Assembly (NCBI GenBank): GCA_031554075.1
Contig: JAVBKJ010000011.1
Coordinates: 1 to 62,586, forward strand
Direction of reading: 5' to 3'
Source of the DNA: Oscillospiraceae bacterium
GTDB lineage: Bacteria; Bacillota; Clostridia; Oscillospirales; UBA929
Length of the DNA stretch: 62,586 nucleotides
The position numbers were made by a program, and so were the translations under genes. Each line of letters opens with the position of its first letter. Positions within the stretch are counted from its first letter, which is position 1. A model generated the notes under the pieces. That model had not been told where the DNA came from. It saw only the letters and a list, made by a program, of their open reading frames with translations, and ran no database searches. Shown here piece by piece: positions 1 to 62,586 of this stretch.

Positions 1-1
1 A

Positions 2-850
2 ATTAAACCTTCTCACTTACAAGCCTTTTATACTAACCTTCAAGAAGTTGGTATTAACGCAAAAACGGGTGGAAAGTTGTCAGCTTCATCGGTAGCGCAT
101 TATCATCGGCTGCTATCCAGTATGTTTACCAATGCAGTGCAAATGGGTATTCTTTCTGGCAATCCCGCAGCGCGTGTGCGTCCCCCTAGAATTGAACAGA
201 CCGAAGCCATCAATCTTTCGGAAGAGCAAGCGGCGACACTCTTAAAAGCCTTGGAAGATGAACCCATACAGTTTCGCACAATGGTTACCTTACTTTTGTA
301 TGTGGGCATGAGAAAGTCGGAGTTACACGGACTAAAATGGCAAGACTTAAACAATAAAACAGGTGTATTGCATATTGAACGAGAGCTGCAATATATACAA
401 AGACAAGGGCTAATTATAAAACCCCCAAAAAATAAAAGTTCCCAACGGGCGGTTAAGCTTCCGTTGGGAGTGTTGGAGATATTGAAGCAATATCGGGCCT
501 GGCAAAGCCAGGGGCAGCTGGCAGTAGGTGAATTATGGCAGGGGGAAGGGTGGATATTCACTCAGCCAGACGGCAAGCCACGACACCCAGATAGCTTACC
601 AAAGCAATTCAAAGCCTTTTTAACGCGTGCAAATTTACCCAAAGCCATCCACTTGCACACACTTCGTCATAGTTGTGCATCATTTCTGATAGCATCAGGT
701 GTGGACTTGCGCACTGTATCAAAGCGGCTAGGTCATTCGACGTCGGTTACCACACAAGTTATCTATGCCCATCAAATTCGTTCAGCAGATGAAGCCGCCG
801 CAGACGCCTTAGATTTAATTTTAAGTAGGGCATCATCACAAAACATTTGA
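2..850 (+). CDS. Tyrosine-type site-specific integrase/recombinase, 5'-truncated by the window edge
   Basis: The frame of ORF 77..850 stays open back to nt 2 (IKPSHLQAFYTNLQEVGINAKTGGKL...). The C-terminal HTLRHSCASF...LGHSTSVTTQVIYAH fits the R-H-R-Y catalytic pattern of phage-type integrases. Confidence 0.9.
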   Translation: MKPSHLQAFYTNLQEVGINAKTGGKLSASSVAHYHRLLSSMFTNAVQMGILSGNPAARVRPPRIEQTEAINLSEEQAATLLKALEDEPIQFRTMVTLLLYVGMRKSELHGLKWQDLNNKTGVLHIERELQYIQRQGLIIKPPKNKSSQRAVKLPLGVLEILKQYRAWQSQGQLAVGELWQGEGWIFTQPDGKPRHPDSLPKQFKAFLTRANLPKAIHLHTLRHSCASFLIASGVDLRTVSKRLGHSTSVTTQVIYAHQIRSADEAAADALDLILSRASSQNI

Positions 851-886
851 CTACTATTTGACTACTACTTGACTACTACGACTACC
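847..886 (+). repeat. 11-bp tandem direct repeat, about 3.6 copies (TTGACTACTAT / TTGACTACTAC / TTGACTACTAC / GACTACC)
   Basis: Read directly. The array starts inside the integrase stop codon region and has a period of one helical turn. Possible arm-type recombinase or excisionase binding array. Confidence 0.8.
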
Positions 887-995
887 TTAAAGCACGATAA
901 AAAAGGAAGTTTTGCAAGAGACAAACAGGCTACAACAGTTGCAACGCAACGGTTTACTAGAAATTAGTGGAGGCTACAAAGGGTATACTTGCCAA

Positions 996-1040
996 TTTGT
1001 AATCAGCAGGTCGGGGGTTCAAATCCGTCCACCAGCTCCA
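996..1040 (+). tRNA. tRNA-Thr(UGU)-like 3' fragment (anticodon loop to CCA), not a complete gene; probable att core
   Basis: Parsed as TTTGTAA loop (anticodon TGT), TCAGC, AGGTC, GGGGG-TTCAAAT-CCGTC T-arm (one G-G mismatch), CACCAGC acceptor strand, T, CCA. The complementary 5' acceptor GCTGGTG and a D-arm are absent upstream. The 5' anticodon-stem strand (GCCAA) pairs at only 3 of 5 positions. Confidence 0.5.
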
Positions 1041-1047
1041 CGAAAAA

Positions 1048-1082
1048 CCCTTACAGCCGCAATGGTTGTAAGGGTTTTGTTG
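1048..1082 (+). terminator. Rho-independent terminator following the tRNA-like 3' end
   Basis: CCCTTACA-11 nt loop-TGTAAGGG followed by TTTTGTTG. Confidence 0.6.
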
Positions 1083-1197
1083 TGCCCATTTTCCCTTGTG
1101 TTTTCAACCCCCAAATCCCCAATGACCCCGAAACTACAAATTGGATCATCCTAGTCGCTAGGTGGGGGATGCCGCGCCTAGCTATTTCGCAAATAGT

Positions 1198-1785
1198 TTA
1201 ATCGTTTATGCCCTTACCGTCCAAAATTTGTGGAATCAATTTCTCAATTCGTGAAGTGCGGGTCGCAGCTTGCTTTGCCCCTGAAAAATGCAATATATAT
1301 GCTCTTTGTCGTCCGGGTGTTAATGCTTCAAATGCTAGTTGTAATGCCGAATTTTCCTCAAATTTTGCAAGTAGTTCCTCGGGATATTCAATTTCTGTCT
1401 TGGCTTTAAAGGCTACCTTTAGACCCGCCTGTTCAGCTTCGATTGCTTCTTGAATATATGCTTTTATCATTGGTTCTTTTTCGGCAATGTCCTCAATGGT
1501 TGTGAATTGAATGACACGTGCAGACTGAGAATTTTCGCCTGGTTTGCTTAAAATCCCTGCCGAATCGGTAAGCAGTGCGCCTTTAAAAAAAGAAAGAACA
1601 CAACAATCCTTATACTCGCCGATAATGACGATGGCACTGCCCTCGAACGTATAGCACGGCTGTCGCCATTTAAGTTCTTCCACCAAGGGACTTTCGAGCA
1701 TAATGGTGCGGAGAGCTTCCATTTCTGCCCGCCATCTTTTTGCGTTGGTAAAACAATCATCCACCAAATGGTTTGCGTTTCGCAT
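1198..1785 (-). CDS. DUF1801 / YdeI-family (OmpD-associated) protein
   Basis: 195 aa. The C-terminal FEALTPGRQRAYILHFSGAKQAATRTSRIEKLIPQI is typical of the YdeI domain. GGGAGG RBS upstream. Confidence 0.7.
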   Translation of the reverse strand: MRNANHLVDDCFTNAKRWRAEMEALRTIMLESPLVEELKWRQPCYTFEGSAIVIIGEYKDCCVLSFFKGALLTDSAGILSKPGENSQSARVIQFTTIEDIAEKEPMIKAYIQEAIEAEQAGLKVAFKAKTEIEYPEELLAKFEENSALQLAFEALTPGRQRAYILHFSGAKQAATRTSRIEKLIPQILDGKGIND

Positions 1786-2081
1786 ATTACATACCTCCCA
1801 ATACTAAACAATAATAATTTTCGCCAAGAGTAACCCTGTCGGTTCGTCTCATTTTCCGATAATCCATGTGCCACAGGTGGTTCTATCGCGGTTTCATGCT
1901 TATGAAACTTGAGGATGCAAGCGTGCCATGCTCAGTTAGCATACGCTGAAAGTCAGCCAGCAGCGTGTCAGCAATTCTGTAGGGTATAGTTTGCCCTGAT
2001 TTTCGAAAATACAAAGTACTGTATAGTATTATCGAAGCACAGGCGTTTTTTATTAACGTTATTATCACCATCAAACATAAT

Positions 2082-2138
2082 ATCCTCGTAATGCGCCAGA
2101 CGTTTCCATCTGGTGCTATTACGAGGATATCGTTTTTT
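2082..2138. terminator. Long interrupted hairpin downstream of the giant SLH protein gene (terminator-like)
   Basis: ATCCTCGTAAT ... ATTACGAGGAT (11 bp) with an inner CCAGA/TCTGG stem. A T-run (TTTTTT) follows on the plus side; the T tract on the minus side is weaker. Confidence 0.4.
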
Positions 2139-2169
2139 GTACTTGTAGTTAGGAGGTCTTCGTTGATAA

Positions 2170-5100
2170 TCAGTTGCTGTAGGCTAGCCTATTGGTAATC
2201 TTTTGCTCCCATGTCGCAAAGTATTCCTTGGCGCGCCCTAAAATTGATTTTGTGGATTCCACGGTCGTTACAAAAGCGGACTTTAGTGTCACGGCGATTG
2301 TCTTTTTCCACGTTTCGCGTGCACCAGTCTTTTCAAATTCGTGACCATTGGCGGCTTCTGCAATTTCATAGTACACCGCATCTTTTTTGGTCAAGTCGTG
2401 GAAGGCTTTCAGCCCATTGGTATTGGTGTTGACAAATGCTGTGTCAGCATTTCGACCCAACATGCTGTTGACAATGATGACGGCTTCAGCGCGGGTTACC
2501 ATGCGTTCAGGCTTAAAGCTGCCGTCATTGTTGATGGGGAACCAACCAAACCCAGACACCTTTTGAATGCTGTTGTATGCCCAATGTGTGGTCGCCACAT
2601 CTGTAAAGGTTCGCGTGCCTAGTGTTGTCGCGGTGGCAAAGCGCTCGCAAATGGCCGCAAATTCAGCACGAGAAATATTTCTATTTGGCTCAAACTTACC
2701 ATTGTTGCCGACTAAAATGCCAAGGCTTGCCAGCACTTCTACATTCTTTTTGTACCAAGCGTTATCTGGCACATCTGTAAAATGATTCGTAATGGTCACG
2801 TTTTGATTGTTAAGCAGGCGATAGAAGATGGCAGCCGCCTCAGCGCGCGTGATGTTCTTGGTGGCGTTTACGTTACCGTGATTATCGCCCAAGATATACA
2901 CGAGATGATCCTTTGTATTGAGCAATGTTGACACCCCCGATTTTTCAGGGTACGCCACAAACACAGGAGTCACCAGATAGCTACCCTTTATCGCGGGGAA
3001 GAAGCTGTATTGATTGTTGCCATCGCTTGTGTAGGTGACAGACGTTCCATTAGGGTCAACCACGGTTAACTCGCGCAAGTAGTAGCCGTCGTCTGGCTTG
3101 ACTGTCACCGTTACTTTTTGCCCAATCATAATGACTGAAGGGGTGACACTAATCGTACCACTTGTTGTGTTAGGGTCGAGCTTTATGATCGCGTCAGCGG
3201 GTGAAATTGTATCGCTACCACCAGAGGAGGGTGTTGGGGTTGGTGGCGTTGGTGGTACAGTATTAGAATAGGCTAGGGCATAGGTTGAGAACGTTTTGGT
3301 GTAAATCGTAATAATATCCTGCTCAAAGTCAATCACGATTTTTTCGCCTGCACCATTAGCTGTTGCGGATAGCACATCACTTGTATAAATCGTGCCGTTA
3401 AAGTGACTGCGAATGACACTATAGGCCGCTTTGCCCTTTAGGTTCTCAGGCAGCCATATGGTAGCTTGCACTAACGATGGCAAACTATCTAGCGTTTTGG
3501 CTGGTTGTTTCACACCATTAGCTGTGATAGTAAGCAGTGCTTTTAGGTCAAGATATTGACCCACTGTAAAGCCTGTGGCCACATTGTTGGTGATAACTGT
3601 CTTGTCGGCTGTCAAAATACTTTCACTGGGTGCATCTGATACCATAAATTTCAGCTCAGCTGAACCGTTGTTTTTTACTAACGTTTGCTCGGTAGGACTT
3701 AACCCGTTGAGCAGAGCGTTCATCTGCTCATCCAGCTTGCCAACGACAACGTCAACGCCGCCAATAACTTCGAGCTTCGTGTTTAAGAAATAATCGGGAA
3801 TCGTGGCGTTGTCGGTGTATTCACCGCCTGTTACGGTGATAACGCGCGTGACGACATGCCCATCGGTCGTTGTTATCACAATGTTGTAGCTGCCAGGCGG
3901 TACGGCGGTAAATTCATAATCACCACTACCGTTTGTCGCCGTTGGTGCCACTATTGTCTCATCGCCGCGCTTTAGCTCAACCGTTGCGCCGACAATTGCA
4001 ATCGGGGTGGGCGTTGTGCTGTCTGTTACATGACCGCTAATGCTAGAACTATTAAGCCATTTAGGTTGCAGTGTCACGTTGCCATTTGGCATCGTATACA
4101 CACCGCCGCTTGGATACGTGTGTGTGCCATCTGTCCAACCACCGAATACCTTGCCAGCAGGAGGTGTCAAAACGCTGGCAGGTGGCAACTGGAAGGTGTA
4201 CCCAGGGGCGTGCGCTAGCTCGGTTGGCGCTGTGCCGATAAAGCTACCGCCAACACCTGGGCTAAAGGTGACTGTGCCCGTTGTCGTCGTCGCGGGTGTT
4301 GCTGTCGTTGCTGTTGTCGTAGGACCAACCACGACAGTCTTCGAGGGGTCAGTGTTGGGTACACGGACAGCTACTTCGTATTCCTTACCAGCCACTAGCC
4401 CAGGGAAGGTCAGATCAGTGCTGCCACTGCCTGTTTTCCATTCACCGACTGGTTTCCCTGTTATGGGGTCGATAATAGCGTACTCGTACGTGGGATTTGT
4501 GGGGTTCACAGTAATACTATTGGTGGTCGTTCCCTTTACGTCAGCATGGGACAAGGGTAACGTTGGGGTAACAATGGATACACCCGGTTTAGCGGGTAAT
4601 GAGGGGTCGGCGGTATTTGTGCCTGTTGGTACTTCAATGACTTTATAGGTTTTACCGGGGTCTAAGCCTGTAAAAGTTAGGGAATCGCCTTTGTCATCAT
4701 TGTTGCCGTCTGTTGAGGTTTGCCAGCCGTTTGTGCCGCCAGCAGTCGTAACGATGGCTCCAGTTTCATCCACCACGGCGTATATATATCCCTCATTTGT
4801 GGGATTCACGGTGATACTTGTCTTACTGCCTGTGATCACTGCACCCGTTACAAGCGGGAATTTTGTGACAGCTGGCTTTAGCGCACTACCGTCTGTGGTG
4901 GGAATGTCTCGATAGTCTACCTTAGGGATGGTCACCGTTGCGTCTGTAATCTTAGGTCTATCTACGACCACATAATCCTTGCCGGGGAGCAACGGCGAAA
5001 ATGTGATTGCGCCGCCCGCTGGATTGGTAATCCACTGTCCGTCTATGACATTCCCTGTGTCTGGGTCAACCACTGCGTAATCATAGCTTGGATTCGTTGG

Positions 5101-8100
5101 ACTAATGGTGATGCTCTTATCAGTCGTGCTTTCCACTGTGACGGGGAGTTGCGTGGCAGGGGTCACAATGCGCACGCCGCCATCTGGCTTGATGTCACCA
5201 ACACCAGTAGGTTGGGTAGCTTTATGTTCTTCTGTAACAACACGATAGATATGGTTAGGGTCGAGCGGACCAAAGGTCATATCGCCATTAGTCCCTACAT
5301 GCCATGCCGCACCATCTGTGCTGATGATTTTGCCTGTCGTTTCGTCCACGATAGCATAGTCGTAGTCACTATCTGTGGGGCTAACAGTGATGTAGGTTTT
5401 GTCAGCAGGGTAGGGTGTACCATTGCCCATGCCAGCCTTGACATCGACAAAGGGGGTGACAACCGATATGCCCGGGAGTGCATACAGTGCCTCGTTATCC
5501 CCTGTTGCAATTTCGCGGGCGACAACAATGTACTCCTTGCCAGGCAGTAAATTTGGAAACTTTACTTCGCTGGGGGCAGTTGTGTCTGACAGCCACTCCG
5601 AGCCAGTGTTAACAATCTTACCTGTGTCGGGGTCGATAATGGCGTACTCAAAGTCTTTATTGGCTGGCTTGATTTCAATAAAGGCTTTTGACGAATCGCT
5701 AGGGTCTAGCCCCTTGCTAATATCGGTCACCCGAGGGGGCGACACAGGTGCAATAACCACCGTACCTGTTGGGTTTGTGATAGGTGAGGTGGGGTGTGGG
5801 TCTGCCTTAGGCACAGTAATCACCGTGTACTCACCGCCTGGTACAACTGGCGTAAACGTTATCGAGCCACCTGAAACGTTTGTTTGCCAGCCGCCAGCGC
5901 CGCCAGCAGAAGTGACAATGGTACCGTTCTTATCCACTAACGCGTAGTCGAGATTTGGACTGGTACGTTCAATGGTAATGCTGGCAGTATCGTCTTCTGT
6001 CATAGGTGTGTTCTTTGTGTTAATCGCGGCGGTGAATGTCATTCGAATCTCATCAATAGTCGCTCTGCAAATGTCTAAGACATCCAACAGGTCGCCGTAT
6101 TTGGCTGTGCCAGGGACTAGTGCAGCGGCATCTGTCTTTGCCTTAGCAATGGCAGCCTCGATGAGAGTCCATTCCTCTGGGGTAAAGTCAGCTTGATTCA
6201 GCTCGGATTTCATGCCATCAAGCACGCCAGCATAATCAAGTCTGGGGTCGCCGTTTGTGTCATTTACACTAAATGTGTAATCTCCAATGGTGATAACTGG
6301 TGCTGGGTTGGCGTTTTGCTTGTGTTCGATTGTGACGTCTGTGCGATAGTCGCCACCAACAACACGATCACCGCTGTAAATTTCAATGTCACGCCCTGGG
6401 ATGACTTGTGTGGGGTCGATTGTGACATTATGTACCACGTAAATAGGGTGAGTATTGTCTGCTTTTTTGGCAGCGTCGTCAACGGTGGCATACCCAAAGG
6501 TATGCTTAACGTCTGCGTCAGGCTCAACCATAAAGCCAATACTTGTGCTATTGGAGGCTATCAATTTGTTGTTAGTTACGTCCTGTACTAGGGTGGTATT
6601 GGTGTTGACAATTTTGACACGCCCAAAACTGTCCGAAGCGTCCTTATTTGCATCGCCGTCATTGTATATGACAACAGGATTATTGCCAAAGCCAGTGCCA
6701 AGATCTACATTAAAGTATCCGCTTTTGATCTTTACCGTCATGTCTATGGGGTGACCTGCATCTAACTTGATTTTATCTGGAATTATCGCCTTTGAGCCAT
6801 CAATTTTCAATGTGCCGTGATTATCAACTGCAATCGCAGCTGTATTGCCAGTGACAATTTTGGTTTGCTCTAATGTGACAGTGCCCAAATTGTCAATGAC
6901 ATCGCCAGCTTTACCATTGCCGTTTAGATTCACGTTGCTTACTGTCAAGCTGCCGCCAGCGACCACATGAATCATGTCGCCCCCGTCAGCTCTCACATTT
7001 TTGAGTGTTGAACCATTAACGCTGGTAAGCGTTGCCGCTTTAGCAGGTAACGTAAGCACTTTTGTAATGTCAACGTCCGCTAACAGCTTGATGACTAAGG
7101 GGTCAGGCGAGGCAAATAACTCCGCCATTGTCTTCCCATTGTTACTCGCCGTATCATCAAAGCTGTCAAACTCATATTTTACGTCATTTGCCGTGATTTC
7201 AATTGCTTTTTTGGGCAAAGGGGTCGCCGTATAGGTTTTTCCTATGGTTGGGATAGCGGTGGAAGCGTTCACGAAGGTACTGCCGCCATCACTGCTCCAT
7301 CCCATACCTGCGCCTGGGTTTGGCAGTGTACCAAAGGTAGTCGTACCTGTGGTTACAAACTCAATGGGCATGACACCAAAGGTATGCGTAACCTTGTCGC
7401 CCAGTTTCAAATACGTACCATCCGTCAACACGCCTTTAGTAGAGGGTAATATGGTAAAATCAGCTTTATCGGGTGGTGTGGTGTTGGTGCTAGACACCAA
7501 GTTTTGCCCATTGGTAGAGCTGCCAGAGGTCGTAATGGTAACAGGCTTATTAATATCCCCTGCCACGTTGATACGACTGGTGGGATTTGTGATATCGACA
7601 TGCAAGTCGTTTACCGTGGCGTCAATGGTAATCTTAGCGCCAGCGGTAAGCGTCGCATTGGGCGTTGTCTTGTCTTCAAAATCAATATCGGTTAGCGTTA
7701 CGGTTACATCACCAGTGGCTTTGATAGATTCAATTGTATGTCCATCGCCGTCAATCGTGATTGACTTATTGATTACGGTTGTCGTGGCGTCGCTTACATC
7801 GGCTAACAACGTTATTGTTTCGCCGACTTTGGCAGCCGTAATCGCGGCATCCAACGAAGTGTAAATTGTACTTCCAATTTTAGCAATAGGAGGGGCATAC
7901 GTTGTAAACTCATATCCGGGGAAGTCAGTTTTGTTAGCGTCAAAACTGCCATCTATAAACTGCGCAATGACTTTATACGTTGTGCCGGGCTTCAACCCTG
8001 CAAAGGTGAGGTCACTGGTGCTGCCTTGCTGCCAGCCTCCCGCCGATATAGTGCCACTGGGTTGCTCAACAAACGCAAACTTAAATGTGTTATCATCAGC

Positions 8101-10053
8101 ATCTGTTGGCTTCAAAGTGGCAGTCACTGATTTGTTATCTGGCAGTAAGACCTGAGTGACTTTATCTGGGTTCACTTGCTTATAGAAGATAATATCAGGG
8201 GTAGATTGTAGAATTACTACATTGTTTCTCTCATTGACAAATTTGGCAAAATCGGTGCTATCGATGGTATAGTCAGCCGCTGGCTTGGCAAAAATGTTTT
8301 TATGCTTACCATTATTTGTGCTGAATGTAATATCGCTTACTAAAGCTGATTTAATTGTCAGATAGGGGTTGCCTGCACCACCTGCGGTTGCTGTTGCTGT
8401 GTTTTCCAAATAGACATTGCTAACAGTTTTGCCCGCAGTGTCCAATGTCCAATTCGGTCCTGTCGGGGCGGTAACGCCTGTGTAGTTATTGCTAATATCT
8501 GTGGTAGCGCCCACCAAAGCGGTGAGCGTGCCTGTGGTTACGCCTGCGTTATTGAGATACAGACCGCCGCCGTTTGTGGCTGCACCGTTGTCTTTAATCG
8601 ATATAATTGTCGTATCCAGCGTAGCAGTGTTTATTATTGTTGCTTTCATAGCCACGCCGCCGCCATTAGGTGCATAGTTTTTTGTAATTGTTGCTGTTTT
8701 GCCAGCACCAACGCTCACAGACCCATTGGCAATATATATGCCGCCACCCATGTCTGTCGCTTTGTTCTGGGACAGCGTGAAGTTTGCTTTATCCAAAAGT
8801 AGTATCCCATGAAGCCCCAACTTGCCTACGCCTATACCACCCCCGTTTGTGGCGGAGTTGTTGCGTATAGTATCTGTTTGTAATGTAAGGGTACAATTGT
8901 TGAAGAAAATACCGCCGCCAGTGACTGCTGTATTGTTTTCAATCGTAACACCGTCTGGTATGGTGATATTCCTGCGAGAACTAAAGCCACCACCTTCTCC
9001 GCCAGTGTTACCCGAAATTATGACGCCTGTCTCAATTGTGACATCAGGAGTGTTTATGCTTATACCGCCAGCACCTACAGTGGCAGTATTCCCTATAATC
9101 TTTGTACCGTTACCAATTTTTGCATATGTAGGGTCATTGCCGTTACCAACTTTGATACCACCAGCATCCTTACCAGAATTATTACGGATTGTGGCGCCGT
9201 TGCAGTATAAGTAGGCTGGGGCTTTATTAGGTACGGAAGACATGCTTATTCCGCCTATGCCATCTTTTGCCGTATTATTTTGTATAATGGTGTTAGCATC
9301 CATGTAAAGTGTAGTCCCTATTGACCCAGATAGCGCAGAACCATCGTAAACATCAGTAGCAAGGGCGTTATCCTGCAGTATCGCACCCTGCAAGCGTAGC
9401 GTAGACCCACTTACTATTCTTACAAGTGTACTTTTAGCAGGCGTGGAAACACCCACCTCGTTCATACCGCTTATTATGATGTCTTTGAAGGTAATGTTAG
9501 GGGTCAAATTATCATAGCCTACAAGAATCATTTGACTTACATTCGAATTGAATGTTGAGTGTTTTTTCACAATAATATTGTGTCCGCCATCCCACACTTC
9601 GTCTTCTTGAAGATATATTGGGTCTTCTACATTGACTGATGTGGCTTTAACGATGTAAATAGTGCCGCCAGTAGAACCAAGTGCCGCCTTTGCCGCAGCG
9701 AAGGTACCTGCAGCATTCGCTATGGATTTTCCATCTTTTGTACCATTTCCGCTTTGTGACAAATACGCCACGCCACTACCAATCGTAAAGCCTGGTGTGT
9801 CCAAGGCAAACGTTGTAAGCATCGGCTCTGGCGCCCCTGTGGCTTCAGTGCTAAACGAAGTTTCGGGGGTTAAGGTAGTATCACTGCTTAGTGAGGTTTC
9901 ACTGCCCATCGAGCCGCCCGCCGTCTCGTCAAACTGCGCAAATGCAAACAAGGGTACTGTAAATAAGAATGCCAATATTAGTGCGGAAATGCGCCCTTTG
10001 TGAAGATTTAGTTTTTGCCGAAGCGCCAAGTGTTTGGGATTGTAACGTTTCAT
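2170..10053 (-). CDS. Giant SLH-anchored cell-surface protein (2,627 aa): signal peptide, parallel beta-helix with GGxI/GGGI repeats, about 7 FN3/Ig-like repeats, Listeria-Bacteroides-type repeat, CarboxypepD_reg-like domain, 3 C-terminal SLH domains
   Basis: N-terminal signal peptide (ALILAFLFTVPLFAFAQ). Repeated NGGGIY/TGGGIF/GAGGIS motifs. Recurring SITVNPTN..YEYAIIDP..G.....LTF.GL.PGK.Y modules. GYTF...GW...Y..........L.PKW repeat. SLH signatures FTDVPDNAWY..., FTDVATTHWAY..., ...ITRAEAAAIFYRLL at the C-terminus. GGAGGG RBS. Confidence 0.85.
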   Translation of the reverse strand: MKRYNPKHLALRQKLNLHKGRISALILAFLFTVPLFAFAQFDETAGGSMGSETSLSSDTTLTPETSFSTEATGAPEPMLTTFALDTPGFTIGSGVAYLSQSGNGTKDGKSIANAAGTFAAAKAALGSTGGTIYIVKATSVNVEDPIYLQEDEVWDGGHNIIVKKHSTFNSNVSQMILVGYDNLTPNITFKDIIISGMNEVGVSTPAKSTLVRIVSGSTLRLQGAILQDNALATDVYDGSALSGSIGTTLYMDANTIIQNNTAKDGIGGISMSSVPNKAPAYLYCNGATIRNNSGKDAGGIKVGNGNDPTYAKIGNGTKIIGNTATVGAGGISINTPDVTIETGVIISGNTGGEGGGFSSRRNITIPDGVTIENNTAVTGGGIFFNNCTLTLQTDTIRNNSATNGGGIGVGKLGLHGILLLDKANFTLSQNKATDMGGGIYIANGSVSVGAGKTATITKNYAPNGGGVAMKATIINTATLDTTIISIKDNGAATNGGGLYLNNAGVTTGTLTALVGATTDISNNYTGVTAPTGPNWTLDTAGKTVSNVYLENTATATAGGAGNPYLTIKSALVSDITFSTNNGKHKNIFAKPAADYTIDSTDFAKFVNERNNVVILQSTPDIIFYKQVNPDKVTQVLLPDNKSVTATLKPTDADDNTFKFAFVEQPSGTISAGGWQQGSTSDLTFAGLKPGTTYKVIAQFIDGSFDANKTDFPGYEFTTYAPPIAKIGSTIYTSLDAAITAAKVGETITLLADVSDATTTVINKSITIDGDGHTIESIKATGDVTVTLTDIDFEDKTTPNATLTAGAKITIDATVNDLHVDITNPTSRINVAGDINKPVTITTSGSSTNGQNLVSSTNTTPPDKADFTILPSTKGVLTDGTYLKLGDKVTHTFGVMPIEFVTTGTTTFGTLPNPGAGMGWSSDGGSTFVNASTAIPTIGKTYTATPLPKKAIEITANDVKYEFDSFDDTASNNGKTMAELFASPDPLVIKLLADVDITKVLTLPAKAATLTSVNGSTLKNVRADGGDMIHVVAGGSLTVSNVNLNGNGKAGDVIDNLGTVTLEQTKIVTGNTAAIAVDNHGTLKIDGSKAIIPDKIKLDAGHPIDMTVKIKSGYFNVDLGTGFGNNPVVIYNDGDANKDASDSFGRVKIVNTNTTLVQDVTNNKLIASNSTSIGFMVEPDADVKHTFGYATVDDAAKKADNTHPIYVVHNVTIDPTQVIPGRDIEIYSGDRVVGGDYRTDVTIEHKQNANPAPVITIGDYTFSVNDTNGDPRLDYAGVLDGMKSELNQADFTPEEWTLIEAAIAKAKTDAAALVPGTAKYGDLLDVLDICRATIDEIRMTFTAAINTKNTPMTEDDTASITIERTSPNLDYALVDKNGTIVTSAGGAGGWQTNVSGGSITFTPVVPGGEYTVITVPKADPHPTSPITNPTGTVVIAPVSPPRVTDISKGLDPSDSSKAFIEIKPANKDFEYAIIDPDTGKIVNTGSEWLSDTTAPSEVKFPNLLPGKEYIVVAREIATGDNEALYALPGISVVTPFVDVKAGMGNGTPYPADKTYITVSPTDSDYDYAIVDETTGKIISTDGAAWHVGTNGDMTFGPLDPNHIYRVVTEEHKATQPTGVGDIKPDGGVRIVTPATQLPVTVESTTDKSITISPTNPSYDYAVVDPDTGNVIDGQWITNPAGGAITFSPLLPGKDYVVVDRPKITDATVTIPKVDYRDIPTTDGSALKPAVTKFPLVTGAVITGSKTSITVNPTNEGYIYAVVDETGAIVTTAGGTNGWQTSTDGNNDDKGDSLTFTGLDPGKTYKVIEVPTGTNTADPSLPAKPGVSIVTPTLPLSHADVKGTTTNSITVNPTNPTYEYAIIDPITGKPVGEWKTGSGSTDLTFPGLVAGKEYEVAVRVPNTDPSKTVVVGPTTTATTATPATTTTGTVTFSPGVGGSFIGTAPTELAHAPGYTFQLPPASVLTPPAGKVFGGWTDGTHTYPSGGVYTMPNGNVTLQPKWLNSSSISGHVTDSTTPTPIAIVGATVELKRGDETIVAPTATNGSGDYEFTAVPPGSYNIVITTTDGHVVTRVITVTGGEYTDNATIPDYFLNTKLEVIGGVDVVVGKLDEQMNALLNGLSPTEQTLVKNNGSAELKFMVSDAPSESILTADKTVITNNVATGFTVGQYLDLKALLTITANGVKQPAKTLDSLPSLVQATIWLPENLKGKAAYSVIRSHFNGTIYTSDVLSATANGAGEKIVIDFEQDIITIYTKTFSTYALAYSNTVPPTPPTPTPSSGGSDTISPADAIIKLDPNTTSGTISVTPSVIMIGQKVTVTVKPDDGYYLRELTVVDPNGTSVTYTSDGNNQYSFFPAIKGSYLVTPVFVAYPEKSGVSTLLNTKDHLVYILGDNHGNVNATKNITRAEAAAIFYRLLNNQNVTITNHFTDVPDNAWYKKNVEVLASLGILVGNNGKFEPNRNISRAEFAAICERFATATTLGTRTFTDVATTHWAYNSIQKVSGFGWFPINNDGSFKPERMVTRAEAVIIVNSMLGRNADTAFVNTNTNGLKAFHDLTKKDAVYYEIAEAANGHEFEKTGARETWKKTIAVTLKSAFVTTVESTKSILGRAKEYFATWEQKITNRLAYSN

Positions 10054-10131
10054 AGTAAGTCCCTCCTATAGATGCTTATTTTGTATAGTACAGACATTTG
10101 TTGCGGGGGTCGGCTAGGATGTTGAAAATGA

Positions 10132-10172
10132 GCTTAATTCGCAAGACGGACGTACCGCCTTGCGAATTAAGC
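10132..10172 (-). terminator. 14-bp-stem hairpin between the two giant genes (weak terminator or attenuator)
   Basis: GCTTAATTCGCAAG-13 nt-CTTGCGAATTAAGC. On the minus strand it is followed by TCATTTTCAAC, a short T tract. Confidence 0.4.
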
Positions 10173-10187
10173 ATGTTAGGAATTGGC

Positions 10188-13100
10188 TTAGGTAAAAGAG
10201 AAATTCCCCAATATGGAAGTATTGCCTCCGAGGGTCATATTAAAAGATAAGCCACCATGGGTGTAATCAATTACAGTACCGTCTGGATGACTGAACGTCG
10301 CGCCTAGTGCCACAAGTTCATCATAAGTAAGCGTTTCGGGAGAACCACCGCTATAGTTTACTGTGATGACAAGATCTTTCAAATTTAGTGGTCCTAGTGT
10401 AGTTAAGTTCAAGCCAGAAACTAGCGCAACGCCGCCCACATAAATTGACACTGGGAACTGTACTGATACTTTGATGGTGTTACCATCTGTACTGGGGTTT
10501 GAGTTTGCGACAGAGGTAGAAATGCCCAGTATACTGGTGGTAAAGCTTGTAGGGAAGGTATAGCCACTATCAGCCACTAAGGTAATTTCAGCGGTGTAGC
10601 TTGTAGCGCCTAAAAACGGATTGCCGCTTGACAATGTTCCGCCTATCGAAGACCAGACAATGTCCGAAATCGAATAATGACCATTGCCACCATCGCCGCT
10701 CAGGTCGCCTGCCGCTGGTGCTTTAAAGCTTGCCGTTGGCTGACGTATACCTGTGATGTTCGCCGTTGTTATGTCTATCAGTGCCGGCGGCGGTGTTGTG
10801 ACAGTAATGCGGTTGGTGTGAACTGTGTAGCCGTTGTAGCTAAGAATCACACGGGTATTGTGATGTGACATGTCTATGAGCGTGCCTTCCGCAGGGGTGA
10901 CGGTTATGCCATTTGCGCCAAAGTTAGCATAGGGGATAATCTGCTGGCTGCCGTCACTCATGGTAAAGCGAGCTGCCAAGGTCGTGTAATCCAGTGGTTG
11001 ACCCACCTCATAGATAAGCTTAGGATTCGTATACAGCGTAAAGCTTGTGACATTCACAGTGGGCGGTGTGACTGGTTTCGGGGTAATAACCATCGCACCC
11101 GTTGTGGCTATCGCCGTGCCGCAATGTAGCGTAATGGGGTTGCCGTTTTGCAGTATGCCCAGATTATAACCATGGGTAGGGCTTGCTGTAATCGCTGGCT
11201 CATGCTGAGAAAACTGGCTAAACGGCACAAGCGCGGTGTCCCCGTTGCTGTAGGTAACGCGCACAACGAGACCAGATAATTGCAAGGCATCCATTTCAAA
11301 GTACGCCAGCGTAGGTTGTGTATCAACCGCTATGCTAGCGACTGTTAGCGGTGCTGTTTGGGGGAATATGTAAGATAGCGTCATGGTGTTGCGCTCGGTG
11401 TTGGGGGTAGGATTGGTCGTGTAGGCTACATTGCCGTTTATGAAACCTTGGCACAATCCTGCAAATGTGTAGGCTGTGCCTGCCTTAACAGTTACCTTGG
11501 CAGTGTAGTTTGTGTTGGGCTTAAACTTACCTGTGGCAGTGAAGATATCCGCCGCATTGGTGTTGCCCGCGACGCTCCACTCCAAACTAACAGGCGACAA
11601 GACCCCGTCTGCCGACGAGTTGTACGTTAGGGCAGGTGTGCCGCTCGTGACAGGAGCCACAACACCAGTCACCCTCACATCGGTGATAGGTTTGAAATCG
11701 AGGATTAGCGACGTGGTGGTGGCCGAGGCTGTGCCGCAGGTGACAACGATGGGCTTGTTATGGTGCGCAGCAGCAGACAACACCGTGTTCTGCGTGGGGC
11801 TTACGTATACCGTTGGATTGTGAGTGGCAAAGGCAGCATAAGGCACATTGTGTTCGACAGAACCATCGTTATAGGTAATGTCAACTTTTAGCCCACCTAG
11901 CTTTAATTGGTTGCCTGTTACGTACGCCATCTTGGTCGGCTGATTTGCCACTGTGATACTAGCGGCAACGCGTGAACCAGTTGGTGGGAAAGAGTATTTT
12001 AAGGTAATCACATTGCCATCTGTATTCGGCGCGGTGTTGGTGACGGATACAAACAACCCGTTGATTTTGCCAGTGCAAGCCGCGGCAAATGCGTAATTGT
12101 TTAGTGCTTTCAATGTGATAGTGACGTCGTATGTCGTATTCGCCTTAAATTTGCCGTTTGCAAAGATGGTGGCAGCGTTAGTGTCTGCACCAATTGACCA
12201 TACAATGCTTTCGGCAGTGTATTGCCCCGCTGTCATAATAGATGGTGCGGTAATGGGTGTGCCGCCGATTGTAGGTGCGGTAACATTGGTCGCCGCCGCT
12301 GTCATGATGAGGTTTGCATTAACGGTCAACATACCCACTGGGATGGTCGTGCCAAGACAGGTTAGGGTGAGTGTCGTGCCATTATGTGTGGCATTGCTAA
12401 GGATTGTGCCGTGCGCCACAGAAGGTGTGATGCCGTGTAGGGCTAAGTCTGCATAGGGGACAGTTTTCGTCGTGCCGTCATTGTAGGTGAGGCTAACCGT
12501 TAAGCCCGCGAGGTTTAGGGTAGCACTTTGTGTGTAAACCATTGTCGTGGGAGGTGTAATGACAGCGAAGTTTGTGAGAGCCACACCAACTGTGGCGGGG
12601 AAGGTATAGGTTAGTGTCAATTCGTTCTCTGCCACATTGGGGGTAAGATTGCCCACATTGTTGGCATTCTGCGTATTTACCTTGCCCGTGCATCCATTTT
12701 TGAAGGTATAGCCAGACACTGCCTTGAGGGTAATCACCGCTGTATAGGCTGTGCCTGCTTTGAACGCACCCGTAGGGGTAAATATGTTTGTCTGAGAGCC
12801 GCCCACAGTCCACGTTACGTCCGTAGCAACATAGGTGCTGTTGCCAACGACAACAACGCCAGACGTAGCAGGCGTGTTGCCCTTAACAGGGGCAGGTAGT
12901 GTTGCTGTAACTGCGGCAATTTTAGCAGGTTTCACAATCAGCTTGGTGATTGACGTTGCCACACCACCCGATGCAGTGGTAACGCGCAACGCCTGCTTGT
13001 TATTATCTGCTATAGTTAATAGCGTGCCATTTGATGGGGTTACCCGTATCTGAGGTGTATGGGTGTCAAAATCGCTGGCATAGACGATTTCTGTTGCGTT

Positions 13101-16100
13101 ATCACTGTAAGTCAGTTTTACGCTCATGCCAGCCAACGCGAGTGCGTCTCCTTGAGTATAACTCATAAGGCTAGGGTCAGTCAAGACTTGAATAGAAGAA
13201 ACTGCTAAACTACCCGTTTTTGGGAAAGTGTACGTGACGGTCATTGTGTTGGCGGCAATGCCAACATTTGTCACCGTTGCGCCAGCCGCTTGCAGATTTA
13301 CTGTTGCGTTGGCTGTGCCTGCAAAGGTGTAGCCTGCATTTGCCTTGAGTGTGGCGGTGATGGAATACACCTTATCGGGGGCAAACTTTCCGTCGGCTGT
13401 CATGATATAATCGGTCGAGCCGCTAACGTTCCAAACAAAGTTTGTGACAGTGAAATGCCCGCTGTTAATGAGTACTTGTGCGGCTGTGGTGGGTGTGACA
13501 CCGATGGTGGGTTTTGTGATGCCCGTAAGCACAGCAGTGGTGATAACGTCTGGCAACACAGATAGATTGCCAGTGGTGTCCTGCCCGCCAGCAGGAGAAC
13601 CCACGCGTATGGCAGTCAAATGATGTTCCGCGGTTGTCAGTGTTGCGCCTTGGGCAACGCTGACGCCAAGGAGCGGTGAATGATTGTAAAAGTTTGCGTA
13701 GGGTACTCTGTTTTCAACTGTGCCGTCGTTATAGGTAATATTAACGGTTAATCCTGTTAAATCGAGCGGTTCGCCCTCAATATAGTTCATTTTCAAGGGC
13801 TGTGTTGCGATTACCAAGTTGTTAATCTTACGAATTGCCGTCATGGGAAAGGTGTAGGTAACTTGGATTGTGTTTCCGTCTGTCCCAGGGGTGGTGTTGG
13901 TTACGACACCGTTAAGACCATTAACCGTGCCGACACAGTCTGGTGAAAAGGCATAGCCAGCGAGTGCCGCAAGGGTGATGGTAACCGTATACACCTTGTC
14001 AGGCATAAACATGCCCGTTGGCGTAAATTCAGCACCAGAGGTACTGCCGCCAACACTCCATACCATTTGCTGTATCGCAAATTTGCCACCATTGCCGTTT
14101 ATCGCGGCTAAGGAGGAGGGCATAGTATTGATGGTAGGGATGCCGATGTCTGTCAGATTCGCGATGCTAATATTGACAGGGACAACGGTGAGATTCAGCG
14201 TATTCGCAGAGCCGCCTGCGGTGGTCGAGACGATAATGGGCTTGCCATTGTGCGTTGCAATCGCCATAACCGTGCCGCCTGCTGGTGCCGCTGTGATTTT
14301 AGGCACATGCGTCGCAAAGGCGGTGTGCGGCACGCCACTTTCCACTGTGCCATCATTGTAGACGAGATTCACGGTCAGACCCGTCAAGTCTAACGTCTCA
14401 CCGACATGATAGGCAAGCTTATCGGGCTGTGATGTAATCGTAAAGCTGTTTGTCGCCAAAGCCCCTGTTTTGGTGAATGACAAGGTTGCTGTGATGGTGT
14501 TGCCGTCTGCTCCTGCCGCCGTGTTTGTGACAACAGCGGTAAGACCATTGATGGTGACAGTCGAGCCGACCACAAAGGTGTAGTTGGGGTTGGCTTTCAA
14601 AGTGGCAACAGCTGTGTAGACAGTGTTTGCCTTAAATTTACCAGCGGGGGTAAAGATATTGGTCGTCGCACCGCCAACCTGCCACTGTAGGTCAAGGATA
14701 GAAAATTTGCCGTTGTTCGTATTCACATCCGTCGCGGCTGCTGGCTGATTGCCCAGAACAGGTGCGGCGACATTGGTTAGTACAGCATTGGCAATGTTGA
14801 TGGAGGTAACTGATAGCGGATTCGTCGTAACCAAACCGCCTAAATTTGTCGTAACGGTAATGGGCTTGCCGTGATGCGTCGCCACTGTGAGGGGTGTTCC
14901 TTGTGAGGGTGAACAGACAATCACAGGATTGTGCGCCGCAAAGGCTGTCGAGGGTATATTTGTTTCCGACGTTCCGTCATTGTAAGTAATATTAACTGAC
15001 AGTCCTGCCAAATTCAGCGTAGCACCTGCGGCATAGGTCAAGGTGGTCGGCTGTTGCGCAAGTGTCATGGTGGACACCGCCAAGGGAGCTGTCTCGGGGA
15101 AGGCAAGCGACACGACAACGGTATTACGTTCAACACCTGGTGTCACGGCAGACACGTAAGCGTCTTGACCATTAATGGTAGCTTTCATGCCAGGGGTGAA
15201 GGAATATGTAGCGTCAGCCTTGAGTACCACATCGACGGCGTATTTTGTCGAGGCTCTAAATTTCCCAGCAGGTGTCAATACGGGCGAAGCTGGCGCATCT
15301 GCTGCCAAACGCCACACCATACTCTGCACTGCAAATTTTCCGCCGTTTATGTTTACCACGCCTTGCGTGGCAGGCGTAGCACCGACGACAGGCGCAGGGA
15401 TACTTGTTAATGCAACTGTTGTGATATCATTTAACACTACCTCGAGGTTGGCGGTGTTCGCAGAGCCACCGATGGCAGAACTCACGGTGACAGGCTTACC
15501 GTTGTGCGTCGCAATGGTAAGCGTTGTACCATGTGCAGGGGTTGTGGTAATCACTGGCACGTGAGACGCAAAAGAGTTGTAGGGTACAGTATTTTCAGTC
15601 GTACCGTCATTGTATATAAGATTCACAGCCAAACCAGTTAAGTCTAGTTTTTGCCCTGTTATGTAGCTTAACTTGGTGGGTTGCGAAGCGATGGTCAAGC
15701 TTGTAATCGCCCGCGCCCCTGTTTTAGGGAACGTAAAGGCGACGCTAATACTGTTGCCGTCCACACCCGGGCTGACATTGGTAATGATGGCTGTCTGTCC
15801 GTTAATGGTGGCGGCACTGCCAACGACAAAGGACGCACCAGCGTTTGCCTTAATTGTTGCAACAGCGGTGTACACGGTATCAGCCTTAAAGGTAGCATTA
15901 GGTGTCAAAATGTTGGTGGTGGCACCATTTACCTGCCACGTTAGGTTTTGTATGACAAAGTTGCCGCCATTAGTGTTGACAGAGGTGTAGGTAACGGGCG
16001 CAACACCCAGCACGGGCGCTGTTATCCCTGTCAGGTTGGCGGTGAGGATACTTGTTGGTCCGACTGCTAACGCACCTGTATAGAGTGTGCCGCCTGCCGC

Positions 16101-17678
16101 AGTGGTTATTTTAATGGTCTTACCATTGTGCGTTGCGGCGTTTAGTAGCGTATCGTTTGCTAAATCGGTATAGATGGCAGGCACATTACTGGCAAACGCA
16201 CTATACGGTACGTTGCTGTCAGTACTGCCGTCGTTGTAACTAATGTTCACTTTTAGTGCCGATAAATCTAGTGCTTCCCCTTGCTTATAGGTAAGCTTCG
16301 GTTGCTGCACAATGCTAAAGCCCGTGACCGTCTTTGCCGCAGTTTTGGGGAAGGTAAAGGAAACGGCCATTCTATTGCGGTCTTTACCAGGTTCTAAGAG
16401 AGAAACAACGGCTGTCTGCCCATTAATAGTGGCGGTACTGCCCACCACAAAGGTCGCTCCAACGTTTGCTGCAACCCCCACTACGGCTGTATAAACTGTA
16501 TCCGCCTTAAATTTACCGTTCGGCGTCAGTGCATTAGTGGTGGAGTCGTCTACTCTCCACTGCAGGGCGTAAGTCGAATATGTACCACCGTTTGTGTTGA
16601 CGACAGCGTGGGTAATTGGTGTTGCACCCATCACTGGCGCAGTAACATTGGTAAGGGTAACATGTGTAATGTTTGCTATGGCAGGCTTTACACTTAAGTT
16701 GCCGACTGTTACTATCTTGCCAGAGACCGACACAGTCAACGCCGCACCGTTGTGACCCGTGGTCAACCCTGTACCATGACTGTAATTCACTGAAATAACG
16801 GGGTTGTGTGAGGCAAAGGAACTATACGGTATATTACTCTCTGTCGTGCCATCCGTATATGTTATGGTAGCACTCAAGCCAGACAGGTTCAGTGCTTGCC
16901 CCACTGTGTAGCTTAGGTTGGGGTTACCTACAATGGTTATTTGAGACGCTACCCGTTCGGCAGGCTTTACACTTAAGTTGCCAACCGTGACCGTCTTACC
17001 AGAGACCGACACAGTCAACGCCGCACCGTTGTGACCCGTGGTCAACCCTGTACCATGACCGTAATTCACTGAAATAACGGGGTTGTGCGAAGCAAATGAG
17101 CTGTAGGGTATGTTGCTCTCTGTCGCGCCATCTGTATACATAATGGTGGCACTCAAACCAGAGAGATTCAGTGGTTGCCCCGCCGTGTAGCTTAGGTTTG
17201 GCTGCCCAGAAATTGAAATATTGTAAGCAGTGCGAACAAGCTGTCCCGTAGCAGGGAAAGTAATCGCAAAATCGGCTAATGCAAGGAGATTGGCTTGGTA
17301 GCGTCTTCCTTCTATTCCATTAATAAACCCTCGTAAATATGGGCTGAATATATTGGAGTTATTTCTGGAAGCAGCAAGGATTTTGACAGTATACACTGTG
17401 TCAGCATTAAACTTCTCTCCACTAAAATAAGGGCCTTGTTCCCCACCAACAAACCAATCAACGTTGTTAACGAAATATTTATCTGTGTCATCGCCTGACG
17501 TTTGCTGAGCACCAGAAACTCTGAACGGTTTTGCACCTGCTACAGGCGCCGGAACATTAAAGTATACTGCTGAAACTAATGCCCCATTCATTACATAAGA
17601 CGCTTGTGCCTCGGGCATGGGCATCAGTCCGCATAGTAACAGTATCGCTAAAGCAACAGATATAATTCTCTTTTGCAT
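10188..17678 (-). CDS. Giant secreted modular protein (2,496 aa): signal peptide plus 11 'A' modules (~115 aa) interleaved with 13 bacterial Ig-like (Big_3-type) 'B' modules (~93 aa); no recognisable wall or membrane anchor
   Basis: Signal peptide MQKRIISVALAILLLCGLMPMPEAQA. B modules match I..QP.KL.Y..G..LDL.GL.V...YNDGT.E..VPY..FA.H.P.I. A modules match VTAPV.G..P.......NGG.F......W.V.G.....TP.GKFKA.TVYTA...LKA..GYTF........ING......N..PG.DGNTI.V..TFPKT. The protein ends ...GNTSILGNFSFT with no LPXTG, SLH or TM segment. AAGGAG RBS. Confidence 0.85.
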   Translation of the reverse strand: MQKRIISVALAILLLCGLMPMPEAQASYVMNGALVSAVYFNVPAPVAGAKPFRVSGAQQTSGDDTDKYFVNNVDWFVGGEQGPYFSGEKFNADTVYTVKILAASRNNSNIFSPYLRGFINGIEGRRYQANLLALADFAITFPATGQLVRTAYNISISGQPNLSYTAGQPLNLSGLSATIMYTDGATESNIPYSSFASHNPVISVNYGHGTGLTTGHNGAALTVSVSGKTVTVGNLSVKPAERVASQITIVGNPNLSYTVGQALNLSGLSATITYTDGTTESNIPYSSFASHNPVISVNYSHGTGLTTGHNGAALTVSVSGKIVTVGNLSVKPAIANITHVTLTNVTAPVMGATPITHAVVNTNGGTYSTYALQWRVDDSTTNALTPNGKFKADTVYTAVVGVAANVGATFVVGSTATINGQTAVVSLLEPGKDRNRMAVSFTFPKTAAKTVTGFSIVQQPKLTYKQGEALDLSALKVNISYNDGSTDSNVPYSAFASNVPAIYTDLANDTLLNAATHNGKTIKITTAAGGTLYTGALAVGPTSILTANLTGITAPVLGVAPVTYTSVNTNGGNFVIQNLTWQVNGATTNILTPNATFKADTVYTAVATIKANAGASFVVGSAATINGQTAIITNVSPGVDGNSISVAFTFPKTGARAITSLTIASQPTKLSYITGQKLDLTGLAVNLIYNDGTTENTVPYNSFASHVPVITTTPAHGTTLTIATHNGKPVTVSSAIGGSANTANLEVVLNDITTVALTSIPAPVVGATPATQGVVNINGGKFAVQSMVWRLAADAPASPVLTPAGKFRASTKYAVDVVLKADATYSFTPGMKATINGQDAYVSAVTPGVERNTVVVSLAFPETAPLAVSTMTLAQQPTTLTYAAGATLNLAGLSVNITYNDGTSETNIPSTAFAAHNPVIVCSPSQGTPLTVATHHGKPITVTTNLGGLVTTNPLSVTSINIANAVLTNVAAPVLGNQPAAATDVNTNNGKFSILDLQWQVGGATTNIFTPAGKFKANTVYTAVATLKANPNYTFVVGSTVTINGLTAVVTNTAAGADGNTITATLSFTKTGALATNSFTITSQPDKLAYHVGETLDLTGLTVNLVYNDGTVESGVPHTAFATHVPKITAAPAGGTVMAIATHNGKPIIVSTTAGGSANTLNLTVVPVNISIANLTDIGIPTINTMPSSLAAINGNGGKFAIQQMVWSVGGSTSGAEFTPTGMFMPDKVYTVTITLAALAGYAFSPDCVGTVNGLNGVVTNTTPGTDGNTIQVTYTFPMTAIRKINNLVIATQPLKMNYIEGEPLDLTGLTVNITYNDGTVENRVPYANFYNHSPLLGVSVAQGATLTTAEHHLTAIRVGSPAGGQDTTGNLSVLPDVITTAVLTGITKPTIGVTPTTAAQVLINSGHFTVTNFVWNVSGSTDYIMTADGKFAPDKVYSITATLKANAGYTFAGTANATVNLQAAGATVTNVGIAANTMTVTYTFPKTGSLAVSSIQVLTDPSLMSYTQGDALALAGMSVKLTYSDNATEIVYASDFDTHTPQIRVTPSNGTLLTIADNNKQALRVTTASGGVATSITKLIVKPAKIAAVTATLPAPVKGNTPATSGVVVVGNSTYVATDVTWTVGGSQTNIFTPTGAFKAGTAYTAVITLKAVSGYTFKNGCTGKVNTQNANNVGNLTPNVAENELTLTYTFPATVGVALTNFAVITPPTTMVYTQSATLNLAGLTVSLTYNDGTTKTVPYADLALHGITPSVAHGTILSNATHNGTTLTLTCLGTTIPVGMLTVNANLIMTAAATNVTAPTIGGTPITAPSIMTAGQYTAESIVWSIGADTNAATIFANGKFKANTTYDVTITLKALNNYAFAAACTGKINGLFVSVTNTAPNTDGNVITLKYSFPPTGSRVAASITVANQPTKMAYVTGNQLKLGGLKVDITYNDGSVEHNVPYAAFATHNPTVYVSPTQNTVLSAAAHHNKPIVVTCGTASATTTSLILDFKPITDVRVTGVVAPVTSGTPALTYNSSADGVLSPVSLEWSVAGNTNAADIFTATGKFKPNTNYTAKVTVKAGTAYTFAGLCQGFINGNVAYTTNPTPNTERNTMTLSYIFPQTAPLTVASIAVDTQPTLAYFEMDALQLSGLVVRVTYSNGDTALVPFSQFSQHEPAITASPTHGYNLGILQNGNPITLHCGTAIATTGAMVITPKPVTPPTVNVTSFTLYTNPKLIYEVGQPLDYTTLAARFTMSDGSQQIIPYANFGANGITVTPAEGTLIDMSHHNTRVILSYNGYTVHTNRITVTTPPPALIDITTANITGIRQPTASFKAPAAGDLSGDGGNGHYSISDIVWSSIGGTLSSGNPFLGATSYTAEITLVADSGYTFPTSFTTSILGISTSVANSNPSTDGNTIKVSVQFPVSIYVGGVALVSGLNLTTLGPLNLKDLVITVNYSGGSPETLTYDELVALGATFSHPDGTVIDYTHGGLSFNMTLGGNTSILGNFSFT
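16681..17238 (-). repeat. Two tandem 279-bp copies (93 codons each) encoding the first two B modules
   Basis: Copies 16681-16959 and 16960-17238 align without gaps and share a 61-nt perfectly identical core (ccagagaccgacacagtcaacgccgcaccgttgtgacccgtggtcaaccctgtaccatgac). By eye, identity is roughly 85-90% over the first ~230 nt. Confidence 0.85.
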
Positions 17679-17763
17679 AAAATAAAACTCCTTAAAATGT
17701 CAATATGTATTAATTTAGCATCCGAAAACGATAGCTGTTGCTGTTAGGATACGGTATTACCAG

Positions 17764-17940
17764 TTATTTCTGGTTTGTTTCCTTAGTGTCCATGGCTAGC
17801 AAACGTTGTTCGAGATTCATAGGCTCTTGTGATTGATGCAGAAAAAAATCACACGCAGATCTTGTGCTTTTTGTGGCCGTTATCTTTGCCAAGGATGCCA
17901 TCTTTCTTGTGAAAAAATTGCCTTTTTTGTTAGTGTTCAT
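17764..17940 (-). CDS. agrD: AgrD-type autoinducing-peptide precursor (58 aa; not in the supplied ORF track)
   Basis: Hand translation: MNTNKKGNFFTRKMASLAKITATKSTRSACDFFLHQSQEPMNLEQRLLAMDTKETNQK. AAGGAG RBS (17951-17956) lies 10 nt before the ATG. The ORF sits immediately after and overlaps agrB by 11 nt. Cys, a 5-residue ring candidate (CDFFL) and Pro at Cys+10 match S. aureus (CDFIMDEVEVP) and clostridial AgrD. An alternative start at Met14 gives 45 aa. Confidence 0.75.
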   Translation of the reverse strand: MNTNKKGNFFTRKMASLAKITATKSTRSACDFFLHQSQEPMNLEQRLLAMDTKETNQK

Positions 17941-18529
17941 TTTGTGTTTTCTCCTTATATAATGTAGTTAGTACAGCAAATGCCATACTTCCGCAAACGG
18001 ACAACATGGATAAGAGTATGGCGGTAAAGATGCGCGAGGGACAAAAAAACGTGCCGACGGTACAGCCCACTGCAAATGTAAAAGCCACAATAATGCTTTT
18101 TAGTTTCAGTGTGCGTTTTAACGTCGGCTTTAGGTACTTATTGACATGCGCCACGGGGGCGAGGGCAAGGACTGTCAACAGCGTAATGCCACTGATGATA
18201 ACAGATAGCATTCTGTAGCTTTCTTGTGGCAGCCATTGCAATAGTAAAAGGCTTACTGTAAGGAGGCAGGCAAAGGCGGTGATACATCCAGCATGTGTCT
18301 GCGCATGATGTCCGCCCGTAAAGCCGCGAAACAACGCAAACGCGAAAGTAAACACCACGCCCTCCCAAAACATTCCAAAACATAGGGAAATCAGCAAGCT
18401 TAGCAAACAATTAAATAGGGTGGATACAATTGTTTCACAAGCGTAAGTATAAATGTCGTCATCCTCTTGCGCGATGATGCCTTGCCTTATAAAAACAGAT
18501 GCTATCCGTTTCGCCAAGGTGTGAATCAT
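17930..18529 (-). CDS. agrB: AgrB-family accessory gene regulator protein (AIP-processing membrane peptidase)
   Basis: Multi-TM protein carrying the family motif FRGFTGGHHA. I prefer the ATG at 18529 (MIHTLAKRIA...) preceded by GGGGTGA. The ORF track extends to a TTG at 18589. Confidence 0.85.
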   Translation of the reverse strand: MIHTLAKRIASVFIRQGIIAQEDDDIYTYACETIVSTLFNCLLSLLISLCFGMFWEGVVFTFAFALFRGFTGGHHAQTHAGCITAFACLLTVSLLLLQWLPQESYRMLSVIISGITLLTVLALAPVAHVNKYLKPTLKRTLKLKSIIVAFTFAVGCTVGTFFCPSRIFTAILLSMLSVCGSMAFAVLTTLYKEKTQNEH

Positions 18530-18597
18530 TTGTATCACCCCAGGGCTAAGAATAGCATCTGTTATGTATATTTTCAAGTGGCTATGCAAAATTGACG

Positions 18598-19920
18598 TTA
18601 ATCATGCAAAATTGGAATGCGCGGAATCGAAAATAAAAGACGAAATACATTTTCATCAAACTCAAAGCTCAGTTCGCCCCCTAGCGAACGAGCGGTTGCC
18701 TGCATACTGATCAGTCCTAAACCGTGAGAATCCTTATCATTTTTCAGAGTGTGTAAGAAAGTGCCATCATATTGAGGTCTTTCTCCGATTGTGTTCTCTA
18801 TTACCGTCAACATATTGGTTTTATACATGGACACACGCATATGTATAAACCGTTCTTTGTCACTTCGCATACACGCCTCAATCGCGTTATCTAGCGCGTT
18901 GCCAAATAAAGCACAAATGTCAACTGTGAGATCAGACATTTGGGGAGGCACTTGAATGTCCCAATGGCACTGGATATGATTCTTTTTGGCGAGATTTCGT
19001 TTTGCGGATAACAGCGCGTCGAGCATCGGGTTATCGGTTAAAACCACAGGCGTGACATCGTGTTGCCAATCGGTAAGCTTCGCCAAACTATCAGACAGTT
19101 CGTCAAATTGTCCCATTTCGCAAAGCGACCGAAACATATGCACGTGTTGCTTAAAATCATGCGACATTTGCCGTATTTGCGCCCGATTTTCTGTCAGCTG
19201 CAAAATATAATCACGCTGTGCGGCAACCTGTGCATCTAATAAGGCTAATCGTTTGTCTTTTTCACTGCGGCGAATAAGCTCCTCCATGATAGAGAAAACC
19301 GCCATATTGATTAAGACTAGCCCGAAAATGCAAAACAATGTTGTGATAGTTTGGGGGCTATAGTCTGACAACGCGTCTATTGTAAATTGCAGTGCTAAGA
19401 AAATTGAAAAAATAGGTAGCATCCATAGCGGAATCCAAAGTCTGGAACGCATGACCTCCATGCTCCCGACACGCAATCTCATTATGATTTTGATTAATAG
19501 AAATTTGAGCAAATCCATGATAATCAGCGCAGCAAACCTATATTTTGTAAAATCTGCCACCTGCTGAAATGTAACTGTTTGCGAAATGGATATGATAACG
19601 GCCGCCAGAAGCTCCGCGCCAATCGCACATAGAAGATATATAAAAGCGGACAGCACAGCCCATAGGACAGTACACTGCCGTGTCGTAAGACAGACTATAA
19701 ACGTAAAGAGGATGGTGCTTGATAAAATAATCAATATGCTGTCTTTTAGAAAGTAGCTGATGAGAAATTTTGCGATACAGACACAGAGAAAGAGTGTCAA
19801 CACGAGTGGCTTGCGCAGTGTACGACGTTCCTTAAAAAAGGCACTAGCAAACATGAAAATTAAGATAGTTTCTATCAAGGCGCTCAGTGCTTCGATGATA
19901 GCCCAAAGCGAAATGTTCAT
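18598..19920 (-). CDS. agrC: AgrC-like (HPK10) membrane sensor histidine kinase
   Basis: About 6 N-terminal TM helices, H-box SHDFKQHVHMF, N-box FGNALDNAIEA, G-box DSHGLGLISM. Confidence 0.8.
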   Translation of the reverse strand: MNISLWAIIEALSALIETILIFMFASAFFKERRTLRKPLVLTLFLCVCIAKFLISYFLKDSILIILSSTILFTFIVCLTTRQCTVLWAVLSAFIYLLCAIGAELLAAVIISISQTVTFQQVADFTKYRFAALIIMDLLKFLLIKIIMRLRVGSMEVMRSRLWIPLWMLPIFSIFLALQFTIDALSDYSPQTITTLFCIFGLVLINMAVFSIMEELIRRSEKDKRLALLDAQVAAQRDYILQLTENRAQIRQMSHDFKQHVHMFRSLCEMGQFDELSDSLAKLTDWQHDVTPVVLTDNPMLDALLSAKRNLAKKNHIQCHWDIQVPPQMSDLTVDICALFGNALDNAIEACMRSDKERFIHMRVSMYKTNMLTVIENTIGERPQYDGTFLHTLKNDKDSHGLGLISMQATARSLGGELSFEFDENVFRLLFSIPRIPILHD

Positions 19921-20633
19921 GATAGCCCCTCCCGTCTAAAGCCCATATAGGCAGCTTTGACAAGCTTTTGATACTTTCGACTAATGGGGATTTTTGTGCC
20001 ATCTAGCAGGGACACATGGTCGTCGAACTGGATAAACACATGCGCCAAATTAACAATATATGAATTATGAGTTCGCACAAACCCGTGATGTACCAACAGC
20101 GGTTCTTCGATATCCAACTTGCCCATAAACTCGTATTTTCTGTCAATTGTGTTGACATGTATGTAGTGCTTGACACTTTCGATAAATTGTATGTCTGCCA
20201 TTGGTAAGGCGAGTTGACCGCCGCCCTTTAACTTTATGACGTATGTTTGGGTCTTTCTGCGGGTGAGCATGGTGACAATTCTGTCCATCGTGGGTTCAAA
20301 CCGTTCCCTAGTGACTGGCTTTACTAAGTAGTCAGACGCCATCACTGTAAAAGCCTGCAGCATCGCTTCTTCCATAAACGTGACGAAGATTATATGTACG
20401 CGCATGTCTAGCATTCGAATCTTTTCAGCTAAGGCAAACCCATTCATGTCGGGCATCGACACATCTAAAAACAGTATGTCAAAGTGGCGACTTGGATAGT
20501 CTAGCAATAGTTTGGCGGCGGTGTCATATTCATTTACATCGAAGTTGAGCATATGTTGTTTTTCGTACTGGGCAATGAGTTTTCTCTGACGTTCGATATG
20601 AATTTTCTCATCGTCACAAATCGCTATTCGCAT
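19917..20633 (-). CDS. agrA: AgrA-like response regulator (REC plus LytTR DNA-binding domain)
   Basis: MRIAICDDE...DILFLDVSMPDMNG receiver domain. C-terminal LytTR pattern ...FVRTHNSYIVNLAHV...IPISRKY. 4-nt ATGA overlap with the kinase gene. GGGAGG RBS. Confidence 0.85.
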   Translation of the reverse strand: MRIAICDDEKIHIERQRKLIAQYEKQHMLNFDVNEYDTAAKLLLDYPSRHFDILFLDVSMPDMNGFALAEKIRMLDMRVHIIFVTFMEEAMLQAFTVMASDYLVKPVTRERFEPTMDRIVTMLTRRKTQTYVIKLKGGGQLALPMADIQFIESVKHYIHVNTIDRKYEFMGKLDIEEPLLVHHGFVRTHNSYIVNLAHVFIQFDDHVSLLDGTKIPISRKYQKLVKAAYMGFRREGLS

Positions 20634-20647
20634 GAATTGCCTCCCAT

Positions 20648-20764
20648 CTGGATACTCTGTCAGATTATATCATAATGGAAAATATAATCAATAGCAAGTG
20701 TAACAGACAAAATAGGCATAGAAGTAAGGCGCATGGATGTAAAACGGGCGGTATGGTGAAGGGG
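20648..20764. repeat. 117-bp direct repeat, copy 1 (promoter module upstream of agrA)
   Basis: Aligns without gaps to 23592-23708. About 6 mismatches in the first 80 nt, a ~10-nt divergent patch, then a conserved distal block (cgggcggtatggt[g/a]aagggg). Confidence 0.9.
20664..20691 (-). promoter_or_regulatory. Sigma-A-type promoter for the agr operon (TTGATT-16 nt-TATAAT with TGn extended -10)
   Basis: Minus strand reads ATTGATTatattttccattaTGATATAATctgaca. The predicted start is about 25 nt before the agrA ATG. Confidence 0.6.
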
Positions 20765-20820
20765 GGAATTGATTGTGGAATTTAAGTCGGGGGTGATGGT
20801 GGCTGTGGAGGAATAATGGT

Positions 20821-20860
20821 AAGAATGAAAAAGGCACTCTACCGATTGACGTAGAGTGCC
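20821..20860 (-). terminator. Rho-independent terminator of the 793-aa gene (T tracts on both sides)
   Basis: GGCACTCTAC-8 nt-GTAGAGTGCC, followed by TTTTTCATTCTT on the minus strand and by ACTTTTGTTT on the plus strand. Confidence 0.8.
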
Positions 20861-20888
20861 ACTTTTGTTTGCAAGCATATATGTAACT

Positions 20889-23270
20889 CTATGATTGAGC
20901 TAATCCCTCTTCGAAAGAACTCTTAAATTTTCTCAAATTCTTTCTTGCGATTTTCATAGCCTCAACGGATTCTTCAGCTTTCTTTATCTTTCCTTGGAGT
21001 TCCTTCTTCTCTTTGCCATTTGCTACATCTGCATGAAGTTTTAATTCGACAATACCTTTTTCGATCTCCATAATATTTTGCACATATTGCTCGTAGATGC
21101 TGTTTGAATACTCAATATCGTGTTCGTCATTAAGGAAGATTTCTCTGACTGAAACAAGGAGTTTTGCGGACTGTAAAATGGTATTTTGCTTTCCGAGTAG
21201 ACCAGCAGCACCAACAGCACCGCCGACACCTAAACCGGCTCCAATACCGAGTACAGCTCCGCCACCGACAATTGCTATCGTGCCACCAGCCATTCCTGCA
21301 CCGCCTATAGCAATTGCGCCACCGCCGAGATAAGCAAGACAAGCACTTGTTAGTGCCGCACCACTGAGTCCAGCAAAATTCGAGCCAACTAATGCAACGG
21401 CAATTGCAGGAGCAAACGCACCCGCTGTTGCAATTGTGATGATTGCTATTCCGGCGGTTATTGCTCCCCCTATTAAAATCCCCTTGAGAACTTCTTTCAT
21501 TTCTAAAACGACTTTGCCGTAACATTTGCGAAGCCTTTTAATATAACCTTTTTTATAATAATCACCAGAGAAAAACAAATCGATAAAATCGTCACCGTTG
21601 CTTTTCCTATAACTGTTAATAGGGTTTTGTAGGTCTTTGTATTTCTTACTCGGCACGCCAGTGCCCATTTTATCTTTTTCTATACTTAGCGGATAAAATG
21701 GCTCAAAAAGCATTGCTTCAAGTAGAACCAAGCGAAACCAAGTATTATGTGGCTCGTTTTCCTCAATTTTCTGAATTAATTCTTGCTCTGTGTACCAGTG
21801 TAGTTCAGCACCTTCAATTTGCAAGAAACTTGAAAAGCCCTTCGAGATGTACTCTTTCCACTCATTGAGCCAGTCTTGCTTTAGGCGTTTTATACCTTCA
21901 TTGTTGATAGGCGATATTGTTGCTTGAATGTCATTTAGGGTTTTGTAGAATTCGAGGTTGTACAAAATCTCTGTCTGGGCTACCGTTAAACCAAGTTTAT
22001 CAATATTCATATCGGCACTTATCCTATCATAAATTTTGTCGTCAGTTTTCGTATATGCAAACCTATGAATGTTCTCGTACATCGTCTTTATTCTTTTGAC
22101 GCTTCTGGTTTTCAAACACCAAGATATGTCTTCTCCTAATGCAACGGTGAAACGGCCAACACCAACGTAATTGATAGACACCCAGTATTTTTGAGTGACA
22201 ATTGCCTCGCCGACATCAATGGTGGTAAAGACTCCAGTAGCGATCGTTAGCATTCGGGAAATTGTGGGATTATTTAGCGGCTTAACTATGTCCCAATCAA
22301 TCTGTTTCATTTCAGCAAATGACCGAATGTCTTGTTCCCGAATCTCGATTGCAAGATGTCGGATGAAATAGAAACATCTAACGATGCACTCATTTGCGAT
22401 AACAGGAATCGCCTGTCGCCCAAGTTCGAAGACAACGCCGAGTTCACCGCGGAAATCAAACTTCATCACGGTATCTTTGATAATCGTGCCAGATTCATCG
22501 CGCCTCGCAAGCAACGTGCCGTTAAAGAGTTTTGACAAAAACACTGATAAAGAATTATCGCCGATATTTATGTTTTTGAAAATCGGAAGCACAGATAGTT
22601 CTTTTGCCAACGCAAGCAGGGGACCGGGGATGCCAGTACCGCCACTCTTGCCTACGGAACTTCTCGAACCGGCTACATCACTCACGAGATGAAAGAACCA
22701 CGTAATAGTTCCGAATAGTATTTTTGATGGCACATCCTTACCAATGAAGGCTTTACTTACTTCCTGCACGTCGGCAATCATAAAAACACCGTTGACATCT
22801 GTTCCGTATGACTTGTAGGTGAACTGTGTAAGGAGTGAAAATATAAGCCCTACAATTGTGGGGTGGTGAGCAAAATCACGAAGATGGTGCTGTAAGCCGC
22901 CACCAAAGTCAGGGGTATTGCCATCGCTTGGAATCGGAAATTTCTTTTCAAGGAATTTTACCGCACCCTTCAAATCGTCGCCACTGTAACCGAGAAGCTT
23001 TGCTGTTTTGGTTACAAAGCTGTCTATTTCATTGCTCGTGATGCTGCGACCACGTTCCAAGCTAAAGCTACCTACCCATAGAATGTCGAGCAATCCGCAC
23101 ATAACCCCGCTACCAATTGAAACCAAGTAGTCGTATTTGTCCGCTTGGCTTGACAGCAAATCAATCTGACTGTCTAAGTCGAAGATTATCCTATCAAGGT
23201 TATACTCAGAATCAAACTTGCTCTCGTTGTACTGTTGAAGTTCGACTTGGAGATTATCTGTTTCTAACAT
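20889..23270 (-). CDS. Uncharacterised 793-aa protein: unassigned ~600-aa N-terminal region, ~100-aa glycine-zipper (GxxxG/AxxxG) membrane tract, charged coiled-coil-like tail
   Basis: Long ORF with a GGGAGG RBS. The tract is GILIGGAITAGIAIITIATAGAFAPAIAVALVGSNFAGLSGAALTSACLAYLGGGAIAIGGAGMAGGTIAIVGGGAVLGIGAGLGVGGAVGAAGLLG. The tail is ...KEKKELQGKIKKAEESVEAMKIARKNLRKFKSSFEEG. I see no canonical Walker A or other catalytic motif. Confidence 0.8.
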   Translation of the reverse strand: MLETDNLQVELQQYNESKFDSEYNLDRIIFDLDSQIDLLSSQADKYDYLVSIGSGVMCGLLDILWVGSFSLERGRSITSNEIDSFVTKTAKLLGYSGDDLKGAVKFLEKKFPIPSDGNTPDFGGGLQHHLRDFAHHPTIVGLIFSLLTQFTYKSYGTDVNGVFMIADVQEVSKAFIGKDVPSKILFGTITWFFHLVSDVAGSRSSVGKSGGTGIPGPLLALAKELSVLPIFKNINIGDNSLSVFLSKLFNGTLLARRDESGTIIKDTVMKFDFRGELGVVFELGRQAIPVIANECIVRCFYFIRHLAIEIREQDIRSFAEMKQIDWDIVKPLNNPTISRMLTIATGVFTTIDVGEAIVTQKYWVSINYVGVGRFTVALGEDISWCLKTRSVKRIKTMYENIHRFAYTKTDDKIYDRISADMNIDKLGLTVAQTEILYNLEFYKTLNDIQATISPINNEGIKRLKQDWLNEWKEYISKGFSSFLQIEGAELHWYTEQELIQKIEENEPHNTWFRLVLLEAMLFEPFYPLSIEKDKMGTGVPSKKYKDLQNPINSYRKSNGDDFIDLFFSGDYYKKGYIKRLRKCYGKVVLEMKEVLKGILIGGAITAGIAIITIATAGAFAPAIAVALVGSNFAGLSGAALTSACLAYLGGGAIAIGGAGMAGGTIAIVGGGAVLGIGAGLGVGGAVGAAGLLGKQNTILQSAKLLVSVREIFLNDEHDIEYSNSIYEQYVQNIMEIEKGIVELKLHADVANGKEKKELQGKIKKAEESVEAMKIARKNLRKFKSSFEEGLAQS

Positions 23271-23591
23271 ATTAAAGTATCCTCCCAGTATTTAAAATTT
23301 AAGCGATGCAACGCCCCCCTTGAGGTTAAACTAATATCTGCAAAGCAAACAGAGAACTTCAGTGCTATCACACATGAGATTACACGCAAAAACATCTAAA
23401 GCGACCACACAACCTCATAAAATCCGAAAAACATCTACTCCGCTCTCTCGTGAACACCCAATATCTAAACTGACCTCTCGTCAACCACCCACATCCAATC
23501 AGTGCTGTCACACTCCCAACTGCCGCACTCGACTTATTCCCAACACCCATATTTCCACGATTTTTCACATTGACTTCTCACATAGAAACAC

Positions 23592-23708
23592 CTGGATACT
23601 CTGTCAAATTATATCATAATGGAAAATATAATCAATTGCAAGTGCAATAGACAAAATAAGTATAGAAGTAAGATTTATAACTGTATAACGGGCGGTATGG
23701 TAAAGGGG
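23592..23708. repeat. 117-bp direct repeat, copy 2 (promoter module upstream of the 793-aa gene)
   Basis: See copy 1. The two copies are 2,944 bp apart. Confidence 0.9.
23608..23635 (-). promoter_or_regulatory. Sigma-A-type promoter, paralogue of the agr promoter, driving a ~330-nt leader and the 793-aa gene
   Basis: It carries the same TTGATT-16 nt-TGATATAAT arrangement inside repeat copy 2. Confidence 0.55.
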
Positions 23709-23711
23709 TAG

Positions 23712-23747
23712 ATAAAAAATAAGACACCTTACGAAACGTAGGGTGTC
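23712..23747 (-). terminator. Rho-independent terminator of the flavoprotein gene
   Basis: GACACCTTACG-AAA-CGTAGGGTGTC, followed on the minus strand by TTATTTTTTAT. Confidence 0.8.
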
Positions 23748-23778
23748 CTAATGAGCGTAGTCGTCTATAAAGACATAT

Positions 23779-24342
23779 TCAAATAGAGTAGCCCATATGT
23801 TCCGCTTGTATCAGCGCATCTGTCTTCTGAATAGCCCCTTTTTCATATATTTGTGGGATTGCTAACACGCCGACATCTTCCCAGTGCATATACGCCGCCA
23901 TATGTCTGTATGAAGAAATGACACCTGAAAAAATATCCATGCTCTCACATGCGCCACAAATCAACAGTATACTCTCTTTAATCTTCAATGGACGCATACA
24001 GTTTTCAGAATCATACGCATTCAGTTTATCAATCGGTGCTTTGATTTGCGATGATAACCCAAACAAATATAAGGGAGATGCAAAGATAACTACATCTGCA
24101 CGTTCAAGTAGCGGCTCTAGTTCAGTAAAGCCATCTTGAAATGAACAAGCCGTTCCTTTGCTCCAACAGGTACCACAGGCTTTGCAACCGCCAATCGTTT
24201 TTCTGCCCGCCGAAAATTTTGTAACATTGTGACCTTTCGCTTGTGCGCCCTTTATAAACGCATCAGCCATCAGTTCACTATTACCATCTCTTCTGGGACT
24301 TCCTGTAATAACTAAAATATCTTTTTCCACTTTATTTCTCAA
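23779..24342 (-). CDS. Flavodoxin-like NAD(P)H-dependent FMN reductase / iron-sulfur flavoprotein family
   Basis: ILVITGSPRRDGNSELMADAF... and the Cys cluster GGCKACGTCW. Confidence 0.7.
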   Translation of the reverse strand: MRNKVEKDILVITGSPRRDGNSELMADAFIKGAQAKGHNVTKFSAGRKTIGGCKACGTCWSKGTACSFQDGFTELEPLLERADVVIFASPLYLFGLSSQIKAPIDKLNAYDSENCMRPLKIKESILLICGACESMDIFSGVISSYRHMAAYMHWEDVGVLAIPQIYEKGAIQKTDALIQAEHMGYSI

Positions 24343-25678
24343 CTCGTGACATCAATACCACCGTCTCAACGTGCGTCGTGCGGGGGAAAAGGTCAACGGC
24401 GGCGCAATGGGTGACTGTGTAGCCGCTGGCGGCCAACGTTTTGCAGTCGCGCGATAGCGTGCCGGGGTCACAGGACACATACACAATGCGTTGAGGCTGT
24501 AGGGTGAGTAACGCCTCAATATGAGCGGCGTCTAGCCCACTGCGTGGCGGGTCAACGGTGACAACCGCGGGCGATAGGTCGCTTAATTGCGCACCCAAGT
24601 CGCCTGCGTCACCTGCTTGAAAGCTGGCGTTGAAGATGCCGTTGCGCGCCGCATTTTCTCTGGCACAGGCCACCGCCTGCGGCACAAGTTCGACGCCGAA
24701 CGCCGCCTTGCAGTCACGCGCCAGCCACAGTGTAATCGTACCAACACCGCAAAATAAGTCAACAAATGTGTCATCCTTTGTGAGGGCGGCGTAACCGCGA
24801 ACAATGTCGTACAGGCGCACGGCTTGGGCGGAATTTACCTGCGCAAACGAAAAGGGGTGTAGTTCAAACTGCAAGTCGCCCAACGTCTCGATAACGGTGT
24901 CTTCGCCCCACAGCACCTTCACTTGACCCTGACCCATGACGACGTTATCACGTCGTTGGTTCGTTATCGTTAGCAAGCCTGCCAGATCGGGTACGCGCTC
25001 GCGCAACGCGTCTGCCAATGTATCCCCCCATGGGAAATGTTTTCCATTTATAATAAGTGCCACTTGCACACCCTTTGTGGCGCGTACAAACAGATGGCGC
25101 ACAAGCCCTTCCCCCGTTTTGGGGTCATAGGCGGTAATCTCATTTTTGTCCATAAATTCGCACAGTACTGCCGCGACGCGGTTTGCACGCTCGTCTGCTA
25201 TCAGGCAGTTGCCGTATGCAATGATATCATGCGAATGGGCGCGAAAAAATCCAACAAATGTCTTGCCGTCTTGTTGTGCGACAGGGAACAGTGATTTATT
25301 GCGATAGCCCGACAGGGCAGGCGCGCCATGCATCGTATCAACGGTGACGGGCATACCGCCAATACGCGCAAAGGCTTGCTCGATGCGCCGTTGCTTAAAC
25401 CACAGTTCTTCCTCATACGTAATATGTTGAAAATGACAGCCGCCGCAAGGGGGGCAAACAGGGCAAGCGGACGCGATGCGGTGCGGTGATGGTATCTCTA
25501 TGTTCTCTACCTTACCCCACGCAACTTTGGTGGCGACCTTGAGAATCCTAATTTCGCAGGTTTCCTCGCGAACCCCGCCATGGACAAAGACGGCCTGCCC
25601 CTCAATGTGGCAGACCCCTAAGCCCTCACTGGAATAATCAGTGATGACAACTGTATGTAGCTGATTTTTTTCTAACAT
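24332..25678 (-). CDS. RumA/RlmD-family 23S rRNA (uracil-C5)-methyltransferase (TRAM domain, Fe-S Cys cluster, SAM-MTase)
   Basis: N-terminal TRAM-like domain, Cys cluster CPVCPPCGGCHFQH, SAM motif DLFCGVGT, C-terminal VYVSCDP. Confidence 0.8.
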   Translation of the reverse strand: MLEKNQLHTVVITDYSSEGLGVCHIEGQAVFVHGGVREETCEIRILKVATKVAWGKVENIEIPSPHRIASACPVCPPCGGCHFQHITYEEELWFKQRRIEQAFARIGGMPVTVDTMHGAPALSGYRNKSLFPVAQQDGKTFVGFFRAHSHDIIAYGNCLIADERANRVAAVLCEFMDKNEITAYDPKTGEGLVRHLFVRATKGVQVALIINGKHFPWGDTLADALRERVPDLAGLLTITNQRRDNVVMGQGQVKVLWGEDTVIETLGDLQFELHPFSFAQVNSAQAVRLYDIVRGYAALTKDDTFVDLFCGVGTITLWLARDCKAAFGVELVPQAVACARENAARNGIFNASFQAGDAGDLGAQLSDLSPAVVTVDPPRSGLDAAHIEALLTLQPQRIVYVSCDPGTLSRDCKTLAASGYTVTHCAAVDLFPRTTHVETVVLMSRVEK

Positions 25679-25686
25679 TTCGTCTC

Positions 25687-26481
25687 CTAAAACGGAAGCT
25701 GATACGGCACGCGCTTGGCGTAACCTGTTACTTCCGTAAATCCTATTTCTTTTAGTAACTGCGCCGCCTTTGTGTATTCGCGCGCAAATTGCGACTTCGC
25801 ATGTGCGTCTGACCCAACGGTGATGCGGCGACCACCCATGGCATAGTACTGCGCTAAAAACGCGTATTGAATTTCACCCATGCCCACTTGCAGGCTACAG
25901 GTGTTCAGCTCGATTGACTTGCCTGTTTCTATCAACGTGCGCATAATTGTCTGCATTTTCGCCTGATATGGCTGAAACGACATGTCGTGACCACCACGCC
26001 CGTTGATGTAGCGAAGGGGATACTCCAAATGTCCCAAACTATCGAATAATCCCTGTTCGATATGAATGATGGCAAGCGACAAGTACTCATCAATGAGTGC
26101 TTTGACAGCGGTTAGGTTGTCAAATTCCATAAAGTAGATATTGCGGTCGACACCCAAATTATGAACAGAACCAATGATAAAATCAAGCAGCGGCGACTCG
26201 GTAATCGGACGGTACAAATGCTCGCGCGTCAGACAAAAGCCGATTTCTGTGCCGCAACGTAACTTGAGTTGCGCTGGCGCCATAGCGCAGACCGCCCGAA
26301 AGTCTGCCTCTAGCTTTTCTAAATACTGTGGGTCGGGCAAAGTGGTCTGATCGGGGTCAAAATGGTCGGTAAATGCAATTTCTTGCAACCCAAGCCGTGT
26401 GGCGGCATGGACGTAGTCCGCCATGGGTACTTCACTATCGTGGGATAGGCGCGTGTGCATATGGTAGTCGATTGGTAACAT
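25687..26481 (-). CDS. PHP-family histidinol-phosphatase-like hydrolase
   Basis: IDYHMHTRLSHDS N-terminal metal-binding motif and ...GSDAH near the C-terminus. Confidence 0.7.
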   Translation of the reverse strand: MLPIDYHMHTRLSHDSEVPMADYVHAATRLGLQEIAFTDHFDPDQTTLPDPQYLEKLEADFRAVCAMAPAQLKLRCGTEIGFCLTREHLYRPITESPLLDFIIGSVHNLGVDRNIYFMEFDNLTAVKALIDEYLSLAIIHIEQGLFDSLGHLEYPLRYINGRGGHDMSFQPYQAKMQTIMRTLIETGKSIELNTCSLQVGMGEIQYAFLAQYYAMGGRRITVGSDAHAKSQFAREYTKAAQLLKEIGFTEVTGYAKRVPYQLPF

Positions 26482-26496
26482 GACGTATCTAACCTC

Positions 26497-28389
26497 CTAA
26501 AAAGACCAAGAGGGTATCCACTTTAGGACATGCTGAATGTACCAAAGTGGTGCTTCTACACCAGAAATTATAGGATAAAACAGGGCAAATAATACCACAG
26601 AAACACAGGTGAGCACAATCACACTATTGCGCCCTTTCGCCGTCGGCGCATATGTTGTGATACGCCAAAAGACGTAACCAAACGCCAGCACTAAGAACAC
26701 AGAGGCAGGAAAGTAGTGGTATGCAAACGTAATCCGCGATACTAGCATCCAGGGGAGCATAACGGATATATAACAAATCAGAGGGAACAACGCGTTAAAA
26801 TGCTTATGCTTTACAAATCCAACGACACAGGCGGCGAGCGCCGCCAATCCGCCCCATGCTAATAGGGGATTGGACAGACAGGAGAGCGAGGAGGCGGTTT
26901 TTAGGACGTCATCTGCTTGGTAGAAGTAGCAAATAGGTCGTCCATCGACAATCCATTGAAACCAGCGAGACTGATAGGGATGGGTGTCTGTCAGGCGGCT
27001 ATGGTAGTCAAACATATACGTCTGGTTGCGTGAAAATTCGTCCCATAGCGGTGCAAATGACACTGCATGACCCTTTGCTTGAATGAGTGGGATATAGCTT
27101 GCGAAATAGATGCCAAACGGAATTACGATGAAAAACAGCACCGACGCCAGCAAGGTCACCACCAAAAAGCCCAGACTACTGCGCCCAGACACACTGGTTT
27201 CGCGCACTCTGGCAACGAGCTTCCAGACATATAAAAACACCAAACCAATGCCCGCGTAAGCACAACTCCACTTGGCCGCGATGCCAAGCCCAAAGCTTAA
27301 CCCGCATAAAAACAGCGGCAACAGCGTGTGAAGCACAGGTGTGCTGTTAGGTTGCGTGATATAGCGGTGCATAAAGAGGAACATCAGTAGCACAAACAGC
27401 ACGTTGTAGACGTCAATCGTGGCGATGCGCGTTTGCGTGAAGTGCATAAAATCGGTGGCAAATAGGATGGTCGCACAAGTGGACACTAAGGTACTATGAA
27501 ACAGTTGTTTAAGCAACAAATACAACAGCGGCAACATCAGAATGCCGCACAGTGTGCCAATAAAACGCCAACCAAAGGGGGTCATGCCAAATAGTTTTAC
27601 CCCGACCGCAATCATTTCCTTGCCCAGCGGCGGATGGGTGATTTCGTAGGGGAAAATGCCATTGGCAATCTCATAGGCGGCGCGCGCATGGTAAATCTCG
27701 TCAAAATAAGACCCGTTTTGGATACTGCGCTCCGAGGGGATAACGGACTGCTCGTCAAACAGCACGGAAGCCGTTGTGGGGCTAACGCTAACAGGTGTCA
27801 CGCGCTGTCTTGTGCCATCAGGTGCCACAGCGATGAGGCAGACCTCACCAAGCTCCAATGGCAGTGTTCTGGCGGTAATGCGGACGTAACGCGTTTGGGC
27901 AAGTGGCATCGCCAATGTGGCATGACGCCACGAAAACACTTCGGAATATGGTTGCTGCATCGAGGGTTGGGGCGTAAACGTCGTGCCGTCTTCTGAAAAT
28001 GCTAGCTCATAATGTGTGCCTTTGTCTGCCCCATGGTACGTCCCTGTGTAGTAAAACACGGTGTCAAGCTGCACAGGCTTGCCAAGATCAATCACAATAT
28101 GGTCTTCCGTTACTGTTGGCTTCCAAAAGGTTTGGGGCGCCGTTACATTGCCAAGCAAAGCGAGCGCAATGACACCGTATAACACCGTAATCATCGTCAT
28201 CGGCAGGATATCATGGGTTGTCAGTTTCCCGCGTGTGGGGATATTGAACAGGTTAGGACCTTCGCGTATCCAAGCAAGCGGATCTCTAGGCTCTGAGGGT
28301 TGCCGAAAATATCGGACAAACCACACACCTAGAAACAGGAGCAGTAACACAGGAAATAAATACACGATAAATTGTATGTCCAACCCCAT
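26497..28389 (-). CDS. GT39 (PMT-type) phospholipid-carrier-dependent glycosyltransferase with an extracytoplasmic discoidin (F5/8 type C)-like insert
   Basis: 630 aa and polytopic. The segment after TM1-2, VIDLGKPVQLDTVFYY...YELAFSEDGTTF...TRYVRITART, resembles a galactose-binding-like domain. The remainder resembles PMT/PMT_2 membrane cores. Confidence 0.65.
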   Translation of the reverse strand: MGLDIQFIVYLFPVLLLLFLGVWFVRYFRQPSEPRDPLAWIREGPNLFNIPTRGKLTTHDILPMTMITVLYGVIALALLGNVTAPQTFWKPTVTEDHIVIDLGKPVQLDTVFYYTGTYHGADKGTHYELAFSEDGTTFTPQPSMQQPYSEVFSWRHATLAMPLAQTRYVRITARTLPLELGEVCLIAVAPDGTRQRVTPVSVSPTTASVLFDEQSVIPSERSIQNGSYFDEIYHARAAYEIANGIFPYEITHPPLGKEMIAVGVKLFGMTPFGWRFIGTLCGILMLPLLYLLLKQLFHSTLVSTCATILFATDFMHFTQTRIATIDVYNVLFVLLMFLFMHRYITQPNSTPVLHTLLPLFLCGLSFGLGIAAKWSCAYAGIGLVFLYVWKLVARVRETSVSGRSSLGFLVVTLLASVLFFIVIPFGIYFASYIPLIQAKGHAVSFAPLWDEFSRNQTYMFDYHSRLTDTHPYQSRWFQWIVDGRPICYFYQADDVLKTASSLSCLSNPLLAWGGLAALAACVVGFVKHKHFNALFPLICYISVMLPWMLVSRITFAYHYFPASVFLVLAFGYVFWRITTYAPTAKGRNSVIVLTCVSVVLFALFYPIISGVEAPLWYIQHVLKWIPSWSF

Positions 28390-28472
28390 TGTTCAACCTC
28401 TTTTGGCTACAAATTTCTAAAATACGATACGAATGTCAGGTGTCAATATGTTGTATAATTTGTGTGGTCGTA

Positions 28473-29591
28473 TTACTTCCACTTTTCCCAAAACGACTTA
28501 TGTTTTGGATTTTGTGAGCTTGACATTTCCTCAAACTCACGCAACAGCTGTTTCTGCTGCTTGGTTAGATTGGTCGGTATCTCGACTTGAATATGGACAA
28601 ACTGGTCGCCGCGTGCCTTTGAGCCGAGGGCTGGCACGCCCTTGGACTTTAGACGAAATACCGCATTGTTTTGCGTGCCCTCTGGCATGGTGTACTTCAC
28701 TTTGCCATCCAGCGTGGGCACTTCTAACTCTGCCCCTAATGTTGCTTGCGTAAATGTGACAGGCAATTCACAATGGATACTGGTGCCATCACGAGAAAAT
28801 AATGGGTGCGGCGAGACTTGTACTGTGACAAGCACATCGCCAGAAGGTCCGCCGTTGGTGCCTGCATTGCCTTGACCGCGCAGACTCACGGTTTGCCCGT
28901 TGTCAATCCCCGCGGGTATCGTGACCGTAATGGCGACTTTATGACGTGTTAACCCAACACCCTTACAAACGGTGCAAGGGTTCTTAATAATCGTACCGCG
29001 CCCGTTACAGGTCTGACAGGCTTGTGTGGTGGCGACTTGCCCGAGAGGGGTACGGCGTACCGCCCGTACCTGCCCTTGACCACCGCAGGTGGTACAGGTT
29101 TCGGGTCTGGCAGAGCCTGCCGCGCCCGTGCCGGCGCAGGTGTCGCAGTTTTCAATCCGATTGACCGTAACGTCCTTTGACACGCCAAAGCACGCTTCTT
29201 CAAACGTTAGCGTCAGGTTGGCACGTACATTATCGCCGCGTGTCGGCGCGTTACGGCGTTGCGTACTGCTGCCAAAACCACCGCCAAAAAACGACTCAAA
29301 AATAGAGCCAAGGTCAAAATCTTCAAAGCCTTGGCTATAGCCGCCACCATATCCCTGTTGCTCATTGCCAGCGTGTCCAAAGCGGTCATAGCGACTGCGC
29401 TTTTCGGTATCTGACAACGTTTCGTAGGCGGCGTTTACCTCCTTGAACGTTGTTTCCTTTGCGGCATCGCCGGGGTTTAAGTCTGGGTGATTTTCTTTTG
29501 CAAGTCGGCGATATGCCTTTTTAATGTCATCGTCGTTCGCGTCCTTCGACACGCCCAACACTTCGTAGTAATCGCGCTTTTGGTCTGCCAA
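28473..29591 (-). CDS. dnaJ: Molecular chaperone DnaJ
   Basis: J-domain DYYEVLGVSKDANDDDIKKAYRRLAKENHPD, a G/F-rich linker and four CxxCxGxG zinc-finger repeats. Confidence 0.95.
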   Translation of the reverse strand: MADQKRDYYEVLGVSKDANDDDIKKAYRRLAKENHPDLNPGDAAKETTFKEVNAAYETLSDTEKRSRYDRFGHAGNEQQGYGGGYSQGFEDFDLGSIFESFFGGGFGSSTQRRNAPTRGDNVRANLTLTFEEACFGVSKDVTVNRIENCDTCAGTGAAGSARPETCTTCGGQGQVRAVRRTPLGQVATTQACQTCNGRGTIIKNPCTVCKGVGLTRHKVAITVTIPAGIDNGQTVSLRGQGNAGTNGGPSGDVLVTVQVSPHPLFSRDGTSIHCELPVTFTQATLGAELEVPTLDGKVKYTMPEGTQNNAVFRLKSKGVPALGSKARGDQFVHIQVEIPTNLTKQQKQLLREFEEMSSSQNPKHKSFWEKWK

Positions 29592-29703
29592 AACTGGTTC
29601 CTCCCCTTATTCTCATTCACGTGGTCGCGCTGTTATCGTCGGCGCGTACGGCACAACTGCCGCGGATTGTCGCACCCGTATGTCTATGACAATTCGTTAC
29701 GTA

Positions 29704-30819
29704 TTATTGTCGCCAAAGTGCTTTCAGCGGTGTTTCCAGCGTAAAATCTAGCTCTTGCATCATGGTTTCGATTTGCCCCACGCTTTCGCCGCTCCACCCG
29801 TAAGCACCAAAGGCGCGCCCTAATCTCTTTTTCGGGGCAAGCCCCTTCATGTAGCTTAGCAAAGCCGCCATGGTGGGCATGACTTGCTTGTTGAGGGTGG
29901 GCGAGCCGAGGGCGATGTAGGAGGCGTCTAGCACTGACGCCATCACGGTGGAGACATGCGTTGCTGACATGTGGAACATGGTAACCTCGTAGCCCTTTTG
30001 GCGCAACGAGTACTCAATCTCTTCTGCCATACTTTTTGTCGCACCCCACATGGTGTCAAAGGCAATGACCGCCTTTTTCGGGTCGGTAACACCTGTCGCC
30101 CATTGGTTATATTTTTCGACCAAGGGCGCAATATTGTCTTTAATGCACACGCCATGACTGGGCGCAATCAGCGACAGCGGTTTCCCCTGTAGCTGACCGA
30201 GTATCCGTGAGACAGGCATCCCAAAGGGGAGAACAATATTTGCGTAGTAATCCGTGGCACGTTCGAGCAGAATCTCCCACCCAAGCTCGCTATCAAAGTA
30301 AGCGGGGCGACCGATATGCTGACCAAAGGCATCGTTGGAAAACAACAAGGCATCCTCGGCTACGTAGGTAGACATACTATCGGGCCAGTGTACCATGGGC
30401 ATGGGGAAGAAGTGCAATGTTTTCTGACCAAGGGAGAGCGTATCGCCAGCGCCCACGATTTGAAAACGGAAGTCTGCCTTGTAGTACGCGCGCAACCCTT
30501 TTTCGGCGGCCGTGGTGCAAACCACAGTCGCCTTGGGGCAAAGCTGGGCTATCGTTGGCAATGCGCCCGAATGGTCAGGCTCGATATGATTGCACACGAT
30601 GTAATCAATTTCTTCCAAGGGGATAAGCGCACGAATATTGTCAATCAAATCGACTGTAAAGGGACGTTTGACAGTGTCCACAAGGCACTTTTTGTCATCT
30701 AAGATAAGATAGGCATTATAGGTGCTGCCATGCGGCGTCAAATAGCCATGAAAATTTCGGATATCGGGGTCAAATGCCCCAACAGCGTATATGTTTGGTG
30801 CAATTTGTTTATAAGACAT
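29704..30819 (-). CDS. FprA-type flavodiiron protein (metallo-beta-lactamase-like plus flavodoxin domains)
   Basis: NHIEPDHSGA diiron motif and a C-terminal flavodoxin-like domain (AVIAFDTMWGATKSMAE). Confidence 0.8.
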   Translation of the reverse strand: MSYKQIAPNIYAVGAFDPDIRNFHGYLTPHGSTYNAYLILDDKKCLVDTVKRPFTVDLIDNIRALIPLEEIDYIVCNHIEPDHSGALPTIAQLCPKATVVCTTAAEKGLRAYYKADFRFQIVGAGDTLSLGQKTLHFFPMPMVHWPDSMSTYVAEDALLFSNDAFGQHIGRPAYFDSELGWEILLERATDYYANIVLPFGMPVSRILGQLQGKPLSLIAPSHGVCIKDNIAPLVEKYNQWATGVTDPKKAVIAFDTMWGATKSMAEEIEYSLRQKGYEVTMFHMSATHVSTVMASVLDASYIALGSPTLNKQVMPTMAALLSYMKGLAPKKRLGRAFGAYGWSGESVGQIETMMQELDFTLETPLKALWRQ

Positions 30820-30850
30820 GTTTTTCTCCTTCTAAACGGCTGCGGTGTTC

Positions 30851-33604
30851 TTAATCAGTTGTTGTTTCTAGCAAGCCGCAGCACTTTTTATATTTTTTGC
30901 CACTGCCGCAAGGGCAGGGGTCGTTGCGCCCTACCTTGACAGCTTTTCGCACAGGACGGGGACGTGCTGTGCCGTCACCACCGCCGCCGCCTTCGCCTGT
31001 TACTTTTGCCACTTGCTGGCGTTTTGGCGCGTCGTCGCCTCGCAGGCGCACGGTGTAAACCATTTTTACGGTCATATCGCGTATGGCTGTTGTCATGCCG
31101 TCAAACATTTCAAAGCCTTCGCGTGTATACTCCTTGACAGGATCTGTTTGGGCATAAGCACGTAGCCCAATGCCTTGGCGCAATTCCTGCATTGCGTCGA
31201 TATGCTCCATCCAGTGAACGTCCACCGCATGTAGCAGTACAACGCGCTCCATCTCGCGCATAACGGGCTCGCCAAGCTCTTTTTCACGCGCTTCATACAC
31301 AGCGTGGGCGCGCTCTATCAGTCGTTCTTCTACCATTTCCATGGACAATTGCTGTAATTCGTCTTTGGTGTATTGTATTTCGTGTGGCAGCAAAAACACG
31401 CCGACAAATTGCTCTGCTAGGGCATCAATCTGCTTCATGTCCTGTGCGTATCTGTGTTCGCTAAACGACACCGCACTAGCGCGGCGAATGTTATCGTCAA
31501 TCATACTGAGGATTTGTGCGCGTAATTCATGCCCCTCAAGCACTTGTAACCGCTGACCATAGATGATTTCGCGCTGTTTATTCATAACGTCGTCATACTG
31601 CAACACATGCTTACGTGTTTGGAAATTGCGCGACTCTACCTTGCGTTGCGCAGATTCGATGGCATTGGATAGAATTTTTTGGTCAATGGGGGTATCCTCG
31701 TCTAGCCCTAAGGAGTTGAGCATCCCTGTGACACGCTCTGTGCCAAACAGGCGCATGAGGTCATCCTCCAACGAGATGTAAAAGCGTGACGCACCAGGGT
31801 CGCCCTGACGACCTGCACGTCCACGCAACTGGTTATCAATACGGCGGCTTTCATGTCGTTCTGTACCCAAGATGAATAAACCACCCGCCGCGCAAACCTT
31901 TTCGGCTTCCAACGCGGTGGCGGCTTTATGCGCTTCAAACGCTTTGGCAAAGGCGACGCGTGCGTCCAAAACCGTTTGGTCGTCCGTTTCGGCATGACCA
32001 AGCGCCTCGATGATAAGCAGCTCGGTTAGCCCTTGATGGCGCAGGTCGGCGCGTGCCATGTACTCAGGATTACCGCCCAACATAATATCTGTACCGCGTC
32101 CTGCCATGTTTGTTGCAATGGTGACAGACCCGATGCGTCCTGCTTGCGCAACAATCTCCGCTTCGCGTTCGTGGCTTTTGGCGTTTAACACGTTATGCTT
32201 AATGCCCACTTTTTTAAGCTGTGCAGATAACGCTTCACTATCCTCAATCGAAATTGTACCCACCAGCACAGGCTGACCCTTGGCGTGGCACTCCTCTATC
32301 TGATGAATAATCGCGCGTGTTTTGCCTGCCACACTTTTGTACACCGCATCGGGGAAGTCTTGGCGTTTCATAGAGCGATTTGTGGGAATTTCGATGATAT
32401 CTAATTTATATATAGTTGAAAATTCTTCACTTTCGGTAAGTGCTGTACCTGTCATACCTGATAACTTCGCGTACAGACGGAAGAAATTTTGAAAGGTAAT
32501 CGTGGCTAGGGTTTTGCTCTCGTTTTCAACCTTGACATTTTCTTTGGCTTCGATGGCTTGGTGCAGGCCCTCAGAGTAGCGGCGACCAATCATCAAACGC
32601 CCTGTAAACTCGTCAACGATGATAACTTCGCCGTCTTTTACAACGTAATCAACGTCGCGCTTCATCGTGCCGTGTGCCTTTATGGCTTGCTGAATGTGGT
32701 GAAGCAACGTTGAATTTTCGGAATCTGTCATATCCTTTTGGAATGTTTTTTCTGCCTTGGCGATACCCTGTGGGGTTAAGGTGGCGGTACGTGCCTTTTC
32801 GTCTACAATGTAGTCGCCTTCGATTTCGTCATGTTCCTCTTTGGAATCCAACTCTCTCACACGGGTCGCAGTTAGCCCAGCGGCAAACTTATTCGCCAGC
32901 CCGTACAGCGCCGTTGACGCCTCGCCCTGCCCTGAGATAATCAGCGGCGTGCGTGCTTCGTCAATTAAAATCGAGTCAACTTCGTCCACGATGGCAAAAT
33001 GACGTCCGCGCCCGACCATATGTTCCTTGTACGTTGCCATATTGTCACGCAAGTAGTCAAAGCCAAACTCGTTATTGGTGCCATAGGTGATATCGGCTTG
33101 GTACGCCGCACGGCGTTCGTTGGGCTGCACGCCATGTACAATGAGCCCCACAGATAAGCCTAAAAACCGATGAATCTTGCCCATCCACTCGGAGTCGCGG
33201 CGCGCCAAATAGTCATTCACAGTGACAATGTGGACGCCGTTACCGGTCAACGCGCCTAAGTACGCAGGCAGTGTTGCCACTAGCGTCTTACCTTCACCTG
33301 TTTTCATTTCAGCAATACGACCTTGGAACAGCACCATACCGCCGATTAATTGCACGCGATAGGGGCGCAACCCTAACACACGGTCAGCCGCTTCGCGCAC
33401 GGTGGCAAACGCCTCTGGCAAGAGGTCGTCAAGCGTTTCCCCCTTTTCAAGCCGCTGGCGAAACTCTTCTGTTTTTGCCTTTAGCTGAGTGTCGGATAAG
33501 GCGCGGTACTCGCCTTCGAGCGATTCGATTCGTTGAATTTTTGGTTCAATTAATTTTAGTTCGCGCTGACTATGTGTGCCAAAAATCTTATCAAGTACTC
33601 CCAT
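30851..33604 (-). CDS. secA: Preprotein translocase ATPase SecA
   Basis: 917 aa. Contains [14 protein letters not shown] and a [23 protein letters not shown]-like motor. C-terminal zinc motif [14 protein letters not shown]. Confidence 0.97.
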
Positions 33605-33617
33605 TATAATCTCCTAT

Positions 33618-33971
33618 CTATTGTTCAGCCACCATCATGGCTACCAAATCCCGACGGGATATGTTTATTTTCTGCGCCTCTTGTAACAGTGGCACAATAA
33701 ATTGTTCCTTAAAGGCTTGACGCCTCGCTTCGAGCAAGCGGTCACGGGCGCCTTCTGCTACGTATAATCCCACACCACGCTTTTTATATAGGATGCCCTC
33801 CTGCAAGAGAAGACCGACACCCTTAGCCACCGTAGCAGGATTTATCTGATAAAACTCAGCGTATTGGTTCGTGGAGGGGACAAGCTCATGTTCTCGAATT
33901 AAGCCCGACAAGATGTCATCTTCTAACGCCTGTGCAATCTTTTGAAAAATCCGAGCATCGTTTTTCTGCAT
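33618..33971 (-). CDS. GntR-family (YhcF-like) transcriptional regulator
   Basis: 117 aa with a winged-HTH pattern ...LVPSTNQYAEFYQINPATVAKGVGLLLQEGILYKKRGVGLYV. Confidence 0.75.
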   Translation of the reverse strand: MQKNDARIFQKIAQALEDDILSGLIREHELVPSTNQYAEFYQINPATVAKGVGLLLQEGILYKKRGVGLYVAEGARDRLLEARRQAFKEQFIVPLLQEAQKINISRRDLVAMMVAEQ

Positions 33972-34146
33972 ACGAAAACCACCTCACAATTGCGCTGTAC
34001 CAGATTGCAAACTTGACCTAACATGTCAACGCTAATCATACCGTACAAAAGAAGTGGTTGTCAAGGCGAAAAATATGAACTTTCTGCTTGGCAAGCGATT
34101 CTTTTTGTGTTAGAATTAAAAAACAAGTACTAGTGGGAGGTCGAAC

Positions 34147-35760
34147 ATGAAAGGCACGCTCTTGAATCGCATTCTGGGGACAGTGATTGTACCCTTAGTG
34201 GCCACACTCGTAGTGTTGCTGATACTATTAGTGCTACTACCTTTTGTTAGCAGTTTCGTATTAGTACTCCAATTATTGGCATTTGCCTTACTCGCTGTTA
34301 GCATTATTTTTGTGTATGTTCATGTGCTGGCGATGCAAACACAGTTACAACGGCTCAATGAATGGATAGCAATTCATGCACCCCGCCCCGAACCGACGGA
34401 AGATACAGCATCCCTCGTTGCCGCGATTGATACATTGCAGCTTCGTGTGCAAGCAGCAGAAGCTGCGCCGCCGCCCGTTGTCGTCGCACCGCCGCCTGTT
34501 GTTGTCGACCCACCCAACGTTAACGCATTGGTGGAGGAACGCGTGCTAACACGTGTGGCAGAGCTGCAAGCCCGTTTAGAGGACGCGCAGGAGCGCGAAC
34601 GCGCGAAAAGTCGTTTTCTGGCCAATATTAGCCATGGTGTCCGCACCCCGATGAATGCCATTGCTGGTATGGCAGAGCTTTTGATGGCGCAAAAACTTAC
34701 CAGTACCCAACGGCGGTATGTGGAAGATATCAAACTAGCGTCTAGCTACCTGATGGATATGGTCAACGATTTATTAGATTTATCCGATATCGAAACAGGG
34801 CGGCTCGCGCTCGCCCCTGTGCATTTTTCATTACACCAACTGATTGACAATGTAGCCTCTCTAACGCGCTTCGCTCTTCGCGGCAAACATGTTGGCTTTG
34901 CGCTATCCATGGCACCAAACTTACCCACTGTTCTGGTGGGCGACAGTATGCGTTTGCGCCAGATATTGCTAAGCGTTCTCAATAATGCTGTAAAATATAC
35001 ACTCTCTGGGCATATTAACTGGAACATACTCTGTGATAAAAACAACCTTACGTTCATCATTGAAGATACAGGCGTTGGCATAGCAGAGGAGGAACACACA
35101 GAACTGTTTACGCCGATCAAGCGGCGCAACACGGGCAGACAAAAGGGCACGGCACTCGGACTTAGTATCACAAAGCATTTGGTGGACTTAATGAAAGGAA
35201 CCATTGACGTGCAGAGTGTTCTGGGCAAAGGCACAACGGTGACTGTCACAGTTCCCTATGCGCTAGGTAATCAATCGGATTTGGACAACGAAAATAACAG
35301 ATTCCAGTTTATTTTAGCACCCGCCGCCAAAATTCTGATTGTTGACGACAGTGTTGTCAACTTAGAGGTGGCAAAGGGGCTGCTCGGGCTGTGCGGCATT
35401 CGCAATTGCGACTTAGCCAAGGATGGTCAAACGGCTGTTGAGCTGGCAACCAAGAAGGAATACGATCTCATTTTCATGGACCACATGATGCCGGGCATGG
35501 ACGGTGTCGAAACGACTATCACAATCCACGGCATCAAGCCCGATGTCCCCATTGTCGCCCTCACGGCCAACGTCGTGGACGGGGCAAAGGAGATGCTTCT
35601 AACCTCGGGTATGTCGGATTTCATTGCCAAACCTATCGAAAAGGAAGAACTCAACCGCATTCTGCTGACCTGGCTGCCCACAGATTTATTGGTCACACGT
35701 GGGTCTAGTGACCTCACTGTGATGGATGAATCCAAAGGCGCACAGATAAACTACCGATAG
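34147..35760 (+). CDS. Hybrid sensor histidine kinase / response regulator
   Basis: N-terminal TM helices, a Pro/Val-rich linker (APPPVVVAPPPVVVDPP), H-box FLANISHGVRTPMNAI, HATPase_c (DTGVGI...GTALGLSI) and a C-terminal REC domain (ILIVDD...DLIFMDHMMPGMDG). Confidence 0.85.
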   Translation: MKGTLLNRILGTVIVPLVATLVVLLILLVLLPFVSSFVLVLQLLAFALLAVSIIFVYVHVLAMQTQLQRLNEWIAIHAPRPEPTEDTASLVAAIDTLQLRVQAAEAAPPPVVVAPPPVVVDPPNVNALVEERVLTRVAELQARLEDAQERERAKSRFLANISHGVRTPMNAIAGMAELLMAQKLTSTQRRYVEDIKLASSYLMDMVNDLLDLSDIETGRLALAPVHFSLHQLIDNVASLTRFALRGKHVGFALSMAPNLPTVLVGDSMRLRQILLSVLNNAVKYTLSGHINWNILCDKNNLTFIIEDTGVGIAEEEHTELFTPIKRRNTGRQKGTALGLSITKHLVDLMKGTIDVQSVLGKGTTVTVTVPYALGNQSDLDNENNRFQFILAPAAKILIVDDSVVNLEVAKGLLGLCGIRNCDLAKDGQTAVELATKKEYDLIFMDHMMPGMDGVETTITIHGIKPDVPIVALTANVVDGAKEMLLTSGMSDFIAKPIEKEELNRILLTWLPTDLLVTRGSSDLTVMDESKGAQINYR

Positions 35761-35869
35761 TTTTGCGACGTCTCTTGTGGTAAATAACGGAATACTGGTG
35801 TGCTAATATTGCTTTATTCTACGCGTTGTGTTATTATAAGGGTCGCGCAAACATAATCCTAATAAATGA

Positions 35870-36253
35870 ATGGGAGACACAATGTTTAACGAGAAATTTT
35901 TAGATGTAATAGCACATGACGGGGTTGTATCCATCGTATCATGCGCCGATAATGAGGCTCATGTCGTCAACACATGGAACAAGTACCTAACAATTGCGGG
36001 CGAGGATAGACTGCTTATCCCAGCGGCAGGGATGCGTCACACAGAGAAAAATGTCAATGAAAACGCCGCAGTACAACTTACGTTGGGCAGCCATGAGTGC
36101 ATGGGCTATCGTTCTTTGGGCACAGGCTACTTGATAGAAGGCACTGCGAAATTTTTGGAGTCTGGCGCGGAATACGACATGATGAAAGAAAAGTTTTCTT
36201 TTCTGAGCAGAGTATTGGAGATTACAGTGCAAAAGGTAACACAAACACTGTAA
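35870..36253 (+). CDS. Pyridoxamine 5'-phosphate oxidase-family (FMN-binding split-barrel) protein
   Basis: 127 aa. The overall pattern is typical of small PNPOx-like proteins. The start may be Met5 (35882). Confidence 0.55.
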   Translation: MGDTMFNEKFLDVIAHDGVVSIVSCADNEAHVVNTWNKYLTIAGEDRLLIPAAGMRHTEKNVNENAAVQLTLGSHECMGYRSLGTGYLIEGTAKFLESGAEYDMMKEKFSFLSRVLEITVQKVTQTL

Positions 36254-36271
36254 AGAGAATAGGCTGAATAC

Positions 36272-36312
36272 AAAAAGACGTTAGTGGTTTTGCCACTAAC
36301 GTCTTTTGTATT
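36272..36312. terminator. Bidirectional terminator between convergent genes
   Basis: AAAAGACGTTAGTGG-TTTTG-CCACTAACGTCTTTT (15-bp stem) with A and T tracts on either side. Confidence 0.8.
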
Positions 36313-36314
36313 TG

Positions 36315-37193
36315 TCAGTTGTGTGTAAAGGGGGCGGTCGTCCATGAGACGAGTGTAATGTCCTCAGAGGCAATCAACGCACGCAAATCGTCGTCTAGTA
36401 AAAACTCATATTCCCATGTGCGCACTTGCCATTGCGGATAGTCTTGTAGCATTTGCGCCTGTTGTTTCGATGGATGCAAAAACAGTTCCGAAATGCCTTC
36501 TTTAAGATTGCGAATCAGATTCATATTCGTTGTTTTGACAACCTCATAGCTGGTAATCTCACTATAAGGGAGCGTGCTTGTCAGCAAGTAGTCAATGAGC
36601 GATACCTTGTTAGCGTCGGCATAGGCGACCGCTTGTTCGTGCATAGCCACTAGCGCGGGGGGGATGGCAGGCAGTTTTAACATTTGTTGCATGTTTTCAA
36701 TGTGGCGTGGAAACCGAAAGGGCAAGCGGTGCTTGGCGCAAAAATCAATGACTTCCTTCATAAAAGGCTTGCCTGTGGTGCCGTATAGGCTGCCCATATG
36801 GTTATCGGCATGGGTGGGTACGACACCATTGTTCACCATGTACTGATACTGTGCTTCCATTTCGCGCGCCACGTCGTCTGCCTGTGCCTGTGCCGCAAAA
36901 TCGGCCACGGTTTTGTGAAAACATCCGGTTTCGTTTAACAGAGAGGGAACAGTGGACGCCTCGGACACTGCCCCCCATTGACGCTTCCATTCCGAATTAA
37001 AGGTCAAGTGTAGCCCTACATTTGCAAGTGCCTGTTGCTTTGTGCAGTGGATAGCGTCCTGAGCGGCAGGGCAGGGGGTCATCAGTGTGGTCGAGGAGAG
37101 AACCCCCTTGCTAAAAATTTCGACAATGGCGGCATTGGTTTCTTCGTTTACGCCGAAATCATCGGCATTGATAATTAAGTATCGCTTACTCAC
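36315..37193 (-). CDS. YdjC/ChbG-family carbohydrate deacetylase
   Basis: YLIINADDFGVNEETNAAIVE N-terminal signature. Confidence 0.75.
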   Translation of the reverse strand: MSKRYLIINADDFGVNEETNAAIVEIFSKGVLSSTTLMTPCPAAQDAIHCTKQQALANVGLHLTFNSEWKRQWGAVSEASTVPSLLNETGCFHKTVADFAAQAQADDVAREMEAQYQYMVNNGVVPTHADNHMGSLYGTTGKPFMKEVIDFCAKHRLPFRFPRHIENMQQMLKLPAIPPALVAMHEQAVAYADANKVSLIDYLLTSTLPYSEITSYEVVKTTNMNLIRNLKEGISELFLHPSKQQAQMLQDYPQWQVRTWEYEFLLDDDLRALIASEDITLVSWTTAPFTHN

Positions 37194-38484
37194 GTACTGT
37201 TTCCTCCGTTTTCACTGTGTCGAGTTTTAAGAACCATGTGGTGACAAAGGCGATCGCCATCAAGACAAAGGGTACTACAATCAGCAGAAATTTAGCCGCT
37301 TCGCCTGGTTGTTGCCCAGGGTTATCACCGCTGATAAAACCAAACAGTGTCGCCAACAGGAAAAAAGCGATACTGCGAATCAAGCCACTTAGGCGATTGA
37401 CAAAAGCCATGATACTAATAAACATACCTTCGCGCTTGACGCCGTATCGCGCGGTATCTTCGTCAATCAGCGAGGCAATCACGATATCGCCTGTCGAAAC
37501 ATAACCGCCCATGCCAATGCCGACCAGCATACCCGCCAACACAGCGGTCAAAAGCGAATTGGCAAAGAAGAACGGGATGAGTGCGACAGCGATGACGGCA
37601 ACAGCGATACGCCAAACGGTCACGAGTGATGTCTTTTTGAGTAAGAAGTTCCAGAAGATAATCGAGACTGTCGCCGTTATGAGCACTGTACCCAATAGAA
37701 TACTCGTGCCTGCGCCCTTGAGCGCTAATGTATACTTTGTGTAAAATGGAATGCCAGCAAGGATGAGCGCAACTGTTGTGCCGTACATTGTGCCTGCAAC
37801 GCCCACAACCCAAAACTTTTTATTAACCACAATTTCTTTGATGCTCGAGAATAATTTGGGCTGCTTATAGTCCTCATAATTGGTGTCTTCGCGGCAACCG
37901 ATGGCAGAGTATAAATAAATACCACCGCCCACGACGGATAAGATAATGGCTGTCCACTGATATCCAATTTTTTCGACAATCATGGGGGTCAAACCCACGG
38001 CGATAATAGAGGCGATAAACTGAAACGCTTGTCGCAACGAATTTGTTTTGGCGCGCTCCTGCGGCTTTTTGAATAAATCGGGGAATAAAGCACCATAACT
38101 AACCTGTATCATAGAAATAGAGGTTTCAACAAGGAGCATGGTGACAATGAAGTACGTCACAAAGGCCGCGCCGCTCATGCCGTCAGGCGGGCAGAAGAAG
38201 GCAATCATACCAACTGTGGAAAGGAGAATGCCGAGAATGAGCCAAGGGCGTCGCCTGCCAAACCGTGTGCGCGTTTTGTCACAAAGGAAGCCGTAGGTAG
38301 GATTATCAATTGCGTCTAAAATCGAGTACAGTAGCAGTGCGGCAGAGTAAATTTTCATGTCGAGTTTGAGCACATCAACGTAGTAAAAGGCCATCTGCGC
38401 TGTAAAAAAACTTGCCGTTAGCACACCACCAAACATACCAATTGCAAAGCGCAACGGCGATGTCCTTGGTTTCAAGGTATCCAT
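37186..38484 (-). CDS. MFS transporter, glycoside-pentoside-hexuronide (GPH) symporter-like
   Basis: 432 aa with 12 predicted TM segments. Contains a D..R.R.GRRRPW motif (CDKTRTRFGRRRPWL). Confidence 0.75.
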   Translation of the reverse strand: MDTLKPRTSPLRFAIGMFGGVLTASFFTAQMAFYYVDVLKLDMKIYSAALLLYSILDAIDNPTYGFLCDKTRTRFGRRRPWLILGILLSTVGMIAFFCPPDGMSGAAFVTYFIVTMLLVETSISMIQVSYGALFPDLFKKPQERAKTNSLRQAFQFIASIIAVGLTPMIVEKIGYQWTAIILSVVGGGIYLYSAIGCREDTNYEDYKQPKLFSSIKEIVVNKKFWVVGVAGTMYGTTVALILAGIPFYTKYTLALKGAGTSILLGTVLITATVSIIFWNFLLKKTSLVTVWRIAVAVIAVALIPFFFANSLLTAVLAGMLVGIGMGGYVSTGDIVIASLIDEDTARYGVKREGMFISIMAFVNRLSGLIRSIAFFLLATLFGFISGDNPGQQPGEAAKFLLIVVPFVLMAIAFVTTWFLKLDTVKTEETVRE

Positions 38485-38697
38485 TTACACACACCCTAAC
38501 ATAAATTTGTTTCGCGATACATAGTATCATAGTTTTTGCGAAATTACTACTACCTAAAGGGGCTGTCTGCGCTAAAAATTTATGATAATTCACATAAACA
38601 TACAATCATTTGACGCATTGCCGGCGAAGTGATACAATAATGCAATCACAGTGAGCCGTTTCACATATCCCGTGCACACAACATTGCTTAAAGCGAG

Positions 38698-39354
38698 GTG
38701 TTTTACATGTCATTAGAAATAGAAGTACGGTTTCGCATTCCGACCAAACTGGTGCAGGATAGACTGTTGTCAGATGACCTAGTGCAAAAAACAAAAATGC
38801 GCGATTTTGTTAGCTTTCAGATGGCTGCCGAGTACTACGACAGCCCCAACCAAGCGTTACAGAAAGAACGCGTCACGCTGCGCCGTCGTTTTGAAAACGG
38901 GGTGCCGCATGTCAGTTTAAAACAAGCGATAGATATTAACTGCGGTCGGCTACTGGCAAGACAAAAATGGCAATGCCCCGCCGACGACGTAAGCATTGCC
39001 ATACCAGCACTATTGGACATGGGCGCGCCCCCATTGCTCGAAACGATAGCCAGCACCGCGGGTTTTTTGTCCTTTGGTCATTTTTCGTACGAACGCTTGG
39101 GCGTGCCGCTACTGTTAGAACACAATACAGCTGTGGAGTTTGACATTGACGATGGTGTCATCGTCGCTGGGGGCAAGCAAGAGCCTATGCAGGAAATCGT
39201 ACTGAAACTGCTGTATGGTCAAGTGGAACCGATGGATGCGTTTGCCGCCATGCTAGAAGAAAAGTACGACCTAACACGAGAACTATCCAGCAAGTACGAG
39301 CGCGCGTTACGGCTACTGCGTTCCCGTGCGGTTCGCACCCAGCCAGCACTTTAG
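38698..39354 (+). CDS. CYTH-domain (triphosphate tunnel metalloenzyme-like) protein
   Basis: N-terminal LEIEVRF (ExExK-like) strand and typical size. Putative TTGACG-17-TACAAT promoter upstream. Confidence 0.5.
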   Translation: MFYMSLEIEVRFRIPTKLVQDRLLSDDLVQKTKMRDFVSFQMAAEYYDSPNQALQKERVTLRRRFENGVPHVSLKQAIDINCGRLLARQKWQCPADDVSIAIPALLDMGAPPLLETIASTAGFLSFGHFSYERLGVPLLLEHNTAVEFDIDDGVIVAGGKQEPMQEIVLKLLYGQVEPMDAFAAMLEEKYDLTRELSSKYERALRLLRSRAVRTQPAL

Positions 39355-42300
39355 TTGAGCGGCCAGATTGTCAAACTCGATGGGTTTGGCGATATGGCCG
39401 TTCATACCTTCTTCACGGCAAATATTGACCTCCTCCGCCATGGCGTTCGCGGTCATCGCCACAATCGGTACGTGCTGAAACGGTGTGTTATTGCCGCGTA
39501 TCGCACGCGCGGTTTGGTGTCCGTCCATCACAGGCATGAGAATATCCATTAGGACTAAATCGAATGGCTGGTTTGCCAGTAATGTCAGTGCTTCTTGCCC
39601 ATTATCTGCGACAGTGGCGTGAATGCCAAACGCCTCTAACATGCCTAGCGCCACTTCTTGGTTGATGTAGTTATCTTCACATAGCAACACACGCGCCGCT
39701 GGATACTGGGGGAGGGTCGTCTCATCCCGCGCCACTTCGTAGCCGCGACAGAGTTGACTAACCATCTGCAAGATAGCCGTGGGCAACACAGGCTTTTCCA
39801 TACATTCGCCCAAGGTGTCGTTATTGGCATCTTGGGTCAGTGTTAGTTGAAGCAGATGTGCCTGCGGCGGCAGATGGGTTGCAAGGGATAGTTGCGTTGC
39901 GGTAACGCCGCCAAACGTTTCATCAAAGAGGATGATGTCGGCTGTTGATTCGTGCAGTGTTTCAGCCGCTTGGGCGGTTGAAACACTGTGTCCTGTCATT
40001 TGCACGGCGGATAGTAACTGAACAAGATTGGTCGCGGCGGTTTCGTTATCGGCAATCACGACAAATGTTTTGCCTGTCAACTTGTCTTGTTCAGCCAACA
40101 CCGTGGGAACGTCTGCTGGCACTGCAAACGGCATGACAATGGCTGTCGTTGTTCCTTTGCCGAGGGTGCTTTCAACCGTCATCGTGCCGCCCATGAGCGC
40201 CACAAGCTGTTTGGTGATAGACATGCCAAGCCCAGTACCAACGTCCTTGCCTGTCTTTTTATGGAATTGCTCAAACGGCGTAAACAGACGTTCGACTTGC
40301 GCGTCTGTCATGCCTGAACCTGTGTCCTCGATGGTAAAGACTAGCACACATTGCGCTGCCTCTCTCGATTGCAGGGTGGTGCGAAAGGCAATATGCCCCT
40401 CTTTTGTAAATTTACGAGAATTATCTAATATATTTTTGAGGATTTGCCAAAGGCGGGTACTATCGCCTAACAGAGTAGCGGGTATCGACAAATCTACCTC
40501 TACTAAAATTTCCACTTGCTGCTGGTGATGCTGTTGAAACACGAGTAGCGCACTGCCTAGCGTTTGCATCATCGAAAATTCATCCGCAAAGATACTTAGT
40601 TTCTGCGCTTCCATTTTGGAAAAATCCAAAATATCATTAATAATATTGAGTAATACATTCGAAGCGGAGGCAATTTTTGTAAAGGCACTGTGCGTTTTGG
40701 GATCGTGTTTTTTTCGTAGTTCCAGCTCAGACAATCCGATAATGGCATTCATGGGCGTGCGAATTTCGTGGCTCATGTTGACGATAAACGTGCTTTTAAG
40801 CTGATTGGCTTCTTTTTCCTTCTCTGCTGTGTTCTGCAACATGGCAGCCTGTAGTTTTTGCGCGGTAATATCCTTTAGCATGACGCTAACGGCGTACCGA
40901 CCATTGTACACAAGCCCGGCACTAATGCAAACCACGTCTATCATCGTGTTATCTGGCAGACGCAGTTGCAGTTCTACTTCCTCGATCGAGGCATCAGGAG
41001 ACACAATTGCGTCAGCGTCCTGCGGGGCTAAAAGATACGACGATAGACTGTCTGGCGTCTGCCCCTGTGTAAATTGCTTGGCAAATAAATCGTTTGCATA
41101 CACGATTTGATAATTCACAGGATTAACGATTAGCATGGGCAGTGGCAGCGCGTCTATCATGCGCTGTAAGTCCTGTTGGGCGCGCTCTAAGCTGTCGGAG
41201 CGTTCTTCTAGCATCTCTATATCGAAGCACCAGAGGAGCAACGACTTTTGCCCCTCATGCTCTGAGCCAGATACATTGACAAGGTAACGGTGGTGCGCGC
41301 CGTCCGCCATGAGGACACTGGCAAACTTATCAAAGACAGTTCCTTTTGCTTCGACTTCACGCACGATATCCGCACTATCGGCGTTGATATCATACACCTT
41401 GGCGATATTATCGCCTGGCAGCAGCCCAAGTACCTCTTGCGCGCGCTGATTTGTGTGAACAATCGTGCCATTGTGATACATGGTGATAAAGGCGAGCGGC
41501 GCACTTTCGATAATCGTTTCCAATTTTTCTTTGACAAGCTTGATATCCATATCTTTTTTTAGTAGCAATTCCGCGGTGTTTAAGCTATCTTTTGTCAGCA
41601 TAAGTTCGCGATTTTGTCGCGTTAATCGTATGATAAACACAACGCCCAGCACAAAAATGAGTAGCACCAGCGCGGAAACCACAGGTTCATCCCTCACCAG
41701 TGACCGTGGACGATTGAGAATCGTTGCGCCCTCGGGCAGCTTGCGCTTCATGGTAGGTGCTTGTTGCATCGCTGCATAGTCAAATATCCACTGATTAGGC
41801 ATCTTATCTTTGGCAGAGGATAATAAGGCAGAGATATCCTCACCTTTTGCCAGTGCCACCGCTACTTCGCCCGCAAATTGCCCCTCGGCGGTGCGATTGA
41901 CATATAATCCACCCAGCTGACCGCCACCAAAGCTGGCAAGGTTTAGCCCAAACACAGGCGCAGCGGTATGCCCTGCAAGCTGTCGATGAAGTTCGTTGCC
42001 TGCAAAGGCGCGTCCGTCAGCTTCTGTGAAATACCAACCTGTTAGGACAAGCGTATCCTTTGGCAAATTTTGAAGCTGTATCAGCAATTCTTGTAGCGGT
42101 AATGCCTTGTTATACGTTATGTCAAGACGATCCTCAAATTCTTCAAGCTGTGCGGCTATCTCTTTTTGCCAAAGGCGCCCGTCGGCAAAGCTGTCATTTA
42201 GGACAAATAAATGCTTCGTGTTGGGGTACATCGCAAGCATTTGCGTCACGGTTTCTTTTGCCGCGATTTGTTCCGTGATATTCGTGAAATAGACCTCCAT

Positions 42301-43377
42301 GCCTTGCAGTGTGTCGGCAAGGTCAGTGGGCAACCCTGTATAGATAACAGGGACGCCTAAAAATAGCCTATAATACACATTTTCGATAAATTCTAGTGCG
42401 TATTGATCCGTAACGATAATCACATCGGGACGTGTGGCAACATAGTCAAGCCGCAATGTCGTCTCGGCTGTTTCCAAACGTGCTTGGGGGTTTGGGGTGG
42501 AGCTAGAGTCTAGGCTTAAAATTCGAAGCTCGTGGTTGCGATTTTGCATGATAGCCGTTTGTATGCCATTGCTAATATCGACGTCGGTTTGTATATTATT
42601 AGTATAGGAGGAAATGTGCAAAAAGGAGTTTCCTTCGTCTTGAAAGAAGCTTTTATCTCTGTTTAGTATTTTTGCGAGCAAGCCCGATTGCTTCATTTGA
42701 CGGTAGGTTATTGCTAGTTTGGGGGCTAGTGCGGCATTGGATTTGTGCAGATAGGTGTATGCCAAGGTGGTGTCTAGTTTGGCACGTTCTGTCACTGCCG
42801 CTGGCATGGGGATGTCCGAGCCTGCAAATTTTGGTAACACCACCGCGTCAACGTCTCCGTTTAACAGCGCGGCAAATAGTGTCGAACGCCCGACCATTTG
42901 GGTGGGTATGATGCCATGCTCCAACATGCGTTGTTGTATAAAAGGACGTTGCACTTCATGCGCGACCCGTAACCCTTGCAAATCTGCCCATGAGTTTGTT
43001 TCTAGCGCACTGCCCTTGCGAACATACACCCAGTACTCCGCTTCAAAGATGGATTCTGGCACTAATATTAAGTTGCGTGCGTCTGCCACCGCCGCAGGTA
43101 TTTGAAACGCAATGCCATCAAACGCACCGCTGTCGGCGGCAACAACGGCAGAGGACATGCGCATACTCGTGATATTCACATTGTAGCCCATACTTGTCAG
43201 TGCGGTATAGATAATAGCATCCGCCACACTTTGGTCGGCGCTACTTACCGTAAAGTCTAATGTTTCCGTTTGCTCGACAGGCACTGCCAACGCCGTCAAC
43301 TGGCACAGCATCAGCAACAAAACAAGCCATAGTATCGCGTGCCGCATACAGCACCTCCCATCTTCTTCTATTGACAT
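39313..43377 (-). CDS. Large hybrid sensor kinase (1,354 aa): signal/TM, two periplasmic solute-binding-type domains, TM, PAS-like region, HisKA, HATPase_c, degenerate REC plus REC
   Basis: H-box FIVNMSHEIRTPMNAIIG. ATPase motif DTGSGM...GTGLGMSI. C-terminal REC VLLCEDN...DLVLMDILMPVMDG. The N-terminal region resembles SBP_bac_3 and ABC_sub_bind folds. Confidence 0.85.
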   Translation of the reverse strand: MSIEEDGRCCMRHAILWLVLLLMLCQLTALAVPVEQTETLDFTVSSADQSVADAIIYTALTSMGYNVNITSMRMSSAVVAADSGAFDGIAFQIPAAVADARNLILVPESIFEAEYWVYVRKGSALETNSWADLQGLRVAHEVQRPFIQQRMLEHGIIPTQMVGRSTLFAALLNGDVDAVVLPKFAGSDIPMPAAVTERAKLDTTLAYTYLHKSNAALAPKLAITYRQMKQSGLLAKILNRDKSFFQDEGNSFLHISSYTNNIQTDVDISNGIQTAIMQNRNHELRILSLDSSSTPNPQARLETAETTLRLDYVATRPDVIIVTDQYALEFIENVYYRLFLGVPVIYTGLPTDLADTLQGMEVYFTNITEQIAAKETVTQMLAMYPNTKHLFVLNDSFADGRLWQKEIAAQLEEFEDRLDITYNKALPLQELLIQLQNLPKDTLVLTGWYFTEADGRAFAGNELHRQLAGHTAAPVFGLNLASFGGGQLGGLYVNRTAEGQFAGEVAVALAKGEDISALLSSAKDKMPNQWIFDYAAMQQAPTMKRKLPEGATILNRPRSLVRDEPVVSALVLLIFVLGVVFIIRLTRQNRELMLTKDSLNTAELLLKKDMDIKLVKEKLETIIESAPLAFITMYHNGTIVHTNQRAQEVLGLLPGDNIAKVYDINADSADIVREVEAKGTVFDKFASVLMADGAHHRYLVNVSGSEHEGQKSLLLWCFDIEMLEERSDSLERAQQDLQRMIDALPLPMLIVNPVNYQIVYANDLFAKQFTQGQTPDSLSSYLLAPQDADAIVSPDASIEEVELQLRLPDNTMIDVVCISAGLVYNGRYAVSVMLKDITAQKLQAAMLQNTAEKEKEANQLKSTFIVNMSHEIRTPMNAIIGLSELELRKKHDPKTHSAFTKIASASNVLLNIINDILDFSKMEAQKLSIFADEFSMMQTLGSALLVFQQHHQQQVEILVEVDLSIPATLLGDSTRLWQILKNILDNSRKFTKEGHIAFRTTLQSREAAQCVLVFTIEDTGSGMTDAQVERLFTPFEQFHKKTGKDVGTGLGMSITKQLVALMGGTMTVESTLGKGTTTAIVMPFAVPADVPTVLAEQDKLTGKTFVVIADNETAATNLVQLLSAVQMTGHSVSTAQAAETLHESTADIILFDETFGGVTATQLSLATHLPPQAHLLQLTLTQDANNDTLGECMEKPVLPTAILQMVSQLCRGYEVARDETTLPQYPAARVLLCEDNYINQEVALGMLEAFGIHATVADNGQEALTLLANQPFDLVLMDILMPVMDGHQTARAIRGNNTPFQHVPIVAMTANAMAEEVNICREEGMNGHIAKPIEFDNLAAQLKCWLGANRTGTQ

Positions 43378-43450
43378 TATATCACTCTAACATAGTTTTA
43401 GATAACCCGCAAGTACCGAAAGCGCGAGGCGGCACATATACCCACGTTCA

Positions 43451-43488
43451 AAAAAGGGGGGCGGCACATAATGCCACCCCCCTTTTGT
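43451..43488 (-). terminator. Rho-independent terminator downstream of der-plsY
   Basis: On the minus strand: GGGGGGTGGCA-TTATG-TGCCGCCCCCC followed by TTTTTTG. Confidence 0.6.
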
Positions 43489-43552
43489 TGCGCTGGGCTA
43501 TCCGAATGTCATGGATACATCGTATGTTGACATGTAATTTACACTAATTTCC

Positions 43553-43577
43553 TTTACAAACATGCCATGTTTGTAAA
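43553..43577. promoter_or_regulatory. Perfect 25-bp palindrome (TTTACAAACATG-C-CATGTTTGTAAA), candidate operator or hairpin
   Basis: Read directly. It lies in the 327-nt gap between plsY and the 1,354-aa kinase gene. Confidence 0.4.
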
Positions 43578-43704
43578 GCGCACATCGTGCGCGTGGCGGC
43601 AACAGGCCGCCAAAATGCCGTCAATACGAATCTCTTGCGTCTTGCCGCAAATCCGCTAAAGGCGGATGATAAAAATGATGGAACATTTTTATCGAGAATT
43701 AGTA

Positions 43705-44337
43705 TTATTCGCGTTTGCCTGCCCTAGATAGGCTCATTTTACTCTCTGTGCCGCGCCATAAGCGCCCTATATTCGCCCGATGTAAGTACACAACCATAAG
43801 CGCTATGCCGCCCGAAACAGCGATTGTGAGCCATTCTGTGGGGCGAAATGCCCACATAGAAAAGGGGATAGACATAGCACCCAAGATTGACCCAAGGGAC
43901 GAGTAGCGTGTTGTGAGTACTATCACAACCCATATCGCAATCGCAATCAAAAAGACGCGCCAATCCACAAAGGGCAATACAGCGGCCGTCGTTAAGACAC
44001 CTTTGCCACCTTTGAAACCAAAGAAGACGGGATACACATGCCCTAGCACAACAAATACCAGCGCCAACATCTGCGCCGCGGCGATATAGACGGTGTCGTG
44101 CAACAGCCAGCCAGCGACAAACACCGCCAGTATGCCCTTTAGCGTGTCGCCTAAGCCCACCACTAATGCCCACTTCTTGCCATAAATGCGCAGGGCGTTG
44201 GTAAAGCCGCCGTTGCCGCTACCGTGGTTGCGTATGTCGTCCTTTAGTATCAAGCTAGAAACCACAATGGCGGTGTTGAAATTGCCTAATAAGTAGGCAG
44301 ACACAGCCGCTAAGATTAATTTCCAGATAGGATTCAT
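43705..44337 (-). CDS. plsY: Glycerol-3-phosphate acyltransferase PlsY
   Basis: 210 aa membrane protein with SGNGGFTNALR and FKGGKGV motifs. Confidence 0.9.
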   Translation of the reverse strand: MNPIWKLILAAVSAYLLGNFNTAIVVSSLILKDDIRNHGSGNGGFTNALRIYGKKWALVVGLGDTLKGILAVFVAGWLLHDTVYIAAAQMLALVFVVLGHVYPVFFGFKGGKGVLTTAAVLPFVDWRVFLIAIAIWVVIVLTTRYSSLGSILGAMSIPFSMWAFRPTEWLTIAVSGGIALMVVYLHRANIGRLWRGTESKMSLSRAGKRE

Positions 44338-44349
44338 AGTGACCCTCCC

Positions 44350-45684
44350 TTAATGCATGTCGTCGTTGTCGCCTTTTTGACGTCCTGTCATACGAATCGG
44401 GGTACCCTCTAAGCCAAAGGTTTGACGCAGTTGATTTTCGAGATATCGTTGGTATGAAAAGTGGAACAGTTTTAGGTCATTAACAAAGACAATAAAATGC
44501 GGTGGTCTAATCCCCACTTGGGTCATATAGTAAATTTTAAGACGACGCCCCTTGTCTGTCGGCGGTTGCACCCTTGTCGTGGCATCCGCTAGGACATTGT
44601 TGAGCATCCCTGTGGAAATACGCATCGCGTTTTGTTTGGCAACCGCGTTTATGACCTCAAAAAGACGCTCCACGCGTTGCCCTGTTTTTGCCGAAATGAA
44701 CACAATAGGGGCATACGGCATGTATGCCAAATCGGCGCGTATGCGCTCTTTCATGCTATCCATGGTATGCGTGTCTTTGTCAATTAAGTCCCATTTATTC
44801 ACGACGATAATACATGCGCGACCTGCGTCATGGGCGATGCCTGCCACTTTTGTATCCTGCTCTGTAACGCCATCTCTGGCGTCAAGCAAAATAAGGCACA
44901 CATCGGCACGGTCAACTGCCATAATGGCGCGCAACACGCTGTAATGCTCAATATTATCGTTTACTTTCGCCTTTTTGCGCATACCAGCGGTGTCGATAAA
45001 ATTAAACCGTCCCTGTTCGTTCTCAAAGTAGGAGTCTGTCGCGTCACGCGTCGTGCCAGGCACATCGGACACAATGACGCGTTCCTGCCCTAGAATACGA
45101 TTGGTGAGTGACGATTTGCCCACGTTTGGTTTGCCAATGAGTGCCACAGAAATAATTTCCTCGTCACGCTCGTCGGTTGCCGTCATAGGGAAATGCTCAA
45201 AGCAAGCATCAAGCAAGTCGCCTGTGCCTATACCATGCAAGGCGGACACAGGGCAGGGGTCGCCCATGCCTAAGTTATAAAATTCGTACACATCGGGATG
45301 TGTTGGGCCCACTCTGTCACATTTATTGACAGCAATTACGACAGGTTTTTTGGCTTTTTGAAGCATGAGCGCCACATCTCTATCCGCCGCCGTTAAGCCT
45401 GTTTTGACATCCACCAATAAAATCACAACATCCGCGCTGTCAATCGCGATTTGTGCTTGTTGCCGCATAAAGACGAGCATTTCATCATCGGCGCGCGGCT
45501 CGATACCGCCTGTATCCACGATTGAAAACGGCACGCCGCGCCACTCGCAGTCCGCCATAATGCGGTCACGCGTGACCCCTGGGGTGTCCTCTACAATAGA
45601 GACACGTCGCCCCACTAGTTTATTAAAAAGTAACGATTTTCCCACGTTGGGGCGACCGACAATGGCCACAATTGGTTTGCTCAT
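44350..45684 (-). CDS. der: Ribosome-biogenesis GTPase Der (EngA)
   Basis: Two tandem G domains (GRPNVGKSLLFN; GKPNVGKSSLTN) plus a KH-like C-terminus. Confidence 0.95.
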   Translation of the reverse strand: MSKPIVAIVGRPNVGKSLLFNKLVGRRVSIVEDTPGVTRDRIMADCEWRGVPFSIVDTGGIEPRADDEMLVFMRQQAQIAIDSADVVILLVDVKTGLTAADRDVALMLQKAKKPVVIAVNKCDRVGPTHPDVYEFYNLGMGDPCPVSALHGIGTGDLLDACFEHFPMTATDERDEEIISVALIGKPNVGKSSLTNRILGQERVIVSDVPGTTRDATDSYFENEQGRFNFIDTAGMRKKAKVNDNIEHYSVLRAIMAVDRADVCLILLDARDGVTEQDTKVAGIAHDAGRACIIVVNKWDLIDKDTHTMDSMKERIRADLAYMPYAPIVFISAKTGQRVERLFEVINAVAKQNAMRISTGMLNNVLADATTRVQPPTDKGRRLKIYYMTQVGIRPPHFIVFVNDLKLFHFSYQRYLENQLRQTFGLEGTPIRMTGRQKGDNDDMH

Positions 45685-45702
45685 GATGTCCTCATTTCTA
45701 CC

Positions 45703-46953
45703 TCAGCGCAACAGCAGTTCGGCCAGTGCCGCGCCCTCCGCTGGGATGACCGTAACAGGTACGCCTAGCGCGTCTGACACCTGTTTTGGGGTCATGTCAT
45801 CTAAAAATAGGTCGCCGCCATGTCGTAACATGGTGGACGGCACATACACTGTGCCACTGACCTTGCCTTGCAGCTGCGCTACAATATCCTGCCCCACGAC
45901 CAAGCCTGCCACGGTAATCGTAGCACCCCAAAACGTATTCTCAATCACCTGCACACAGCCTTGCAAGCCAAACGGGGTCAATACGTCTCTTAAAAATGGG
46001 GCAAAGGCTGTGCCCGTTACGAGAGTGATATCTGTTTGTTTCGGCTGGGTTAGCCCCTCGGACGCCCACTGAAAATCGTCTAAAAAAGTACGAATCATCC
46101 CCACGCCATTTTCAAGCTGTGGGTAATCATCATAGTATGCGTCTGTAGGTATGGGTAGCTGTGCTTTGATAAATAGCTCGTCAGCCGCGTAAACGCGGTC
46201 AAAGGGCGCACACCGTGTGATGCAATCACGCGCCTGCTCGCAGGTTAATGGCGTTAGGGGATATAATCCCTCACGGTACCGCGTCAGCCCCACGGGGACA
46301 ACGGAGACGCTCTCAACAGCATCCCCCAGACGTGCTAAGTCCTCTAGGCTCTGTGTGAGCGCCGCCCCGTCGTTTAGGGTGGGGCATAGCACAATTTGAC
46401 AGTGTAGCGAAATTTTTCCCGCGGCTAATTGCGTTAGGTGCGTTAAGGCAGTACCCGCTGTTGGATTGCCGAGCATACGCGCCCGCAACGCTTGCTGTGT
46501 GGTGTGAACAGAGACACGCACAGGGCTGATTCGCTGTTGGAGGATACGATTGACATCCTCTTGCGATAAATTTGTGAGGGTGATGTAATTGCCCTGTAAA
46601 AAGGAAAGACGCGCATCATCATCCTTAAAATACAGGCTATCTCGCAACCCCGACGGCTGTTGGTCGATAAAACAAAAAACACATTTATTTTGGCAGTGAC
46701 GCGGCTTGTCCATTAGATAGGTGGCAAATTGCAAGCCAATATCGCCGCCCTCGGCATGGGTTACCTGCACTTGCACAGGCGTACCCTCGGGCGTGCATAA
46801 ATCTAGGACTAAGCGGCGGTCGTAGCTATAAAATCGATAGTCTAGCACATCCTGAATCGCGTGACCATTCATGCGCAGTAGGCTCATATGTGGGGTGATG
46901 CCTGCTTTGTGGGCAGGGCTGCCCTTTGTCACGGCTATAATTTGAGGGTTCAT
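45703..46953 (-). CDS. DUF512 radical-SAM-related protein with N-terminal PDZ domain
   Basis: Preferred start is MNPQIIAVTKGSPAHKAG (Met28 of the track ORF). Contains a CVFCF Cys motif. Conserved synteny upstream of der-plsY in Firmicutes. Confidence 0.75.
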   Translation of the reverse strand: MNPQIIAVTKGSPAHKAGITPHMSLLRMNGHAIQDVLDYRFYSYDRRLVLDLCTPEGTPVQVQVTHAEGGDIGLQFATYLMDKPRHCQNKCVFCFIDQQPSGLRDSLYFKDDDARLSFLQGNYITLTNLSQEDVNRILQQRISPVRVSVHTTQQALRARMLGNPTAGTALTHLTQLAAGKISLHCQIVLCPTLNDGAALTQSLEDLARLGDAVESVSVVPVGLTRYREGLYPLTPLTCEQARDCITRCAPFDRVYAADELFIKAQLPIPTDAYYDDYPQLENGVGMIRTFLDDFQWASEGLTQPKQTDITLVTGTAFAPFLRDVLTPFGLQGCVQVIENTFWGATITVAGLVVGQDIVAQLQGKVSGTVYVPSTMLRHGGDLFLDDMTPKQVSDALGVPVTVIPAEGAALAELLLR

Positions 46954-47045
46954 ATGGCACCTCGATTGGATGTGTGTGGGGTGTGGCCCCCTTGTGTGGG
47001 GCGTGATAGACAGTATTGCGACATGTATCCTCACTTACCTTGACA

Positions 47046-47073
47046 TGACAAACAGGGCGGATGTCATCCGCCC
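47046..47073 (-). terminator. Hairpin terminator after rpmF
   Basis: GGGCGGATG-T-CATCCGCCC, followed on the minus strand by TGTTTGTCATG. Confidence 0.5.
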
Positions 47074-47093
47074 CACACGTTCGTCATACGAAA

Positions 47094-47285
47094 CTACTTT
47101 TTATCGCTTTCAACAGCGATGACTTGACGATCGCCATAAGTACCACAGCCTTTGCAGACTCTGTGGCGAAGCGCATATTCGCCGCACTTAGGGCAAAGCA
47201 CCAAGTTGGGCAGGTTCAGTTTCCAGTGGGAACTACGTCTTAAATTACGACGTTGTTTAGATGTTTTTCTCTTTGGGACTGCCAT
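47094..47285 (-). CDS. rpmF: 50S ribosomal protein L32
   Basis: MAVPKRKTSKQRRNLRRSSHWKL... with a CxxC...CxxC zinc ribbon. The start is trimmed to the MAVPKRK methionine. Confidence 0.95.
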   Translation of the reverse strand: MAVPKRKTSKQRRNLRRSSHWKLNLPNLVLCPKCGEYALRHRVCKGCGTYGDRQVIAVESDKK

Positions 47286-47364
47286 TGTTAAACACACCTT
47301 TCAAGCATGGAACTAAGCCAATAGATTGTATCCTCTAGCGGCAAACTACCGCATACATGGATGC

Positions 47365-47874
47365 TCAGGGAAGTTGCAACTGCTTGAGCGCGTCCCATCG
47401 AGGGTCGCTTGGGGGCTTGCAGTCGCACGGTCCTTGGTTCAAATTGTGTCCGCATTGGGCGCAAAGCCCTTTGCAATCGTCAGCGCAGAGGTTTTTCGTC
47501 TCCATATCCAACACAAAAGCGGGTATAAAGATGTCATCTAGCGCCACTTCTTCCCCCGAATAGACGAAAATTTCATCATTTTCTGCATCCTCCACAGATG
47601 TGGCAAGGGGACAGGACACAGCTAATGTTTTGTCGCGGGTAAAGTCAGCATTGCAACGGTCACAGACAAGATGCAGTGTTGTTTGCATGGTTGCCTCTAG
47701 GGTAAGCATACCAGCGGCATTCTTCACCATGCCAGTCACCTGAATCGGCTCCTGTGCTGGTGTTTGAAAGCCCATTTCCATGCCCGATAAATCGAGCGCA
47801 TAGGAAAAATGTTCTTGTGACCCAGAGACGTCCTTAACTGTACGCAGTGATAAAATCACGCAAACACCTCCCAT
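47365..47874 (-). CDS. yceD: YceD/DUF177-family protein (large-subunit rRNA accumulation)
   Basis: Typical position upstream of rpmF and a C-terminal Cys cluster (CADDCKGLCAQCGHNLNQGPCDC). Confidence 0.8.
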   Translation of the reverse strand: MGGVCVILSLRTVKDVSGSQEHFSYALDLSGMEMGFQTPAQEPIQVTGMVKNAAGMLTLEATMQTTLHLVCDRCNADFTRDKTLAVSCPLATSVEDAENDEIFVYSGEEVALDDIFIPAFVLDMETKNLCADDCKGLCAQCGHNLNQGPCDCKPPSDPRWDALKQLQLP

Positions 47875-48013
47875 CTGTCAATGGTACAGAGAGCATTATA
47901 CCCAACTATACGGTGATTGTCAAGTAAATTGTGATATTGTGCTATTTCCTGCAAATTGCAAGTGTGAGGTATTGCACATAAAAGCGTATTTGCGCCTTTA
48001 TTCGTATTAACAA

Positions 48014-48042
48014 TTGACACAGGGGGCATAATCAAGTATAAT
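48014..48042 (+). promoter_or_regulatory. Consensus sigma-A promoter (TTGACA-17 nt-TATAAT)
   Basis: Read directly. It lies about 10 nt upstream of the TPP riboswitch. Confidence 0.75.
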
Positions 48043-48051
48043 AATCTCGAA

Positions 48052-48170
48052 TTTGCGGGGTGCTGGTGCAAGCCGGCTGAGAGAGAACCTAGGCGGTTCC
48101 CAACCCTGCGTGCTTTTTAGCACGCGCGCCTGATCTGGGTAATGCCAGCGTAGGTAAAATATCTCCGCAA
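48052..48170 (+). promoter_or_regulatory. TPP (THI-box) riboswitch
   Basis: P1 pairing TTGCGG...CCGCAA. Conserved GGGGTGC, CTGAGAG and CCTGATCTGGGTAATGCCAGCGTAGG elements. Sits upstream of thiT. Confidence 0.9.
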
Positions 48171-48208
48171 TTCAGTAGTATTATCACTATATGAAGGAGG
48201 AGATTACT

Positions 48209-48766
48209 ATGCGTAACACCAAAATCCTAGCATTGGTCGAGGCCGCCGCAATGATTGCCTTGGCTACCATTTTGTCCCTTTTGAAGGTGGTGCAGTTACC
48301 GCAGGGCGGTTCTGTCACCGCCGTTTCCATGCTCCCGCTCATTATTCTGGCGCTGCGGCGCGGTCCTGTGTGGGGAATTGGCAGTGGGCTTATTTATGCG
48401 TTTATCCAGCTTTTATTACATGGGGGGCTTGCCTCACCTGTGCCAACGTTTGGCGGGCTAATGTTAGAACTACTCTTTGACTACTTGCTTGCCTTTGGCG
48501 TCCTGGGGCTTGCTGGATTTTTTCGCAAGACGCGTACTGGCTTATTGATATCCATTCCACTTTGCATCGGACTTCGCTTGTTGTCCCACACTATCGCAGG
48601 CGTGGTGGTTTGGGGTTCATACGCGCCAGAGGGCGTAAACATTTGGTGGTACTCGTTTCTTTACAACGGCTCCTACATGGGGCTTGAACTCGTCTTTACC
48701 CTCGTGGTGGCGTTTTTGCTCGGGACAACGGTGCCACGCCTTATCACACCCCATAAGGCATCGTAA
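48209..48766 (+). CDS. thiT: ECF-transporter S component for thiamine (ThiT)
   Basis: Six-TM small protein directly behind a TPP riboswitch. AGGAGG lies 8 nt before the ATG at 48209; the track start at 48191 overlaps the RBS. Confidence 0.8.
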   Translation: MRNTKILALVEAAAMIALATILSLLKVVQLPQGGSVTAVSMLPLIILALRRGPVWGIGSGLIYAFIQLLLHGGLASPVPTFGGLMLELLFDYLLAFGVLGLAGFFRKTRTGLLISIPLCIGLRLLSHTIAGVVVWGSYAPEGVNIWWYSFLYNGSYMGLELVFTLVVAFLLGTTVPRLITPHKAS

Positions 48767-48832
48767 TCAAACCTTACGAAATACACAAACCTACACGCGC
48801 ATGTAGAAAAAATTCACTTCAGGAGGCTTCTC

Positions 48833-49648
48833 ATGGGTATCTTTTCAGGTTTACTGCTAGCGTCTGATATGGACGGCACGTTGCTCGGTCATGCAGGGCA
48901 TATTTTACCATGTGATCTTGCCGCGATTCGACATTTCATCGCCGAGGGTGGTACGTTCACGCTTTGCACAGGGCGCACGCGCCTTTCCATGGAAGTGCTC
49001 ATCGACCATGTCCCCCTAAACGCGCCAGCACTGCTGGCAAACGGCGGCATGATGTTTGATTACGCGACACAAAAGATACTATTTGAACAGTCATTAGAGG
49101 ATAACTACCTTGAAGCTTGCGCCGCTGTCGCTGCCCATTTTCCAACCGCGGCTGTGGAAGTGCATGGGGACACGGATCTTTGGGTGTATCATGCCAACGA
49201 GATTACAGACTCACATTTTGCGCTGATTCAGCGTGAGGGGATTCTTATTGACGATTTGCAGACACCGCCGCAACCTTGGCTGAAAGCTGTCTTCACAGCA
49301 CATCCGCCTGTCCCAGAGCAGATTCGTGCATTTTTGAACGAACGCTACCCTGATTGCTTTTCGCTTGTCTCCGCCTACGATTCCTTTTTAGAAGTCTTGC
49401 ACGTGGACGCCAACAAGGGCGCGGGCGTGGCGCGTTTGGCAAAGTACATGGGGATTCCCCACGAAAACGTCTTTTGTATCGGGGATAATAATAATGATAT
49501 CCCTATGCTGTCGCGGTTTAAGAGCTTCGCACCCGCCAGCGGCACAGCAGAAGCCCGTGGCACGGCTACCCATACGGTTGCGGATTGTGATAGCGGCGCT
49601 GTCGCGGCGGCGATTGCGCTGATTCAGGAGGTCTACTGTGGCGCGTAG
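48833..49648 (+). CDS. Cof-type HAD-IIB phosphatase
   Basis: LLASDMDGTLL motif I and GDNNNDIPML motif IV. Confidence 0.8.
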   Translation: MGIFSGLLLASDMDGTLLGHAGHILPCDLAAIRHFIAEGGTFTLCTGRTRLSMEVLIDHVPLNAPALLANGGMMFDYATQKILFEQSLEDNYLEACAAVAAHFPTAAVEVHGDTDLWVYHANEITDSHFALIQREGILIDDLQTPPQPWLKAVFTAHPPVPEQIRAFLNERYPDCFSLVSAYDSFLEVLHVDANKGAGVARLAKYMGIPHENVFCIGDNNNDIPMLSRFKSFAPASGTAEARGTATHTVADCDSGAVAAAIALIQEVYCGA

Positions 49649-50531
49649 ACGTAGACGTTCCAATCTCTCCACAGTGATTGGCGCTGTGGTGCTGTTGATT
49701 CTCGTGGCTGGTTATTTCTTTATGGAACAGCCAGCGTCAGAACCAACACCGACAGTGACCCCCACAAACGGGCAAACGCTGACTGTGAAAATGTTAGATG
49801 TCGCCCAAGCGGACGCCATCTTAATCCAAACAGGCGACCAAACTATGCTGATTGATGCTGGTAAAAACGAGGGCGCGGCGGATTTCGTCAAAACCCTACA
49901 AGAGATGGGTGTGACGAAACTAGATTACCTCGTCGGTACGCATCCACATGAGGACCATATCGGCGGGTTAGATGCTGTGATTGATGCGTTTGACGTGGGG
50001 ATATTGCTTATGCCCAATGCACAAGCCAATACCAGAACCTTTGAAGATGTGTTGGATGCCATGGATCGCAAGGGGCTAAAAGCGACCACACCCCATGTGG
50101 GCGACACGTATACATTAGGCGACGCGTCGTTTATCATCTTAGCCCCCAACAGCACCGAATATGAAGATATTAACAACACATCTATTATGATGCGGCTTAC
50201 GTATGGTAAGCGCAGCTTTATGCTCACAGGCGACGCGGAAACAGTCTCTGAGGAGGAAGTGCTATCCTTGCAGAAACCATTGCAGTCTGATGTCCTCAAG
50301 GTGGGACACCATGGCAGCCATTCCTCCACAAGCCCCGACTTTTTAGAAGCCGTCAAACCAACAATTGCTTTGATTTCCTGTGCCACAGATAATACATACG
50401 GACACCCACATAGAGAGACCATGGACGCGCTCAAGGCGGCGAATGTCGCCATCTATCGCACCGATTTACAAGGCACCGTGACAGTGACAACAGACGGTCA
50501 AACCCTTGAAGTCACGACCGAAAAGGGGTAA
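49638..50531 (+). CDS. ComEC/Rec2-related metallo-beta-lactamase-fold hydrolase (membrane-tethered)
   Basis: N-terminal TM helix, a GTHPHEDHIGG motif and ...VLKVGHHGS.... Confidence 0.8.
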   Translation: MARRRRRSNLSTVIGAVVLLILVAGYFFMEQPASEPTPTVTPTNGQTLTVKMLDVAQADAILIQTGDQTMLIDAGKNEGAADFVKTLQEMGVTKLDYLVGTHPHEDHIGGLDAVIDAFDVGILLMPNAQANTRTFEDVLDAMDRKGLKATTPHVGDTYTLGDASFIILAPNSTEYEDINNTSIMMRLTYGKRSFMLTGDAETVSEEEVLSLQKPLQSDVLKVGHHGSHSSTSPDFLEAVKPTIALISCATDNTYGHPHRETMDALKAANVAIYRTDLQGTVTVTTDGQTLEVTTEKG

Positions 50532-50534
50532 CGT

Positions 50535-50747
50535 ATGCTGTTTTGTATTGACAGATTTGAAGGCGACTTGTGCATCCTACAGGCAGACGATGACAGTATG
50601 CACGAGTTTTCGCGCCACCTGATTCCCGCTGGCGCAACAGAAGGCACATGGCTCACACAGGTTGACGGCGTGTTTCACATCGACGCGGCGGAAACAGAGC
50701 GTGTGGCGGCGCGGATTCGAGACAAGATGAACCGACTTTGGCAATAG
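50535..50747 (+). CDS. DUF3006-family small protein
   Basis: 70 aa (IDRFEGDLCILQADD...), the usual partner downstream of the ComEC-like MBL gene. Confidence 0.65.
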   Translation: MLFCIDRFEGDLCILQADDDSMHEFSRHLIPAGATEGTWLTQVDGVFHIDAAETERVAARIRDKMNRLWQ

Positions 50748-50767
50748 ATATTGATAAACAATCAACA

Positions 50768-50803
50768 GGAGGGTGACGGCATATGCCGTCACCCTCTTGT
50801 TCA
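50768..50803. terminator. Bidirectional terminator between convergent genes
   Basis: GAGGGTGACGGCAT/ATGCCGTCACCCTC, a 14-bp palindromic stem, followed by TTGTTCAT. Confidence 0.7.
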
Positions 50804-50810
50804 TATACGT

Positions 50811-52187
50811 TTAATATTTACCCATGTTATACGAGGAGCCTGTGGCGGCTTTGGGCTTCGAGGCGGCACGCACTTTCTTGCCTAATTGATAATGTGCCAC
50901 TTCATCACGCAACGACTCGGACTCCTGATTCATAACAGTCGATGCCTGTGAGCTTAGCTCTGCCCCTTTGCTAATCAATTCCACCACTTCGCCTACTTGG
51001 CTGACACCGCCGCTAATCTCATTAATGGCGTTCGTCTGTTGCTCTGAGGACTGCGCAATCACATTGACAATTCTACTACTTTCATTGATACCTGCCACGA
51101 TTTCCGACAGCGAGGCTGATGTTTCATTGGCAATTTTTGCCCCAAGCTCGGCTTTTTCAATGGAGTTTGCAATCAATGCGCCCGTTTCTTTGGCGGCATT
51201 GGCCGATTTCGCCGCGAGATTGCGTACTTCCTCAGCAACGACTGCAAATCCCTTACCGTGTTGCCCTGCACGCGCCGCTTCAACGGCGGCATTCAGCGCC
51301 AAAATATTCGTCTGGAACGCGATATCGTCGATGACCTTAATGACCTTGCCAATGGAAGCACTCGCTTCTGTAATCATCTTGACAGCTTCCATCATTTGGT
51401 TCATCTGCTGTGAACCTTTTTCGGCATTGCTCTTAATAGTGTCGCCCAAACGCGCCGCGTTGATGGCCATAGCAGAGTTTTCTTTTGTTTTTTGCGATAC
51501 ATTGTTGATGGAGCGTACTAACGCTTCGACTGCCGCCGTCTGTTCTGTCGCGGCTTGTGCCAAATGTATGGAGTTTTCTGCAATTTCTTTTGCAGAAACA
51601 GCCACCTCGTCTGATGTGTTGCCGATTTGTCCAAAGGTGCTGCCTAGATTTGTCACCATCTTTTCCATGGCGATGCCCATGGTGTCCTTGTCTGAAATCT
51701 TTTGAATCTTCATGCTGATGTCGCCGTTTGAAATGGTGGTAAGTACATGGTCAAGCTCTAAAAAACGGTCAATCATGCTAGTAAAGGCGACCATACACTC
51801 GCCAATTTCGTCTTTGTTTTGCGCTACATCCTTCATGACAGTCTTCAATCTATTGTCAAACACAAAATCACCGCTATGTCCCACCTGCGCCAGCGCGTCA
51901 CGCATGTGACCTAATGGCAAGCGTATACTTTTAGAGATTGAGATTGCCAAAAATAGCCCGAATAAAATCGTTAGTGAAAAGGCAACTGCTACAACAGTGG
52001 TTACCTGGGTTTCGATTTGTTGTATATTTGCTATTTCGCTGACAGCTTGCGCCTTTTCCAACGCCGCGATGGCAGAATTTCCGAGATTCTGTATGCCCAA
52101 CACGCAATAAACCCCCACAATTGCGATTATAATTGCGATTGACCCGAACCCCACTAACATTTTGAGACGTACTTTCAAATTCCTCAT
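50811..52187 (-). CDS. Methyl-accepting chemotaxis protein
   Basis: N-terminal TM pair, HAMP region and the highly conserved signalling hairpin ([37 protein letters not shown]). Confidence 0.9.
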
Positions 52188-52545
52188 TCTAATCCTCTTT
52201 CTGGCGAGTCGCCAAATTCACCTTTTGAAGCGCACTCAAACAACGCACACACCTCTGCCCTTAACTGTACCACAGCATGTTGGGTTTGTAAATATCCAAA
52301 GGATGGAATGGTACAAATGTTACCATTTTTGGTTAGTATAGACAAGTTATATTTTTTGAGTTGTGTATAATGCCATTTCTGTGACAGCGTTCGTTATCAG
52401 AGACTCAGATATAAAACCAATATTTACCGAGCTGTGTGGCATAGCGGGACTATCTTTTTGCGCTTTGACATGCTATACTAAGATGCGTGTGTTGACATCC
52501 AATGTCAACACACGCAAATGTCGGCAGTATGTGGTTTTAGCGCAC

Positions 52546-53133
52546 TTAGTCGATGGGTTTTACTTTGTGCAACGGTCCTGCAATCAGCGGCGTAATGACA
52601 GCGGCCGCGATAGCCTCAGCGACACCGTTTGTACCCACAATGCCCAACATGGCAGGCAGTAAATCCGACGCCGCCATCTGATAAAACGCGGCATAAGGTT
52701 CTTGGTACAGCAGATAAATGCTCCCTAGCACCAACACGGTATTTACGAGCGAACCGACAACACCACAAGTTGCAAACCTAGCAATAACAGGTACGTTTAA
52801 CTTGCGAAGCCACAGATACAGCAACCCTGCCAAAAGCCCCACTAATATCCGTGGCAACAAAGAGACTAGCGGATTCGTAAACACGATGGGGTCAATTGGC
52901 GACGTTGGAAACACAAAGGCGCGCAATAAACATACAACGCCCCAAACGCCGCCCAAGGTCGCCCCCATCCACGGGCCTAAGTAAACAGCGCCGATGATAA
53001 CCGTGATGTGGATAATGGTCGGATTAAAGGGCTGTAGGGGGATGTACCCCAAAAACGGCACGAAATTTTGTACAATAATAATGGCGGACAGTATACCCAT
53101 GAGTGCTAGGCGATAGTTTTTTGTCTGTGACAT
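52546..53133 (-). CDS. ECF-transporter S component (substrate unknown)
   Basis: Small polytopic protein. Preferred start is MSQTKNYRLALMGILSAIIIV with a GGAGG RBS (Met18 of the track ORF). Confidence 0.65.
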   Translation of the reverse strand: MSQTKNYRLALMGILSAIIIVQNFVPFLGYIPLQPFNPTIIHITVIIGAVYLGPWMGATLGGVWGVVCLLRAFVFPTSPIDPIVFTNPLVSLLPRILVGLLAGLLYLWLRKLNVPVIARFATCGVVGSLVNTVLVLGSIYLLYQEPYAAFYQMAASDLLPAMLGIVGTNGVAEAIAAAVITPLIAGPLHKVKPID

Positions 53134-53237
53134 CGCACAATTTCCTCCCCATATAACGGCGTAGAACGCCACCGAAGTAGTCATATTGTATCATGGCTGT
53201 CAAGTCATCATAGCGCGCCGCGCTTTAAGGAGTATGT

Positions 53238-54407
53238 ATGAAAATTAGAATGACCCTCGTTACCTCGCTTGCACTGGTACTTTCGCTATTGTTTAGCTGT
53301 CAAGCACCGCCGCCCCCGCCCTTTGAGGCAAATACCACGCTCACCATGTACATAGCAACCGATATCCACTATCGGGAGTACGACCCCTCTGATGACCAAA
53401 TTGTGGGCAGTGCCAAGCTATTTGAGTACATTCCCGACTTATTGTATGCGCTAAAATATGACATGAGCAACGAAAAGCCTAACTACTTATTGGTGACAGG
53501 CGACCTGACGGACACAGGGGCCAACTATGCCCAGGATGAGCTTGTAACGTACTTTACGGAGGTCGAAGCTCAGGGCACACAAGTGCTCGTCATGCCAGGC
53601 AACCACGACTTTGCATCCGCCGCCTTTGCCGAAAAATTTGCCGCCTTTGGTTACGCAGATGCGTACATGCGCGAGGGCTTGTCCTACTGCGCCCGTCTTT
53701 CTGCTGACACGTGGATAGTCACACTTGACACAGGGGTGTATGGTCAACTACAGGATGACACGCTTGCCTTTTTTGAAAAAGTCGGCGCTGCCGCGCAAAA
53801 AGAAAATGCACGCCTGCTTGTTGCGTCGCACCACAACGCCGTGCCGCATTTACCAACCATGAATGACGGTTTTGTGTTATGGCCAGCAGACCAATTTTAT
53901 GCCATTATGGCGAAGTATGCGTTGCCTGTTGACCTAACAGGGCATATGCACGCCCAAGATATTGCCAGCCGCACAGACGGTGCGTATCAGCTGACGGATA
54001 TTTGCACGGGGGCGTTGGCGGTGTATCCTCATCGTGTCGGCGTTATGACGCTATCCCCCACACAATGGGAGTACAACACCCGTAGCCTACCTGTCGAGGA
54101 ATATGCCAAACTGTCTGCAGACACGCAAACACCCGAGCTGCTTGACTTTGCTACCTATTCACGCGATTACCACATGGGGCGGTTTGCCAAGCGTGGCGAT
54201 GTTGACGACATTTCAGAGGAGGCCGCCACCCTGCGCGGTCTTATCAACGTTCACTACTTTGAAGGCGACGAAAACCAATACTTTGAACAACTTAAAGACG
54301 ATGGCGCGTGGGAGGAACTTAAAGCCACCCGTTATTACAACTTTTTGCAAGAAGCTTTATTTGACAAGGATTTGCCAGACAACCATTGGGTTCACACTTT
54401 TTCATAA
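53238..54407 (+). CDS. Calcineurin-like metallophosphoesterase lipoprotein
   Basis: Lipobox LLFSC, then ATDIHY, GDLTD, GNHD and GHMH metal-binding motifs. Confidence 0.8.
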   Translation: MKIRMTLVTSLALVLSLLFSCQAPPPPPFEANTTLTMYIATDIHYREYDPSDDQIVGSAKLFEYIPDLLYALKYDMSNEKPNYLLVTGDLTDTGANYAQDELVTYFTEVEAQGTQVLVMPGNHDFASAAFAEKFAAFGYADAYMREGLSYCARLSADTWIVTLDTGVYGQLQDDTLAFFEKVGAAAQKENARLLVASHHNAVPHLPTMNDGFVLWPADQFYAIMAKYALPVDLTGHMHAQDIASRTDGAYQLTDICTGALAVYPHRVGVMTLSPTQWEYNTRSLPVEEYAKLSADTQTPELLDFATYSRDYHMGRFAKRGDVDDISEEAATLRGLINVHYFEGDENQYFEQLKDDGAWEELKATRYYNFLQEALFDKDLPDNHWVHTFS

Positions 54408-54409
54408 GG

Positions 54410-55234
54410 ATGCAAAAACAACGATTTAAAAAGATTTACATCGAAATCACCAATGTTTGCAATCTGCAATGTGATTTTTGTGCGCCGCACCACCGCGCGG
54501 ACCGCTTTCTACAGCTGGACGAATTTGAGCGTATATTAACAGAAATTGCGCCGTATGGGTGGCATATCTATCTGCATGTGAAGGGAGAACCACTGTTGCA
54601 CCCTGAGGTGGACGCATTTGTCCGCCTTGCCAAGTCGCGCGGCTTTTTTATCAATCTGACCACCAATGGCACACTGTTGCACGAACACACGGCCATCATA
54701 CCGCTGTTGCGCCAGATTAATCTCTCGTTACACGCCACAGAGGACTTGTCACTCGTTGCCAATTTACGTGATGTGCCGACCGCTGTTTCCTTGCGTCTGT
54801 GGAATGGCGACAAAGCCGCCCCGATGATAACGCAATTGGAAACAATGTTTCAAACGCATATTCCATGCGACCAAGCGCGGCATACACTCGCCCCTAACCT
54901 ATATTTATCGCTCGAAAGCCCGTTCGCGTGGCCAGATACCGCCGCGAAACCTGCCACAGCGAAACCTGCCGAAGCGACGTCTGACGTTGTCGCGGGGTAC
55001 TGTTTGGGGTTGCAACAGCAACTGGCAATCTTGGCCGATGGCAGCGTGACCCCTTGTTGTCTTGACCATGAGGGGGTCATGTCGCTGGGCAATGTGCTAG
55101 AAACGCCGTTAGCCGCCCTATTGGACGGCTCACGCGTGCAGGCTATATTAGAAGGATGGAAACGGCGCGTCGCTGTCGAGCCTTTATGCCAACGTTGTAC
55201 GTACCGCCACCGTTTTGCGCGCTATGTGCCTTGA
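54410..55234 (+). CDS. Radical SAM protein with SPASM-like C-terminal Cys cluster
   Basis: Start MQKQRFKKIYIEITNVCNLQCDFC (CxxxCxxC motif). C-terminal ...CCLDHEG...CQRC. Confidence 0.8.
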   Translation: MQKQRFKKIYIEITNVCNLQCDFCAPHHRADRFLQLDEFERILTEIAPYGWHIYLHVKGEPLLHPEVDAFVRLAKSRGFFINLTTNGTLLHEHTAIIPLLRQINLSLHATEDLSLVANLRDVPTAVSLRLWNGDKAAPMITQLETMFQTHIPCDQARHTLAPNLYLSLESPFAWPDTAAKPATAKPAEATSDVVAGYCLGLQQQLAILADGSVTPCCLDHEGVMSLGNVLETPLAALLDGSRVQAILEGWKRRVAVEPLCQRCTYRHRFARYVP

Positions 55235-55258
55235 TGGGCTGTGAAAACAGTTAGGTCG

Positions 55259-56509
55259 CTATGCCATGAAGAAGGAACGCAGCAGCTGGCTGAAAATTTC
55301 CCAAAAGGTGAGTCTTGGTATTTCCTGAGCCGCCACAATGGGGATGGTCGCTAGCACCGCGCCCTCGAAGCTTATCGTTACCTCACCAAGCTTTTGACCT
55401 TTGGCGACAGGGGCTTCCACAGATTCCGCTAACGCCACAGTTTTCGTAAGCCCCTTGAGCTGTCTCTTTTCGACAAGCAGTTTCGCGCTCTGTGCTATTT
55501 CGGGTACGACTTCTGGCATGGCGCCGAGCGTTACAGGCACAGGGGGCGGTATTTGGTCGGGATAAGCAGACGCTAGGGCGTAGTTGGCAAAGCCATAGTC
55601 GAGCATTTTGCGAGCGGCATTAAAGCGAATGTCAGAGGTTTCTGCCCCCATGACCACAGCTATGACCTCCATGCCGTCTCGTTCTGCACTACCCGACAGG
55701 CAAAATTTTGCAATACTGGTCGAGCCAGTTTTGAGCCCTGTTGCGCCTGGGTAGAAGCGCACCAATTTATTGGTATTTGCCAGCGTAAATGTGCCGTCGC
55801 GAATCGTATCCATCCAGATGGTGGTGTATTCTTTGATAGCGGGATGATGGTACAGCAGTTCTCGTGACATGAGCGCGATATCGCGCGCGGAGGTGACATG
55901 CCCATCCTCGGGCAAGCCATTGCAGTTTTTGAACACGGTATCTGTCATGCCTAGTTCTGCCGCTCGCTCATTCATGCGCGCGGCAAAGGTTTCCTCACTA
56001 CCTGCTAAGTACTCTGCCATGGCGACACTGGCATCATTGCCCGAGGCAATCACGATGGATTTGATCATATCCTTCACAGTGTAGGTTTCGCCCTCGTGCA
56101 TAAACACTTGTGACCCACCCATGTTTTGCGCATACGCCGACACAGGCACTTTGTCCTCTAATTTGATAATGTCATTTTGTAGGGCTTCCATGATGAGTAG
56201 TAAGGTCATCACTTTGGTGACACTGGCAGGTGGTTTTTGTTCGCGGTCATTTTGTGCAAAAAGCACAGTGCCTGTTTCCTTTTCAATGAGACAGGCATTC
56301 GGCACGTCTAGTATTAATGTGTCGAGTGCGGCTGTTTCGATGGTGTCTGATGCCTCCACCCAAGAGGGGATAGCGTCATCGCTCTCTTCCAACTCGGGGT
56401 ACTGTGCCAGAATGTCCATGCGGGCTTGGATAGGGTCTTCGTAGGCAAACGCAGTGGACAGCGATAGCAGTAACATGACAGTCAATAGGGTCGCAAGCAG
56501 ACGTTTCAT
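55259..56509 (-). CDS. Serine-type D-Ala-D-Ala carboxypeptidase (PBP5/DacB family)
   Basis: Signal peptide MKRLLATLLTVMLLLSLSTAFA. SVTK (SxxK), SGND (SxN) and KTGS (KTG) motifs. The start is chosen 6 nt after a GGAGG RBS. Confidence 0.85.
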   Translation of the reverse strand: MKRLLATLLTVMLLLSLSTAFAYEDPIQARMDILAQYPELEESDDAIPSWVEASDTIETAALDTLILDVPNACLIEKETGTVLFAQNDREQKPPASVTKVMTLLLIMEALQNDIIKLEDKVPVSAYAQNMGGSQVFMHEGETYTVKDMIKSIVIASGNDASVAMAEYLAGSEETFAARMNERAAELGMTDTVFKNCNGLPEDGHVTSARDIALMSRELLYHHPAIKEYTTIWMDTIRDGTFTLANTNKLVRFYPGATGLKTGSTSIAKFCLSGSAERDGMEVIAVVMGAETSDIRFNAARKMLDYGFANYALASAYPDQIPPPVPVTLGAMPEVVPEIAQSAKLLVEKRQLKGLTKTVALAESVEAPVAKGQKLGEVTISFEGAVLATIPIVAAQEIPRLTFWEIFSQLLRSFFMA

Positions 56510-56746
56510 ACGCATCCTCCTAGTAGTATACTGACCGCCACCTGTGCGCTGTTGCCACACAAGCAGGATTCAGTATTCGTTCCTCATGGACAAAGATATG
56601 CGCCTGAAGTGGGACATATACCAAGCTTGCCCAAAACACTGAACGACAGTGGGTTGCTAGGAACAAAAGCTGCCCAAACGGCAAAAAAATATCACGTATG
56701 AACCATGGGTTCACACGCGATACAGCTGGACATAGCGACTAGCGTA

Positions 56747-56995
56747 CTATGCCTCGATGACGAAATCCTTAATAGCATTGTAGAACGTCAATCCGTCCTC
56801 GTCAGTGCCATGAACTTCGACACGAATAGGTTTTGCCAAGTCAACACTGAAAATGCCCATGATTGACTTTGCGTCAATGATGTAGCGGCCTGATACGATA
56901 TCAATGTCAAACGGCTGCATACAAGCAGAGTTGACAAAGAATTTCACATCATTAATTGATGCCAATTGGATATCAAAAACTTTCAATTCAAACAT
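56747..56995 (-). CDS. HPr-family phosphocarrier-like small protein
   Basis: 82 aa from MFELKVFDIQL.... Size and pattern (DAKSIMGIFSL-like) resemble the HPr fold. Start trimmed to the Met preceded by GGGGGA. Confidence 0.5.
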   Translation of the reverse strand: MFELKVFDIQLASINDVKFFVNSACMQPFDIDIVSGRYIIDAKSIMGIFSVDLAKPIRVEVHGTDEDGLTFYNAIKDFVIEA

Positions 56996-57169
56996 CCCCC
57001 TTTCAATCGGTTGCTTACAGTATACGGAATATACATCCAAAATGCAAGTGGTATTGCGAATTATTTATACAAACTTGTATTTTTGAATGGTGCAAAGATC
57101 GGCAATACACACGTTCAAAAGCTGTTTTGCAAGCGGCTTAGAACGCAAAACGAAATTAGGAGCGAACGA

Positions 57170-58453
57170 ATGACTTTTGCCTGCTATACCCTTGGTTGTA
57201 AAACAAATCAAACAGAAACAGACGCTTTGGCGGCGATATTACAGGCACACGGACACACAGAAGTGACGTGGGGTGCGCCTTGCGATGCCGCGATTATTAA
57301 CACCTGCTCGGTGACAGCCGTGAGCGACAAAAAGTCGCGTGCGGTGATACGACGTATGCGGCGCGAACAGCCCGAGGTCGTGCTGGCGGTGCATGGCTGT
57401 ATGGCACAGGGGGGCGTTGACCCCACGCTTGGCATTGATGTTCTTGGCGGCACAGGGGATCGCAACGGCTTTTTATCGCTTGTGGAACGAGCGGTGACGG
57501 CGCGCGGCTCACAACCTGTGGCATTGCGGACGCAAGCGGCAGAACATCAGGATTTCGAGGTGTTGCCCGTCGTAACGGGTACGGCGCGCACACGTGCCTT
57601 TTTCAAAGTGCAGGACGGTTGCTCGGGCGCGTGTGCCTATTGTATTATTCCCTCGTTACGTGGTCCCTCTCGTTCGTTGTCTCTGCCCGAAGTGTTGGCA
57701 GGCGGTGACGCACTTGCCGCACAGGGGGTTTGTGAAATCGTTTTGACAGGTATCGAGATTTCTGCGTATCAAAGTGGGGCGGCAGACTTACCAACCATGG
57801 TGTCTGCCATTGCGGCGGCGCATCCTGCCATACGCTTTCGGTTGGGGTCTGTCGAGCCTAGTACGCTCACACCGCATACGATTAAAACTCTTGCCGCCAT
57901 ACCCAACCTATGTCCCCATTTTCATATTGCCTTGCAAAGCGGTTGTGATAACACATTGCTGGCGATGAACCGCCGCTATCCCATTGCCGCTGTGTCTCAT
58001 GCCTTAACACTGTTGCGCGCCGCGCTCCCTCACTGTACGCTGGGCTGCGATGTCATTGTCGGCTTTCCAGGGGAGACAGAGGAGGATTTTGCCGCGTCTC
58101 TCCAGTTTATCGAAGCGCAACAATTTACGTTTATGCACATATTCCCCTACTCCTTACGTCCGAACACGCCTGCCGCCGCTCGCACAGACCAAGTGCCTGC
58201 CCCTGTCAAGCAAGAACGCGCCAAACGCGCCGCCGCGCTTTCTGACCGCTTACTGTCGGCCCACACGGAAACACTTGTGGGACGTGAGCTGCCAGTGTTG
58301 TTTGAAACAGAGATAGACGGCGTTAGTCGCGGTCACGCAGATAACTACCGCGAAGTGCAGGTAGCCGCCACAAACCTACATAACACCGTACAACCTGTGC
58401 GCATTACCCATGCGACAAATCACATTTTGATAGGAGACCTACAATGGACTTAA
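57170..58453 (+). CDS. mtaB: tRNA (t6A37) methylthiotransferase MtaB
   Basis: Start MTFACYTLGCKTNQTETDAL after an AGGAG RBS. Radical-SAM CSGACAYC motif and a C-terminal TRAM domain. Confidence 0.85.
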   Translation: MTFACYTLGCKTNQTETDALAAILQAHGHTEVTWGAPCDAAIINTCSVTAVSDKKSRAVIRRMRREQPEVVLAVHGCMAQGGVDPTLGIDVLGGTGDRNGFLSLVERAVTARGSQPVALRTQAAEHQDFEVLPVVTGTARTRAFFKVQDGCSGACAYCIIPSLRGPSRSLSLPEVLAGGDALAAQGVCEIVLTGIEISAYQSGAADLPTMVSAIAAAHPAIRFRLGSVEPSTLTPHTIKTLAAIPNLCPHFHIALQSGCDNTLLAMNRRYPIAAVSHALTLLRAALPHCTLGCDVIVGFPGETEEDFAASLQFIEAQQFTFMHIFPYSLRPNTPAAARTDQVPAPVKQERAKRAAALSDRLLSAHTETLVGRELPVLFETEIDGVSRGHADNYREVQVAATNLHNTVQPVRITHATNHILIGDLQWT

Positions 58454-58731
58454 AAATCTTGATACCCTTAGCCGCATACGTCCTCTGGAATATTATCACA
58501 TTTTGTGTCGCCGCGTATGATAAGCGTGCCGCCACGCATAATCCCAAAAAGCGTATTCGGGAACGCACCTTTTGTATCCATGCGATACTCGGTGGCGGAC
58601 TGGGCATTTTGTTTGCGTTTTACGGACTACGCCACAAAACAAAACACCCTGGTGTGCTGGCGAGTGTGTGGATTCCCTTTATCATCGAGCTTGTGGCGGT
58701 CATTGCCCTCTATTTTCTCTTTGTACGGTAA
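58444..58731 (+). CDS. DUF1294-family membrane protein
   Basis: 95 aa with a DKRAA...RIRERTF..HAILGGGLG pattern. 10-nt overlap with mtaB. Confidence 0.7.
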   Translation: MDLKILIPLAAYVLWNIITFCVAAYDKRAATHNPKKRIRERTFCIHAILGGGLGILFAFYGLRHKTKHPGVLASVWIPFIIELVAVIALYFLFVR

Positions 58732-58763
58732 CAAAATTGGACGCAAAAAACTAATTTACACTC

Positions 58764-58792
58764 TTGACGTGTTCTTTCATGACAAGTATAAT
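58764..58792 (+). promoter_or_regulatory. Sigma-A-type promoter (TTGACG-17 nt-TATAAT) for the GH94 operon
   Basis: Read directly, 68 nt upstream of the GH94 ATG. Confidence 0.6.
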
Positions 58793-58859
58793 GGATTTGA
58801 CTATTTAGCAAACGATACCACATTGATTTTTGTGCATATATGACAAAGGAGAATGAGCT

Positions 58860-61253
58860 ATGCAATACGGTCATTTTGATGATGCGGCGCGCGAATATGT
58901 GATAACACGACCTGATGTCCCTGTCTCTTGGACGAACTATTTAGGGGTGAAGGATTTCGCCACAGCTATTTCCCACAATGCAGGCGGTTATTCTTGGTAT
59001 AAGTCGCCCGAATATCATCGCATAACCCGTTTTCGTCCCAATGGCGTGCCGATGGATCGCCCCGGACATTACGTCTATGTGCGTGATGATGACACGGGCG
59101 AGTATTGGTCTGTGTCTTGGCAGCCTGTTGGCAAGGATTTTACAAAGGCCACCTATGAGTGCCGTCACGGTCTTAGCTACTCGAAGTTTTCCTGCGATTA
59201 CACAGGTATCAAGGCGACACAAACACTCTTTATTCCTGTTGACGATGCTGTGGAACTTTGGGATGTTTTGCTCGAAAACCACAGCGACAAACCACGTAAT
59301 TTGTCTGTCTATTCCTACTGTGAGTTTTCGTATCATCACATTGCGATGGATAACCAAAATTTCCAGATGAGCTTGTATGCGTCTGGCTCTAGCTACAACG
59401 ATGGTATTATTGATTACGATTTGTATTATGAACAACACGGCTTTCAGTACTTCACGAGCAATCGTACGCCAGACGGCTACGACTGCGTGCGCGATACCTT
59501 CTTGGGCGGCTATCGCACCGAGACAAATCCGATTGCAGTGGAAACAGGGCGCATGAGCAACTCCGCCGCACTCTGCTACAACCATTGCGGCGCGCTACAA
59601 CAAAAGTTTACGCTTGCCGCGGGCGAGACAACTCGTTTTTGCTTCCTCTTGGGCGAGGGCAACCACGAAGCAGGCGTTGCCATGCGCGATAAGTACGCCA
59701 CATCCGCCGCGGTAGACGCCGCCTTTGCGGCATTGGCGCAGTTCTGGGAACAACGCTTGGCTTCTTTGCAGGTCAAGACACCTCACAACGCCTTAAATTC
59801 CATGGTGAATATCTGGACACTGTATCAGTCTGAAGTCAACGTGCTATTTAGCCGTTTTGCCTCGTTTATCGAAGTCGGTGGACGCACAGGGTTGGGTTAT
59901 CGCGACACAGCTCAGGATGCCATGTGTATCGCCAGTGCCGAACCTGCTGGTTGCCGCAATCGGTTAGAACAACTGCTGTATGGTCAAGTTTCGGCAGGAT
60001 ACGGTCTGCACTTGTTCTCCCCTGAATGGTTTATGCCCCAAGAAAAGCAACAAAGCTTCAAATCCCCCACCGTTGTGCCAACGCCTGATAAGTCTAGCAT
60101 GATACATGGCATTGAGGACACTTGTTCTGATGATGCCTTGTGGCTTGTGACCGCTGTTTGTGAATACGTCGCCGAAACTGGCGCGTTTGACTTCTTCGAA
60201 AAAGTTATCCCATACTGCGACAAGGGCGAGGCAACCGTTTACGAGCATCTAAAACAGTCGCTTGAATTCTCCTATGAACAAATCGGTGCGCATGGCGTTT
60301 GCAAAGGGTTGCGCGCGGACTGGAACGACTGCTTGAATTTAGGCGGCGGCGAGTCGGCCATGGTATCCTTCCTGCACTACTGGGCATTGGAGGCCTTTAT
60401 CAAGGCGGCACAACATTTAGGACGCACAGACGATGTGGCGCGTTACACCGACATGGCCGCCCGTGTTCAAAAGATTTGTGAAGAGCAGTTATGGGACGGC
60501 AGCTGGTATCTCCGTGGCTACACAGGTGACGGACGTAAAATCGGCACACATGAAGCCGCCGAAGGCAAGGTACACATGGAGTCTAACACTTGGGCGGTTG
60601 TCTCTGGTGCGGCTTCCCGTGAACGCGCTATCTCTTGTATGGATGCTGTCGATGAATACTTGTACACCCCCTATGGTCTGATGCTCAACGCCCCGTCCTT
60701 TAGCACGATTGACGATTCCATCGGGTTTGTCACACGTGTGTACCCAGGTGTTAAAGAAAACGGCGCGATTTTCAGCCATCCCAACCCATGGTCATGGGTT
60801 GCTGAAGCAAAGCTAGGGCGCGGCAACCGCGCGATGAAGTTCTACGATGCACTCTGCCCCGCGCTCCAAAATGACAAAATCGAGACACGTTTCTCTGAGC
60901 CATATTCCTACTGCCAATTTGTCATGGGTAAGGATAATGCCGCCTTTGGACGTGCCAACCATCCATGGATGACGGGGACTGCTGGCTGGGCGTATTTTGC
61001 ACTATCTCATTATATCTTGGGTGTTCGCCCCAGCTTTACGGGTCTTTGCATTGACCCCTGTGTCCCCTCTGATTGGAAAGAATTTAACATGACACGCAAG
61101 TTCCGCGGTGCTACCTTTGCCATTACAGTGCTGAATCCCAACGGCGTGGAAAAGGGTATTCACAGTATCACCCTTAACGGCACCCCTGTAGAAGGTGAAA
61201 TCCCTGTGCAAGCCGCAGGCACAACACATCAAGTCGTTGTTACCATGGGTTAA
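58860..61253 (+). CDS. GH94 glycoside phosphorylase (cellobiose/chitobiose phosphorylase-like)
   Basis: 797 aa. N-terminal GHFDDAAREYVITRPDVPVSWTNYLG and the catalytic-region RADWNDCLNLGG closely parallel known cellobiose phosphorylases. Confidence 0.85.
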   Translation: MQYGHFDDAAREYVITRPDVPVSWTNYLGVKDFATAISHNAGGYSWYKSPEYHRITRFRPNGVPMDRPGHYVYVRDDDTGEYWSVSWQPVGKDFTKATYECRHGLSYSKFSCDYTGIKATQTLFIPVDDAVELWDVLLENHSDKPRNLSVYSYCEFSYHHIAMDNQNFQMSLYASGSSYNDGIIDYDLYYEQHGFQYFTSNRTPDGYDCVRDTFLGGYRTETNPIAVETGRMSNSAALCYNHCGALQQKFTLAAGETTRFCFLLGEGNHEAGVAMRDKYATSAAVDAAFAALAQFWEQRLASLQVKTPHNALNSMVNIWTLYQSEVNVLFSRFASFIEVGGRTGLGYRDTAQDAMCIASAEPAGCRNRLEQLLYGQVSAGYGLHLFSPEWFMPQEKQQSFKSPTVVPTPDKSSMIHGIEDTCSDDALWLVTAVCEYVAETGAFDFFEKVIPYCDKGEATVYEHLKQSLEFSYEQIGAHGVCKGLRADWNDCLNLGGGESAMVSFLHYWALEAFIKAAQHLGRTDDVARYTDMAARVQKICEEQLWDGSWYLRGYTGDGRKIGTHEAAEGKVHMESNTWAVVSGAASRERAISCMDAVDEYLYTPYGLMLNAPSFSTIDDSIGFVTRVYPGVKENGAIFSHPNPWSWVAEAKLGRGNRAMKFYDALCPALQNDKIETRFSEPYSYCQFVMGKDNAAFGRANHPWMTGTAGWAYFALSHYILGVRPSFTGLCIDPCVPSDWKEFNMTRKFRGATFAITVLNPNGVEKGIHSITLNGTPVEGEIPVQAAGTTHQVVVTMG

Positions 61254-61283
61254 TTCGCAAGAATAATAGAAAAGAGGGACTGT

Positions 61284-62586
61284 ATGAATGTACTAAAGTT
61301 TGGCACAGGCGGCTGGCGTGCTATCATTGGTGACGAGTTTACGCGTCGCCATGTGCAAGTGCTGACCTACGCAAATTGCAAAAAGATGGAAGATGAAGGC
61401 GTTCTCAACCGCGGTGTTGTGATCGGCTATGACCGTCGGTTTCTGTCCGATATCGCGGCCCATTGGGCGGCGGAGGTCTATGCGGCGCAGGGTTGCCCTG
61501 TGCGCGTTATCAAGCACGAAGCCCCGACCCCTCTTATCATGTTTGCTGTGAAGCATTTTGATTTGCATTACGGTATGGCGATTACCGCCTCGCATAACCC
61601 AGCCATTTACAACGGTGTCAAACTATTTACACGCGGCGGTCGTGACGCTGACGAAATTGTCACCGCACAGATGGAACAATATATCGAAAAATTCTACGAT
61701 GCCGAAATCCCCCTTGTGCGGTATGAAGATGGTTTGAAGAAGGGGATTATCTCTGAAATCGACCCACAGAACACGTATATAGACTCCATTTTAGCCGCTA
61801 TCAATACCGCCGCTATCCGTGACGCAGAGCTAAATGTTGTGCTTGACCCCATGTTTGGTGTTTCTAAAACCTCACTACAAACTATTTTAATGACCGCGCG
61901 TTGCAATGTCGATGTTATCCACGAACGCCGCGACACGTTGTTTGGCGGTCGTCTGCCTTCTCCAAACGTGAATACGCTAGACGATTTGCGCACGTACGTG
62001 CTAGAGAATAAATGCGATATCGGTATTGCGACAGACGGCGACGCTGACCGTTTGGGTGTTATTGACGAAATGGGACGCTTCCTCCATCCGAACGACATTC
62101 TCGTGTTGCTTTACTACTATTTGGTGAAGTACAAGGGCTGGAAGGGATCTGTGGTGCGCAATCTTGCCACCACACATATGCTTGACCGTGTGGCTGAACA
62201 TCTCGGCGAAACTTGTTACGAAGTGCCTGTTGGCTTTAAGCATATCTCTGCAAAAATGACAGAGTCGGATGCCGTTATTGGCGGCGAATCCTCTGGTGGG
62301 CTTACCGTGCGTGGTCATATTGCAGGCAAGGACGGCATTTATGCCGCCGCGTTGCTCGTGGAGATGATTGCTGTCACTGGGCGTAAGCTGTCTGAAATGC
62401 TCAAGGAAATTCATGACAAGCTCGGTCAGCTTTACATGTGCGAACGTGACTACAGCTTTGACCCCGAAATCAAGCCGCGCGTTGTCGGCGTTCTTATGGA
62501 AGAGAAAAAACTACCTGAATTTGCTGTTGCAATTGACCATGTGTCGTATTTAGACGGCTGTAAGGTGTTTTTTGCAAACGGCGGTT
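61284..62586 (+). CDS. Alpha-D-phosphohexomutase (phosphoglucomutase/phosphomannomutase family), 3'-truncated by the window edge; not in the ORF track
   Basis: Hand translation from the ATG at 61284: MNVLKFGTGGWRAIIGDEF.... Contains ITASHNP (active-site Ser), GIATDGDADRLGV (metal loop) and GGESSGG (sugar loop). The frame is open to the end of the window. Confidence 0.9.
   Translation, partial: MNVLKFGTGGWRAIIGDEFTRRHVQVLTYANCKKMEDEGVLNRGVVIGYDRRFLSDIAAHWAAEVYAAQGCPVRVIKHEAPTPLIMFAVKHFDLHYGMAITASHNPAIYNGVKLFTRGGRDADEIVTAQMEQYIEKFYDAEIPLVRYEDGLKKGIISEIDPQNTYIDSILAAINTAAIRDAELNVVLDPMFGVSKTSLQTILMTARCNVDVIHERRDTLFGGRLPSPNVNTLDDLRTYVLENKCDIGIATDGDADRLGVIDEMGRFLHPNDILVLLYYYLVKYKGWKGSVVRNLATTHMLDRVAEHLGETCYEVPVGFKHISAKMTESDAVIGGESSGGLTVRGHIAGKDGIYAAALLVEMIAVTGRKLSEMLKEIHDKLGQLYMCERDYSFDPEIKPRVVGVLMEEKKLPEFAVAIDHVSYLDGCKVFFANGG

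Follow-up and report, generated by a model that had tools for sequence, protein, structure and literature searches.

An agr-type quorum-sensing cassette located immediately ahead of two giant surface-protein genes raises the question of whether the peptide signal and the surface proteins are controlled together. In the 62.6-kb window (the whole stretch of DNA that was analysed), six ORFs on the minus strand, agrA-like, agrC-like, agrB, agrD and the giant genes G1 and G2, were recovered at exactly the coordinates given in an earlier note on this DNA for six co-directional genes, as were the overlaps it described, of 4 nt between agrA and agrC (19917-19920, where the agrC ATG overlaps the agrA stop) and of 11 nt between agrB and agrD (17930-17940). 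Gene identities, motifs and their positions can be read directly from the DNA (Table 1).

Table 1. Features of the agr and giant-gene locus, listed from its upstream end.
Feature	Coordinates	Strand	Description
Terminator-like hairpin, bidirectional	20833..20860	.	10-bp stem, 6 GC pairs, then TTTTTCATTC on minus strand
Sigma-70-type promoter-like site for agrA-agrC	20664..20691	-	TTGATT-16-TATAAT, extended -10 TG, 10/12
agrA-like response regulator, 238 aa	19917..20633	-	Response_reg 63.9 bits, LytTR 62.4 bits
agrC-like sensor histidine kinase, 440 aa	18598..19920	-	GHKL HATPase_c_5, 72.5 bits; GHKL/HPK10-type
Exact direct repeat CAATTTTGCAT-N9-CAATTTTGCAT	18584..18614	-	11 nt, period 20
Promoter-like site	18549..18577	-	TTGAAA-17-TATTCT, TG present, 9/12
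agrB, 199 aa from ATG 18529	17930..18529	-	PF04647, 113.7 bits (cutoff 23)
agrD, 58-aa autoinducing-peptide precursor	17764..17940	-	TIGR04223, 29.7 bits (cutoff 19)
agrD-G1 spacer, 85 nt	17679..17763	-	Strong RBS AAGGAG ahead of G1 start
G1, 2,496-aa secreted protein	10188..17678	-	Signal peptide, Big_3 E = 1.8e-37
G1-G2 hairpin	10132..10172	-	Perfect 18-bp stem, then TCATTTTC
G2, 2,627-aa SLH-anchored surface protein	2170..10053	-	SLH 74.2 bits, fn3, CarboxypepD_reg
Hairpin after G2	2082..2138	-	z = -6.34; U-tract imperfect (UUAUGUUUGAU)

The cassette is a genuine and complete agr-type peptide quorum-sensing system, as had been claimed, with regulator, kinase, AgrB and AgrD each matching domain or family profiles. 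AgrB, the predicted membrane peptidase for AgrD processing, carries the invariant ...GGHHA...C... motif, including H75 and C82, and has multiple transmembrane segments by hydropathy; its closest homologue in a search among 5.8 billion proteins is 44% identical. The most likely start of AgrB is ATG 18529, which has the RBS GGGGTG and yields the N-terminus MIH(T/S/A)LAKR common to homologues, and the agrC/agrB gap is therefore 68 nt. AgrD has the predicted thiolactone ring Cys-Asp-Phe-Phe-Leu (C-DFFL) and the follower HQSQEP, and its pattern [CS]x4[YH][QE]xx[EV]P is also found in small ORFs after agrB at six related loci. The kinase holds about 6-7 transmembrane helices within residues 1-212 (hydropathy) and has the H-box SHDFKQH, while the regulator scores 44.5 against the NCBIfam AgrA equivalog, far under the cutoff of 400, and is therefore described as AgrA-like rather than as an AgrA orthologue.

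The promoter-like site previously placed ahead of agrA was confirmed as the top-scoring of 42 matches in a 19-kb scan of the region. Just upstream of it is the hairpin at 20860-20833, which, from its terminator-like form, would both close an upstream 793-aa gene and delimit the agr unit at its 5′ end. A repeat scan of the locus intergenic regions detected no direct repeat upstream of this site, and the agrA-agrC promoter is for this reason probably not autoinduced. The agrC/agrB junction, absent from the earlier description, contains in its 68-nt gap both a repeat and a second promoter-like site. The repeat copies, at 18614-18604 and 18594-18584, straddle the agrC stop codon, such that the distal copy codes for the last AgrC residues, and the pair is a candidate site for the LytTR regulator to bind as a dimer. 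Exact direct repeats of at least 11 nt with a period of 15-30 occur only twice in the window, against a shuffle mean of 0.34, and this repeat is one of the two; it is also the sole pair matching at 22/22 (the next independent site reaches 16/22) and the sole repeat of at least 8/10 with a period of 18-23 in the locus's four intergenic regions. The promoter-like site lies 6 nt downstream of the proximal copy, an arrangement typical of P2-like promoters activated by LytTR/AgrA, and it is accordingly a candidate autoinduced promoter for agrB-agrD and beyond, although exactly where it lies is doubtful, since the predicted start would give a leader of just 12-13 nt.

Comparable repeats are found upstream of agrB in three related loci, as TGTGCCGTTT twice with a period of 21 (L007), ACTWTTCGTAC twice with a period of 21 and then TTAACA-18-TAGAAT with TG (L009), and AAAATATTGT twice with a period of 20 (L004). 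The locus thus probably contains more than one promoter, and the single strong promoter for six genes proposed in the earlier note gives way before the LytTR-type repeat and promoter-like site ahead of agrB and a strong hairpin after G1. The L007 repeat is itself preceded by a hairpin and T-run that resemble a terminator by eye and were not flagged by the terminator scan.

Whether G1 is read from the agrBD transcript depends on the 85-nt spacer that separates it from agrD. Scans for terminators, direct repeats and sigma-70-type promoters detected none of these in the spacer, and the reported lack of a stem plus T-run was borne out by its folding, which is not significantly structured (z = -0.10). 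Along the minus strand from 18548 to 17248 there are zero terminator-like or promoter-like matches, the promoter scan being for the sigma-70-type consensus. Since the spacer lacks a terminator, a promoter consensus and a second repeat, an autoinduced transcript, if made, would most likely run through G1; such an agrBD-G1 transcript is plausible. The spacer could nevertheless conceal a promoter, because the 88-bp agrCA-CA_C0082 spacer of Clostridium acetobutylicum holds one that is Agr-controlled (PMC10301443). A weak extended -10-like sequence, TGcTAAATT, can be seen by eye at 17720-17712 and is statistically not meaningful.

G1 consists of 12 Big_3-like domains alternating with 11 unclassified beta-sandwich domains of ~110 aa, about 23 Ig-like domains, with repeats that are mutually 36-45% identical. 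An AF2 model of one two-domain module was obtained with a pLDDT of 90.7, and structure comparison gave only weak matches to Ig-like and cell-surface folds; the protein sequence contains no wall anchor or LPXTG motif. G2 combines a signal peptide with a region of Gly-rich repeats, possibly a beta-helix, repeats of FN3/Ig-like type, a CarboxypepD_reg domain and, at its C-terminus, an SLH region matching the Bacillus anthracis Sap SLH domain 3pyw (E = 1.2e-10); the model of its N-terminal part was unusable (pLDDT 49.9). The hairpin between the two genes had been called weak, yet its stem is perfect and the 134-nt spacer has an MFE of -37.8 kcal/mol (z = -4.97), with 0/200 shuffles as stable, so that it was rated as strong as the hairpin after G2. 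The T-run (TCATTTTC) is its one poor feature, and the element is a candidate partial terminator or RNA-stabilising element. The hairpin after G2, also listed in the earlier note, is strong and is probably the end of the transcription unit. The proposal that the signal genes form the 5′ end of a surface-protein operon is partly supported, in that no terminator or consensus promoter is detectable at the agrD-G1 boundary.

From these features we infer regulator binding, promoter activity, co-transcription and surface-protein function, and propose an agr system in which two transcription units are nested and the giant genes occupy the place of the output, a reading given an even chance of being correct. 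The consensus sigma-A promoter at 20691-20664 would drive agrA-agrC, and some transcription would read on into agrB because there is no terminator after agrC. AgrB (His75/Cys82) would process the 58-aa AgrD to a thiolactone peptide with the ring C-D-F-F-L, which would be sensed by AgrC, leading to phosphorylation of the LytTR regulator. A regulator dimer bound at CAATTTTGCAT-N9-CAATTTTGCAT would then activate the weak agrB-proximal promoter, generating positive feedback, and the autoinduced agrBD transcript would continue through the 7.5-kb G1 gene, with the hairpin after G1 passing just part of it to G2. Cells in dense populations would thus release G1 as a long rod of Ig domains and display SLH-anchored G2, the output presumably being aggregation, matrix formation or substrate attachment. 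Separate fsrA, fsrB and gelE promoters in Enterococcus faecalis provide a precedent for a multi-promoter layout (10.1101/2022.04.06.487426).

A possible if unlikely alternative is that the adjacency is coincidental, agr being a self-contained module, perhaps acquired horizontally with the atypical genes upstream, and G1 and G2 having agr-independent promoters of their own in or near the 85-nt and G1-G2 spacers, with incidental read-through. The conservation that the earlier note had suggested checking leans this way, as giant, SLH or Big_3 neighbours were present at 0/9 related agr loci and agr genes lay within 10 kb of 0/7 loci encoding G1-like proteins, a weak test because the relatives compared are all distant (at most 44% identity). 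Downstream of agrD, these relatives carry unrelated genes with housekeeping or regulatory roles (NusG-like, serine dehydratase, sigma-54 activator and GyrI-like), the last encoding 161 aa and lying downstream of the closest agrBD (L001, 44% identity), which has no agrC ahead. Synonymous codon use also differs, with RSCU correlations to housekeeping genes of 0.30-0.52 for agrA/C/B and 0.10 for the 793-aa gene, against 0.71-0.76 for G1 and G2, and this gap is compatible with a cassette landing beside pre-existing giant genes. The functional promoter in the C. acetobutylicum spacer favours the same view. Against it, spacer, agrD and agrB have no consensus promoter-like site at the scan threshold, and no terminator follows agrD, in contrast to the clear 13-bp-stem terminator in L003. 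Two genes on one strand, separated by 85 nt with no terminator between them, are in most cases co-transcribed, which also counts against coincidence.

Transcription of all six genes solely from 20691-20664, rising and falling together, is improbable. No other sigma-70 match in the region scores as well as that site, which has a terminator ahead, no canonical terminator occurs from agrA to the end of G1, and the two overlaps indicate tight coupling inside each pair; however, the repeat and promoter-like site before agrB, paralleled in related loci, point to an internal regulated promoter, a single-promoter operon would miss the autoinduction loop typical of agr because no repeat lies upstream of agrA, and a perfect 18-bp hairpin follows G1. 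Least probable, and very doubtful, is a G1 that is an Agr-controlled effector expressed outside the agrBD transcript, from a separate promoter in the 85-nt spacer that depends on the regulator. CA_C0082 after agrCA (PMC10301443) and gelE after fsrABDC (10.1101/2022.04.06.487426) are precedents, and the weak -10-like sequence seen by eye also speaks for this reading; against it, 17679-17830 contains no direct repeat (at least 8/10, period 18-23) and its best half-site, at 9/11, is on the wrong strand.

The A-C-B-D order, contrasted earlier with the textbook agrBDCA, is not new and is already known from clostridia: agr2 (agrACBD) of Clostridioides difficile R20291 has all four components in an identical order of regulator, kinase, AgrB and AgrD (PMC4885068), and A-C-B is found in 4/7 distantly related genome loci (the Clostridia loci L003, L007, L008 and L009), where in three cases (L003, L007 and L009) an agrD was identified behind agrB. 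The agr2 sequences are very divergent from those here, where the nearest AgrB overall is only 44% identical, and giant surface-protein neighbours have not been reported for agr2. Furthermore, AgrD2 lacks a Cys (PMC4885068), whereas AgrD here has one and a thiolactone is therefore predicted.

Staphylococcus aureus agr has the same AgrB/AgrD/AgrC/AgrA parts list, and its AIP-I core, C-DFIM, is strikingly similar to C-DFFL, with the Pro equally distant. Its order differs, however, being agrBDCA from P2 with a divergent RNAIII from P3, whereas here regulator and kinase sit behind a predicted promoter of their own, a divergent transcript is absent, and Rfam gave zero RNA matches of any kind across the window. 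In S. aureus the LytTR regulator occupies a pair of direct repeats immediately ahead of a suboptimal promoter (PMC4227749), a layout resembling that of the agrB-proximal site; the putative box here is unlike the S. aureus AgrA consensus, as expected for a divergent LytTR domain.

An effector directly after an agr cassette, which had seemed unheard of, is also established, since LanM-like genes follow clostridial agr operons under Agr control (PMC10301443). In C. acetobutylicum agrBD/agrCA the LanM-like CA_C0082, the Agr-controlled effector, lies about 88 bp downstream, a position comparable to that of G1, but it follows agrCA with its own spacer promoter (PMC10301443), and this pairing is kept across several Clostridium species, whereas the agr-G1 pairing was found in no relative compared. 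The putative link from cassette to giant-gene output, drawn from sequence only, is plausible but not conserved in the relatives compared. In Clostridium perfringens (CPE1563-CPE1562-agrB-agrD), agrBD is co-transcribed with non-agr genes by RT-PCR (PMC2706048), although these are small, of unknown function and upstream of agrBD, and no kinase or regulator is linked.

As in the fsr system of E. faecalis, the regulator gene here heads the cluster behind a predicted promoter of its own, another candidate promoter serves the signal genes, and genes for secreted putative effectors lie directly downstream. There, gelE-sprE follows fsrABDC on the same strand. The kinase comes last in fsr, and the effectors are transcribed as an operon from a separate promoter that depends on the regulator, whereas here, with no second repeat, control of G1 would need read-through; and where the E. 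faecalis effectors are proteases, those here would be giant structural proteins.

The six open reading frames that the earlier note had placed on the minus strand are all present at their coordinates, and its junctions are likewise correct: agrA and agrC overlap by 4 nt, agrB and agrD overlap by 11 nt, and 85 nt separate agrD from the gene for the giant secreted protein G1, beyond which lies that for its SLH-anchored partner G2. Together, the first four genes constitute a real and complete, although very divergent, agr-type system. The regulator is a LytTR response regulator, which scores 44.5 against the NCBIfam AgrA equivalog (cutoff 400) and is therefore regarded as AgrA-like rather than as an AgrA orthologue. 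The kinase is of the AgrC type (HPK10/GHKL), with the H-box SHDFKQH and a HATPase_c_5 domain, which is typical of AgrC/ComD-type kinases. AgrB belongs to its family by a wide score, and in an alignment with two homologues H75 and C82 are invariant within the motif GGHHAxxHxxC; we take these residues to be equivalent to H77 and C84 of the S. aureus protein. A search of the PDB with AgrB found no solved relative.

Features of the agr cassette, its surroundings and related loci
Feature	Coordinates	Strand	Remarks
agrA-like regulator	19917-20633	-	receiver (Response_reg, 63.9 bits) and LytTR (62.4 bits) domains
agrC-like kinase	18598-19920	-	HATPase_c_5, 72.5 bits; 6-7 hydrophobic segments in residues 1-212
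agrB	17930-18589 (as listed)	-	PF04647, 113.7 bits (cutoff 23)
agrD	17764-17940	-	TIGR04223, 29.7 bits (cutoff 19)
G1	10188-17678	-	2,496-aa secreted protein; signal peptide; Big_3, PF07523, E = 1.8e-37
G2	2170-10053	-	2,627-aa SLH-anchored protein; PF00395, 74.2 bits
Terminator hairpin before agrA promoter-like site	20860-20833
Promoter-like site before agrA	20691-20664		TTGATT-16-TATAAT, TG
Direct repeat before agrB	18614-18584		CAATTTTGCAT-N9-CAATTTTGCAT
Promoter-like site before agrB	18577-18549		TTGAAA-17-TATTCT, extended -10 TG
agrD-G1 spacer	17679-17763		z = -0.10
TTGACA, rejected as G1 promoter	17702-17697
Hairpin after G1	10132-10172		perfect 18-bp stem, z = -4.97
Hairpin after G2	2082-2138		z = -6.34
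BnzB-like 793-aa ORF	20889-23270	-	residues 37-248, PADLOC model BnzB, E = 3.9e-44
PMT-family gene	26497-28389	-	protein O-mannosyltransferase-like membrane glycosyltransferase with F5/8 type C domain
Low-GC segment	18001-24342		GC 0.42-0.43, flanks about 0.50
AgrD-like peptide, related locus L001	705-893
AgrD-like peptide, related locus L003	10707-10862
AgrD-like peptide, related locus L004	10572-10706
AgrD-like peptide, related locus L005	10570-10704
AgrD-like peptide, related locus L007	6927-7106
AgrD-like peptide, related locus L009	10582-10734
G1-like giant protein(s), metagenome locus L012	3236-19087
G1-like giant protein(s), metagenome locus L013	3287-10879

AgrD is a small precursor of the expected family, with the core ...RSA-C-DFFL-HQSQEP.... 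Because the pattern [CS]x4[YH][QE]xx[EV]P is common to this peptide and to small ORFs located 3' of agrB in six related loci, the autoinducer ring is predicted to be Cys-Asp-Phe-Phe-Leu, which would correspond to a C-DFFL thiolactone core. This core closely resembles the AIP-I ring of S. aureus, C-DFIM. Among the divergent clostridial AgrD-like peptides compared, about half carry Ser (lactone) in place of Cys.

The junction between agrC and agrB was not described in the earlier note. The listed agrB reading frame opens at a TTG located only 8 nt past agrC; agrB homologues begin MIH(T/S/A)LAKR, which matches the ATG at 18529, preceded by the RBS GGGGTG, and a start at this position leaves an agrC-agrB spacer of 68 nt. 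An exact 11-nt direct repeat with a period of 20 spans the agrC stop codon, and 6 nt downstream of it is a promoter-like sequence with an extended -10 element. LytTR regulators classically have their sites arranged in this way, and the repeat is the predicted binding site of the regulator. Two exact direct repeats of at least 11 nt with a period of 15-30 occur in the 62.6-kb window, vs 0.34 in composition-matched shuffles, and a scan of the window for repeat pairs found none above 16/22 outside this site. Direct repeats of at least 8/10 were not detected upstream of agrA, G1 or G2, and additional regulator boxes near these genes and across the window did not rise above background. Three half-site-like sequences (8/11) upstream of agrA are spaced by 30-32 nt and were rejected as a LytTR site.

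Comparable sequences can be detected upstream of agrB in several related loci. In L007, TGTGCCGTTT occurs twice with a period of 21 beyond a hairpin and T-run, taken by eye as a terminator although the terminator scan did not flag it; in L009, ACTWTTCGTAC occurs twice with a period of 21, followed by TTAACA-18-TAGAAT with TG; in L004, AAAATATTGT occurs twice with a period of 20; and L003 has, by eye, a weaker ATCCC-containing pair with a period of 20. The promoter-like site before agrA, on which the earlier note had hung all six genes, is indeed the best match in 19 kb and is preceded by a terminator hairpin, but the repeat and promoter-like site in front of agrB argue against a single promoter. 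With their parallels in related loci, they lead us to divide the locus into two nested units, in which an agrAC unit would probably be constitutive and a second unit, from agrB onward, would be autoinduced.

The agrD-G1 spacer is unstructured, in agreement with the terminator-free gap described earlier, and contains no direct repeat; neither terminator-like nor promoter-like sites were found on the minus strand from the agrB promoter to well inside G1, which is itself preceded by a strong RBS. These observations count for coupling of G1 to the agr genes; by contrast, L003 has a clear terminator 3' of agrD. A TTGACA within the spacer was rejected as a G1 promoter, because any accompanying -10 element would run into the start codon, leaving no room for the RBS. 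Searches of the spacers for structured RNAs or riboswitches using Rfam and tRNA models gave no match. The hairpin between G1 and G2, previously described as weak, has proved to be a perfect stem as strong as that following G2, and it counts against coupling; the U-tracts are poor in both, so that transcription probably reaches G2 only in part. In the model preferred here, which is given an even chance, agrBD and G1 share an autoinduced transcript that reads through into G2 in attenuated form. Its more specific form, in which agrB, agrD and the 7.5-kb gene for G1, an Ig-rod protein of 23 domains without an anchor, form one autoinduced mRNA and the hairpin meters the SLH-anchored partner, is put forward tentatively, at somewhat less than even. 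If such an mRNA exists, each time the autoinducer is synthesized a giant surface or matrix protein destined for secretion would be produced with it; in this uncultured, Clostridia-like lineage, agr quorum sensing would then be wired directly, with no RNAIII, to the architecture of the cell surface.

The main rival, coincidental adjacency of the agr cassette and the giant genes, is considered rather unlikely, and the failure to detect a terminator or a consensus promoter before G1 speaks against it. On the other side, an 88-bp spacer in C. acetobutylicum carries a functional Agr-controlled promoter (PMC10301443), and a short gap is therefore no proof of co-transcription. Codon usage also counts against coupling, as the RSCU correlation with housekeeping genes of the window is 0.30-0.52 for agrA, agrC and agrB vs 0.71-0.76 for G1 and G2. 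Conservation of the link, which the earlier note had proposed as a check, is absent among the relatives available, although all of these are distant and the test is a weak one. The lineage is poorly sampled, and every window protein examined is a singleton at 90% identity. The AgrB homologue search returned three proteins only, the query included, the closest on termite-gut contigs of 1.2-1.7 kb; on the 1.7-kb contig encoding the nearest (44% identical), no agrC precedes agrBD, and the gene that comes after it is GyrI-like. A metagenome scan with the AgrB alignment found no relatives, and a concatenated AgrA and AgrC search found AgrC itself and one weak match only. Seven further AgrB relatives (22-32% identity) are encoded in genomes of Lachnospiraceae, Acutalibacteraceae and other Clostridia, where the genes 3' of agrD are NusG-like, serine dehydratase or sigma-54 activator genes; giant, SLH and Big_3 genes are absent there. 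Conversely, no agr genes lie within 10 kb of the seven nearest G1-like loci (at most 33-39% identity). A nine-module G1 alignment was too divergent for scanning, and a three-module alignment detected two loci, both without agr genes. In the metagenome loci L012 and L013, a CarboxypepD_reg protein and an S24/S26 peptidase-like gene come before one or two tandem proteins of ∼2,500-2,600 aa with G1-like modules and IG_AIR9/SCAB-Ig matches; giant Ig-repeat proteins may here have a conserved setting of another kind.

G1 consists of 12 Big_3-like and 11 unclassified ∼110-aa domains in strict alternation, as delineated with a self-built profile; its repeats are 36-45% identical and are old. An AF2 model of one two-domain module is confident (pLDDT 90.7) and has two beta-sandwiches; the only Foldseek matches were weak ones (best E about 1e-2), to cell-surface proteins of the Ig-like type. 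No anchor was found in G1, whether LPXTG, SLH or of another type. The unclassified domain (e.g., residues 753-864) is without a Pfam model or PDB sequence match. It is modeled with confidence (pLDDT about 90) as a beta-sandwich, its structural neighbours are weak, and it may represent an undescribed Ig-like domain family. G2 has an N-terminal hydrophobic segment ending AFAQ, taken by eye as a signal peptide, a Gly-rich repeat region, FN3/Ig-like repeats, a CarboxypepD_reg domain and a C-terminal SLH region, within which residues 2387-2528 match the B. anthracis Sap SLH domain 3pyw (E = 1.2e-10). A single-sequence AlphaFold model of its N-terminus was unusable (pLDDT 49.9); the Gly-rich region may form a beta-helix, a suggestion drawn only from the recurrent motif N-x-x-x-x-GGG(I/V/F), noted by eye. 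Threonine accounts for 14-15% of G1 and G2, and the PMT-family gene about 9 kb upstream encodes an enzyme that might glycosylate them.

Directly upstream of the cassette is a 793-aa ORF without a Pfam or NCBIfam match, part of which resembles BnzB, a candidate anti-phage defence component; a Gly-rich transmembrane block lies at approximately residues 600-690 of the protein, and the codon usage of the ORF, with an RSCU correlation of 0.10, is very atypical. The low-GC segment that includes the agr genes, this ORF and an FMN-reductase gene also shows atypical synonymous codon use, and its composition hints at horizontal acquisition. For the cassette itself, a foreign origin is suggestive only, since RSCU differs but GC3 overlaps (0.46-0.51 for agr, 0.475-0.51 for G1 and G2).

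If read-through occurs, the locus would be a compact natural case of an agr system with two giant surface proteins as its direct output. Having a single candidate regulator box and a single transcript, it would then lend itself to simple tests of how peptide quorum sensing governs adhesion or aggregation in Bacillota that have been little studied and are probably anaerobic. The predicted thiolactone core and regulator binding site, both testable, give it practical value.

In S. aureus, the agr genes are ordered B-D-C-A on a single P2 transcript, whereas the order here is A-C-B-D; nor was a known counterpart to the divergent RNA effector detected, as agrA is preceded by a terminator and by the 3' end of a gene on the same strand, and nowhere in the window is the gathering score of an Rfam family attained; a novel RNA might nonetheless be present. 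In fsr, where gelE-sprE directly follow fsrABDC, the kinase is last and the effector operon has its own regulator-binding site, whereas here the kinase is second and neither a repeat nor a pair of half-sites lies ahead of G1 or G2, so that the locus is not of the fsr type. It may work similarly to fsr, in which the fsrA, fsrB and gelE promoters are separate (10.1101/2022.04.06.487426). The A-C-B-D order, which the earlier note had treated as part of an undescribed architecture, has already been reported for C. difficile agr2 (PMC4885068), which likewise has regulator, kinase, AgrB and AgrD on one strand, and is mentioned for C. butyricum (PMC12342839). A-C-B is also found in four of seven genome loci (L003, L007, L008, and L009), with agrD identified in all but L008. 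Effector genes of the LanM-like type lie directly downstream of agr cassettes in Clostridium (PMC10301443), and C. perfringens agrBD shares a common transcript with non-agr genes (PMC2706048). A literature search found no report of giant SLH/Big_3 surface genes as an adjacent, possibly co-transcribed agr output, and this appears to be the only unusual element of the locus. In other respects the cassette, although very divergent, is an ordinary agr system of known gene order, and what links it to the giant genes is a juxtaposition that is not conserved; were read-through to occur, its output would be neither a regulatory RNA, a protease nor a toxin.

What the first reader, a model, noticed from the sequence alone, without database searches (positions are those of the whole stretch)
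17764..17940. Cryptic 58-codon AgrD-like precursor with a predicted CDFFL thiolactone ring, missing from the ORF track
A hand reverse-complement of 17764-17940 gives MNTNKKGNFFTRKMASLAKITATKSTRSACDFFLHQSQEPMNLEQRLLAMDTKETNQK.

Supporting features:
- AAGGAG RBS 10 nt upstream of the ATG.
- The start lies inside the last codons of agrB.
- A basic, amphipathic N-terminus.
- A single Cys followed by four hydrophobic or acidic residues.
- Pro exactly at Cys+10, as in S. aureus AgrD-I (YSTCDFIM-DEVEVP) and C. perfringens AgrD (SACLWFT-HQPEEP).

The ring sequence C-D-F-F-L differs from the staphylococcal group I ring (C-D-F-I-M) at only two positions. The tail length cannot be read from the sequence.
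Basis: partly seen in the sequence, partly recalled or inferred. Interest (0 to 1): 0.7.

Follow-up and report, generated by a model that had tools for sequence, protein, structure and literature searches.

The report
AgrD quorum-sensing peptide precursor gene
The small gene is a genuine but ordinary AgrD-type precursor of a cyclic quorum-sensing peptide, lying in a complete agr-type signalling locus of an uncultured Oscillospiraceae-like gut-type Clostridium.

Summary
The 58-codon ORF at 17764-17940 (-) exists exactly as described. It has an AAGGAG site 10 nt upstream and overlaps the agrB stop codon by 11 nt.

It passes NCBI's AgrD model (TIGR04223, 29.7 bits against a cut-off of 19). It lies directly after an AgrB gene (PF04647, E 8e-33), in the order LytTR regulator, polytopic GHKL kinase, agrB, agrD.

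Seven related loci, with AgrB 22-45 % identical, carry a small ORF at the same place, and every one passes the AgrD model. Together with two reference AgrDs, all ten sequences align with Cys or Ser at the ring position and an invariant Pro at +10. By alignment the macrocycle is C-D-F-F-L.

An exact direct repeat, CAATTTTGCAT-9 nt-CAATTTTGCAT, sits just upstream of a promoter-like site before agrB. This is the LytTR-box layout, and it recurs in related loci (P about 1e-8). It implies autoinduction.

Caveats:
- The gene is already called in the public record, so it is not cryptic.
- If the leader is cut directly before Cys, the thiolactone would rearrange to a homodetic cyclopeptide, as shown for other Clostridia.
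- The likeness to S. aureus AIP-I is probably convergent.

Verdict: a new member of a known kind, of low to moderate interest.

The parts
17764..17940 (-). agrD: 58-codon precursor, made up of a 29-aa basic leader, the core C30-D-F-F-L34 and a 24-aa follower HQSQEP...RLLAM...
   Evidence: Translation. TIGR04223 scores 29.7 bits against a cut-off of 19. Alignment with 9 other AgrDs. It is the only small ORF in the window with the family core motif.
17839..17853 (-). Codons TGT GAT TTT TTT CTG, encoding the predicted macrocycle Cys-Asp-Phe-Phe-Leu
   Evidence: Read directly from the sequence. Ring boundaries are inferred from alignment, from C. perfringens CLWFT/CLWFTH and from S. aureus C28..M32.
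17951..17956 (-). AAGGAG ribosome-binding site, 10 nt before the agrD ATG and inside the 3' end of agrB
17930..18529 (-). agrB: 199-aa membrane peptidase/cyclase, taking the ATG start with a GGGGTGA RBS. The longest ORF would start at a TTG at 18589. R68/H75/C82 align with S. aureus R70/H77/C84.
   Evidence: PF04647 AgrB, E 8e-33. The 199-aa form is the one in the public collection. Invariant H75 and C82. BLASTP against S. aureus AgrB. Hydrophobic segments.
18584..18614 (-). Two exact 11-nt direct repeats, CAATTTTGCAT-gattaacgt-CAATTTTGCAT, with a 20-nt period. This is the candidate binding site for the LytTR regulator. The distal box lies in the last codons of the kinase gene.
   Evidence: 0 of 100 shuffles give the pair. 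The same layout is present in L003. Pairs with a 20-21 nt period are enriched upstream of agrB in related loci: 4 of 8 loci against a 0.34 % background, P about 1e-8.
18549..18577 (-). Promoter-like site TTGAAA-17-TATTCT with a TG extension, 6 nt downstream of the proximal box and about 20 nt upstream of the agrB ATG
   Evidence: a consensus match only
18598..19920 (-). AgrC-like sensor histidine kinase, 440 aa. It has about 7 hydrophobic segments in residues 1-212, the H-box SHDFKQH, and a C-terminal GHKL domain.
   Evidence: PF14501 HATPase_c_5, E 3e-20. Hydropathy profile and sequence.
19917..20633 (-). AgrA-like response regulator, 238 aa, with a receiver domain and a LytTR DNA-binding domain. 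Its stop overlaps the kinase start (ATGA).
   Evidence: PF00072 and PF04397. The AgrA equivalog NF046049 scores only 44.5 bits against a cut-off of 400.
20664..20691 (-). Promoter-like site TTGATT-16-TATAAT with TG, upstream of the regulator gene. No repeat boxes accompany it.
20833..20860 (-). Terminator-like hairpin (10 bp, 6 GC, followed by a T-run) that closes the upstream gene and marks the 5' border of the agr unit
10188..17678 (-). 2496-aa secreted protein with a Sec signal peptide and 6 Big_3 repeats. It starts 85 nt after agrD with no terminator-like site between, so it may be a read-through target of the agrBD promoter (inferred).
   Evidence: Pfam Big_3. Signal peptide. No terminator on the - strand after agrD and only a weak fold. 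There is a hairpin with 18-nt arms, 94 % complementary, at 10132-10172 after the gene.

Best explanation
The ORF at 17764-17940 (-) is a real agrD gene.

**Proposed mechanism**
1. Translation of agrD is coupled to that of agrB through the 11-nt overlap.
2. AgrB, a membrane cysteine peptidase, recognises the follower HQSQEP...RLLAM and cleaves after Leu34. It passes the acyl group to the thiol of Cys30, giving a five-residue C-D-F-F-L thiolactone that is still attached to the basic leader.
3. A second protease removes the leader at a position that cannot be read from the sequence. No such protease is encoded in the window.
4. If the cut falls directly before Cys30, the free amine attacks the thioester. 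The secreted signal is then the homodetic cyclo(CDFFL), which has the same mass.
5. Outside the cell, the peptide is sensed by the polytopic AgrC-like kinase, which phosphorylates the LytTR regulator.
6. The regulator binds the CAATTTTGCAT direct repeats in front of agrB and raises agrBD transcription, which is autoinduction. It probably also raises transcription of the 2496-aa Big_3 surface protein gene that follows without a terminator.
7. The regulator and kinase genes appear to have their own box-less promoter.

**Shown and inferred**
- Shown in silico: gene identity, synteny, conservation, and the repeat architecture.
- Inferred: the cleavage sites, the cyclisation chemistry, regulator binding to the boxes, and read-through into the downstream gene.
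For: - TIGR04223 hit above its cut-off.
- AgrB, GHKL-kinase and LytTR-regulator domains in the adjacent genes on the same strand.
- RBS and overlap with agrB.
- agrD-like ORFs at the same position in L001, L003, L004, L005, L007, L008 and L010, all passing TIGR04223.
- The Cys/Ser column and Pro(+10) align across 10 sequences.
- The core motif is unique among the 538 small ORFs of the window.
- AgrB R68/H75/C82 align with the S. aureus residues R70/H77/C84.
- The C. perfringens AIP is probably a tail-less CLWFT ring followed by H in the precursor, in the same register as CDFFL|H.
- An exact 11-nt direct repeat with a 20-nt period abuts the -35 of a promoter-like site before agrB.
- The same layout is present in L003 and is enriched in related loci.
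- The gene order regulator, kinase, agrB, agrD is shared by L004, L008 and L010.
Against: - There are no expression or chemical data.
- The staphylococcal Pfam AgrD model gives no hit.
- A search with AgrD alone finds no homologue at database-wide significance. All evidence of homology therefore comes from the family HMM together with synteny.
- The first Pro of the usual HQPxxP follower is Ser here, and its effect on AgrB processing is unknown.
- The residue at -3 before Cys is Arg, which is atypical for a signal-peptidase-type cut right before Cys.
- The promoter and box assignments are consensus and repeat matches only.
- Read-through into the giant gene rests on the absence of a detectable terminator.
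Confidence: 0.85

Rival explanations
1. The precursor is the same, but the mature signal is not a thiolactone. The leader is removed directly before Cys30, and the transient thiolactone rearranges by an S->N acyl shift to the homodetic cyclopentapeptide cyclo(Cys-Asp-Phe-Phe-Leu) with a free thiol. This is a refinement of the best explanation, not an exclusive alternative.
For: - Molloy et al. 2021 (PMC8251862) showed that AIPs without an N-terminal extension from several Clostridia are homodetic cyclopeptides formed this way.
- The C. perfringens AIP is probably tail-less (PMC7300355).
- The organism is a Clostridium-class bacterium of the Oscillospiraceae type.
- Ala precedes Cys directly (..RSA|C), as in C. 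perfringens ..TSA|C and in L001 ..SAA|C.
Against: - The residue at -3 is Arg, not a small residue, so a signal-peptidase-like cut directly before Cys is not clearly favoured (sequence).
- Five of the seven related AgrDs have Ser at the ring position. An ester would undergo O->N shift less readily (own knowledge), so a stable (thio)lactone with a tail may be the norm in this subfamily.
Confidence: 0.4
2. The ORF is a real AgrD, but the ring or the start is different. Examples are a six-residue ring CDFFLH, or translation from Met14 instead of Met1.
For: - Ring size is inferred only from alignment.
- TIGR04223 matches residues 10-43 only, and typical AgrDs are shorter at the N-terminus.
- An internal Met14 exists.
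Against: - The strong AAGGAG site precedes Met1, and no Shine-Dalgarno-like sequence precedes Met14.
- The two closest relatives also have N-terminal extensions of similar length.
- In C. perfringens the six-membered CLWFTH peptide acts as an inhibitor, not as the natural signal.
- Pro(+10) and the [HY][QE] pair at +5/+6 keep the same register in all ten sequences.
Confidence: 0.07
3. It is a chance ORF in the agrB-to-surface-protein spacer, and the locus is an agr system that has lost its peptide gene.
For: Short ORFs are abundant: the window holds 148 of 50-70 aa. 'Cys with Pro at +10' occurs in 51 of 538 small ORFs.
Against: - The HMM hit is above the curated cut-off.
- The RBS and the overlap with agrB.
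- The ORF is conserved at the same place in 7 other loci.
- The family motif is unique in the window.
Confidence: 0.02

Closest known systems
Clostridium perfringens AgrD / Agr-like AIP (ring CLWFT)
   Same: - The small precursor is encoded right after agrB.
- The local sequence ..SAC-x4-HQ-xxEP..L is nearly the same: SACLWFTHQPEEP against SACDFFLHQSQEP (34 % identity).
- The five-residue ring is followed by His (6-R = CLWFTH).
- The organism belongs to the class Clostridia.
   Different: - The ring residues differ (DFFL against LWFT).
- The first Pro of the follower is Ser here.
- The precursor is 14 residues longer, with an extra N-terminal MNTNKKGNF and a longer C-terminal RLLAMDTKETNQK.
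- The leader is basic and hydrophilic, not hydrophobic.
- Here a dedicated kinase and LytTR regulator are encoded in the same locus. According to the papers found (PMC7300355, PMC7492741), C. perfringens signals through VirS/VirR encoded elsewhere.
Only CLWFTH was verified in a paper.
Staphylococcus aureus agr group I (AgrD-I, AIP-I YSTCDFIM)
   Same: - Four-component logic: AgrB, AgrD, a polytopic HPK10-type kinase and a LytTR regulator with direct-repeat boxes.
- The ring is C-D-F-hydrophobic-hydrophobic, with the endocyclic Asp that decides group I/IV specificity.
- Pro lies at Cys+10.
- The AgrB residues R70/H77/C84 are conserved.
   Different: - The gene order is regulator, kinase, agrB, agrD, not agrBDCA.
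- Only agrBD carries the boxes.
- AgrB is 22 % identical and far below the staphylococcal equivalog cut-off.
- There is no PF05931 hit.
- The follower is near-neutral and 24 aa long, against an acidic one of 14 aa.
- No RNAIII-like element is known or found (Rfam: nothing).
- The ring similarity (3 of 5 identical) is most simply explained by convergence.
Ruminiclostridium cellulolyticum Rc-AIP1 and other clostridial cAIPs (Molloy et al. 2021, PMC8251862)
   Same: It is a clostridial AgrB/AgrD pair with a Cys at the cyclisation position. The possible outcome is a tail-less peptide that rearranges to a homodetic cyclopeptide.
   Different: No chemical data exist here. Sequence relatedness to the Rc-AgrDs was not tested. 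Many of this ORF's relatives use Ser, not Cys.
Gut-microbiome AIP families mined at scale (Nat Commun 2025, PMC11953309)
   Same: It belongs to the same RiPP class, recognised by the AgrD domain together with an adjacent AgrB. The paper considers both lactone and thiolactone forms and the cAIP rearrangement.
   Different: Whether this exact family is in their catalogue could not be checked. The protein is a singleton at 90 % identity, and the ring string CDFFL is not found as a peptide in the searchable literature.

Membership tests
AgrD family cyclic lactone autoinducer peptide (NCBIfam TIGR04223) | Score at or above the curated model cut-off of 19 bits | tested here: met
   29.7 bits, E 5.3e-7, residues 10-43 matched to model positions 3-36 of 38
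AgrD family cyclic lactone autoinducer peptide (NCBIfam TIGR04223) | Small ORF encoded immediately next to agrB on the same strand | tested here: met
   agrD overlaps the 3' end of the PF04647 gene by 11 nt
AgrD family cyclic lactone autoinducer peptide (NCBIfam TIGR04223) | Cys or Ser at the cyclisation position, four more ring residues, then a follower with a conserved Pro | tested here: met
   C30 falls in the Cys/Ser column and P40 in the invariant Pro column of a 10-sequence alignment. The motif [CS]x4[HY][QE]x3P is unique among 538 small ORFs.
AgrD family cyclic lactone autoinducer peptide (NCBIfam TIGR04223) | Conserved, uninterrupted ORF in homologous loci | tested here: met
   Found in L001, L003, L004, L005, L007, L008 and L010. 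All pass TIGR04223 with 22.9-43.9 bits.
AgrD family cyclic lactone autoinducer peptide (NCBIfam TIGR04223) | Processed by AgrB to a secreted cyclic (thio)lactone or cyclopeptide | not testable with these tools
   This needs LC-MS/MS or heterologous agrBD expression. Predicted masses are given.
Staphylococcal AgrD (Pfam PF05931) | Match to the Pfam AgrD model | tested here: not met
   No Pfam family at E <= 1. The ORF is not a staphylococcal-type AgrD.
AgrB peptidase/cyclase (Pfam PF04647) | Pfam hit above the gathering score; polytopic membrane protein; catalytic His and Cys seven residues apart | tested here: met
   113.7 bits against a cut-off of 23. Five to six hydrophobic segments.
Staphylococcal AgrB equivalog (NCBIfam NF002210) | Score at or above 282 bits | tested here: not met
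   25.8 bits
agr-type two-component module (AgrC-like HPK10 kinase plus AgrA-like LytTR regulator) | Polytopic sensor with a GHKL (HATPase_c_5) kinase; regulator with receiver and LytTR domains; both encoded in the same locus | tested here: met
   PF14501, PF00072 and PF04397. About 7 hydrophobic segments and an SHD H-box.
agr-type two-component module (AgrC-like HPK10 kinase plus AgrA-like LytTR regulator) | Orthology to staphylococcal AgrA (NF046049, cut-off 400 bits) | tested here: not met
   44.5 bits. The domain architecture is the same, but the protein is not an equivalog.
agr-type two-component module (AgrC-like HPK10 kinase plus AgrA-like LytTR regulator) | Pair of direct repeats about two helical turns apart, just upstream of the -35 of the autoinduced promoter | tested here: met
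   CAATTTTGCAT appears twice with a 20-nt period, 6 nt from TTGAAA. Pairs are enriched in related loci. Actual binding was not tested.

The most novel reading that the evidence does not exclude
The secreted product is a tail-less or short-tailed C-D-F-F-L macrocycle. Its ring nearly copies that of S. aureus AIP-I (C-D-F-I-M), including the specificity-determining endocyclic Asp. It could therefore act as a natural cross-genus modulator, most likely an inhibitor, of staphylococcal AgrC. In its own host, the signal would directly switch on a 2496-residue Big_3 surface protein through read-through from the box-controlled agrBD promoter. That would be quorum control of a giant adhesin in an uncultured Oscillospiraceae-type anaerobe.
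Probability: 0.1. Interest if true: 0.55.

Novelty: new member of a known kind. Interest (0 to 1): 0.25.

Why it matters
The finding adds one more autoinducing-peptide system to the large and already well-catalogued agr family. The host lineage has no cultured close relative: its SecA is at most 74 % identical to any other protein found.

Its practical value is modest:
- A concrete peptide (ring CDFFL, with masses given) that can be synthesised and tested.
- A clearly delimited candidate regulator box (CAATTTTGCAT, twice).
- A plausible quorum-controlled output, the giant Big_3 surface protein.

The ring's likeness to S. aureus AIP-I makes it an inexpensive candidate for cross-inhibition assays. 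Nothing here changes current understanding of agr systems.

Tried and rejected
- **Pfam scan of the 58-aa ORF:** no hit. PF05931 is a staphylococcal model.
- **Database-wide search with AgrD alone:** it found only itself. The protein is too short and divergent for significance against 5.8 billion sequences.
- **Exact-product look-up of AgrD on contigs:** not on record.
- **Metagenome-contig scan with the AgrB alignment:** 407 pattern matches, none a relative.
- **Genome-contig scan:** it found only distant AgrB relatives (22-32 % identity) and not the source genome, so the organism could not be named from it. SecA homologues were used to place the organism instead.
- **PDB sequence searches:** no solved relative for AgrB or the kinase.
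- **Rfam and tRNA scans of the window:** nothing.
- **Literature search for 'CDFFL':** only unrelated strings.
- **Repeat boxes elsewhere:** I looked for the CAATTTTGCAT box upstream of the regulator gene, of the giant genes and elsewhere in the window. Only the pair before agrB was found.
- **Terminator between agrD and the giant gene:** none on the coding strand, and the region folds only weakly, z = -1.55.
- **Chance ORF:** considered and rejected (see rival explanations).
- **Specific relationship to staphylococcal group I agr:** considered and rejected.
- **Leader protease:** no MroQ/CPBP-type leader protease is encoded in the window.

Full report

Yes.
- AAGGAG lies at 17956-17951, 10 nt before the ATG.
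- The upstream ORF ends with TAA at 17932-17930, so the two genes overlap by 11 nt.
- There is one Cys (C30) and one Pro (P40, which is Cys+10).
- The 29-residue leader has seven K/R and no acidic residue. Its helical hydrophobic moment is only moderate, 0.3-0.43.

Length by itself means nothing, since the window has 148 ORFs of 50-70 codons. 'Cys with Pro at +10' is also common, occurring in 51 of 538 small ORFs. The evidence that it is more than chance comes from section 2.

The word 'cryptic' is not justified. The identical 58-aa protein is already in the public protein collection, from an NCBI contig of 62,586 bases, which is the whole window.

**2. What is it?**

*The ORF and its neighbours*
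- The ORF scores 29.7 bits on NCBIfam TIGR04223 ('AgrD family cyclic lactone autoinducer peptide'; cut-off 19, E 5e-7). The staphylococcal Pfam AgrD model gives nothing.
- The gene it overlaps is an AgrB (PF04647, 113.7 bits, E 8e-33).
- Upstream on the same strand lies a 440-aa kinase with a GHKL HATPase_c_5 domain. It has about seven hydrophobic segments in its first 212 residues.
- Upstream of the kinase is a 238-aa regulator with receiver and LytTR domains.
- In the direction of transcription the gene order is regulator, kinase, agrB, agrD.

*AgrB*
- AgrB residues H75 and C82 are invariant among its closest relatives.
- Together with R68, they align with S. aureus AgrB R70/H77/C84.

*Conservation*
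- All four agr proteins are singletons at 90 % identity.
- An exhaustive HMMER search finds 4,426 AgrB representatives at E <= 1e-3 but only 11 at E <= 1e-30. The best full-length matches are 38-45 % identical. This is a small divergent twig of a very large family.
- The two closest AgrBs that could be placed on contigs are L001 (termite-gut metagenome, 45 %) and L003 (41 %). Both are followed at once by a small ORF of the same design...SAACGAVIYQPKVPDDMAARLLAM... and ...PRSWFFMHQPEAPKNLAKRLQEM....
- Five more distant loci also have such an ORF. They come from Lachnospiraceae, Acutalibacteraceae and other Bacillota MAGs, with AgrB 22-32 % identical.
- All seven ORFs pass TIGR04223, at 22.9-43.9 bits.
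- In a MAFFT alignment of these with C. perfringens and S. aureus AgrD, the window's C30 falls in the Cys/Ser ring column, and Pro(+10) is the only invariant residue besides Met1.
- The family core [CS]x4[HY][QE]x3P is found in only one of the 538 small ORFs of the window, and it is this one.

The identification as agrD is therefore secure.

**3. Source organism**

The window is chromosomal. It carries SecA, DnaJ, Der, PlsY, a GH94 phosphorylase and a chemotaxis receptor. SecA is at most 74 % identical to anything else. The best named hits are an Oscillospiraceae MAG (73 %), Intestinibacillus massiliensis and Papillibacter cinnamivorans (69 %), and Butyricicoccus (68 %). The source is therefore an uncultured Oscillospiraceae-type member of the Clostridia.

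**4. How it most likely works**

*The ring*
- In C. perfringens the likely natural signal is the tail-less ring CLWFT, and the precursor continues with His (PMC7300355).
- In S. aureus the ring runs from C28 to M32 and is followed by D33 and E34 (PMC10482373).
- By the same register, AgrB should cut after Leu34 and form a C-D-F-F-L thiolactone.
- The follower HQSQEPMNLEQRLLAMDTKETNQK is 24 residues long. It shares an RLLAM/RLQEM motif with the two closest relatives, presumably as part of AgrB recognition.

*The leader*
If the cut is directly before Cys, the thiolactone will rearrange by an S->N acyl shift to homodetic cyclo(CDFFL). This has been shown for several Clostridia (PMC8251862) and is assumed in gut-microbiome AIP mining (PMC11953309). 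I give this about 0.4.

*The regulatory architecture*
- On the coding strand the sequence reads CAATTTTGCAT-gattaacgt-CAATTTTGCAT-agccac-TTGAAA-17 nt-TATTCT-20 nt-ATG(agrB).
- The repeat pair is unique in the window and was never produced in 100 shuffles.
- L003 has the same layout: CAGTTCTGCAT-9-TAAATCTGCAC-6-TTGAAT.
- Pairs matching at 10 or more of 11 positions, with a 20-21 nt period, lie 20-120 nt upstream of agrB in 4 of 8 loci. Each locus has its own sequence. Only 0.34 % of random 100-nt segments have such a pair (binomial P about 1e-8).
- This is the classical LytTR-regulator site geometry (established knowledge for AgrA, ComE and PlnC).
- No such pair precedes the regulator gene, which has a good box-less promoter-like site, TTGATT-16-TATAAT.

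The inferred circuit is a constitutive sensor module and an autoinduced agrBD.

*The downstream gene*
No terminator-like site follows agrD on its strand, and the spacer folds only weakly. The next gene starts 85 nt downstream and encodes a 2,496-aa secreted protein with six Big_3 repeats. A hairpin with 18-nt arms, 94 % complementary, follows it. It is thus a plausible read-through target. This step is inference only.

**5. Comparison with what is known**

- The nearest characterised analogue is the C. perfringens AgrD (SACLWFTHQPEEP against SACDFFLHQSQEP).
- The system works like a canonical agr circuit, but it is not a staphylococcal-type member. The equivalog models for AgrB (25.8 bits against 282) and AgrA (44.5 against 400) fail, PF05931 fails, and AgrB is 22 % identical to S. 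aureus AgrB.
- The ring shares C, D and F with AIP-I, including the endocyclic Asp that determines group I/IV specificity. With such distant enzymes this is best read as convergence.
- The string CDFFL is not reported as a peptide in the searchable literature.

**6. Novelty and verdict**

AgrD/AgrB pairs are abundant in Clostridia. They are recognised automatically by a curated NCBI model and have been mined at scale in gut microbiomes. This one is a new, divergent member with a new ring sequence: a new member of a known kind.

Its points of mild interest are the AIP-I-like ring, the clean regulator boxes, and the possible coupling to a giant surface protein. Interest is 0.25. Confidence that it is a functional agrD giving a CDFFL macrocycle is 0.85. 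The exact mature form (tail length; thiolactone or homodetic) is open.

Noticed in passing
window 18584-18614 (-), with a promoter-like site at 18549-18577: An exact 11-nt direct repeat, CAATTTTGCAT, appears twice with a 20-nt period, abutting the -35 of a promoter-like site before agrB. The distal copy lies inside the last codons of the kinase gene. Analogous pairs with a 20-21 nt period are present upstream of agrB in L003, L005, L008 and L010.
   Followed up: yes
L003 1250-1405; L004 4707-4862; L005 4572-4706; L007 551-757; L008 4566-4745: Five of the seven related AgrD ORFs have Ser, not Cys, at the aligned cyclisation position (SWFFM, SLWGC, SDWGL, SAIYF, SMIIY). This implies lactone rather than thiolactone rings in these clostridial MAGs. 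Cys has been described as conserved in clostridial AgrDs (PMC8251862).
   Followed up: partly
window 10188-17678 (-) and 2170-10053 (-): Two consecutive giant surface-protein genes lie directly downstream of agrD. The first encodes 2496 aa with a Sec signal peptide, 6 Big_3 repeats and no recognisable anchor. The second encodes 2627 aa with fn3, CarboxypepD_reg/SdrD_B and two C-terminal SLH domains. No homologue of the first is present in the related agr loci.
   Followed up: partly
window about 18000-24000: G+C drops to 0.42-0.43 across the agr genes and the upstream 793-aa gene, against about 0.50 in the flanks. This may mark an accessory or acquired segment.
   Followed up: no
window 20889-23270 (-): A 793-aa ORF upstream of the agr unit has no Pfam family; the only match is a weak Rho_Binding hit at E 0.03. 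A strong terminator-like hairpin follows it at 20833-20860.
   Followed up: no
window 20660-20878 (-): A 72-aa ORF with no family hit spans the terminator hairpin and the regulator gene's promoter-like site. It is probably not a gene.
   Followed up: no
L003 438-575: A truncated agrB-like fragment (LIHNLANKMASIFVLYGESSEENADIYAYACEA..., 43 % identical to the window's AgrB N-terminus) lies just upstream of the intact agrB. It looks like a remnant of a duplication or recombination.
   Followed up: no
window 54386-55234 (+) and 53238-54407 (+): A small radical-SAM/SPASM protein (282 aa) overlaps the end of a metallophosphoesterase gene. SPASM enzymes often mature peptides, but no precursor was looked for.
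   Followed up: no
window 77-850 (+): A phage-integrase-family (tyrosine recombinase) gene lies at the contig end, about 1.3 kb from the 3' end of the SLH giant gene.
   Followed up: no
window 39313-43377 (-) and 34147-35760 (+): Two hybrid histidine kinase-receiver proteins (1354 aa with PAS, and 537 aa) lie in the same window. They appear unrelated to the agr unit.
   Followed up: no

Follow-up and report, generated by a model that had tools for sequence, protein, structure and literature searches.

The window analysed here is a 62,586-nt stretch of contig JAVBKJ010000011.1 from an Oscillospiraceae bacterium. Read along the minus strand, a uracil-5 methyltransferase gene is followed by a flavoprotein gene, one copy (B) of a 120-nt direct repeat, a gene for a 793-aa protein, the remnant of a serine recombinase gene, the other copy (A) of the repeat, and an agr-type locus (Table 1). 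The agr set is complete (AgrA, an AgrC-type kinase, AgrB and AgrD), with the gene order agrA-C-B-D, not B-D-C-A. The flavoprotein gene starts 1 nt past the methyltransferase stop codon. Its relatives at 83% and 78% have the coding sequence in common with it and no synteny, and it is a horizontally shuffled solo gene.

Table 1. Features of the window around the two repeat copies (positions are those of the window).
Feature	Position	Strand	Remarks
Two giant Big_3/SLH surface-protein genes	17678-2170	-	after agrD
agr-type locus	17764..20633	-	downstream of the copy A promoter
agrD	17940-17764	-	TIGR04223, 5e-7
agrB	18589-17930	-	PF04647, 8e-33
agrC-like kinase	19920-18598	-	HATPase_c_5
agrA, LytTR response regulator	20633-19917	-	Response_reg and LytTR
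Repeat copy A	20645..20764	-	~75 nt of upstream sequence, core promoter and first ~13 transcribed nt
Copy A promoter	-35 TTGATT 20691-20686; extended -10 TGATATAAT 20672-20664	-	
Foreign fragment, ~2.8 kb	20767..23573	-	homology to prophage or integrative-element left arms (L001, L002, L004, L067-L074)
Large serine recombinase gene, remnant of 3′ end	20768..20816	+	...ELIVEFKSGVMVAVEE*, ~16 codons and stop; convergent with the 793-aa gene
Bidirectional intrinsic terminator	20833..20860	both	common to the 793-aa gene and the recombinase-gene remnant
793-aa gene	20889..23270	-	no Pfam family; N-terminal part matches PADLOC BnzB (Bunzi)
Four degenerate 'iteron' units in leader	23392..23507	-	consensus GTGGTCAGGTTAGATGT; spacing 30/30/39 nt
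Repeat copy B	23589..23708	-	core promoter as in copy A, then the 320-nt leader of the 793-aa gene
Copy B promoter	-35 23635-23630; -10 23613-23608	-	
Flavoprotein-gene terminator hairpin	about 23720..23750	-	followed by a U-run
FMN-reductase or flavodoxin-like gene, 183 aa	23779..24330	-	GTG start 24330
tRNA/rRNA uracil-5 methyltransferase gene	24332..25678	-	3′ end HVETVVLMSRVEK*

The two repeat copies align without gaps, are identical at 104 of 120 positions (86.7%) and start 2,944 bp apart. The 117-nt repeat described in the initial annotation is therefore real, its coordinates falling inside this pair. The 3′ limit of copy A adjoins the agrA ribosome-binding site (GGGAGG). Continuation of the repeat into the agrA start codon or further upstream was considered and rejected as not significant, being equalled in 333/2000 and 1745/2000 shuffles. 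Within the 62.6 kb, a 28-nt core, a distal block of 15 nt and a middle pattern of 35 nt are each confined to these two places, the numbers expected from shuffles being 0.00, 0.14 and 0.00. The copies agree fully in the distal block, ACCATACCGCCCGTT, which is found in this exact form nowhere else in the window; one further match, with two mismatches, at 33333 is at chance level. Self-BLAST of the window showed no dispersed repeat other than the 120-nt pair, the giant surface-protein genes apart, and a search of the rest of the 62-kb window with the conserved sub-blocks gave nothing meaningful and no further copy. Terminal inverted repeats were not found in either copy. Elsewhere, the exact 28-mer had 0 matches in metagenome contigs, BLAST of the repeat against phage genomes gave no match, and in 82 fetched loci (1.07 Mb) the best match, of 20 nt (E 0.32), did not exceed chance. 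No other examined locus with the 793-aa gene has the repeat sequence.

Both copies carry an identical promoter, made up of TTGATT, a 16-nt spacer and TATAAT with a TG extension. The initial annotation had placed this promoter in both copies, correctly, but its notation needs amending, since 16 nt is the spacer to TATAAT and the distance to TGATATAAT is 13 nt. Three promoter-like matches at 10/12, the top score there, were found in the region 17.5–24.5 kb; two of them are those of copies A and B, and only these two have the TG extension. The core promoter is near-consensus and is predicted to be a strong one of the sigma-A type. The 16 differences between the copies are unevenly distributed: the 48 nt that run from the -35 through to the repeat end (about +13) have 2, and the 72 nt upstream have 14, including one patch with 7/9 differences (core versus upstream, Fisher p = 0.026). 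The blocky conservation remarked on earlier is borne out by these counts, and selection may have retained both core promoters. This suggestion rests on two copies and a contrast at p ~0.03, and gene conversion could give the same pattern. The terminator that had been proposed upstream of each copy was also confirmed: 68 nt separate copy A from an upstream hairpin with a T-run (fold z = -6.8), and the U-run after the flavoprotein-gene hairpin (fold z = -5.0) ends 3–11 nt before copy B.

The 793-aa gene had been taken for an orphan, which proved wrong. It is a member of a large family of mobile genes that are borne on prophages and resemble BnzB. More than 3,000 homologues were found in distant Firmicutes, and their settings are unrelated, in Syntrophomonas, Oscillospiraceae, Clostridiaceae and others. 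Identity to the window protein is 77–92% among the 120 best-scoring homologues listed, and viral contigs hold relatives at 36–52%. Elsewhere the gene is usually located at a prophage end. Next to it lie lysis genes of prophages together with serine recombinases in L072-74 and L087, DISARM-like genes in L001, and insertion sequences in L002 and L004, and in none of the other examined loci is it linked to agr.

Residues 37–248 of the 793-aa protein match the PADLOC BnzB profile PDLC03834 (E 3.9e-44), a partial match that covers 218 of the 504 profile positions (156–373). BnzB is a component of Bunzi, the anti-phage system BnzA/BnzB (Millman et al. 2022, preprint 10.1101/2022.05.11.491447). The C-terminal part has a weak match to BnzA (E 0.086), a Gly-rich hydrophobic segment lies at about residues 600–690, and the C-terminus is predicted to be helical. 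No match to the protein was found in Pfam, NCBIfam, PHROGs or PDB sequences, exact look-up of it and of the window AgrA returned nothing on record, and its AlphaFold model (mean pLDDT 34) is unusable. Like BnzB, the protein is membrane-associated and its gene occurs in defence or prophage neighbourhoods. Unlike Bunzi, it is encoded by a single gene: the insert contains no neighbouring gene for a BnzA partner (TerB-domain, transmembrane), and no TerB or other Pfam match was found. Its role in defence is putative.

The extent of the foreign fragment was mapped by BLAST and by alignment to the homologous loci named in Table 1. It contains a truncated leader, the 793-aa gene, the terminator and the recombinase-gene remnant. 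At the right junction, homology of the window to L001 extends up to 20780 and to L072 up to 20790, and L072 has a gene for a 524-aa recombinase whose 3′ end is matched by window 20860-20767. Foreign homology ends at 20767 and copy A begins at 20764, a gap of 0–2 nt, so that the truncation point of the recombinase remnant abuts the repeat. An extension of the recombinase homology into copy A appeared in tblastn only, and weakly (E 1.3); it disagreed with the DNA alignment and with a residue-by-residue reading, and was discarded. On the left, the leader is homologous to L067 and L004 as far as about 23573, and copy B ends at 23589, at most 15 nt away; the left edge of the fragment is uncertain by these 15 nt (23574-23588). 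Both ends of the insert are internal truncations, one in the leader and one in the recombinase gene, and are not element termini. Apart from the 16-codon remnant, the insert has no recombinase.

The fragment is short of about 75–110 nt of the usual upstream region. The iterons of the leader are kept in relatives and decayed in the window, where they have 19/68 mismatches to the consensus versus 4/68 in L067 and L004 (p = 0.001). No sense-strand sigma-70-like promoter was found upstream of the 793-aa gene in L067 or L004. The native control of the cassette appears to have been lost. Early alignments had suggested copy B as the cassette's own promoter, an idea abandoned because copy B is absent from every relative. 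An RNA element or RNAIII-like RNA in the leader was likewise rejected: Rfam gave no match in 20400-24000 at E <= 1, the 320-nt leader folds no better than shuffles (z = -0.17), and the transcript encodes the 793-aa protein. Tandem Repeats Finder detected no tandem repeats in the leader.

Relatives of the 793-aa-gene prophage use the 3′ end of the methyltransferase gene as their attachment region. Integration at this position is seen in L004 and L072-74, and L002 (clearly) and L067 (in part, judged by eye) have remnants of the gene's 3′ end in the same place. The 793-aa gene and its leader directly follow the methyltransferase 3′ end in L072-74 and L004, where they lie beside large serine recombinases. 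The window resembles these prophage accessory ('moron') or defence genes at the 3′ ends of uracil-5 methyltransferase (rum/rlmD-type) genes, with the cassette between a methyltransferase gene and a recombinase remnant. It differs in that the flavoprotein gene, its terminator and copy B are interposed, placing the cassette 0.8–1.1 kb from the methyltransferase 3′ end, and in that copy A and the agr operon occupy the place of the remaining prophage. Search of the window for a second copy of the methyltransferase 3′ end gave only a 16-nt match at chance level.

Relatives of the window AgrA are distant, with a best identity of 31% in 185k species genomes and of 50% in 5.8 billion proteins, the latter on a 1.35-kb contig. 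No relative of the agr locus was found in the databases, and the search for an empty site or an intermediate accordingly yielded neither, a point that counts against the reading proposed below. The only near relative (L077, 50% identity) has TGTGATAAACTGAC and a short 5′ UTR directly upstream, where the window has TGATATAATCTGAC. This gives a slight hint that the promoter may belong natively with agrA.

The reading that best accommodates these features, with a probability of roughly 0.65, is that the 120-nt repeat is the native agrA-agrC-agrB-agrD promoter, duplicated while a prophage fragment was being joined to it. The duplicated segment would comprise the agr promoter and the first ~13 transcribed nt, and the rearrangement would have joined to it a 2.8-kb fragment of a decaying prophage. 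Copy B would now provide the promoter for the mobile 793-aa gene, and copy A would maintain expression of the agr and surface-protein operon behind the cassette's terminator. An insertion footprint arising by duplication of the agr promoter region was one of two readings offered in the initial annotation, and the junction mapping supports it, because the repeats bracket a truncated foreign fragment and the repeat is absent both from other loci with the 793-aa gene and from public scans. The 13% divergence between the copies is plausible on this reading, as the dS between the cassette and its nearest relative is 0.23. The repeat pair would then be mainly a rearrangement scar that also gave a foreign gene a promoter predicted to be strong.

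Two routes to this arrangement can be envisaged. In the first, a one-step insertion with long target duplication would have occurred in the agrA 5′ UTR. In the second, the prophage would already have been integrated at the neighbouring methyltransferase gene; a tandem duplication would have joined the promoter to the prophage leader, and deletions would have followed. Random insertion into the agr promoter is unlikely because the cassette lies so close to the methyltransferase 3′ end used by elements of its relatives. This proximity favours multi-step remodelling through intermediates that are hypothetical.

Insertion with long target duplication is recognised by direct repeats of >30 bp directly flanking foreign DNA. 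The 120-nt pair is of this kind, no functional mobility gene is present in the insert, and neither the rest of the 62.6 kb nor the public scans gave a further copy of the repeat. Restriction-modification genes are known to insert with target duplications of 46–423 bp and without mobility genes (Nobusato et al. 2000; Furuta, Abe and Kobayashi 2010, PMC2853133). As there, the window has a short foreign block with a defence-type gene and no working mobility gene, its flanking direct repeats far exceed the target duplications of transposons (46–423 bp there, 120 bp here), and the repeats are unique local sequence abutting the insert. The cases differ in that the single-copy target of restriction-modification insertions has been shown in a sister genome, whereas the window locus is known from one genome. 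A BnzB-like gene from a prophage arm takes the place of the restriction-modification system as cargo here, identity between the copies is only 87%, and the adjacent attachment hotspot at the methyltransferase gene suggests an origin in several steps.

A second reading, also compatible with an origin as a scar, assigns a regulatory function to the blocks shared upstream of both promoters. They would be LytTR operators bound by AgrA, with the diverged patch tuning affinity, so that autoinducing peptide would co-induce the agr operon and the 793-aa gene in the manner of P2 and P3 of Staphylococcus aureus. As in the S. aureus agr system, there are two promoters by the locus, one for the autoinduction operon and the other for a different transcript, and the complete agr set directly downstream of copy A and the invariant distal block speak for this reading. 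AgrA-activated promoters have a pair of ~9-bp direct repeats, 12–13 bp apart, just upstream of the -35 (PMC4227749). A 9-12-9 arrangement can be drawn in copy B (TACAGTTAT-12-TATACTTAT) and in copy A (TACATCCAT-12-TATGCCTAT), the centre of the proximal half-site at about -60 agreeing with the geometry reported for AgrA at P2 and P3 (PMC4227749). However, the half-sites agree with each other at 7/9 positions in copy B and at 5/9, a poor match, in copy A, about one such pair is expected by chance at offsets 20–22, and no 9-12-9 direct-repeat pair is either conserved in both copies or above chance. The core is also unlike those of S. aureus, where each promoter combines an AgrA direct-repeat pair with a suboptimal spacer (18 nt in P2 and 20 nt in P3; PMC4227749). 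The window promoters match at 10/12 with a 16-nt spacer and a TG extension, showing neither a weak core nor a suboptimal spacer, and have no demonstrable LytTR repeats. P2 and P3 are divergent and adjacent, whereas those of the window are duplicates in tandem with 2.9 kb between them; the P3 transcript is the regulatory RNAIII, whereas the second transcript of the window encodes a mobile membrane protein behind an unstructured leader. Added to this, the conserved blocks have no further copy in 62 kb, the gene behind copy B, a promiscuous one from prophages, has no link to agr at any other locus examined, and recency of the duplication could by itself explain the conserved blocks. Operator function is accordingly possible but doubtful. 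Its fuller form, in which a duplicated, autoinduced AgrA-responsive promoter would put a Bunzi-like membrane effector of defence or abortive infection under quorum-sensing control, and the diverged 9-nt patch (ACAGTTATA in copy B) would give the copies differing affinities for AgrA, as for P2 versus P3, is improbable.

It is very unlikely that the repeats are attL and attR, that is, the duplicated recombination core of a site-specific integrative element that brought its own copy of the promoter region. Serine recombinases are not known to make long duplications. For integration at the methyltransferase 3′ end the relatives use a different sequence, and the repeat is missing from all related elements examined. 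Direct repeats of tens to >100 bp do flank elements whose att site overlaps a gene end (PMC2853133), and a recombinase-gene remnant does lie within the insert, but that gene is not intact and the insert ends in internal, truncated prophage sequence. A generic dispersed repeat (REP- or MITE-like, with promoter-like hexamers by chance) or an assembly artefact is hardly credible: the copy count covers 62 kb of the genome only, but there are just two copies, in the same orientation, without terminal inverted repeats, exactly at the cassette junctions and rightly placed before genes, with zero matches in public metagenome and phage collections, and copies that differ at 16 positions are no assembly collapse or duplication artefact.

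Nothing at this locus requires a new kind of mechanism. If the reconstruction of a duplicated agr promoter is right, the window would be a clear Firmicute example of the accessory gene of a decaying prophage being kept: having lost its own control region, the gene would have been wired to a duplicated host promoter, and the same duplication would have rescued the host operon behind the cassette's terminator. The case would add a member outside restriction-modification systems to a poorly understood class, that of insertions with long target duplications. It also raises the hypothesis that the BnzB-like gene may be co-expressed with the agr and surface-protein operon, possibly in dependence on cell density.

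The segments at 20645-20764 (copy A) and 23589-23708 (copy B) form an ungapped direct repeat of 120 nt with 86.7% identity, as found concordantly by MAFFT and a repeat finder, and their starts are 2,944 nt apart. The 117-nt repeat of the initial annotation is contained within it, and no similarity extends past the 120 nt on either side. Within the 62.6 kb, copies A and B are the sole sites of a 28-nt core (TTGATTATATTTTCCATTATGATATAAT), a 15-nt distal block (ACCATACCGCCCGTT) and a 35-nt middle pattern (0.00, 0.14 and 0.00 matches expected from shuffles, respectively); the distal block has one further, chance-level match with 2 mismatches at 33333. Self-BLAST of the whole window gave no further dispersed repeats outside the repetitive surface-protein genes. 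The 16 differences between the copies are unevenly spread (Fisher p = 0.026), with two in the 48-nt part that starts at the -35 element and ends with the repeat (about +13) and 14 in the 72 nt that precede the -35, seven of these inside one 9-nt patch. Each copy carries TTGATT, a 16-nt spacer and TATAAT with TG in front; the 17.5-24.5 kb interval has three 10/12 promoter-like sites, these two and one other that lacks the TG extension. The blocky conservation, the shared promoter and the terminator ahead of each copy (a strong hairpin and T-run in both cases), all noticed earlier, were borne out.

Features of the window and of loci fetched from other genomes (L handles)
Feature	Position	Strand	Remarks
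Tyrosine integrase gene	77-850	+	far end of block with agr and surface-protein genes
Two giant Big_3/SLH surface-protein genes	2170-17678		2,627 and 2,496 aa; Big_3 Ig-like repeats, C-terminal SLH domains
agrA (LytTR response regulator), AgrC-type kinase, agrB, agrD	20633-17764	minus	
Copy A	20645-20764	minus	between 793-aa gene terminator and agrA
Serine-recombinase remnant	20768-20816	+	reads ...ELIVEFKSGVMVAVEE*, recombinase C-terminus; last 16 codons and stop, pseudogene
Hairpin and T-run upstream of copy A	20860-20833		fold z = -6.8, strong
793-aa ORF, then terminator	23270-20889	minus	
Iteron units	23392-23507; L067 279-395; L004 9815-9930	minus (window)	
Copy B, then 320-nt leader	23589-23708 (copy B)	minus	downstream of flavoprotein gene terminator
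Hairpin and T-run upstream of copy B	about 23750-23720		fold z = -5.0, strong
FMN-reductase or flavodoxin-like gene, then own terminator	24330-23779	minus	
tRNA/rRNA uracil-5 methyltransferase gene	25678-24332	minus	
Methyltransferase 3' end sites	24332-24397; L072 8056-8102, 9643-9674; L002 about 9800-9835; L004 about 9650-9691		
L067-71, homology span in window	23484-20860		92% identity; closest, dS 0.23
L001, homology span in window	23286-20780		89% identity; 793-aa gene relative adjoins DISARM-like genes, integrative element
L072, homology span in window	23311-20790		86% identity
L002			relative adjoins IS605-family gene
L004-7 (S. wolfei)			relative between methyltransferase gene and an IS3
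L072-74			relative at prophage end; adjoins dynamin-like gene, two or three large serine recombinases, amidase, holin
L087			relative downstream of prophage lysis module

The agr genes are ordered agrA-agrC-agrB-agrD, with the regulator first. Only 85 nt separate agrD from the first of the giant surface-protein genes, which also read on the minus strand and so may share a transcript with agr; inside them are 243-nt repeats (16680-16922 versus 16959-17201, 88% identical). The DNA right of 24.3 kb is core genome (SecA, DnaJ, Der, PlsY) of 48-55% G+C. The flavoprotein gene, cassette and agr block has 40-45%, a drop limited to about 16.5-24.3 kb; values are about 44-45% at the window start and mostly 45-52% across the surface-protein genes. 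One island or several may make up all DNA left of the methyltransferase gene. A search of the window for a second att copy gave only a 16-nt match at chance level (1239-1254). The flavoprotein gene has a GTG start 1 nt past the methyltransferase stop codon and about 42% G+C, versus >50% for the methyltransferase gene. Its DNA is 76-80% identical to genes in two unrelated contexts and, because this homology is confined to the coding sequence, it looks like a transferred solo gene, as does the cassette gene.

The 793-aa gene of the cassette, the DNA between the copies, had been called an orphan, a label that does not hold. Its protein has no family in Pfam, NCBIfam or PHROG; residues 37-248 match the PADLOC BnzB profile of the Bunzi defence system (E 3.9e-44), which is described as having two genes, one of them for a TerB/transmembrane protein (Millman et al., 10.1101/2022.05.11.491447). 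There are >3,000 homologues in the protein database, from Syntrophomonas wolfei, Oscillospiraceae, Clostridiaceae and other Clostridia, and the best 120 are 77-92% identical. Relatives occur in viral contigs (36-52% identity) and in one phage genome (31%). In the fetched loci it is a single gene in unrelated settings, prophages included, and it is a common, mobile, prophage-borne, BnzB-like gene. The family keeps company with defence genes in L001 (13253-22382; DISARM-like DrmE_C, helicase, MZB and methylase with Vsr) and L072-74 (HTH and dynamin-like GTPase genes, L072 12980-15220), which fits a putative defence role.

The cassette junctions were mapped by BLAST of window 24000-20400 against the fetched 793-aa-gene loci. 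On the right, homology runs through ...GACTTAAATTCCACAATCAATT and then stops, and copy A begins with the next bases. A separate match (L072 15559-15654 to window 20860-20767) covers the terminator and the 3' end of a 524-aa serine-recombinase gene; in the window the bidirectional terminator (20833-20860) is common to the recombinase remnant and the 793-aa gene. On the left, the leader aligns with L067 and L004 as far back as CAATGTGAAAAATCG (about 23573), with 15 unassigned nt between there and the end of copy B at 23589, and the window lacks the 75-110 nt that join the methyltransferase stop codon to the leader in L004, L067 and L072. Because homology ends inside the leader and inside the recombinase gene, the inter-repeat DNA is a prophage-arm fragment cut at arbitrary internal points, with the repeats at both cuts.

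The repeat itself appears to be host (agr) sequence and no part of the cassette. Nothing like it was found in 82 fetched loci (1.07 Mb, >30 with the 793-aa gene) or in phage genomes, and the exact 28-mer core is absent from the metagenome collection. The sole comparative evidence tying the promoter to agrA is L077, the only moderately close AgrA (50% identity), whose 73 available upstream nt end in TGTGATAAACTGAC, 13 nt, ATG. Copy A (TGATATAATCTGAC...) agrees with it in extended -10, discriminator and short 5' UTR, a similarity that weakly suggests an agr origin. Since the window AgrA has no relative >50% identical among 5.8 billion proteins, the lineage is essentially unsampled.

In relatives, the leader contains four units of GTGGTCAGGTTAGATGT, about 17 nt each, spaced 30/30/39 nt. 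In L067 and S. wolfei 64/68 positions are kept, even though the coding sequences of these loci are saturated at synonymous sites (dS 4.3, window versus L004), which argues that the iterons are functional there. They resemble the methyltransferase 3' end GGTGGTATTGATGTCA and may be operators, relics of att sites or an RNA element. In the window, 19/68 positions are altered (p = 0.001), though the coding sequence is 93% identical to L067. Because the iterons have decayed here, and relatives have no sense-strand sigma-70-like promoter within 500 nt upstream of the gene, we infer that the 793-aa gene lost its native regulatory input along with the prophage and is now driven by copy B.

The repeat is a rearrangement scar by either of two routes. 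In the first, the fragment would have entered the agrA 5' UTR in a single step, at a point after about +13 and before the ribosome-binding site, with a 120-bp target duplication, the same pattern as that of restriction-modification genes, which insert with 46-423 bp repeats and no mobility genes (PMC2853133). In the second, a prophage that had integrated at the 3' end of the methyltransferase gene would have been remodelled: a tandem duplication fused promoter to leader, the first cassette copy was lost, possibly via recombination between two methyltransferase-end copies (cf. L072), and a deletion ran from the recombinase gene through to the promoter. These hypothetical steps give the observed order. 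The location of the cassette is evidence for this second route. All loci with the iteron leader have a methyltransferase 3' end or its trace 190-360 nt upstream (recognised by motif scan in L002, L004 and L072-74, and from partial ...GGGTAAAAGAGTGA sequence in L067), and a distance of 1.06 kb separates the window cassette from this gene end (HVETVVLMSRVEK*), under random insertion roughly a 1-in-1,000 coincidence. The repeat copies have diverged by 13%, the same order of magnitude as what separates the cassette from its nearest relative at neutral sites (dS 0.23; leader 82% identical). The insertion or duplication of the agr promoter region first proposed is upheld in substance, in that homology ends at or within 15 nt of both repeats and the repeat is absent from the other loci and collections searched, but the cassette gene is no orphan and probably came in by way of the attachment site in the methyltransferase gene.

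The TRAM/uracil-5 methyltransferase gene has a hotspot for integration at its 3' end (HVE[TS]VVLMSRV..*). Tandem accretion is seen there in L072, with a hybrid gene end and a displaced older copy, and L002 retains a methyltransferase-end remnant, the gene itself being gone.

That the copies may be promoters sharing AgrA/LytTR sites, like P2 and P3 of S. aureus, is so far unsupported. A complete agr system adjoins copy A and upstream blocks are conserved, but a direct-repeat search found no internal direct repeats conserved in both copies. The best half-site candidate (TACAGTTAT-12-TATACTTAT in copy B versus TACATCCAT-12-TATGCCTAT in copy A) matches the geometry of P2/P3, its proximal centre being near -60 (PMC4227749), yet is within chance expectation. 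In S. aureus, the spacers of AgrA-dependent promoters measure 18 and 20 nt, and optimising the spacer frees such a promoter from its need for AgrA (PMC4227749), whereas the spacer here is 16 nt and the core near-consensus. No Rfam family matched, and leader folding was not unusual.

Quorum-sensing control of the defence-like 793-aa gene, if true, would make the case of more interest. The locus adds one more case of processes already known, namely insertion or duplication-deletion flanked by long repeats, and the capture of a promoter by a mobile gene.

Follow-up and report, generated by a model that had tools for sequence, protein, structure and literature searches.

To our knowledge, no mechanism is known for Bunzi, an anti-phage system in which the BnzA protein is characterised by a TerB domain. 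In the 2TM and 4TM effectors of CBASS and Pycsar, a cytoplasmic sensing domain is linked to a small membrane-helix bundle, and activation is thought to collapse the membrane. PDC-M09, an entry of the PADLOC collection, is presumably a multi-gene phage-defence candidate; a literature search on it yielded nothing useful. Bunzi was validated as a two-gene system composed of BnzA and BnzB, and "membrane surveillance" was suggested as its role (Millman et al. 2022). A lactococcal Bunzi system conferred no protection against the phages tested (PMC11381338). The two-gene form is also present at a lactococcal plasmid locus (L018) among those compared here.

The 62,586-nucleotide stretch of DNA analysed in this study (the window) comes from an Oscillospiraceae bacterium and contains a gene, here called gene X, that encodes a fused Bunzi-like protein. 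Our main reading, to which we assign a probability of about 0.5, is that gene X represents a single-chain, TerB-less variant of Bunzi that travels on mobile elements and acts at the membrane against phages. Some role in defence against phages or mobile elements has slightly better than even odds, and defence specifically through membrane permeabilisation is put forward tentatively. An earlier note, made from the sequence alone, had proposed a foreign, single-gene, membrane-acting defence effector. That proposal gains from the homology to BnzB, the mobility of the family and its island contexts, whereas the arguments from AT-richness, orphan status and glycine zippers on which it partly relied have fallen away.

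Domain organization of the gene X protein

Gene X occupies positions 20889..23270 on the minus strand and starts with ATG, as previously described, encoding a protein of 793 aa whose division into an N-terminal part, a Gly/Ala tract and a Lys/Glu-rich tail is borne out. Far from being an orphan, as had been supposed, it belongs to a family of more than 3,206 homologues forming 2,240 clusters at 50% identity. The ORF aligns over its full length with more than 120 homologues at 77–92% identity, and among the best 120 of the more than 3,206 homologues the identity is at least 77% over the full length in every case. Searches of Pfam, NCBIfam and PHROGs with gene X returned no significant match, and no housekeeping family was recognised.

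The BnzB-like N-terminal domain covers residues ~24–400 (22071..23201, minus strand). The PADLOC scan recommended in the earlier note produced a match to the BnzB profile (E=3.9e-44; residues 37–248 against profile positions 156–373 of 504), and BLASTP against the experimentally verified BnzB of L. animalis, whose sequence was taken from the supplement of the Millman 2022 preprint, gave 26% identity (E=4e-20). These sequence comparisons show homology between the domain and Bunzi BnzB. Two groups of residues are particularly well conserved. The first is the His cluster HHLRDFAHH at residues 128–136 (22863..22889, minus strand), in which H128, H129, D132, H135 and H136 are kept in at least 90% of sequences in alignments of 58 and 55 family members, and its HH...H motif is also seen in verified BnzB proteins. 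The second is an H194-x-x-S197-D198 motif followed by a glycine-rich loop, AGS...G.GTGIPGP (22623..22691, minus strand), where H194, S197, D198, G201, G211, G213, P215 and G216 are nearly invariant in the same alignments; it aligns with GHIMSDIAGS...GAGLPAP of verified BnzB. The string GSRSSVGKS, which had drawn attention as P-loop-like, falls within this conserved loop.

As to structure, AlphaFold2 modelled the BnzB-like domain alone with confidence (pLDDT 90.9, pTM 0.81) as a mostly alpha-helical fold with a single beta-hairpin at residues 153–167. Foldseek searches returned nothing at E<=0.001, either for the N-domain model against the PDB (best E=0.74, TM at most 0.16) or for the full-length model against the PDB and BFVD, and PDB sequence searches with the single protein and with a 58-sequence profile found nothing. 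Since the fold is without a solved relative, no particular biochemistry is supported. The weak top Foldseek matches were membrane transporters, with the alpha-pore-forming toxin SmhA at E=2.4, and were not counted as evidence.

The BnzB-like domain is followed by a middle helical domain (residues ~426–596; 21483..21995, minus strand; pLDDT mostly 75–95), in which neither TerB nor any other Pfam family was recognised and which opens a separable C-terminal module starting at M421. Residues 421–790 are also found as stand-alone proteins of ~375 aa with no BnzB-like sequence nearby. That these represent frameshifted full-length genes was considered and rejected, as the N-domain sequence is absent upstream in any frame. 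The TerB domain was not detected by Pfam in gene X (E up to 1) or in any of 58 aligned family members, and no TerB-containing BnzA partner lies beside gene X, which is flanked by a flavodoxin-like gene and a LytTR regulator gene. In one relative, P0174 (1285 aa), a BnzB-like domain has independently been joined to a BnzA-like region (E=5e-17), indicating that fusion of the two Bunzi parts does occur. Other fusions among the relatives involve microbial PARG, peptidase M48 and OmpA domains, which are of conflict-system type.

The predicted membrane-spanning segment is an uninterrupted tract of 98 uncharged, hydrophobic residues (597–694; 21189..21482, minus strand) between charged flanks, with 28% Gly and 25% Ala; the earlier description of it as a Gly/Ala/Ile tract stands. 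It is strongly conserved across the family, for instance in AGLSGAALTSA.LA..GGG, and AlphaFold2 confidence over it is low. By BLASTP, the tract aligns with transmembrane residues 249–386 of BnzA from E. coli at 29% identity (148 aligned residues, E=1e-4); the sequence there is of low complexity, and gene X scored only E=0.086 against the BnzA profile of PADLOC. A further profile match was to PDC-M09A (E=4e-4, profile positions 96–195 of 282), which is matched more extensively by the relative P0137 (E=1.3e-14, positions 54–276 of 282), and the C-terminal module also resembles, weakly, the C-terminus of LeoBC. The tract had been credited with many GxxxG repeats, yet the seven observed compare with 7.2 +/- 2.0 when these residues are shuffled, so no enrichment exists; small-xxx-small spacings number 34 in 101 residues. 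Neither gene X nor 57 relatives matched any glycine-zipper family of Pfam.

The C-terminal tail (residues 695–793 plus the stop codon; 20889..21188, minus strand) is rich in Glu and Lys (15% and 14% over 96 aa) and lies within a region modelled as three long helices (684–715, 719–749 and 752–792; pLDDT 84–91). The N-terminus of the protein is hydrophilic and has no signal peptide, which would place it in the cytoplasm in the topology proposed here.

Mobility and genomic contexts of the family

Upstream of gene X lies a rumA-type (uracil-5)-methyltransferase gene (24332..25678, minus strand; assigned by Pfam), the 3' end of which is a known insertion hot spot. For vanG elements and ICE-r, the published target is a GAG codon that precedes the end of rumA by 11 codons (PMC4120198). 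The same arrangement, with rumA upstream of gene X or its homologue, is found in the window and in loci L001 and L013–L016. The gene follows rumA immediately in five hosts with divergent RumA proteins, and its product is 78–100% identical between hosts whose RumA proteins are 32–53% identical, while the GC content of the gene stays at 42–43% whatever the host. As judged from this pattern, the gene X family is horizontally mobile.

A GC content of 33–38% had been claimed for gene X and 63% for the rRNA methyltransferase gene, but the measured values are 42.2% (60-nt windows: median 0.42, range 0.23–0.63) and 54.7%, respectively. The whole block 17000–24342, comprising the agr cassette, gene X and the flavodoxin-like gene, has a GC content of 41–44% versus 48.6% for the window; AT-richness does not set gene X apart from its neighbours. 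The flavodoxin-like FMN reductase gene (23779..24342, minus strand, 41% GC) separates rumA from gene X in the window genome only.

On the other side of gene X, and convergent with it, lies a remnant of a large serine recombinase gene, comprising part of its 3' end (20760..20816, plus strand; translation RGELIVEFKSGVMVAVEE*), the DNA of which is similar to that of L004. ORFs of 85–94 aa at this position elsewhere are 65–84% identical to the C-termini of intact serine recombinases, and the idea that a small partner gene is conserved behind gene X was therefore rejected. Intact serine recombinases adjoin the gene in L013, L015, L016 and L017, and relics remain in the window, L004 and L023–L027. 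At L004 the block is located away from rumA, yet it carries a relic of the rumA 3' end.

A scan of the genome collection with the single protein gave four loci only. The wider survey of neighbourhoods called for in the earlier note placed homologues in variable islands and in no core-genome context. Relatives are found beside McrB/McrC followed by a serine recombinase (L008), a DISARM-like set of Vsr/C5-methylase, DrmE_C and helicase genes (L023), BrxA/BrxE of BREX with integrases (L025), a dynamin-HTH gene with serine recombinases (L016) and prophage tail genes (L014), as well as IS elements. The viral contig collection held only five family members, one of them full-length, and GenBank phages only one weak match, indicating that the link to prophages is occasional.

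These positions also bear on superinfection exclusion without cell death, in which a membrane-anchored product of a prophage or integrative element would block incoming DNA without permeabilisation. Known membrane exclusion proteins block DNA entry, and element ends are the usual place for such accessory genes. The gene does occur at the extreme end of an element, between the attachment site and the recombinases or next to the tail genes, and both the membrane-anchored architecture and the "membrane surveillance" suggested for Bunzi by Millman et al. would fit. However, the PHROGs search revealed no homology to any known exclusion protein, the protein is predicted to be almost wholly cytoplasmic with no sizeable external domain, and the gene has often outlasted the element and stands alone, as in L004 and the window. 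We consider this explanation unlikely.

Transcriptional signals and the agr cassette

Gene X has its own promoter, TTGATT-16-TATAAT with an upstream TG (-35/-10 at 23635–23608), which agrees with the near-consensus site reported earlier and falls into the best score class of the scan; at L013, no comparable sigma-70 promoter was found upstream of the homologue. The promoter is located ~337 nt upstream of the start codon, which implies a long transcript leader (23271..23607, minus strand) that had previously been overlooked. This leader contains four direct repeats of ~21 nt (23491–23511, 23461–23481, 23431–23451 and 23392–23412) and, 10 nt ahead of the start codon, the ribosome-binding site GGGAGG (23281–23286). 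Within the clade with at least 77% identity, leader and repeats are conserved in front of the gene at 10 further loci. The repeats were not detected by Tandem Repeats Finder, and their consensus has two sites in the window versus 0.09 expected by chance. Two candidate functions of the leader were rejected: a riboswitch or structured RNA (nothing in Rfam at E<=1, folding z=-0.03; RNAalifold gave -9 kcal/mol with almost no covariation), and small leader ORFs (62 aa here, 37–41 aa elsewhere), because the repeat spacing shifts the frame between loci.

Downstream of gene X, a bidirectional intrinsic terminator with a 10-bp stem and a T-run (20833..20860) was identified by the scan and is conserved in related loci. 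After the flavodoxin-like gene, a terminator-like hairpin with a T-run (23714..23747, minus strand) was recognised by eye, the scanner having missed it owing to one mismatch in the stem. The view of gene X as a monocistronic unit with terminators on both sides and its own promoter is thus upheld.

The promoter forms part of a 120-nt direct repeat identified by promoter scan and repeat comparison. Copy A (23589..23708, minus strand) precedes gene X, and copy B (20645..20764, minus strand) lies directly upstream of the LytTR response-regulator gene of an agr-type quorum-sensing cassette (17764..20633, minus strand). The Pfam-assigned members of this cassette are the LytTR regulator (19917–20633), a GHKL histidine kinase (18598–19920) and AgrB (17930–18589), joined by a candidate AgrD, a 58-aa ORF containing ...SACDFFLHQSQEP... 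(17764–17940), all on the minus strand. The two copies are 87% identical and share an identical 28-nt promoter core, for which 0 matches are expected by chance, in agreement with the sharing of a promoter module noticed before. At the DNA level in this genome the quorum-sensing link is therefore real, but none of 14 other distinct genomic contexts of homologues has an agr cassette nearby, which marks the link as a local rewiring event rather than a family trait. The duplicated module suggests such a local quorum-sensing rewiring of gene X, and it represents a concrete case of a mobile defence-like gene rewired to quorum sensing.

The same module raises the possibility that gene X is a lytic or permeabilising factor of the agr regulon, involved in density-dependent autolysis, in the release of DNA or protein, or in competition. 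The shared module with its identical -35/-10 core and the complete cassette that directly follows gene X point in this direction, whereas the lack of agr genes in the other contexts, and a conserved leader and terminator that travel with the family in the absence of the promoter module, point away from it. LytTR-type direct repeats were not identified either: when the module was read through, no two 9-bp repeats stood out clearly at the spacing of ~21 bp that is usual for such sites. The agr link, being a recent local event, is uninformative about the activity of the protein, and we regard a dedicated agr-regulon function as quite unlikely.

Proposed function and comparison with known systems

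The linkage to element ends has a further possible meaning, namely that gene X serves its mobile element in addiction, maintenance or transfer, as a membrane toxin-like or stress protein with no anti-phage role. Tight linkage to the ends of serine-recombinase elements and their relics, together with high conservation during horizontal spread, would be expected from such a protein. Nevertheless, no conserved antitoxin-like partner gene adjoins it, the ORF is intact where the element has been reduced to relics (the window and L004), and McrBC, DISARM-like and BREX genes accompany the gene at loci where these recombinases are missing, making the idea rather improbable. An exported glycine-zipper antibacterial toxin of the VacA or LXG kind, aimed at competitors, has the Gly/Ala-rich hydrophobic tract as its single point in favour and is highly improbable in view of the hydrophilic N-terminus without a signal peptide, the lack of LXG, WXG or other toxin-delivery domains and of a Pfam glycine-zipper match, the lack of secretion or immunity genes nearby, and a GxxxG count no higher than composition gives.

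We therefore return to a single-chain, TerB-less Bunzi variant as the preferred reading. Under it, gene X is carried as cargo by mobile elements targeting the 3' end of rumA. The His/Ser/Asp cluster and glycine-rich loop of the BnzB-like domain probably constitute a ligand- or metal-binding site, and the helical domain would connect this domain to a BnzA-type Gly/Ala segment of ~100 residues, which is predicted to insert into the membrane; the three-helix Lys/Glu-rich tail probably drives oligomerisation. The BnzB-like domain may sense, on the cytoplasmic side of the membrane, a cue related to infection, upon which the membrane segment would change state. Either a leak would then open and the infected cell be killed or arrested, as in abortive infection, or phage entry or assembly would be blocked. 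With a copy of the agr promoter module in front of the conserved leader, gene X is probably expressed in a density-dependent manner in this genome, and may be under LytTR control.

The boldest version of this proposal, a single-gene system against phages that is widespread in anaerobic Firmicutes but has gone unrecognised, and in which a BnzB-like domain of novel fold directly gates a BnzA-like Gly/Ala membrane segment, with capture of an agr promoter in this genome, is doubtful. If true, the fusion would show how two-gene Bunzi works, with BnzB acting on the membrane helices of BnzA and TerB being dispensable, and promoter capture would make a suicidal defence dependent on cell density in this genome. 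From a natural fusion of BnzB-like and BnzA-like parts that lacks TerB, one would predict that BnzA and BnzB function together in a single membrane complex. The family, for all its 2,240 clusters, is absent from Pfam and NCBIfam, and characterising a single member would provide an annotation for thousands of proteins now called hypothetical in Clostridia of guts and digesters.

Among known systems, the glycine-zipper pore formers (VacA, the Pfam glycine-zipper families and LXG-associated toxins), to which the earlier note had likened the tract, share with gene X a Gly/Ala-rich hydrophobic composition and small-xxx-small spacings. The likeness is compositional only, with no homology, Pfam match, GxxxG excess or export signal behind it. 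The transmembrane effectors of CBASS and Pycsar appear to share the logic of a cytoplasmic sensor attached to membrane helices, although there is no sequence or fold relationship and no cyclase or nucleotide-signal gene accompanies gene X. As in rumA-targeting serine-recombinase elements, gene X lies at the 3' end of rumA, flanked by recombinase genes or relics; here, however, the recombinase genes are convergent with gene X, not co-directional with rumA, and rumA appears intact. The C-terminal module of gene X, comprising the membrane tract and helical tail, matches part of the PDC-M09A profile, but in gene X a BnzB-like domain is fused in front.

With Bunzi, gene X shares the BnzB homology of residues ~26–400, in which the motifs HH...H and H..SD.AGS...G.G.P.P are kept. 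Its hydrophobic, Gly-rich segment is similar to the helices of BnzA that are predicted to cross the membrane, and both systems occur on mobile elements and in defence islands. In contrast to the two genes of Bunzi, gene X encodes one polypeptide, in the order B-like then A-like, which lacks the TerB domain and has an extra helical domain of ~170 residues, a longer uncharged tract (~98 residues) and a coiled-coil tail. DefenseFinder and PADLOC rules that need both genes would miss it, and the fusion offers a simpler, one-gene object for the study of Bunzi.

Locus, leader and mobility of gene X

Gene X is genuine and belongs to a large, mobile family that has no annotation. The 793-aa ORF described in the earlier note is present on the minus strand at 20889-23270, preceded by a ribosome-binding site (GGGAGG, 10 nt 5' of the ATG) and by a promoter-like site (23635-23608, minus strand; TTGATT, 16 nt, TG-TATAAT) that ranks among the best of the region. 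Terminators also occur on both sides: a 10-bp stem plus T-run was found by scan at the 3' side (20833-20860), and a hairpin with a T-run upstream of the gene (23714-23747), unlisted by the scanner owing to a single mismatch in the stem, was seen by reading the sequence. The base composition originally given had to be revised, as gene X measures 42.2% GC rather than 33-38% and the neighbouring methyltransferase gene 54.7% rather than about 63%; gene X is not AT-rich relative to its neighbours, being close to the agr genes (42-44%) and a flavodoxin-like gene (41%). What stands out is a lower-GC block of about 7.3 kb (17000-24342), the window mean being 48.6%.

Across hosts, identity of the gene X protein is 78-100% where that of the adjacent RumA proteins is only 32-53% (100% versus 39% in one host pair), and the GC content of the gene stays at 42-43% irrespective of host. 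A rumA-type methyltransferase gene lies just upstream in the window (24332-25678, minus strand) and in five loci of relatives (L001, L013, L014, L015, L016), and the rumA 3' end is documented as a hot spot for serine-recombinase elements across species, with a GAG codon as the published insertion point (PMC4120198). Large serine recombinase genes are convergent with the gene in L013, L015, L016 and L017, and other loci have small ORFs there that are relics of a recombinase C-terminus. The relic in the window comprises 18 codons (RGELIVEFKSGVMVAVEE, then a stop; 20760-20816, plus strand). At locus L004, a relic rumA 3' end (…DMFPHTVHVETVVLMSRM/…VDMFPHTVHVETVVLMSRM, each followed by a stop; ~7760-7830) precedes the leader in a block far from any rumA, indicating that part of the hot spot was carried along when the gene moved; its neighbours there are the genes for methylglyoxal synthase, TnpB and RNase H. 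In the window, a flavodoxin-like FMN reductase gene (23779-24342, minus strand; 41% GC), which overlaps the 3'-terminal 11 nt of rumA (55% GC), is probably another inserted cargo gene. Its place in the hot spot, with rumA on one side and gene X on the other, is peculiar to this genome.

The neighbourhoods of relatives are variable-island and defence-island settings, including McrB/McrC (L008), a DISARM-resembling set of C5-methylase/Vsr, DrmE_C and helicase genes (L023), BrxA/BrxE with integrases (L025), a dynamin-HTH gene (L016) and prophage tail genes (L014), and IS elements also adjoin some relatives. A 257-aa tyrosine recombinase of the Phage_integrase family near the window start (77-850, plus strand) could be a Xer-type gene or the marker of another island boundary.

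A stretch of approximately 280 nt 5' of the start codon is conserved in all loci of the clade sharing at least 77% identity and is missing from relatives at 67-70%. This leader is C-poor and travels with the gene. It is neither a structured RNA nor a conserved ORF. It carries four direct repeats of ~21 nt (consensus GAGTGGTCAGGTTAGATGT; 23392-23511) spaced by about 30, 30 and 40 nt; the repeats also occur upstream of the homologue in L001, L004 and L010-L017. Placed in register against the rumA 3'-terminal segment from the GAG insertion codon, the units match at 11-19 of 26 positions, compared with 8.1 on average, and 15 at the 99.9th percentile, for random 26-mers, an excess that stems partly from the register being anchored on a shared GATGT. 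Judged from this resemblance, the repeats may be decayed copies of the attachment-site half, or recombinase-binding sites.

Promoter module shared with the agr cassette

The promoter module that gene X was said to share with the agr cassette was recovered as two 120-nt copies (23589-23708 and 20645-20764), 87% identical and with an identical promoter core, located upstream of the gene X leader and of the LytTR regulator gene, respectively. As direct repeats they bracket a block of 2.8 kb that holds the leader, gene X, the terminator and the recombinase relic, an arrangement suggesting that recombination brought this block into the agr promoter region, either by insertion or through capture by that region. 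The relic is cut off exactly at the start of the second module copy. No comparable sigma-70 promoter precedes the homologue in L013, and a complete agr cassette, candidate AgrD included, follows gene X in the window; together with the shared module, these observations indicate that gene X has probably been placed under the autoregulated promoter of the agr operon in this genome, where the response regulator itself would control it. Among the 14 non-window contexts, none contained an agr cassette.

The cassette has an unusual order (response regulator, histidine kinase, AgrB, AgrD), and the candidate AgrD precursor, a 58-aa product with an amphipathic N-terminal part (…SACDFFLHQSQEP…; 17764-17940, minus strand), is encoded downstream of AgrB. 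Two giant surface-protein genes lie directly downstream of the cassette, encoding 2627 aa with SLH, fn3 and CarboxypepD_reg domains (2170-10053, minus strand) and 2496 aa with many Big_3 repeats (10188-17678, minus strand); their products could be agr-regulated adhesins.

Family size, modular make-up and predicted structure

Gene X had been taken for an orphan, yet a word-indexed search returned more than 3,206 homologues, the best 120 of which are all 77-92% identical across the full length, including Syntrophomonas wolfei and metagenome assemblies labelled Oscillospiraceae and Clostridiaceae. An exhaustive search of 50%-identity representatives gave 2,240 clusters at E<=0.001 and 477 at E<=1e-30, and full-length relatives of ~770-800 aa with 33-47% identity are common. 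The BnzB-like part occurs alone in proteins of ~500-540 aa of the two-gene Bunzi type (e.g., on lactococcal plasmid pJM1B), is joined to a BnzA-like region in a 1285-aa member (P0174; BnzA E=5e-17), and is also fused to OmpA, peptidase M48 or microbial PARG domains. The PARG fusions hint that the family is tied to ADP-ribose signalling or modification. In two full-length relatives (P0146 and P0150), the microbial-type PARG (ADP-ribose glycohydrolase) domain is N-terminal in one and follows residue 820 in the other.

From M421 onward, the C-terminal half (query residues 421-790) forms a stand-alone gene of ~375 aa in L019-L022, comprising the helical domain, Gly tract and coiled coil, with small unrelated genes upstream and no BnzB-like sequence upstream in any frame. 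Since the two parts each occur separately, gene X is a fusion of two separable modules, of which the C-terminal one is a membrane module in its own right and may combine with other partners. A 449-aa protein encoded directly upstream of a homologue in an Oscillospiraceae metagenome assembly (L006, 614-1963, plus strand) carries a Gly/Ala-rich hydrophobic region of its own at the N-terminus and matches no Pfam family.

The three-part layout proposed for the protein holds, with an uncharged tract at residues 597-694 (28% Gly, 25% Ala) and a final 96 residues containing 15% Glu and 14% Lys. GxxxG motifs in the tract, previously regarded as abundant, are no more frequent than composition gives, so "glycine zipper" is a compositional label that provides no evidence of kinship with VacA-type toxins, the likeness to which is compositional. 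The AlphaFold2 full-length model (mean pLDDT 76.9) is confident at residues 40-390, 430-590 and 690-793 and of low confidence in the Gly tract, and the N-domain alone reaches pLDDT 90.9 and pTM 0.81. At E<=0.001, Foldseek matched neither model to the PDB, nor the full-length model to BFVD; the PDB result indicates a fold without a solved relative. Near-invariant residues group in HHLRDFAHH (128-136), H194/S197/D198 and a subsequent glycine-rich loop, which probably form a ligand- or metal-binding site. A conserved hydrophobic helix in the BnzB-like domain (YLVSIGSGVMCGLLDILWVG; residues 46-67, 23071-23135) scores as transmembrane-like, as it does in most relatives checked, two-gene BnzB types included, and thus BnzB-like domains may themselves dip into the membrane.

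Relationship to Bunzi

Searches of Pfam, NCBIfam, PHROGs and PDB sequences with the gene X protein returned nothing significant. The PADLOC BnzB model of the Bunzi system matched it at E=3.9e-44, and comparison with Bunzi reference sequences (the first ~400 residues of each, as given in the supplementary data to the Millman et al. 2022 preprint) aligned residues 26-309 with the experimentally verified BnzB of Ligilactobacillus animalis at E=4e-20 and 26% identity, the two having the motifs HH.....H.P and H..SD.AGS...G.G.P.P in common. A second alignment pairs residues 545-691 with the Escherichia coli BnzA transmembrane region (29% identity, E=1e-4). The C-terminal module shows further matches to the PADLOC candidate PDC-M09A (E=4e-4 for gene X, down to 1.3e-14 for relatives) and, weakly, to the LeoBC C-terminus. 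We infer that a defence role at the membrane, with a probability of roughly 55%, is the best-supported reading; membrane permeabilisation is a doubtful proposal for the mechanism. BnzA is a TerB-domain protein with predicted membrane helices, whereas Pfam detected no TerB domain in gene X or any of 57 diverse relatives. Gene X is best regarded as a variant of Bunzi with a single chain and no TerB.
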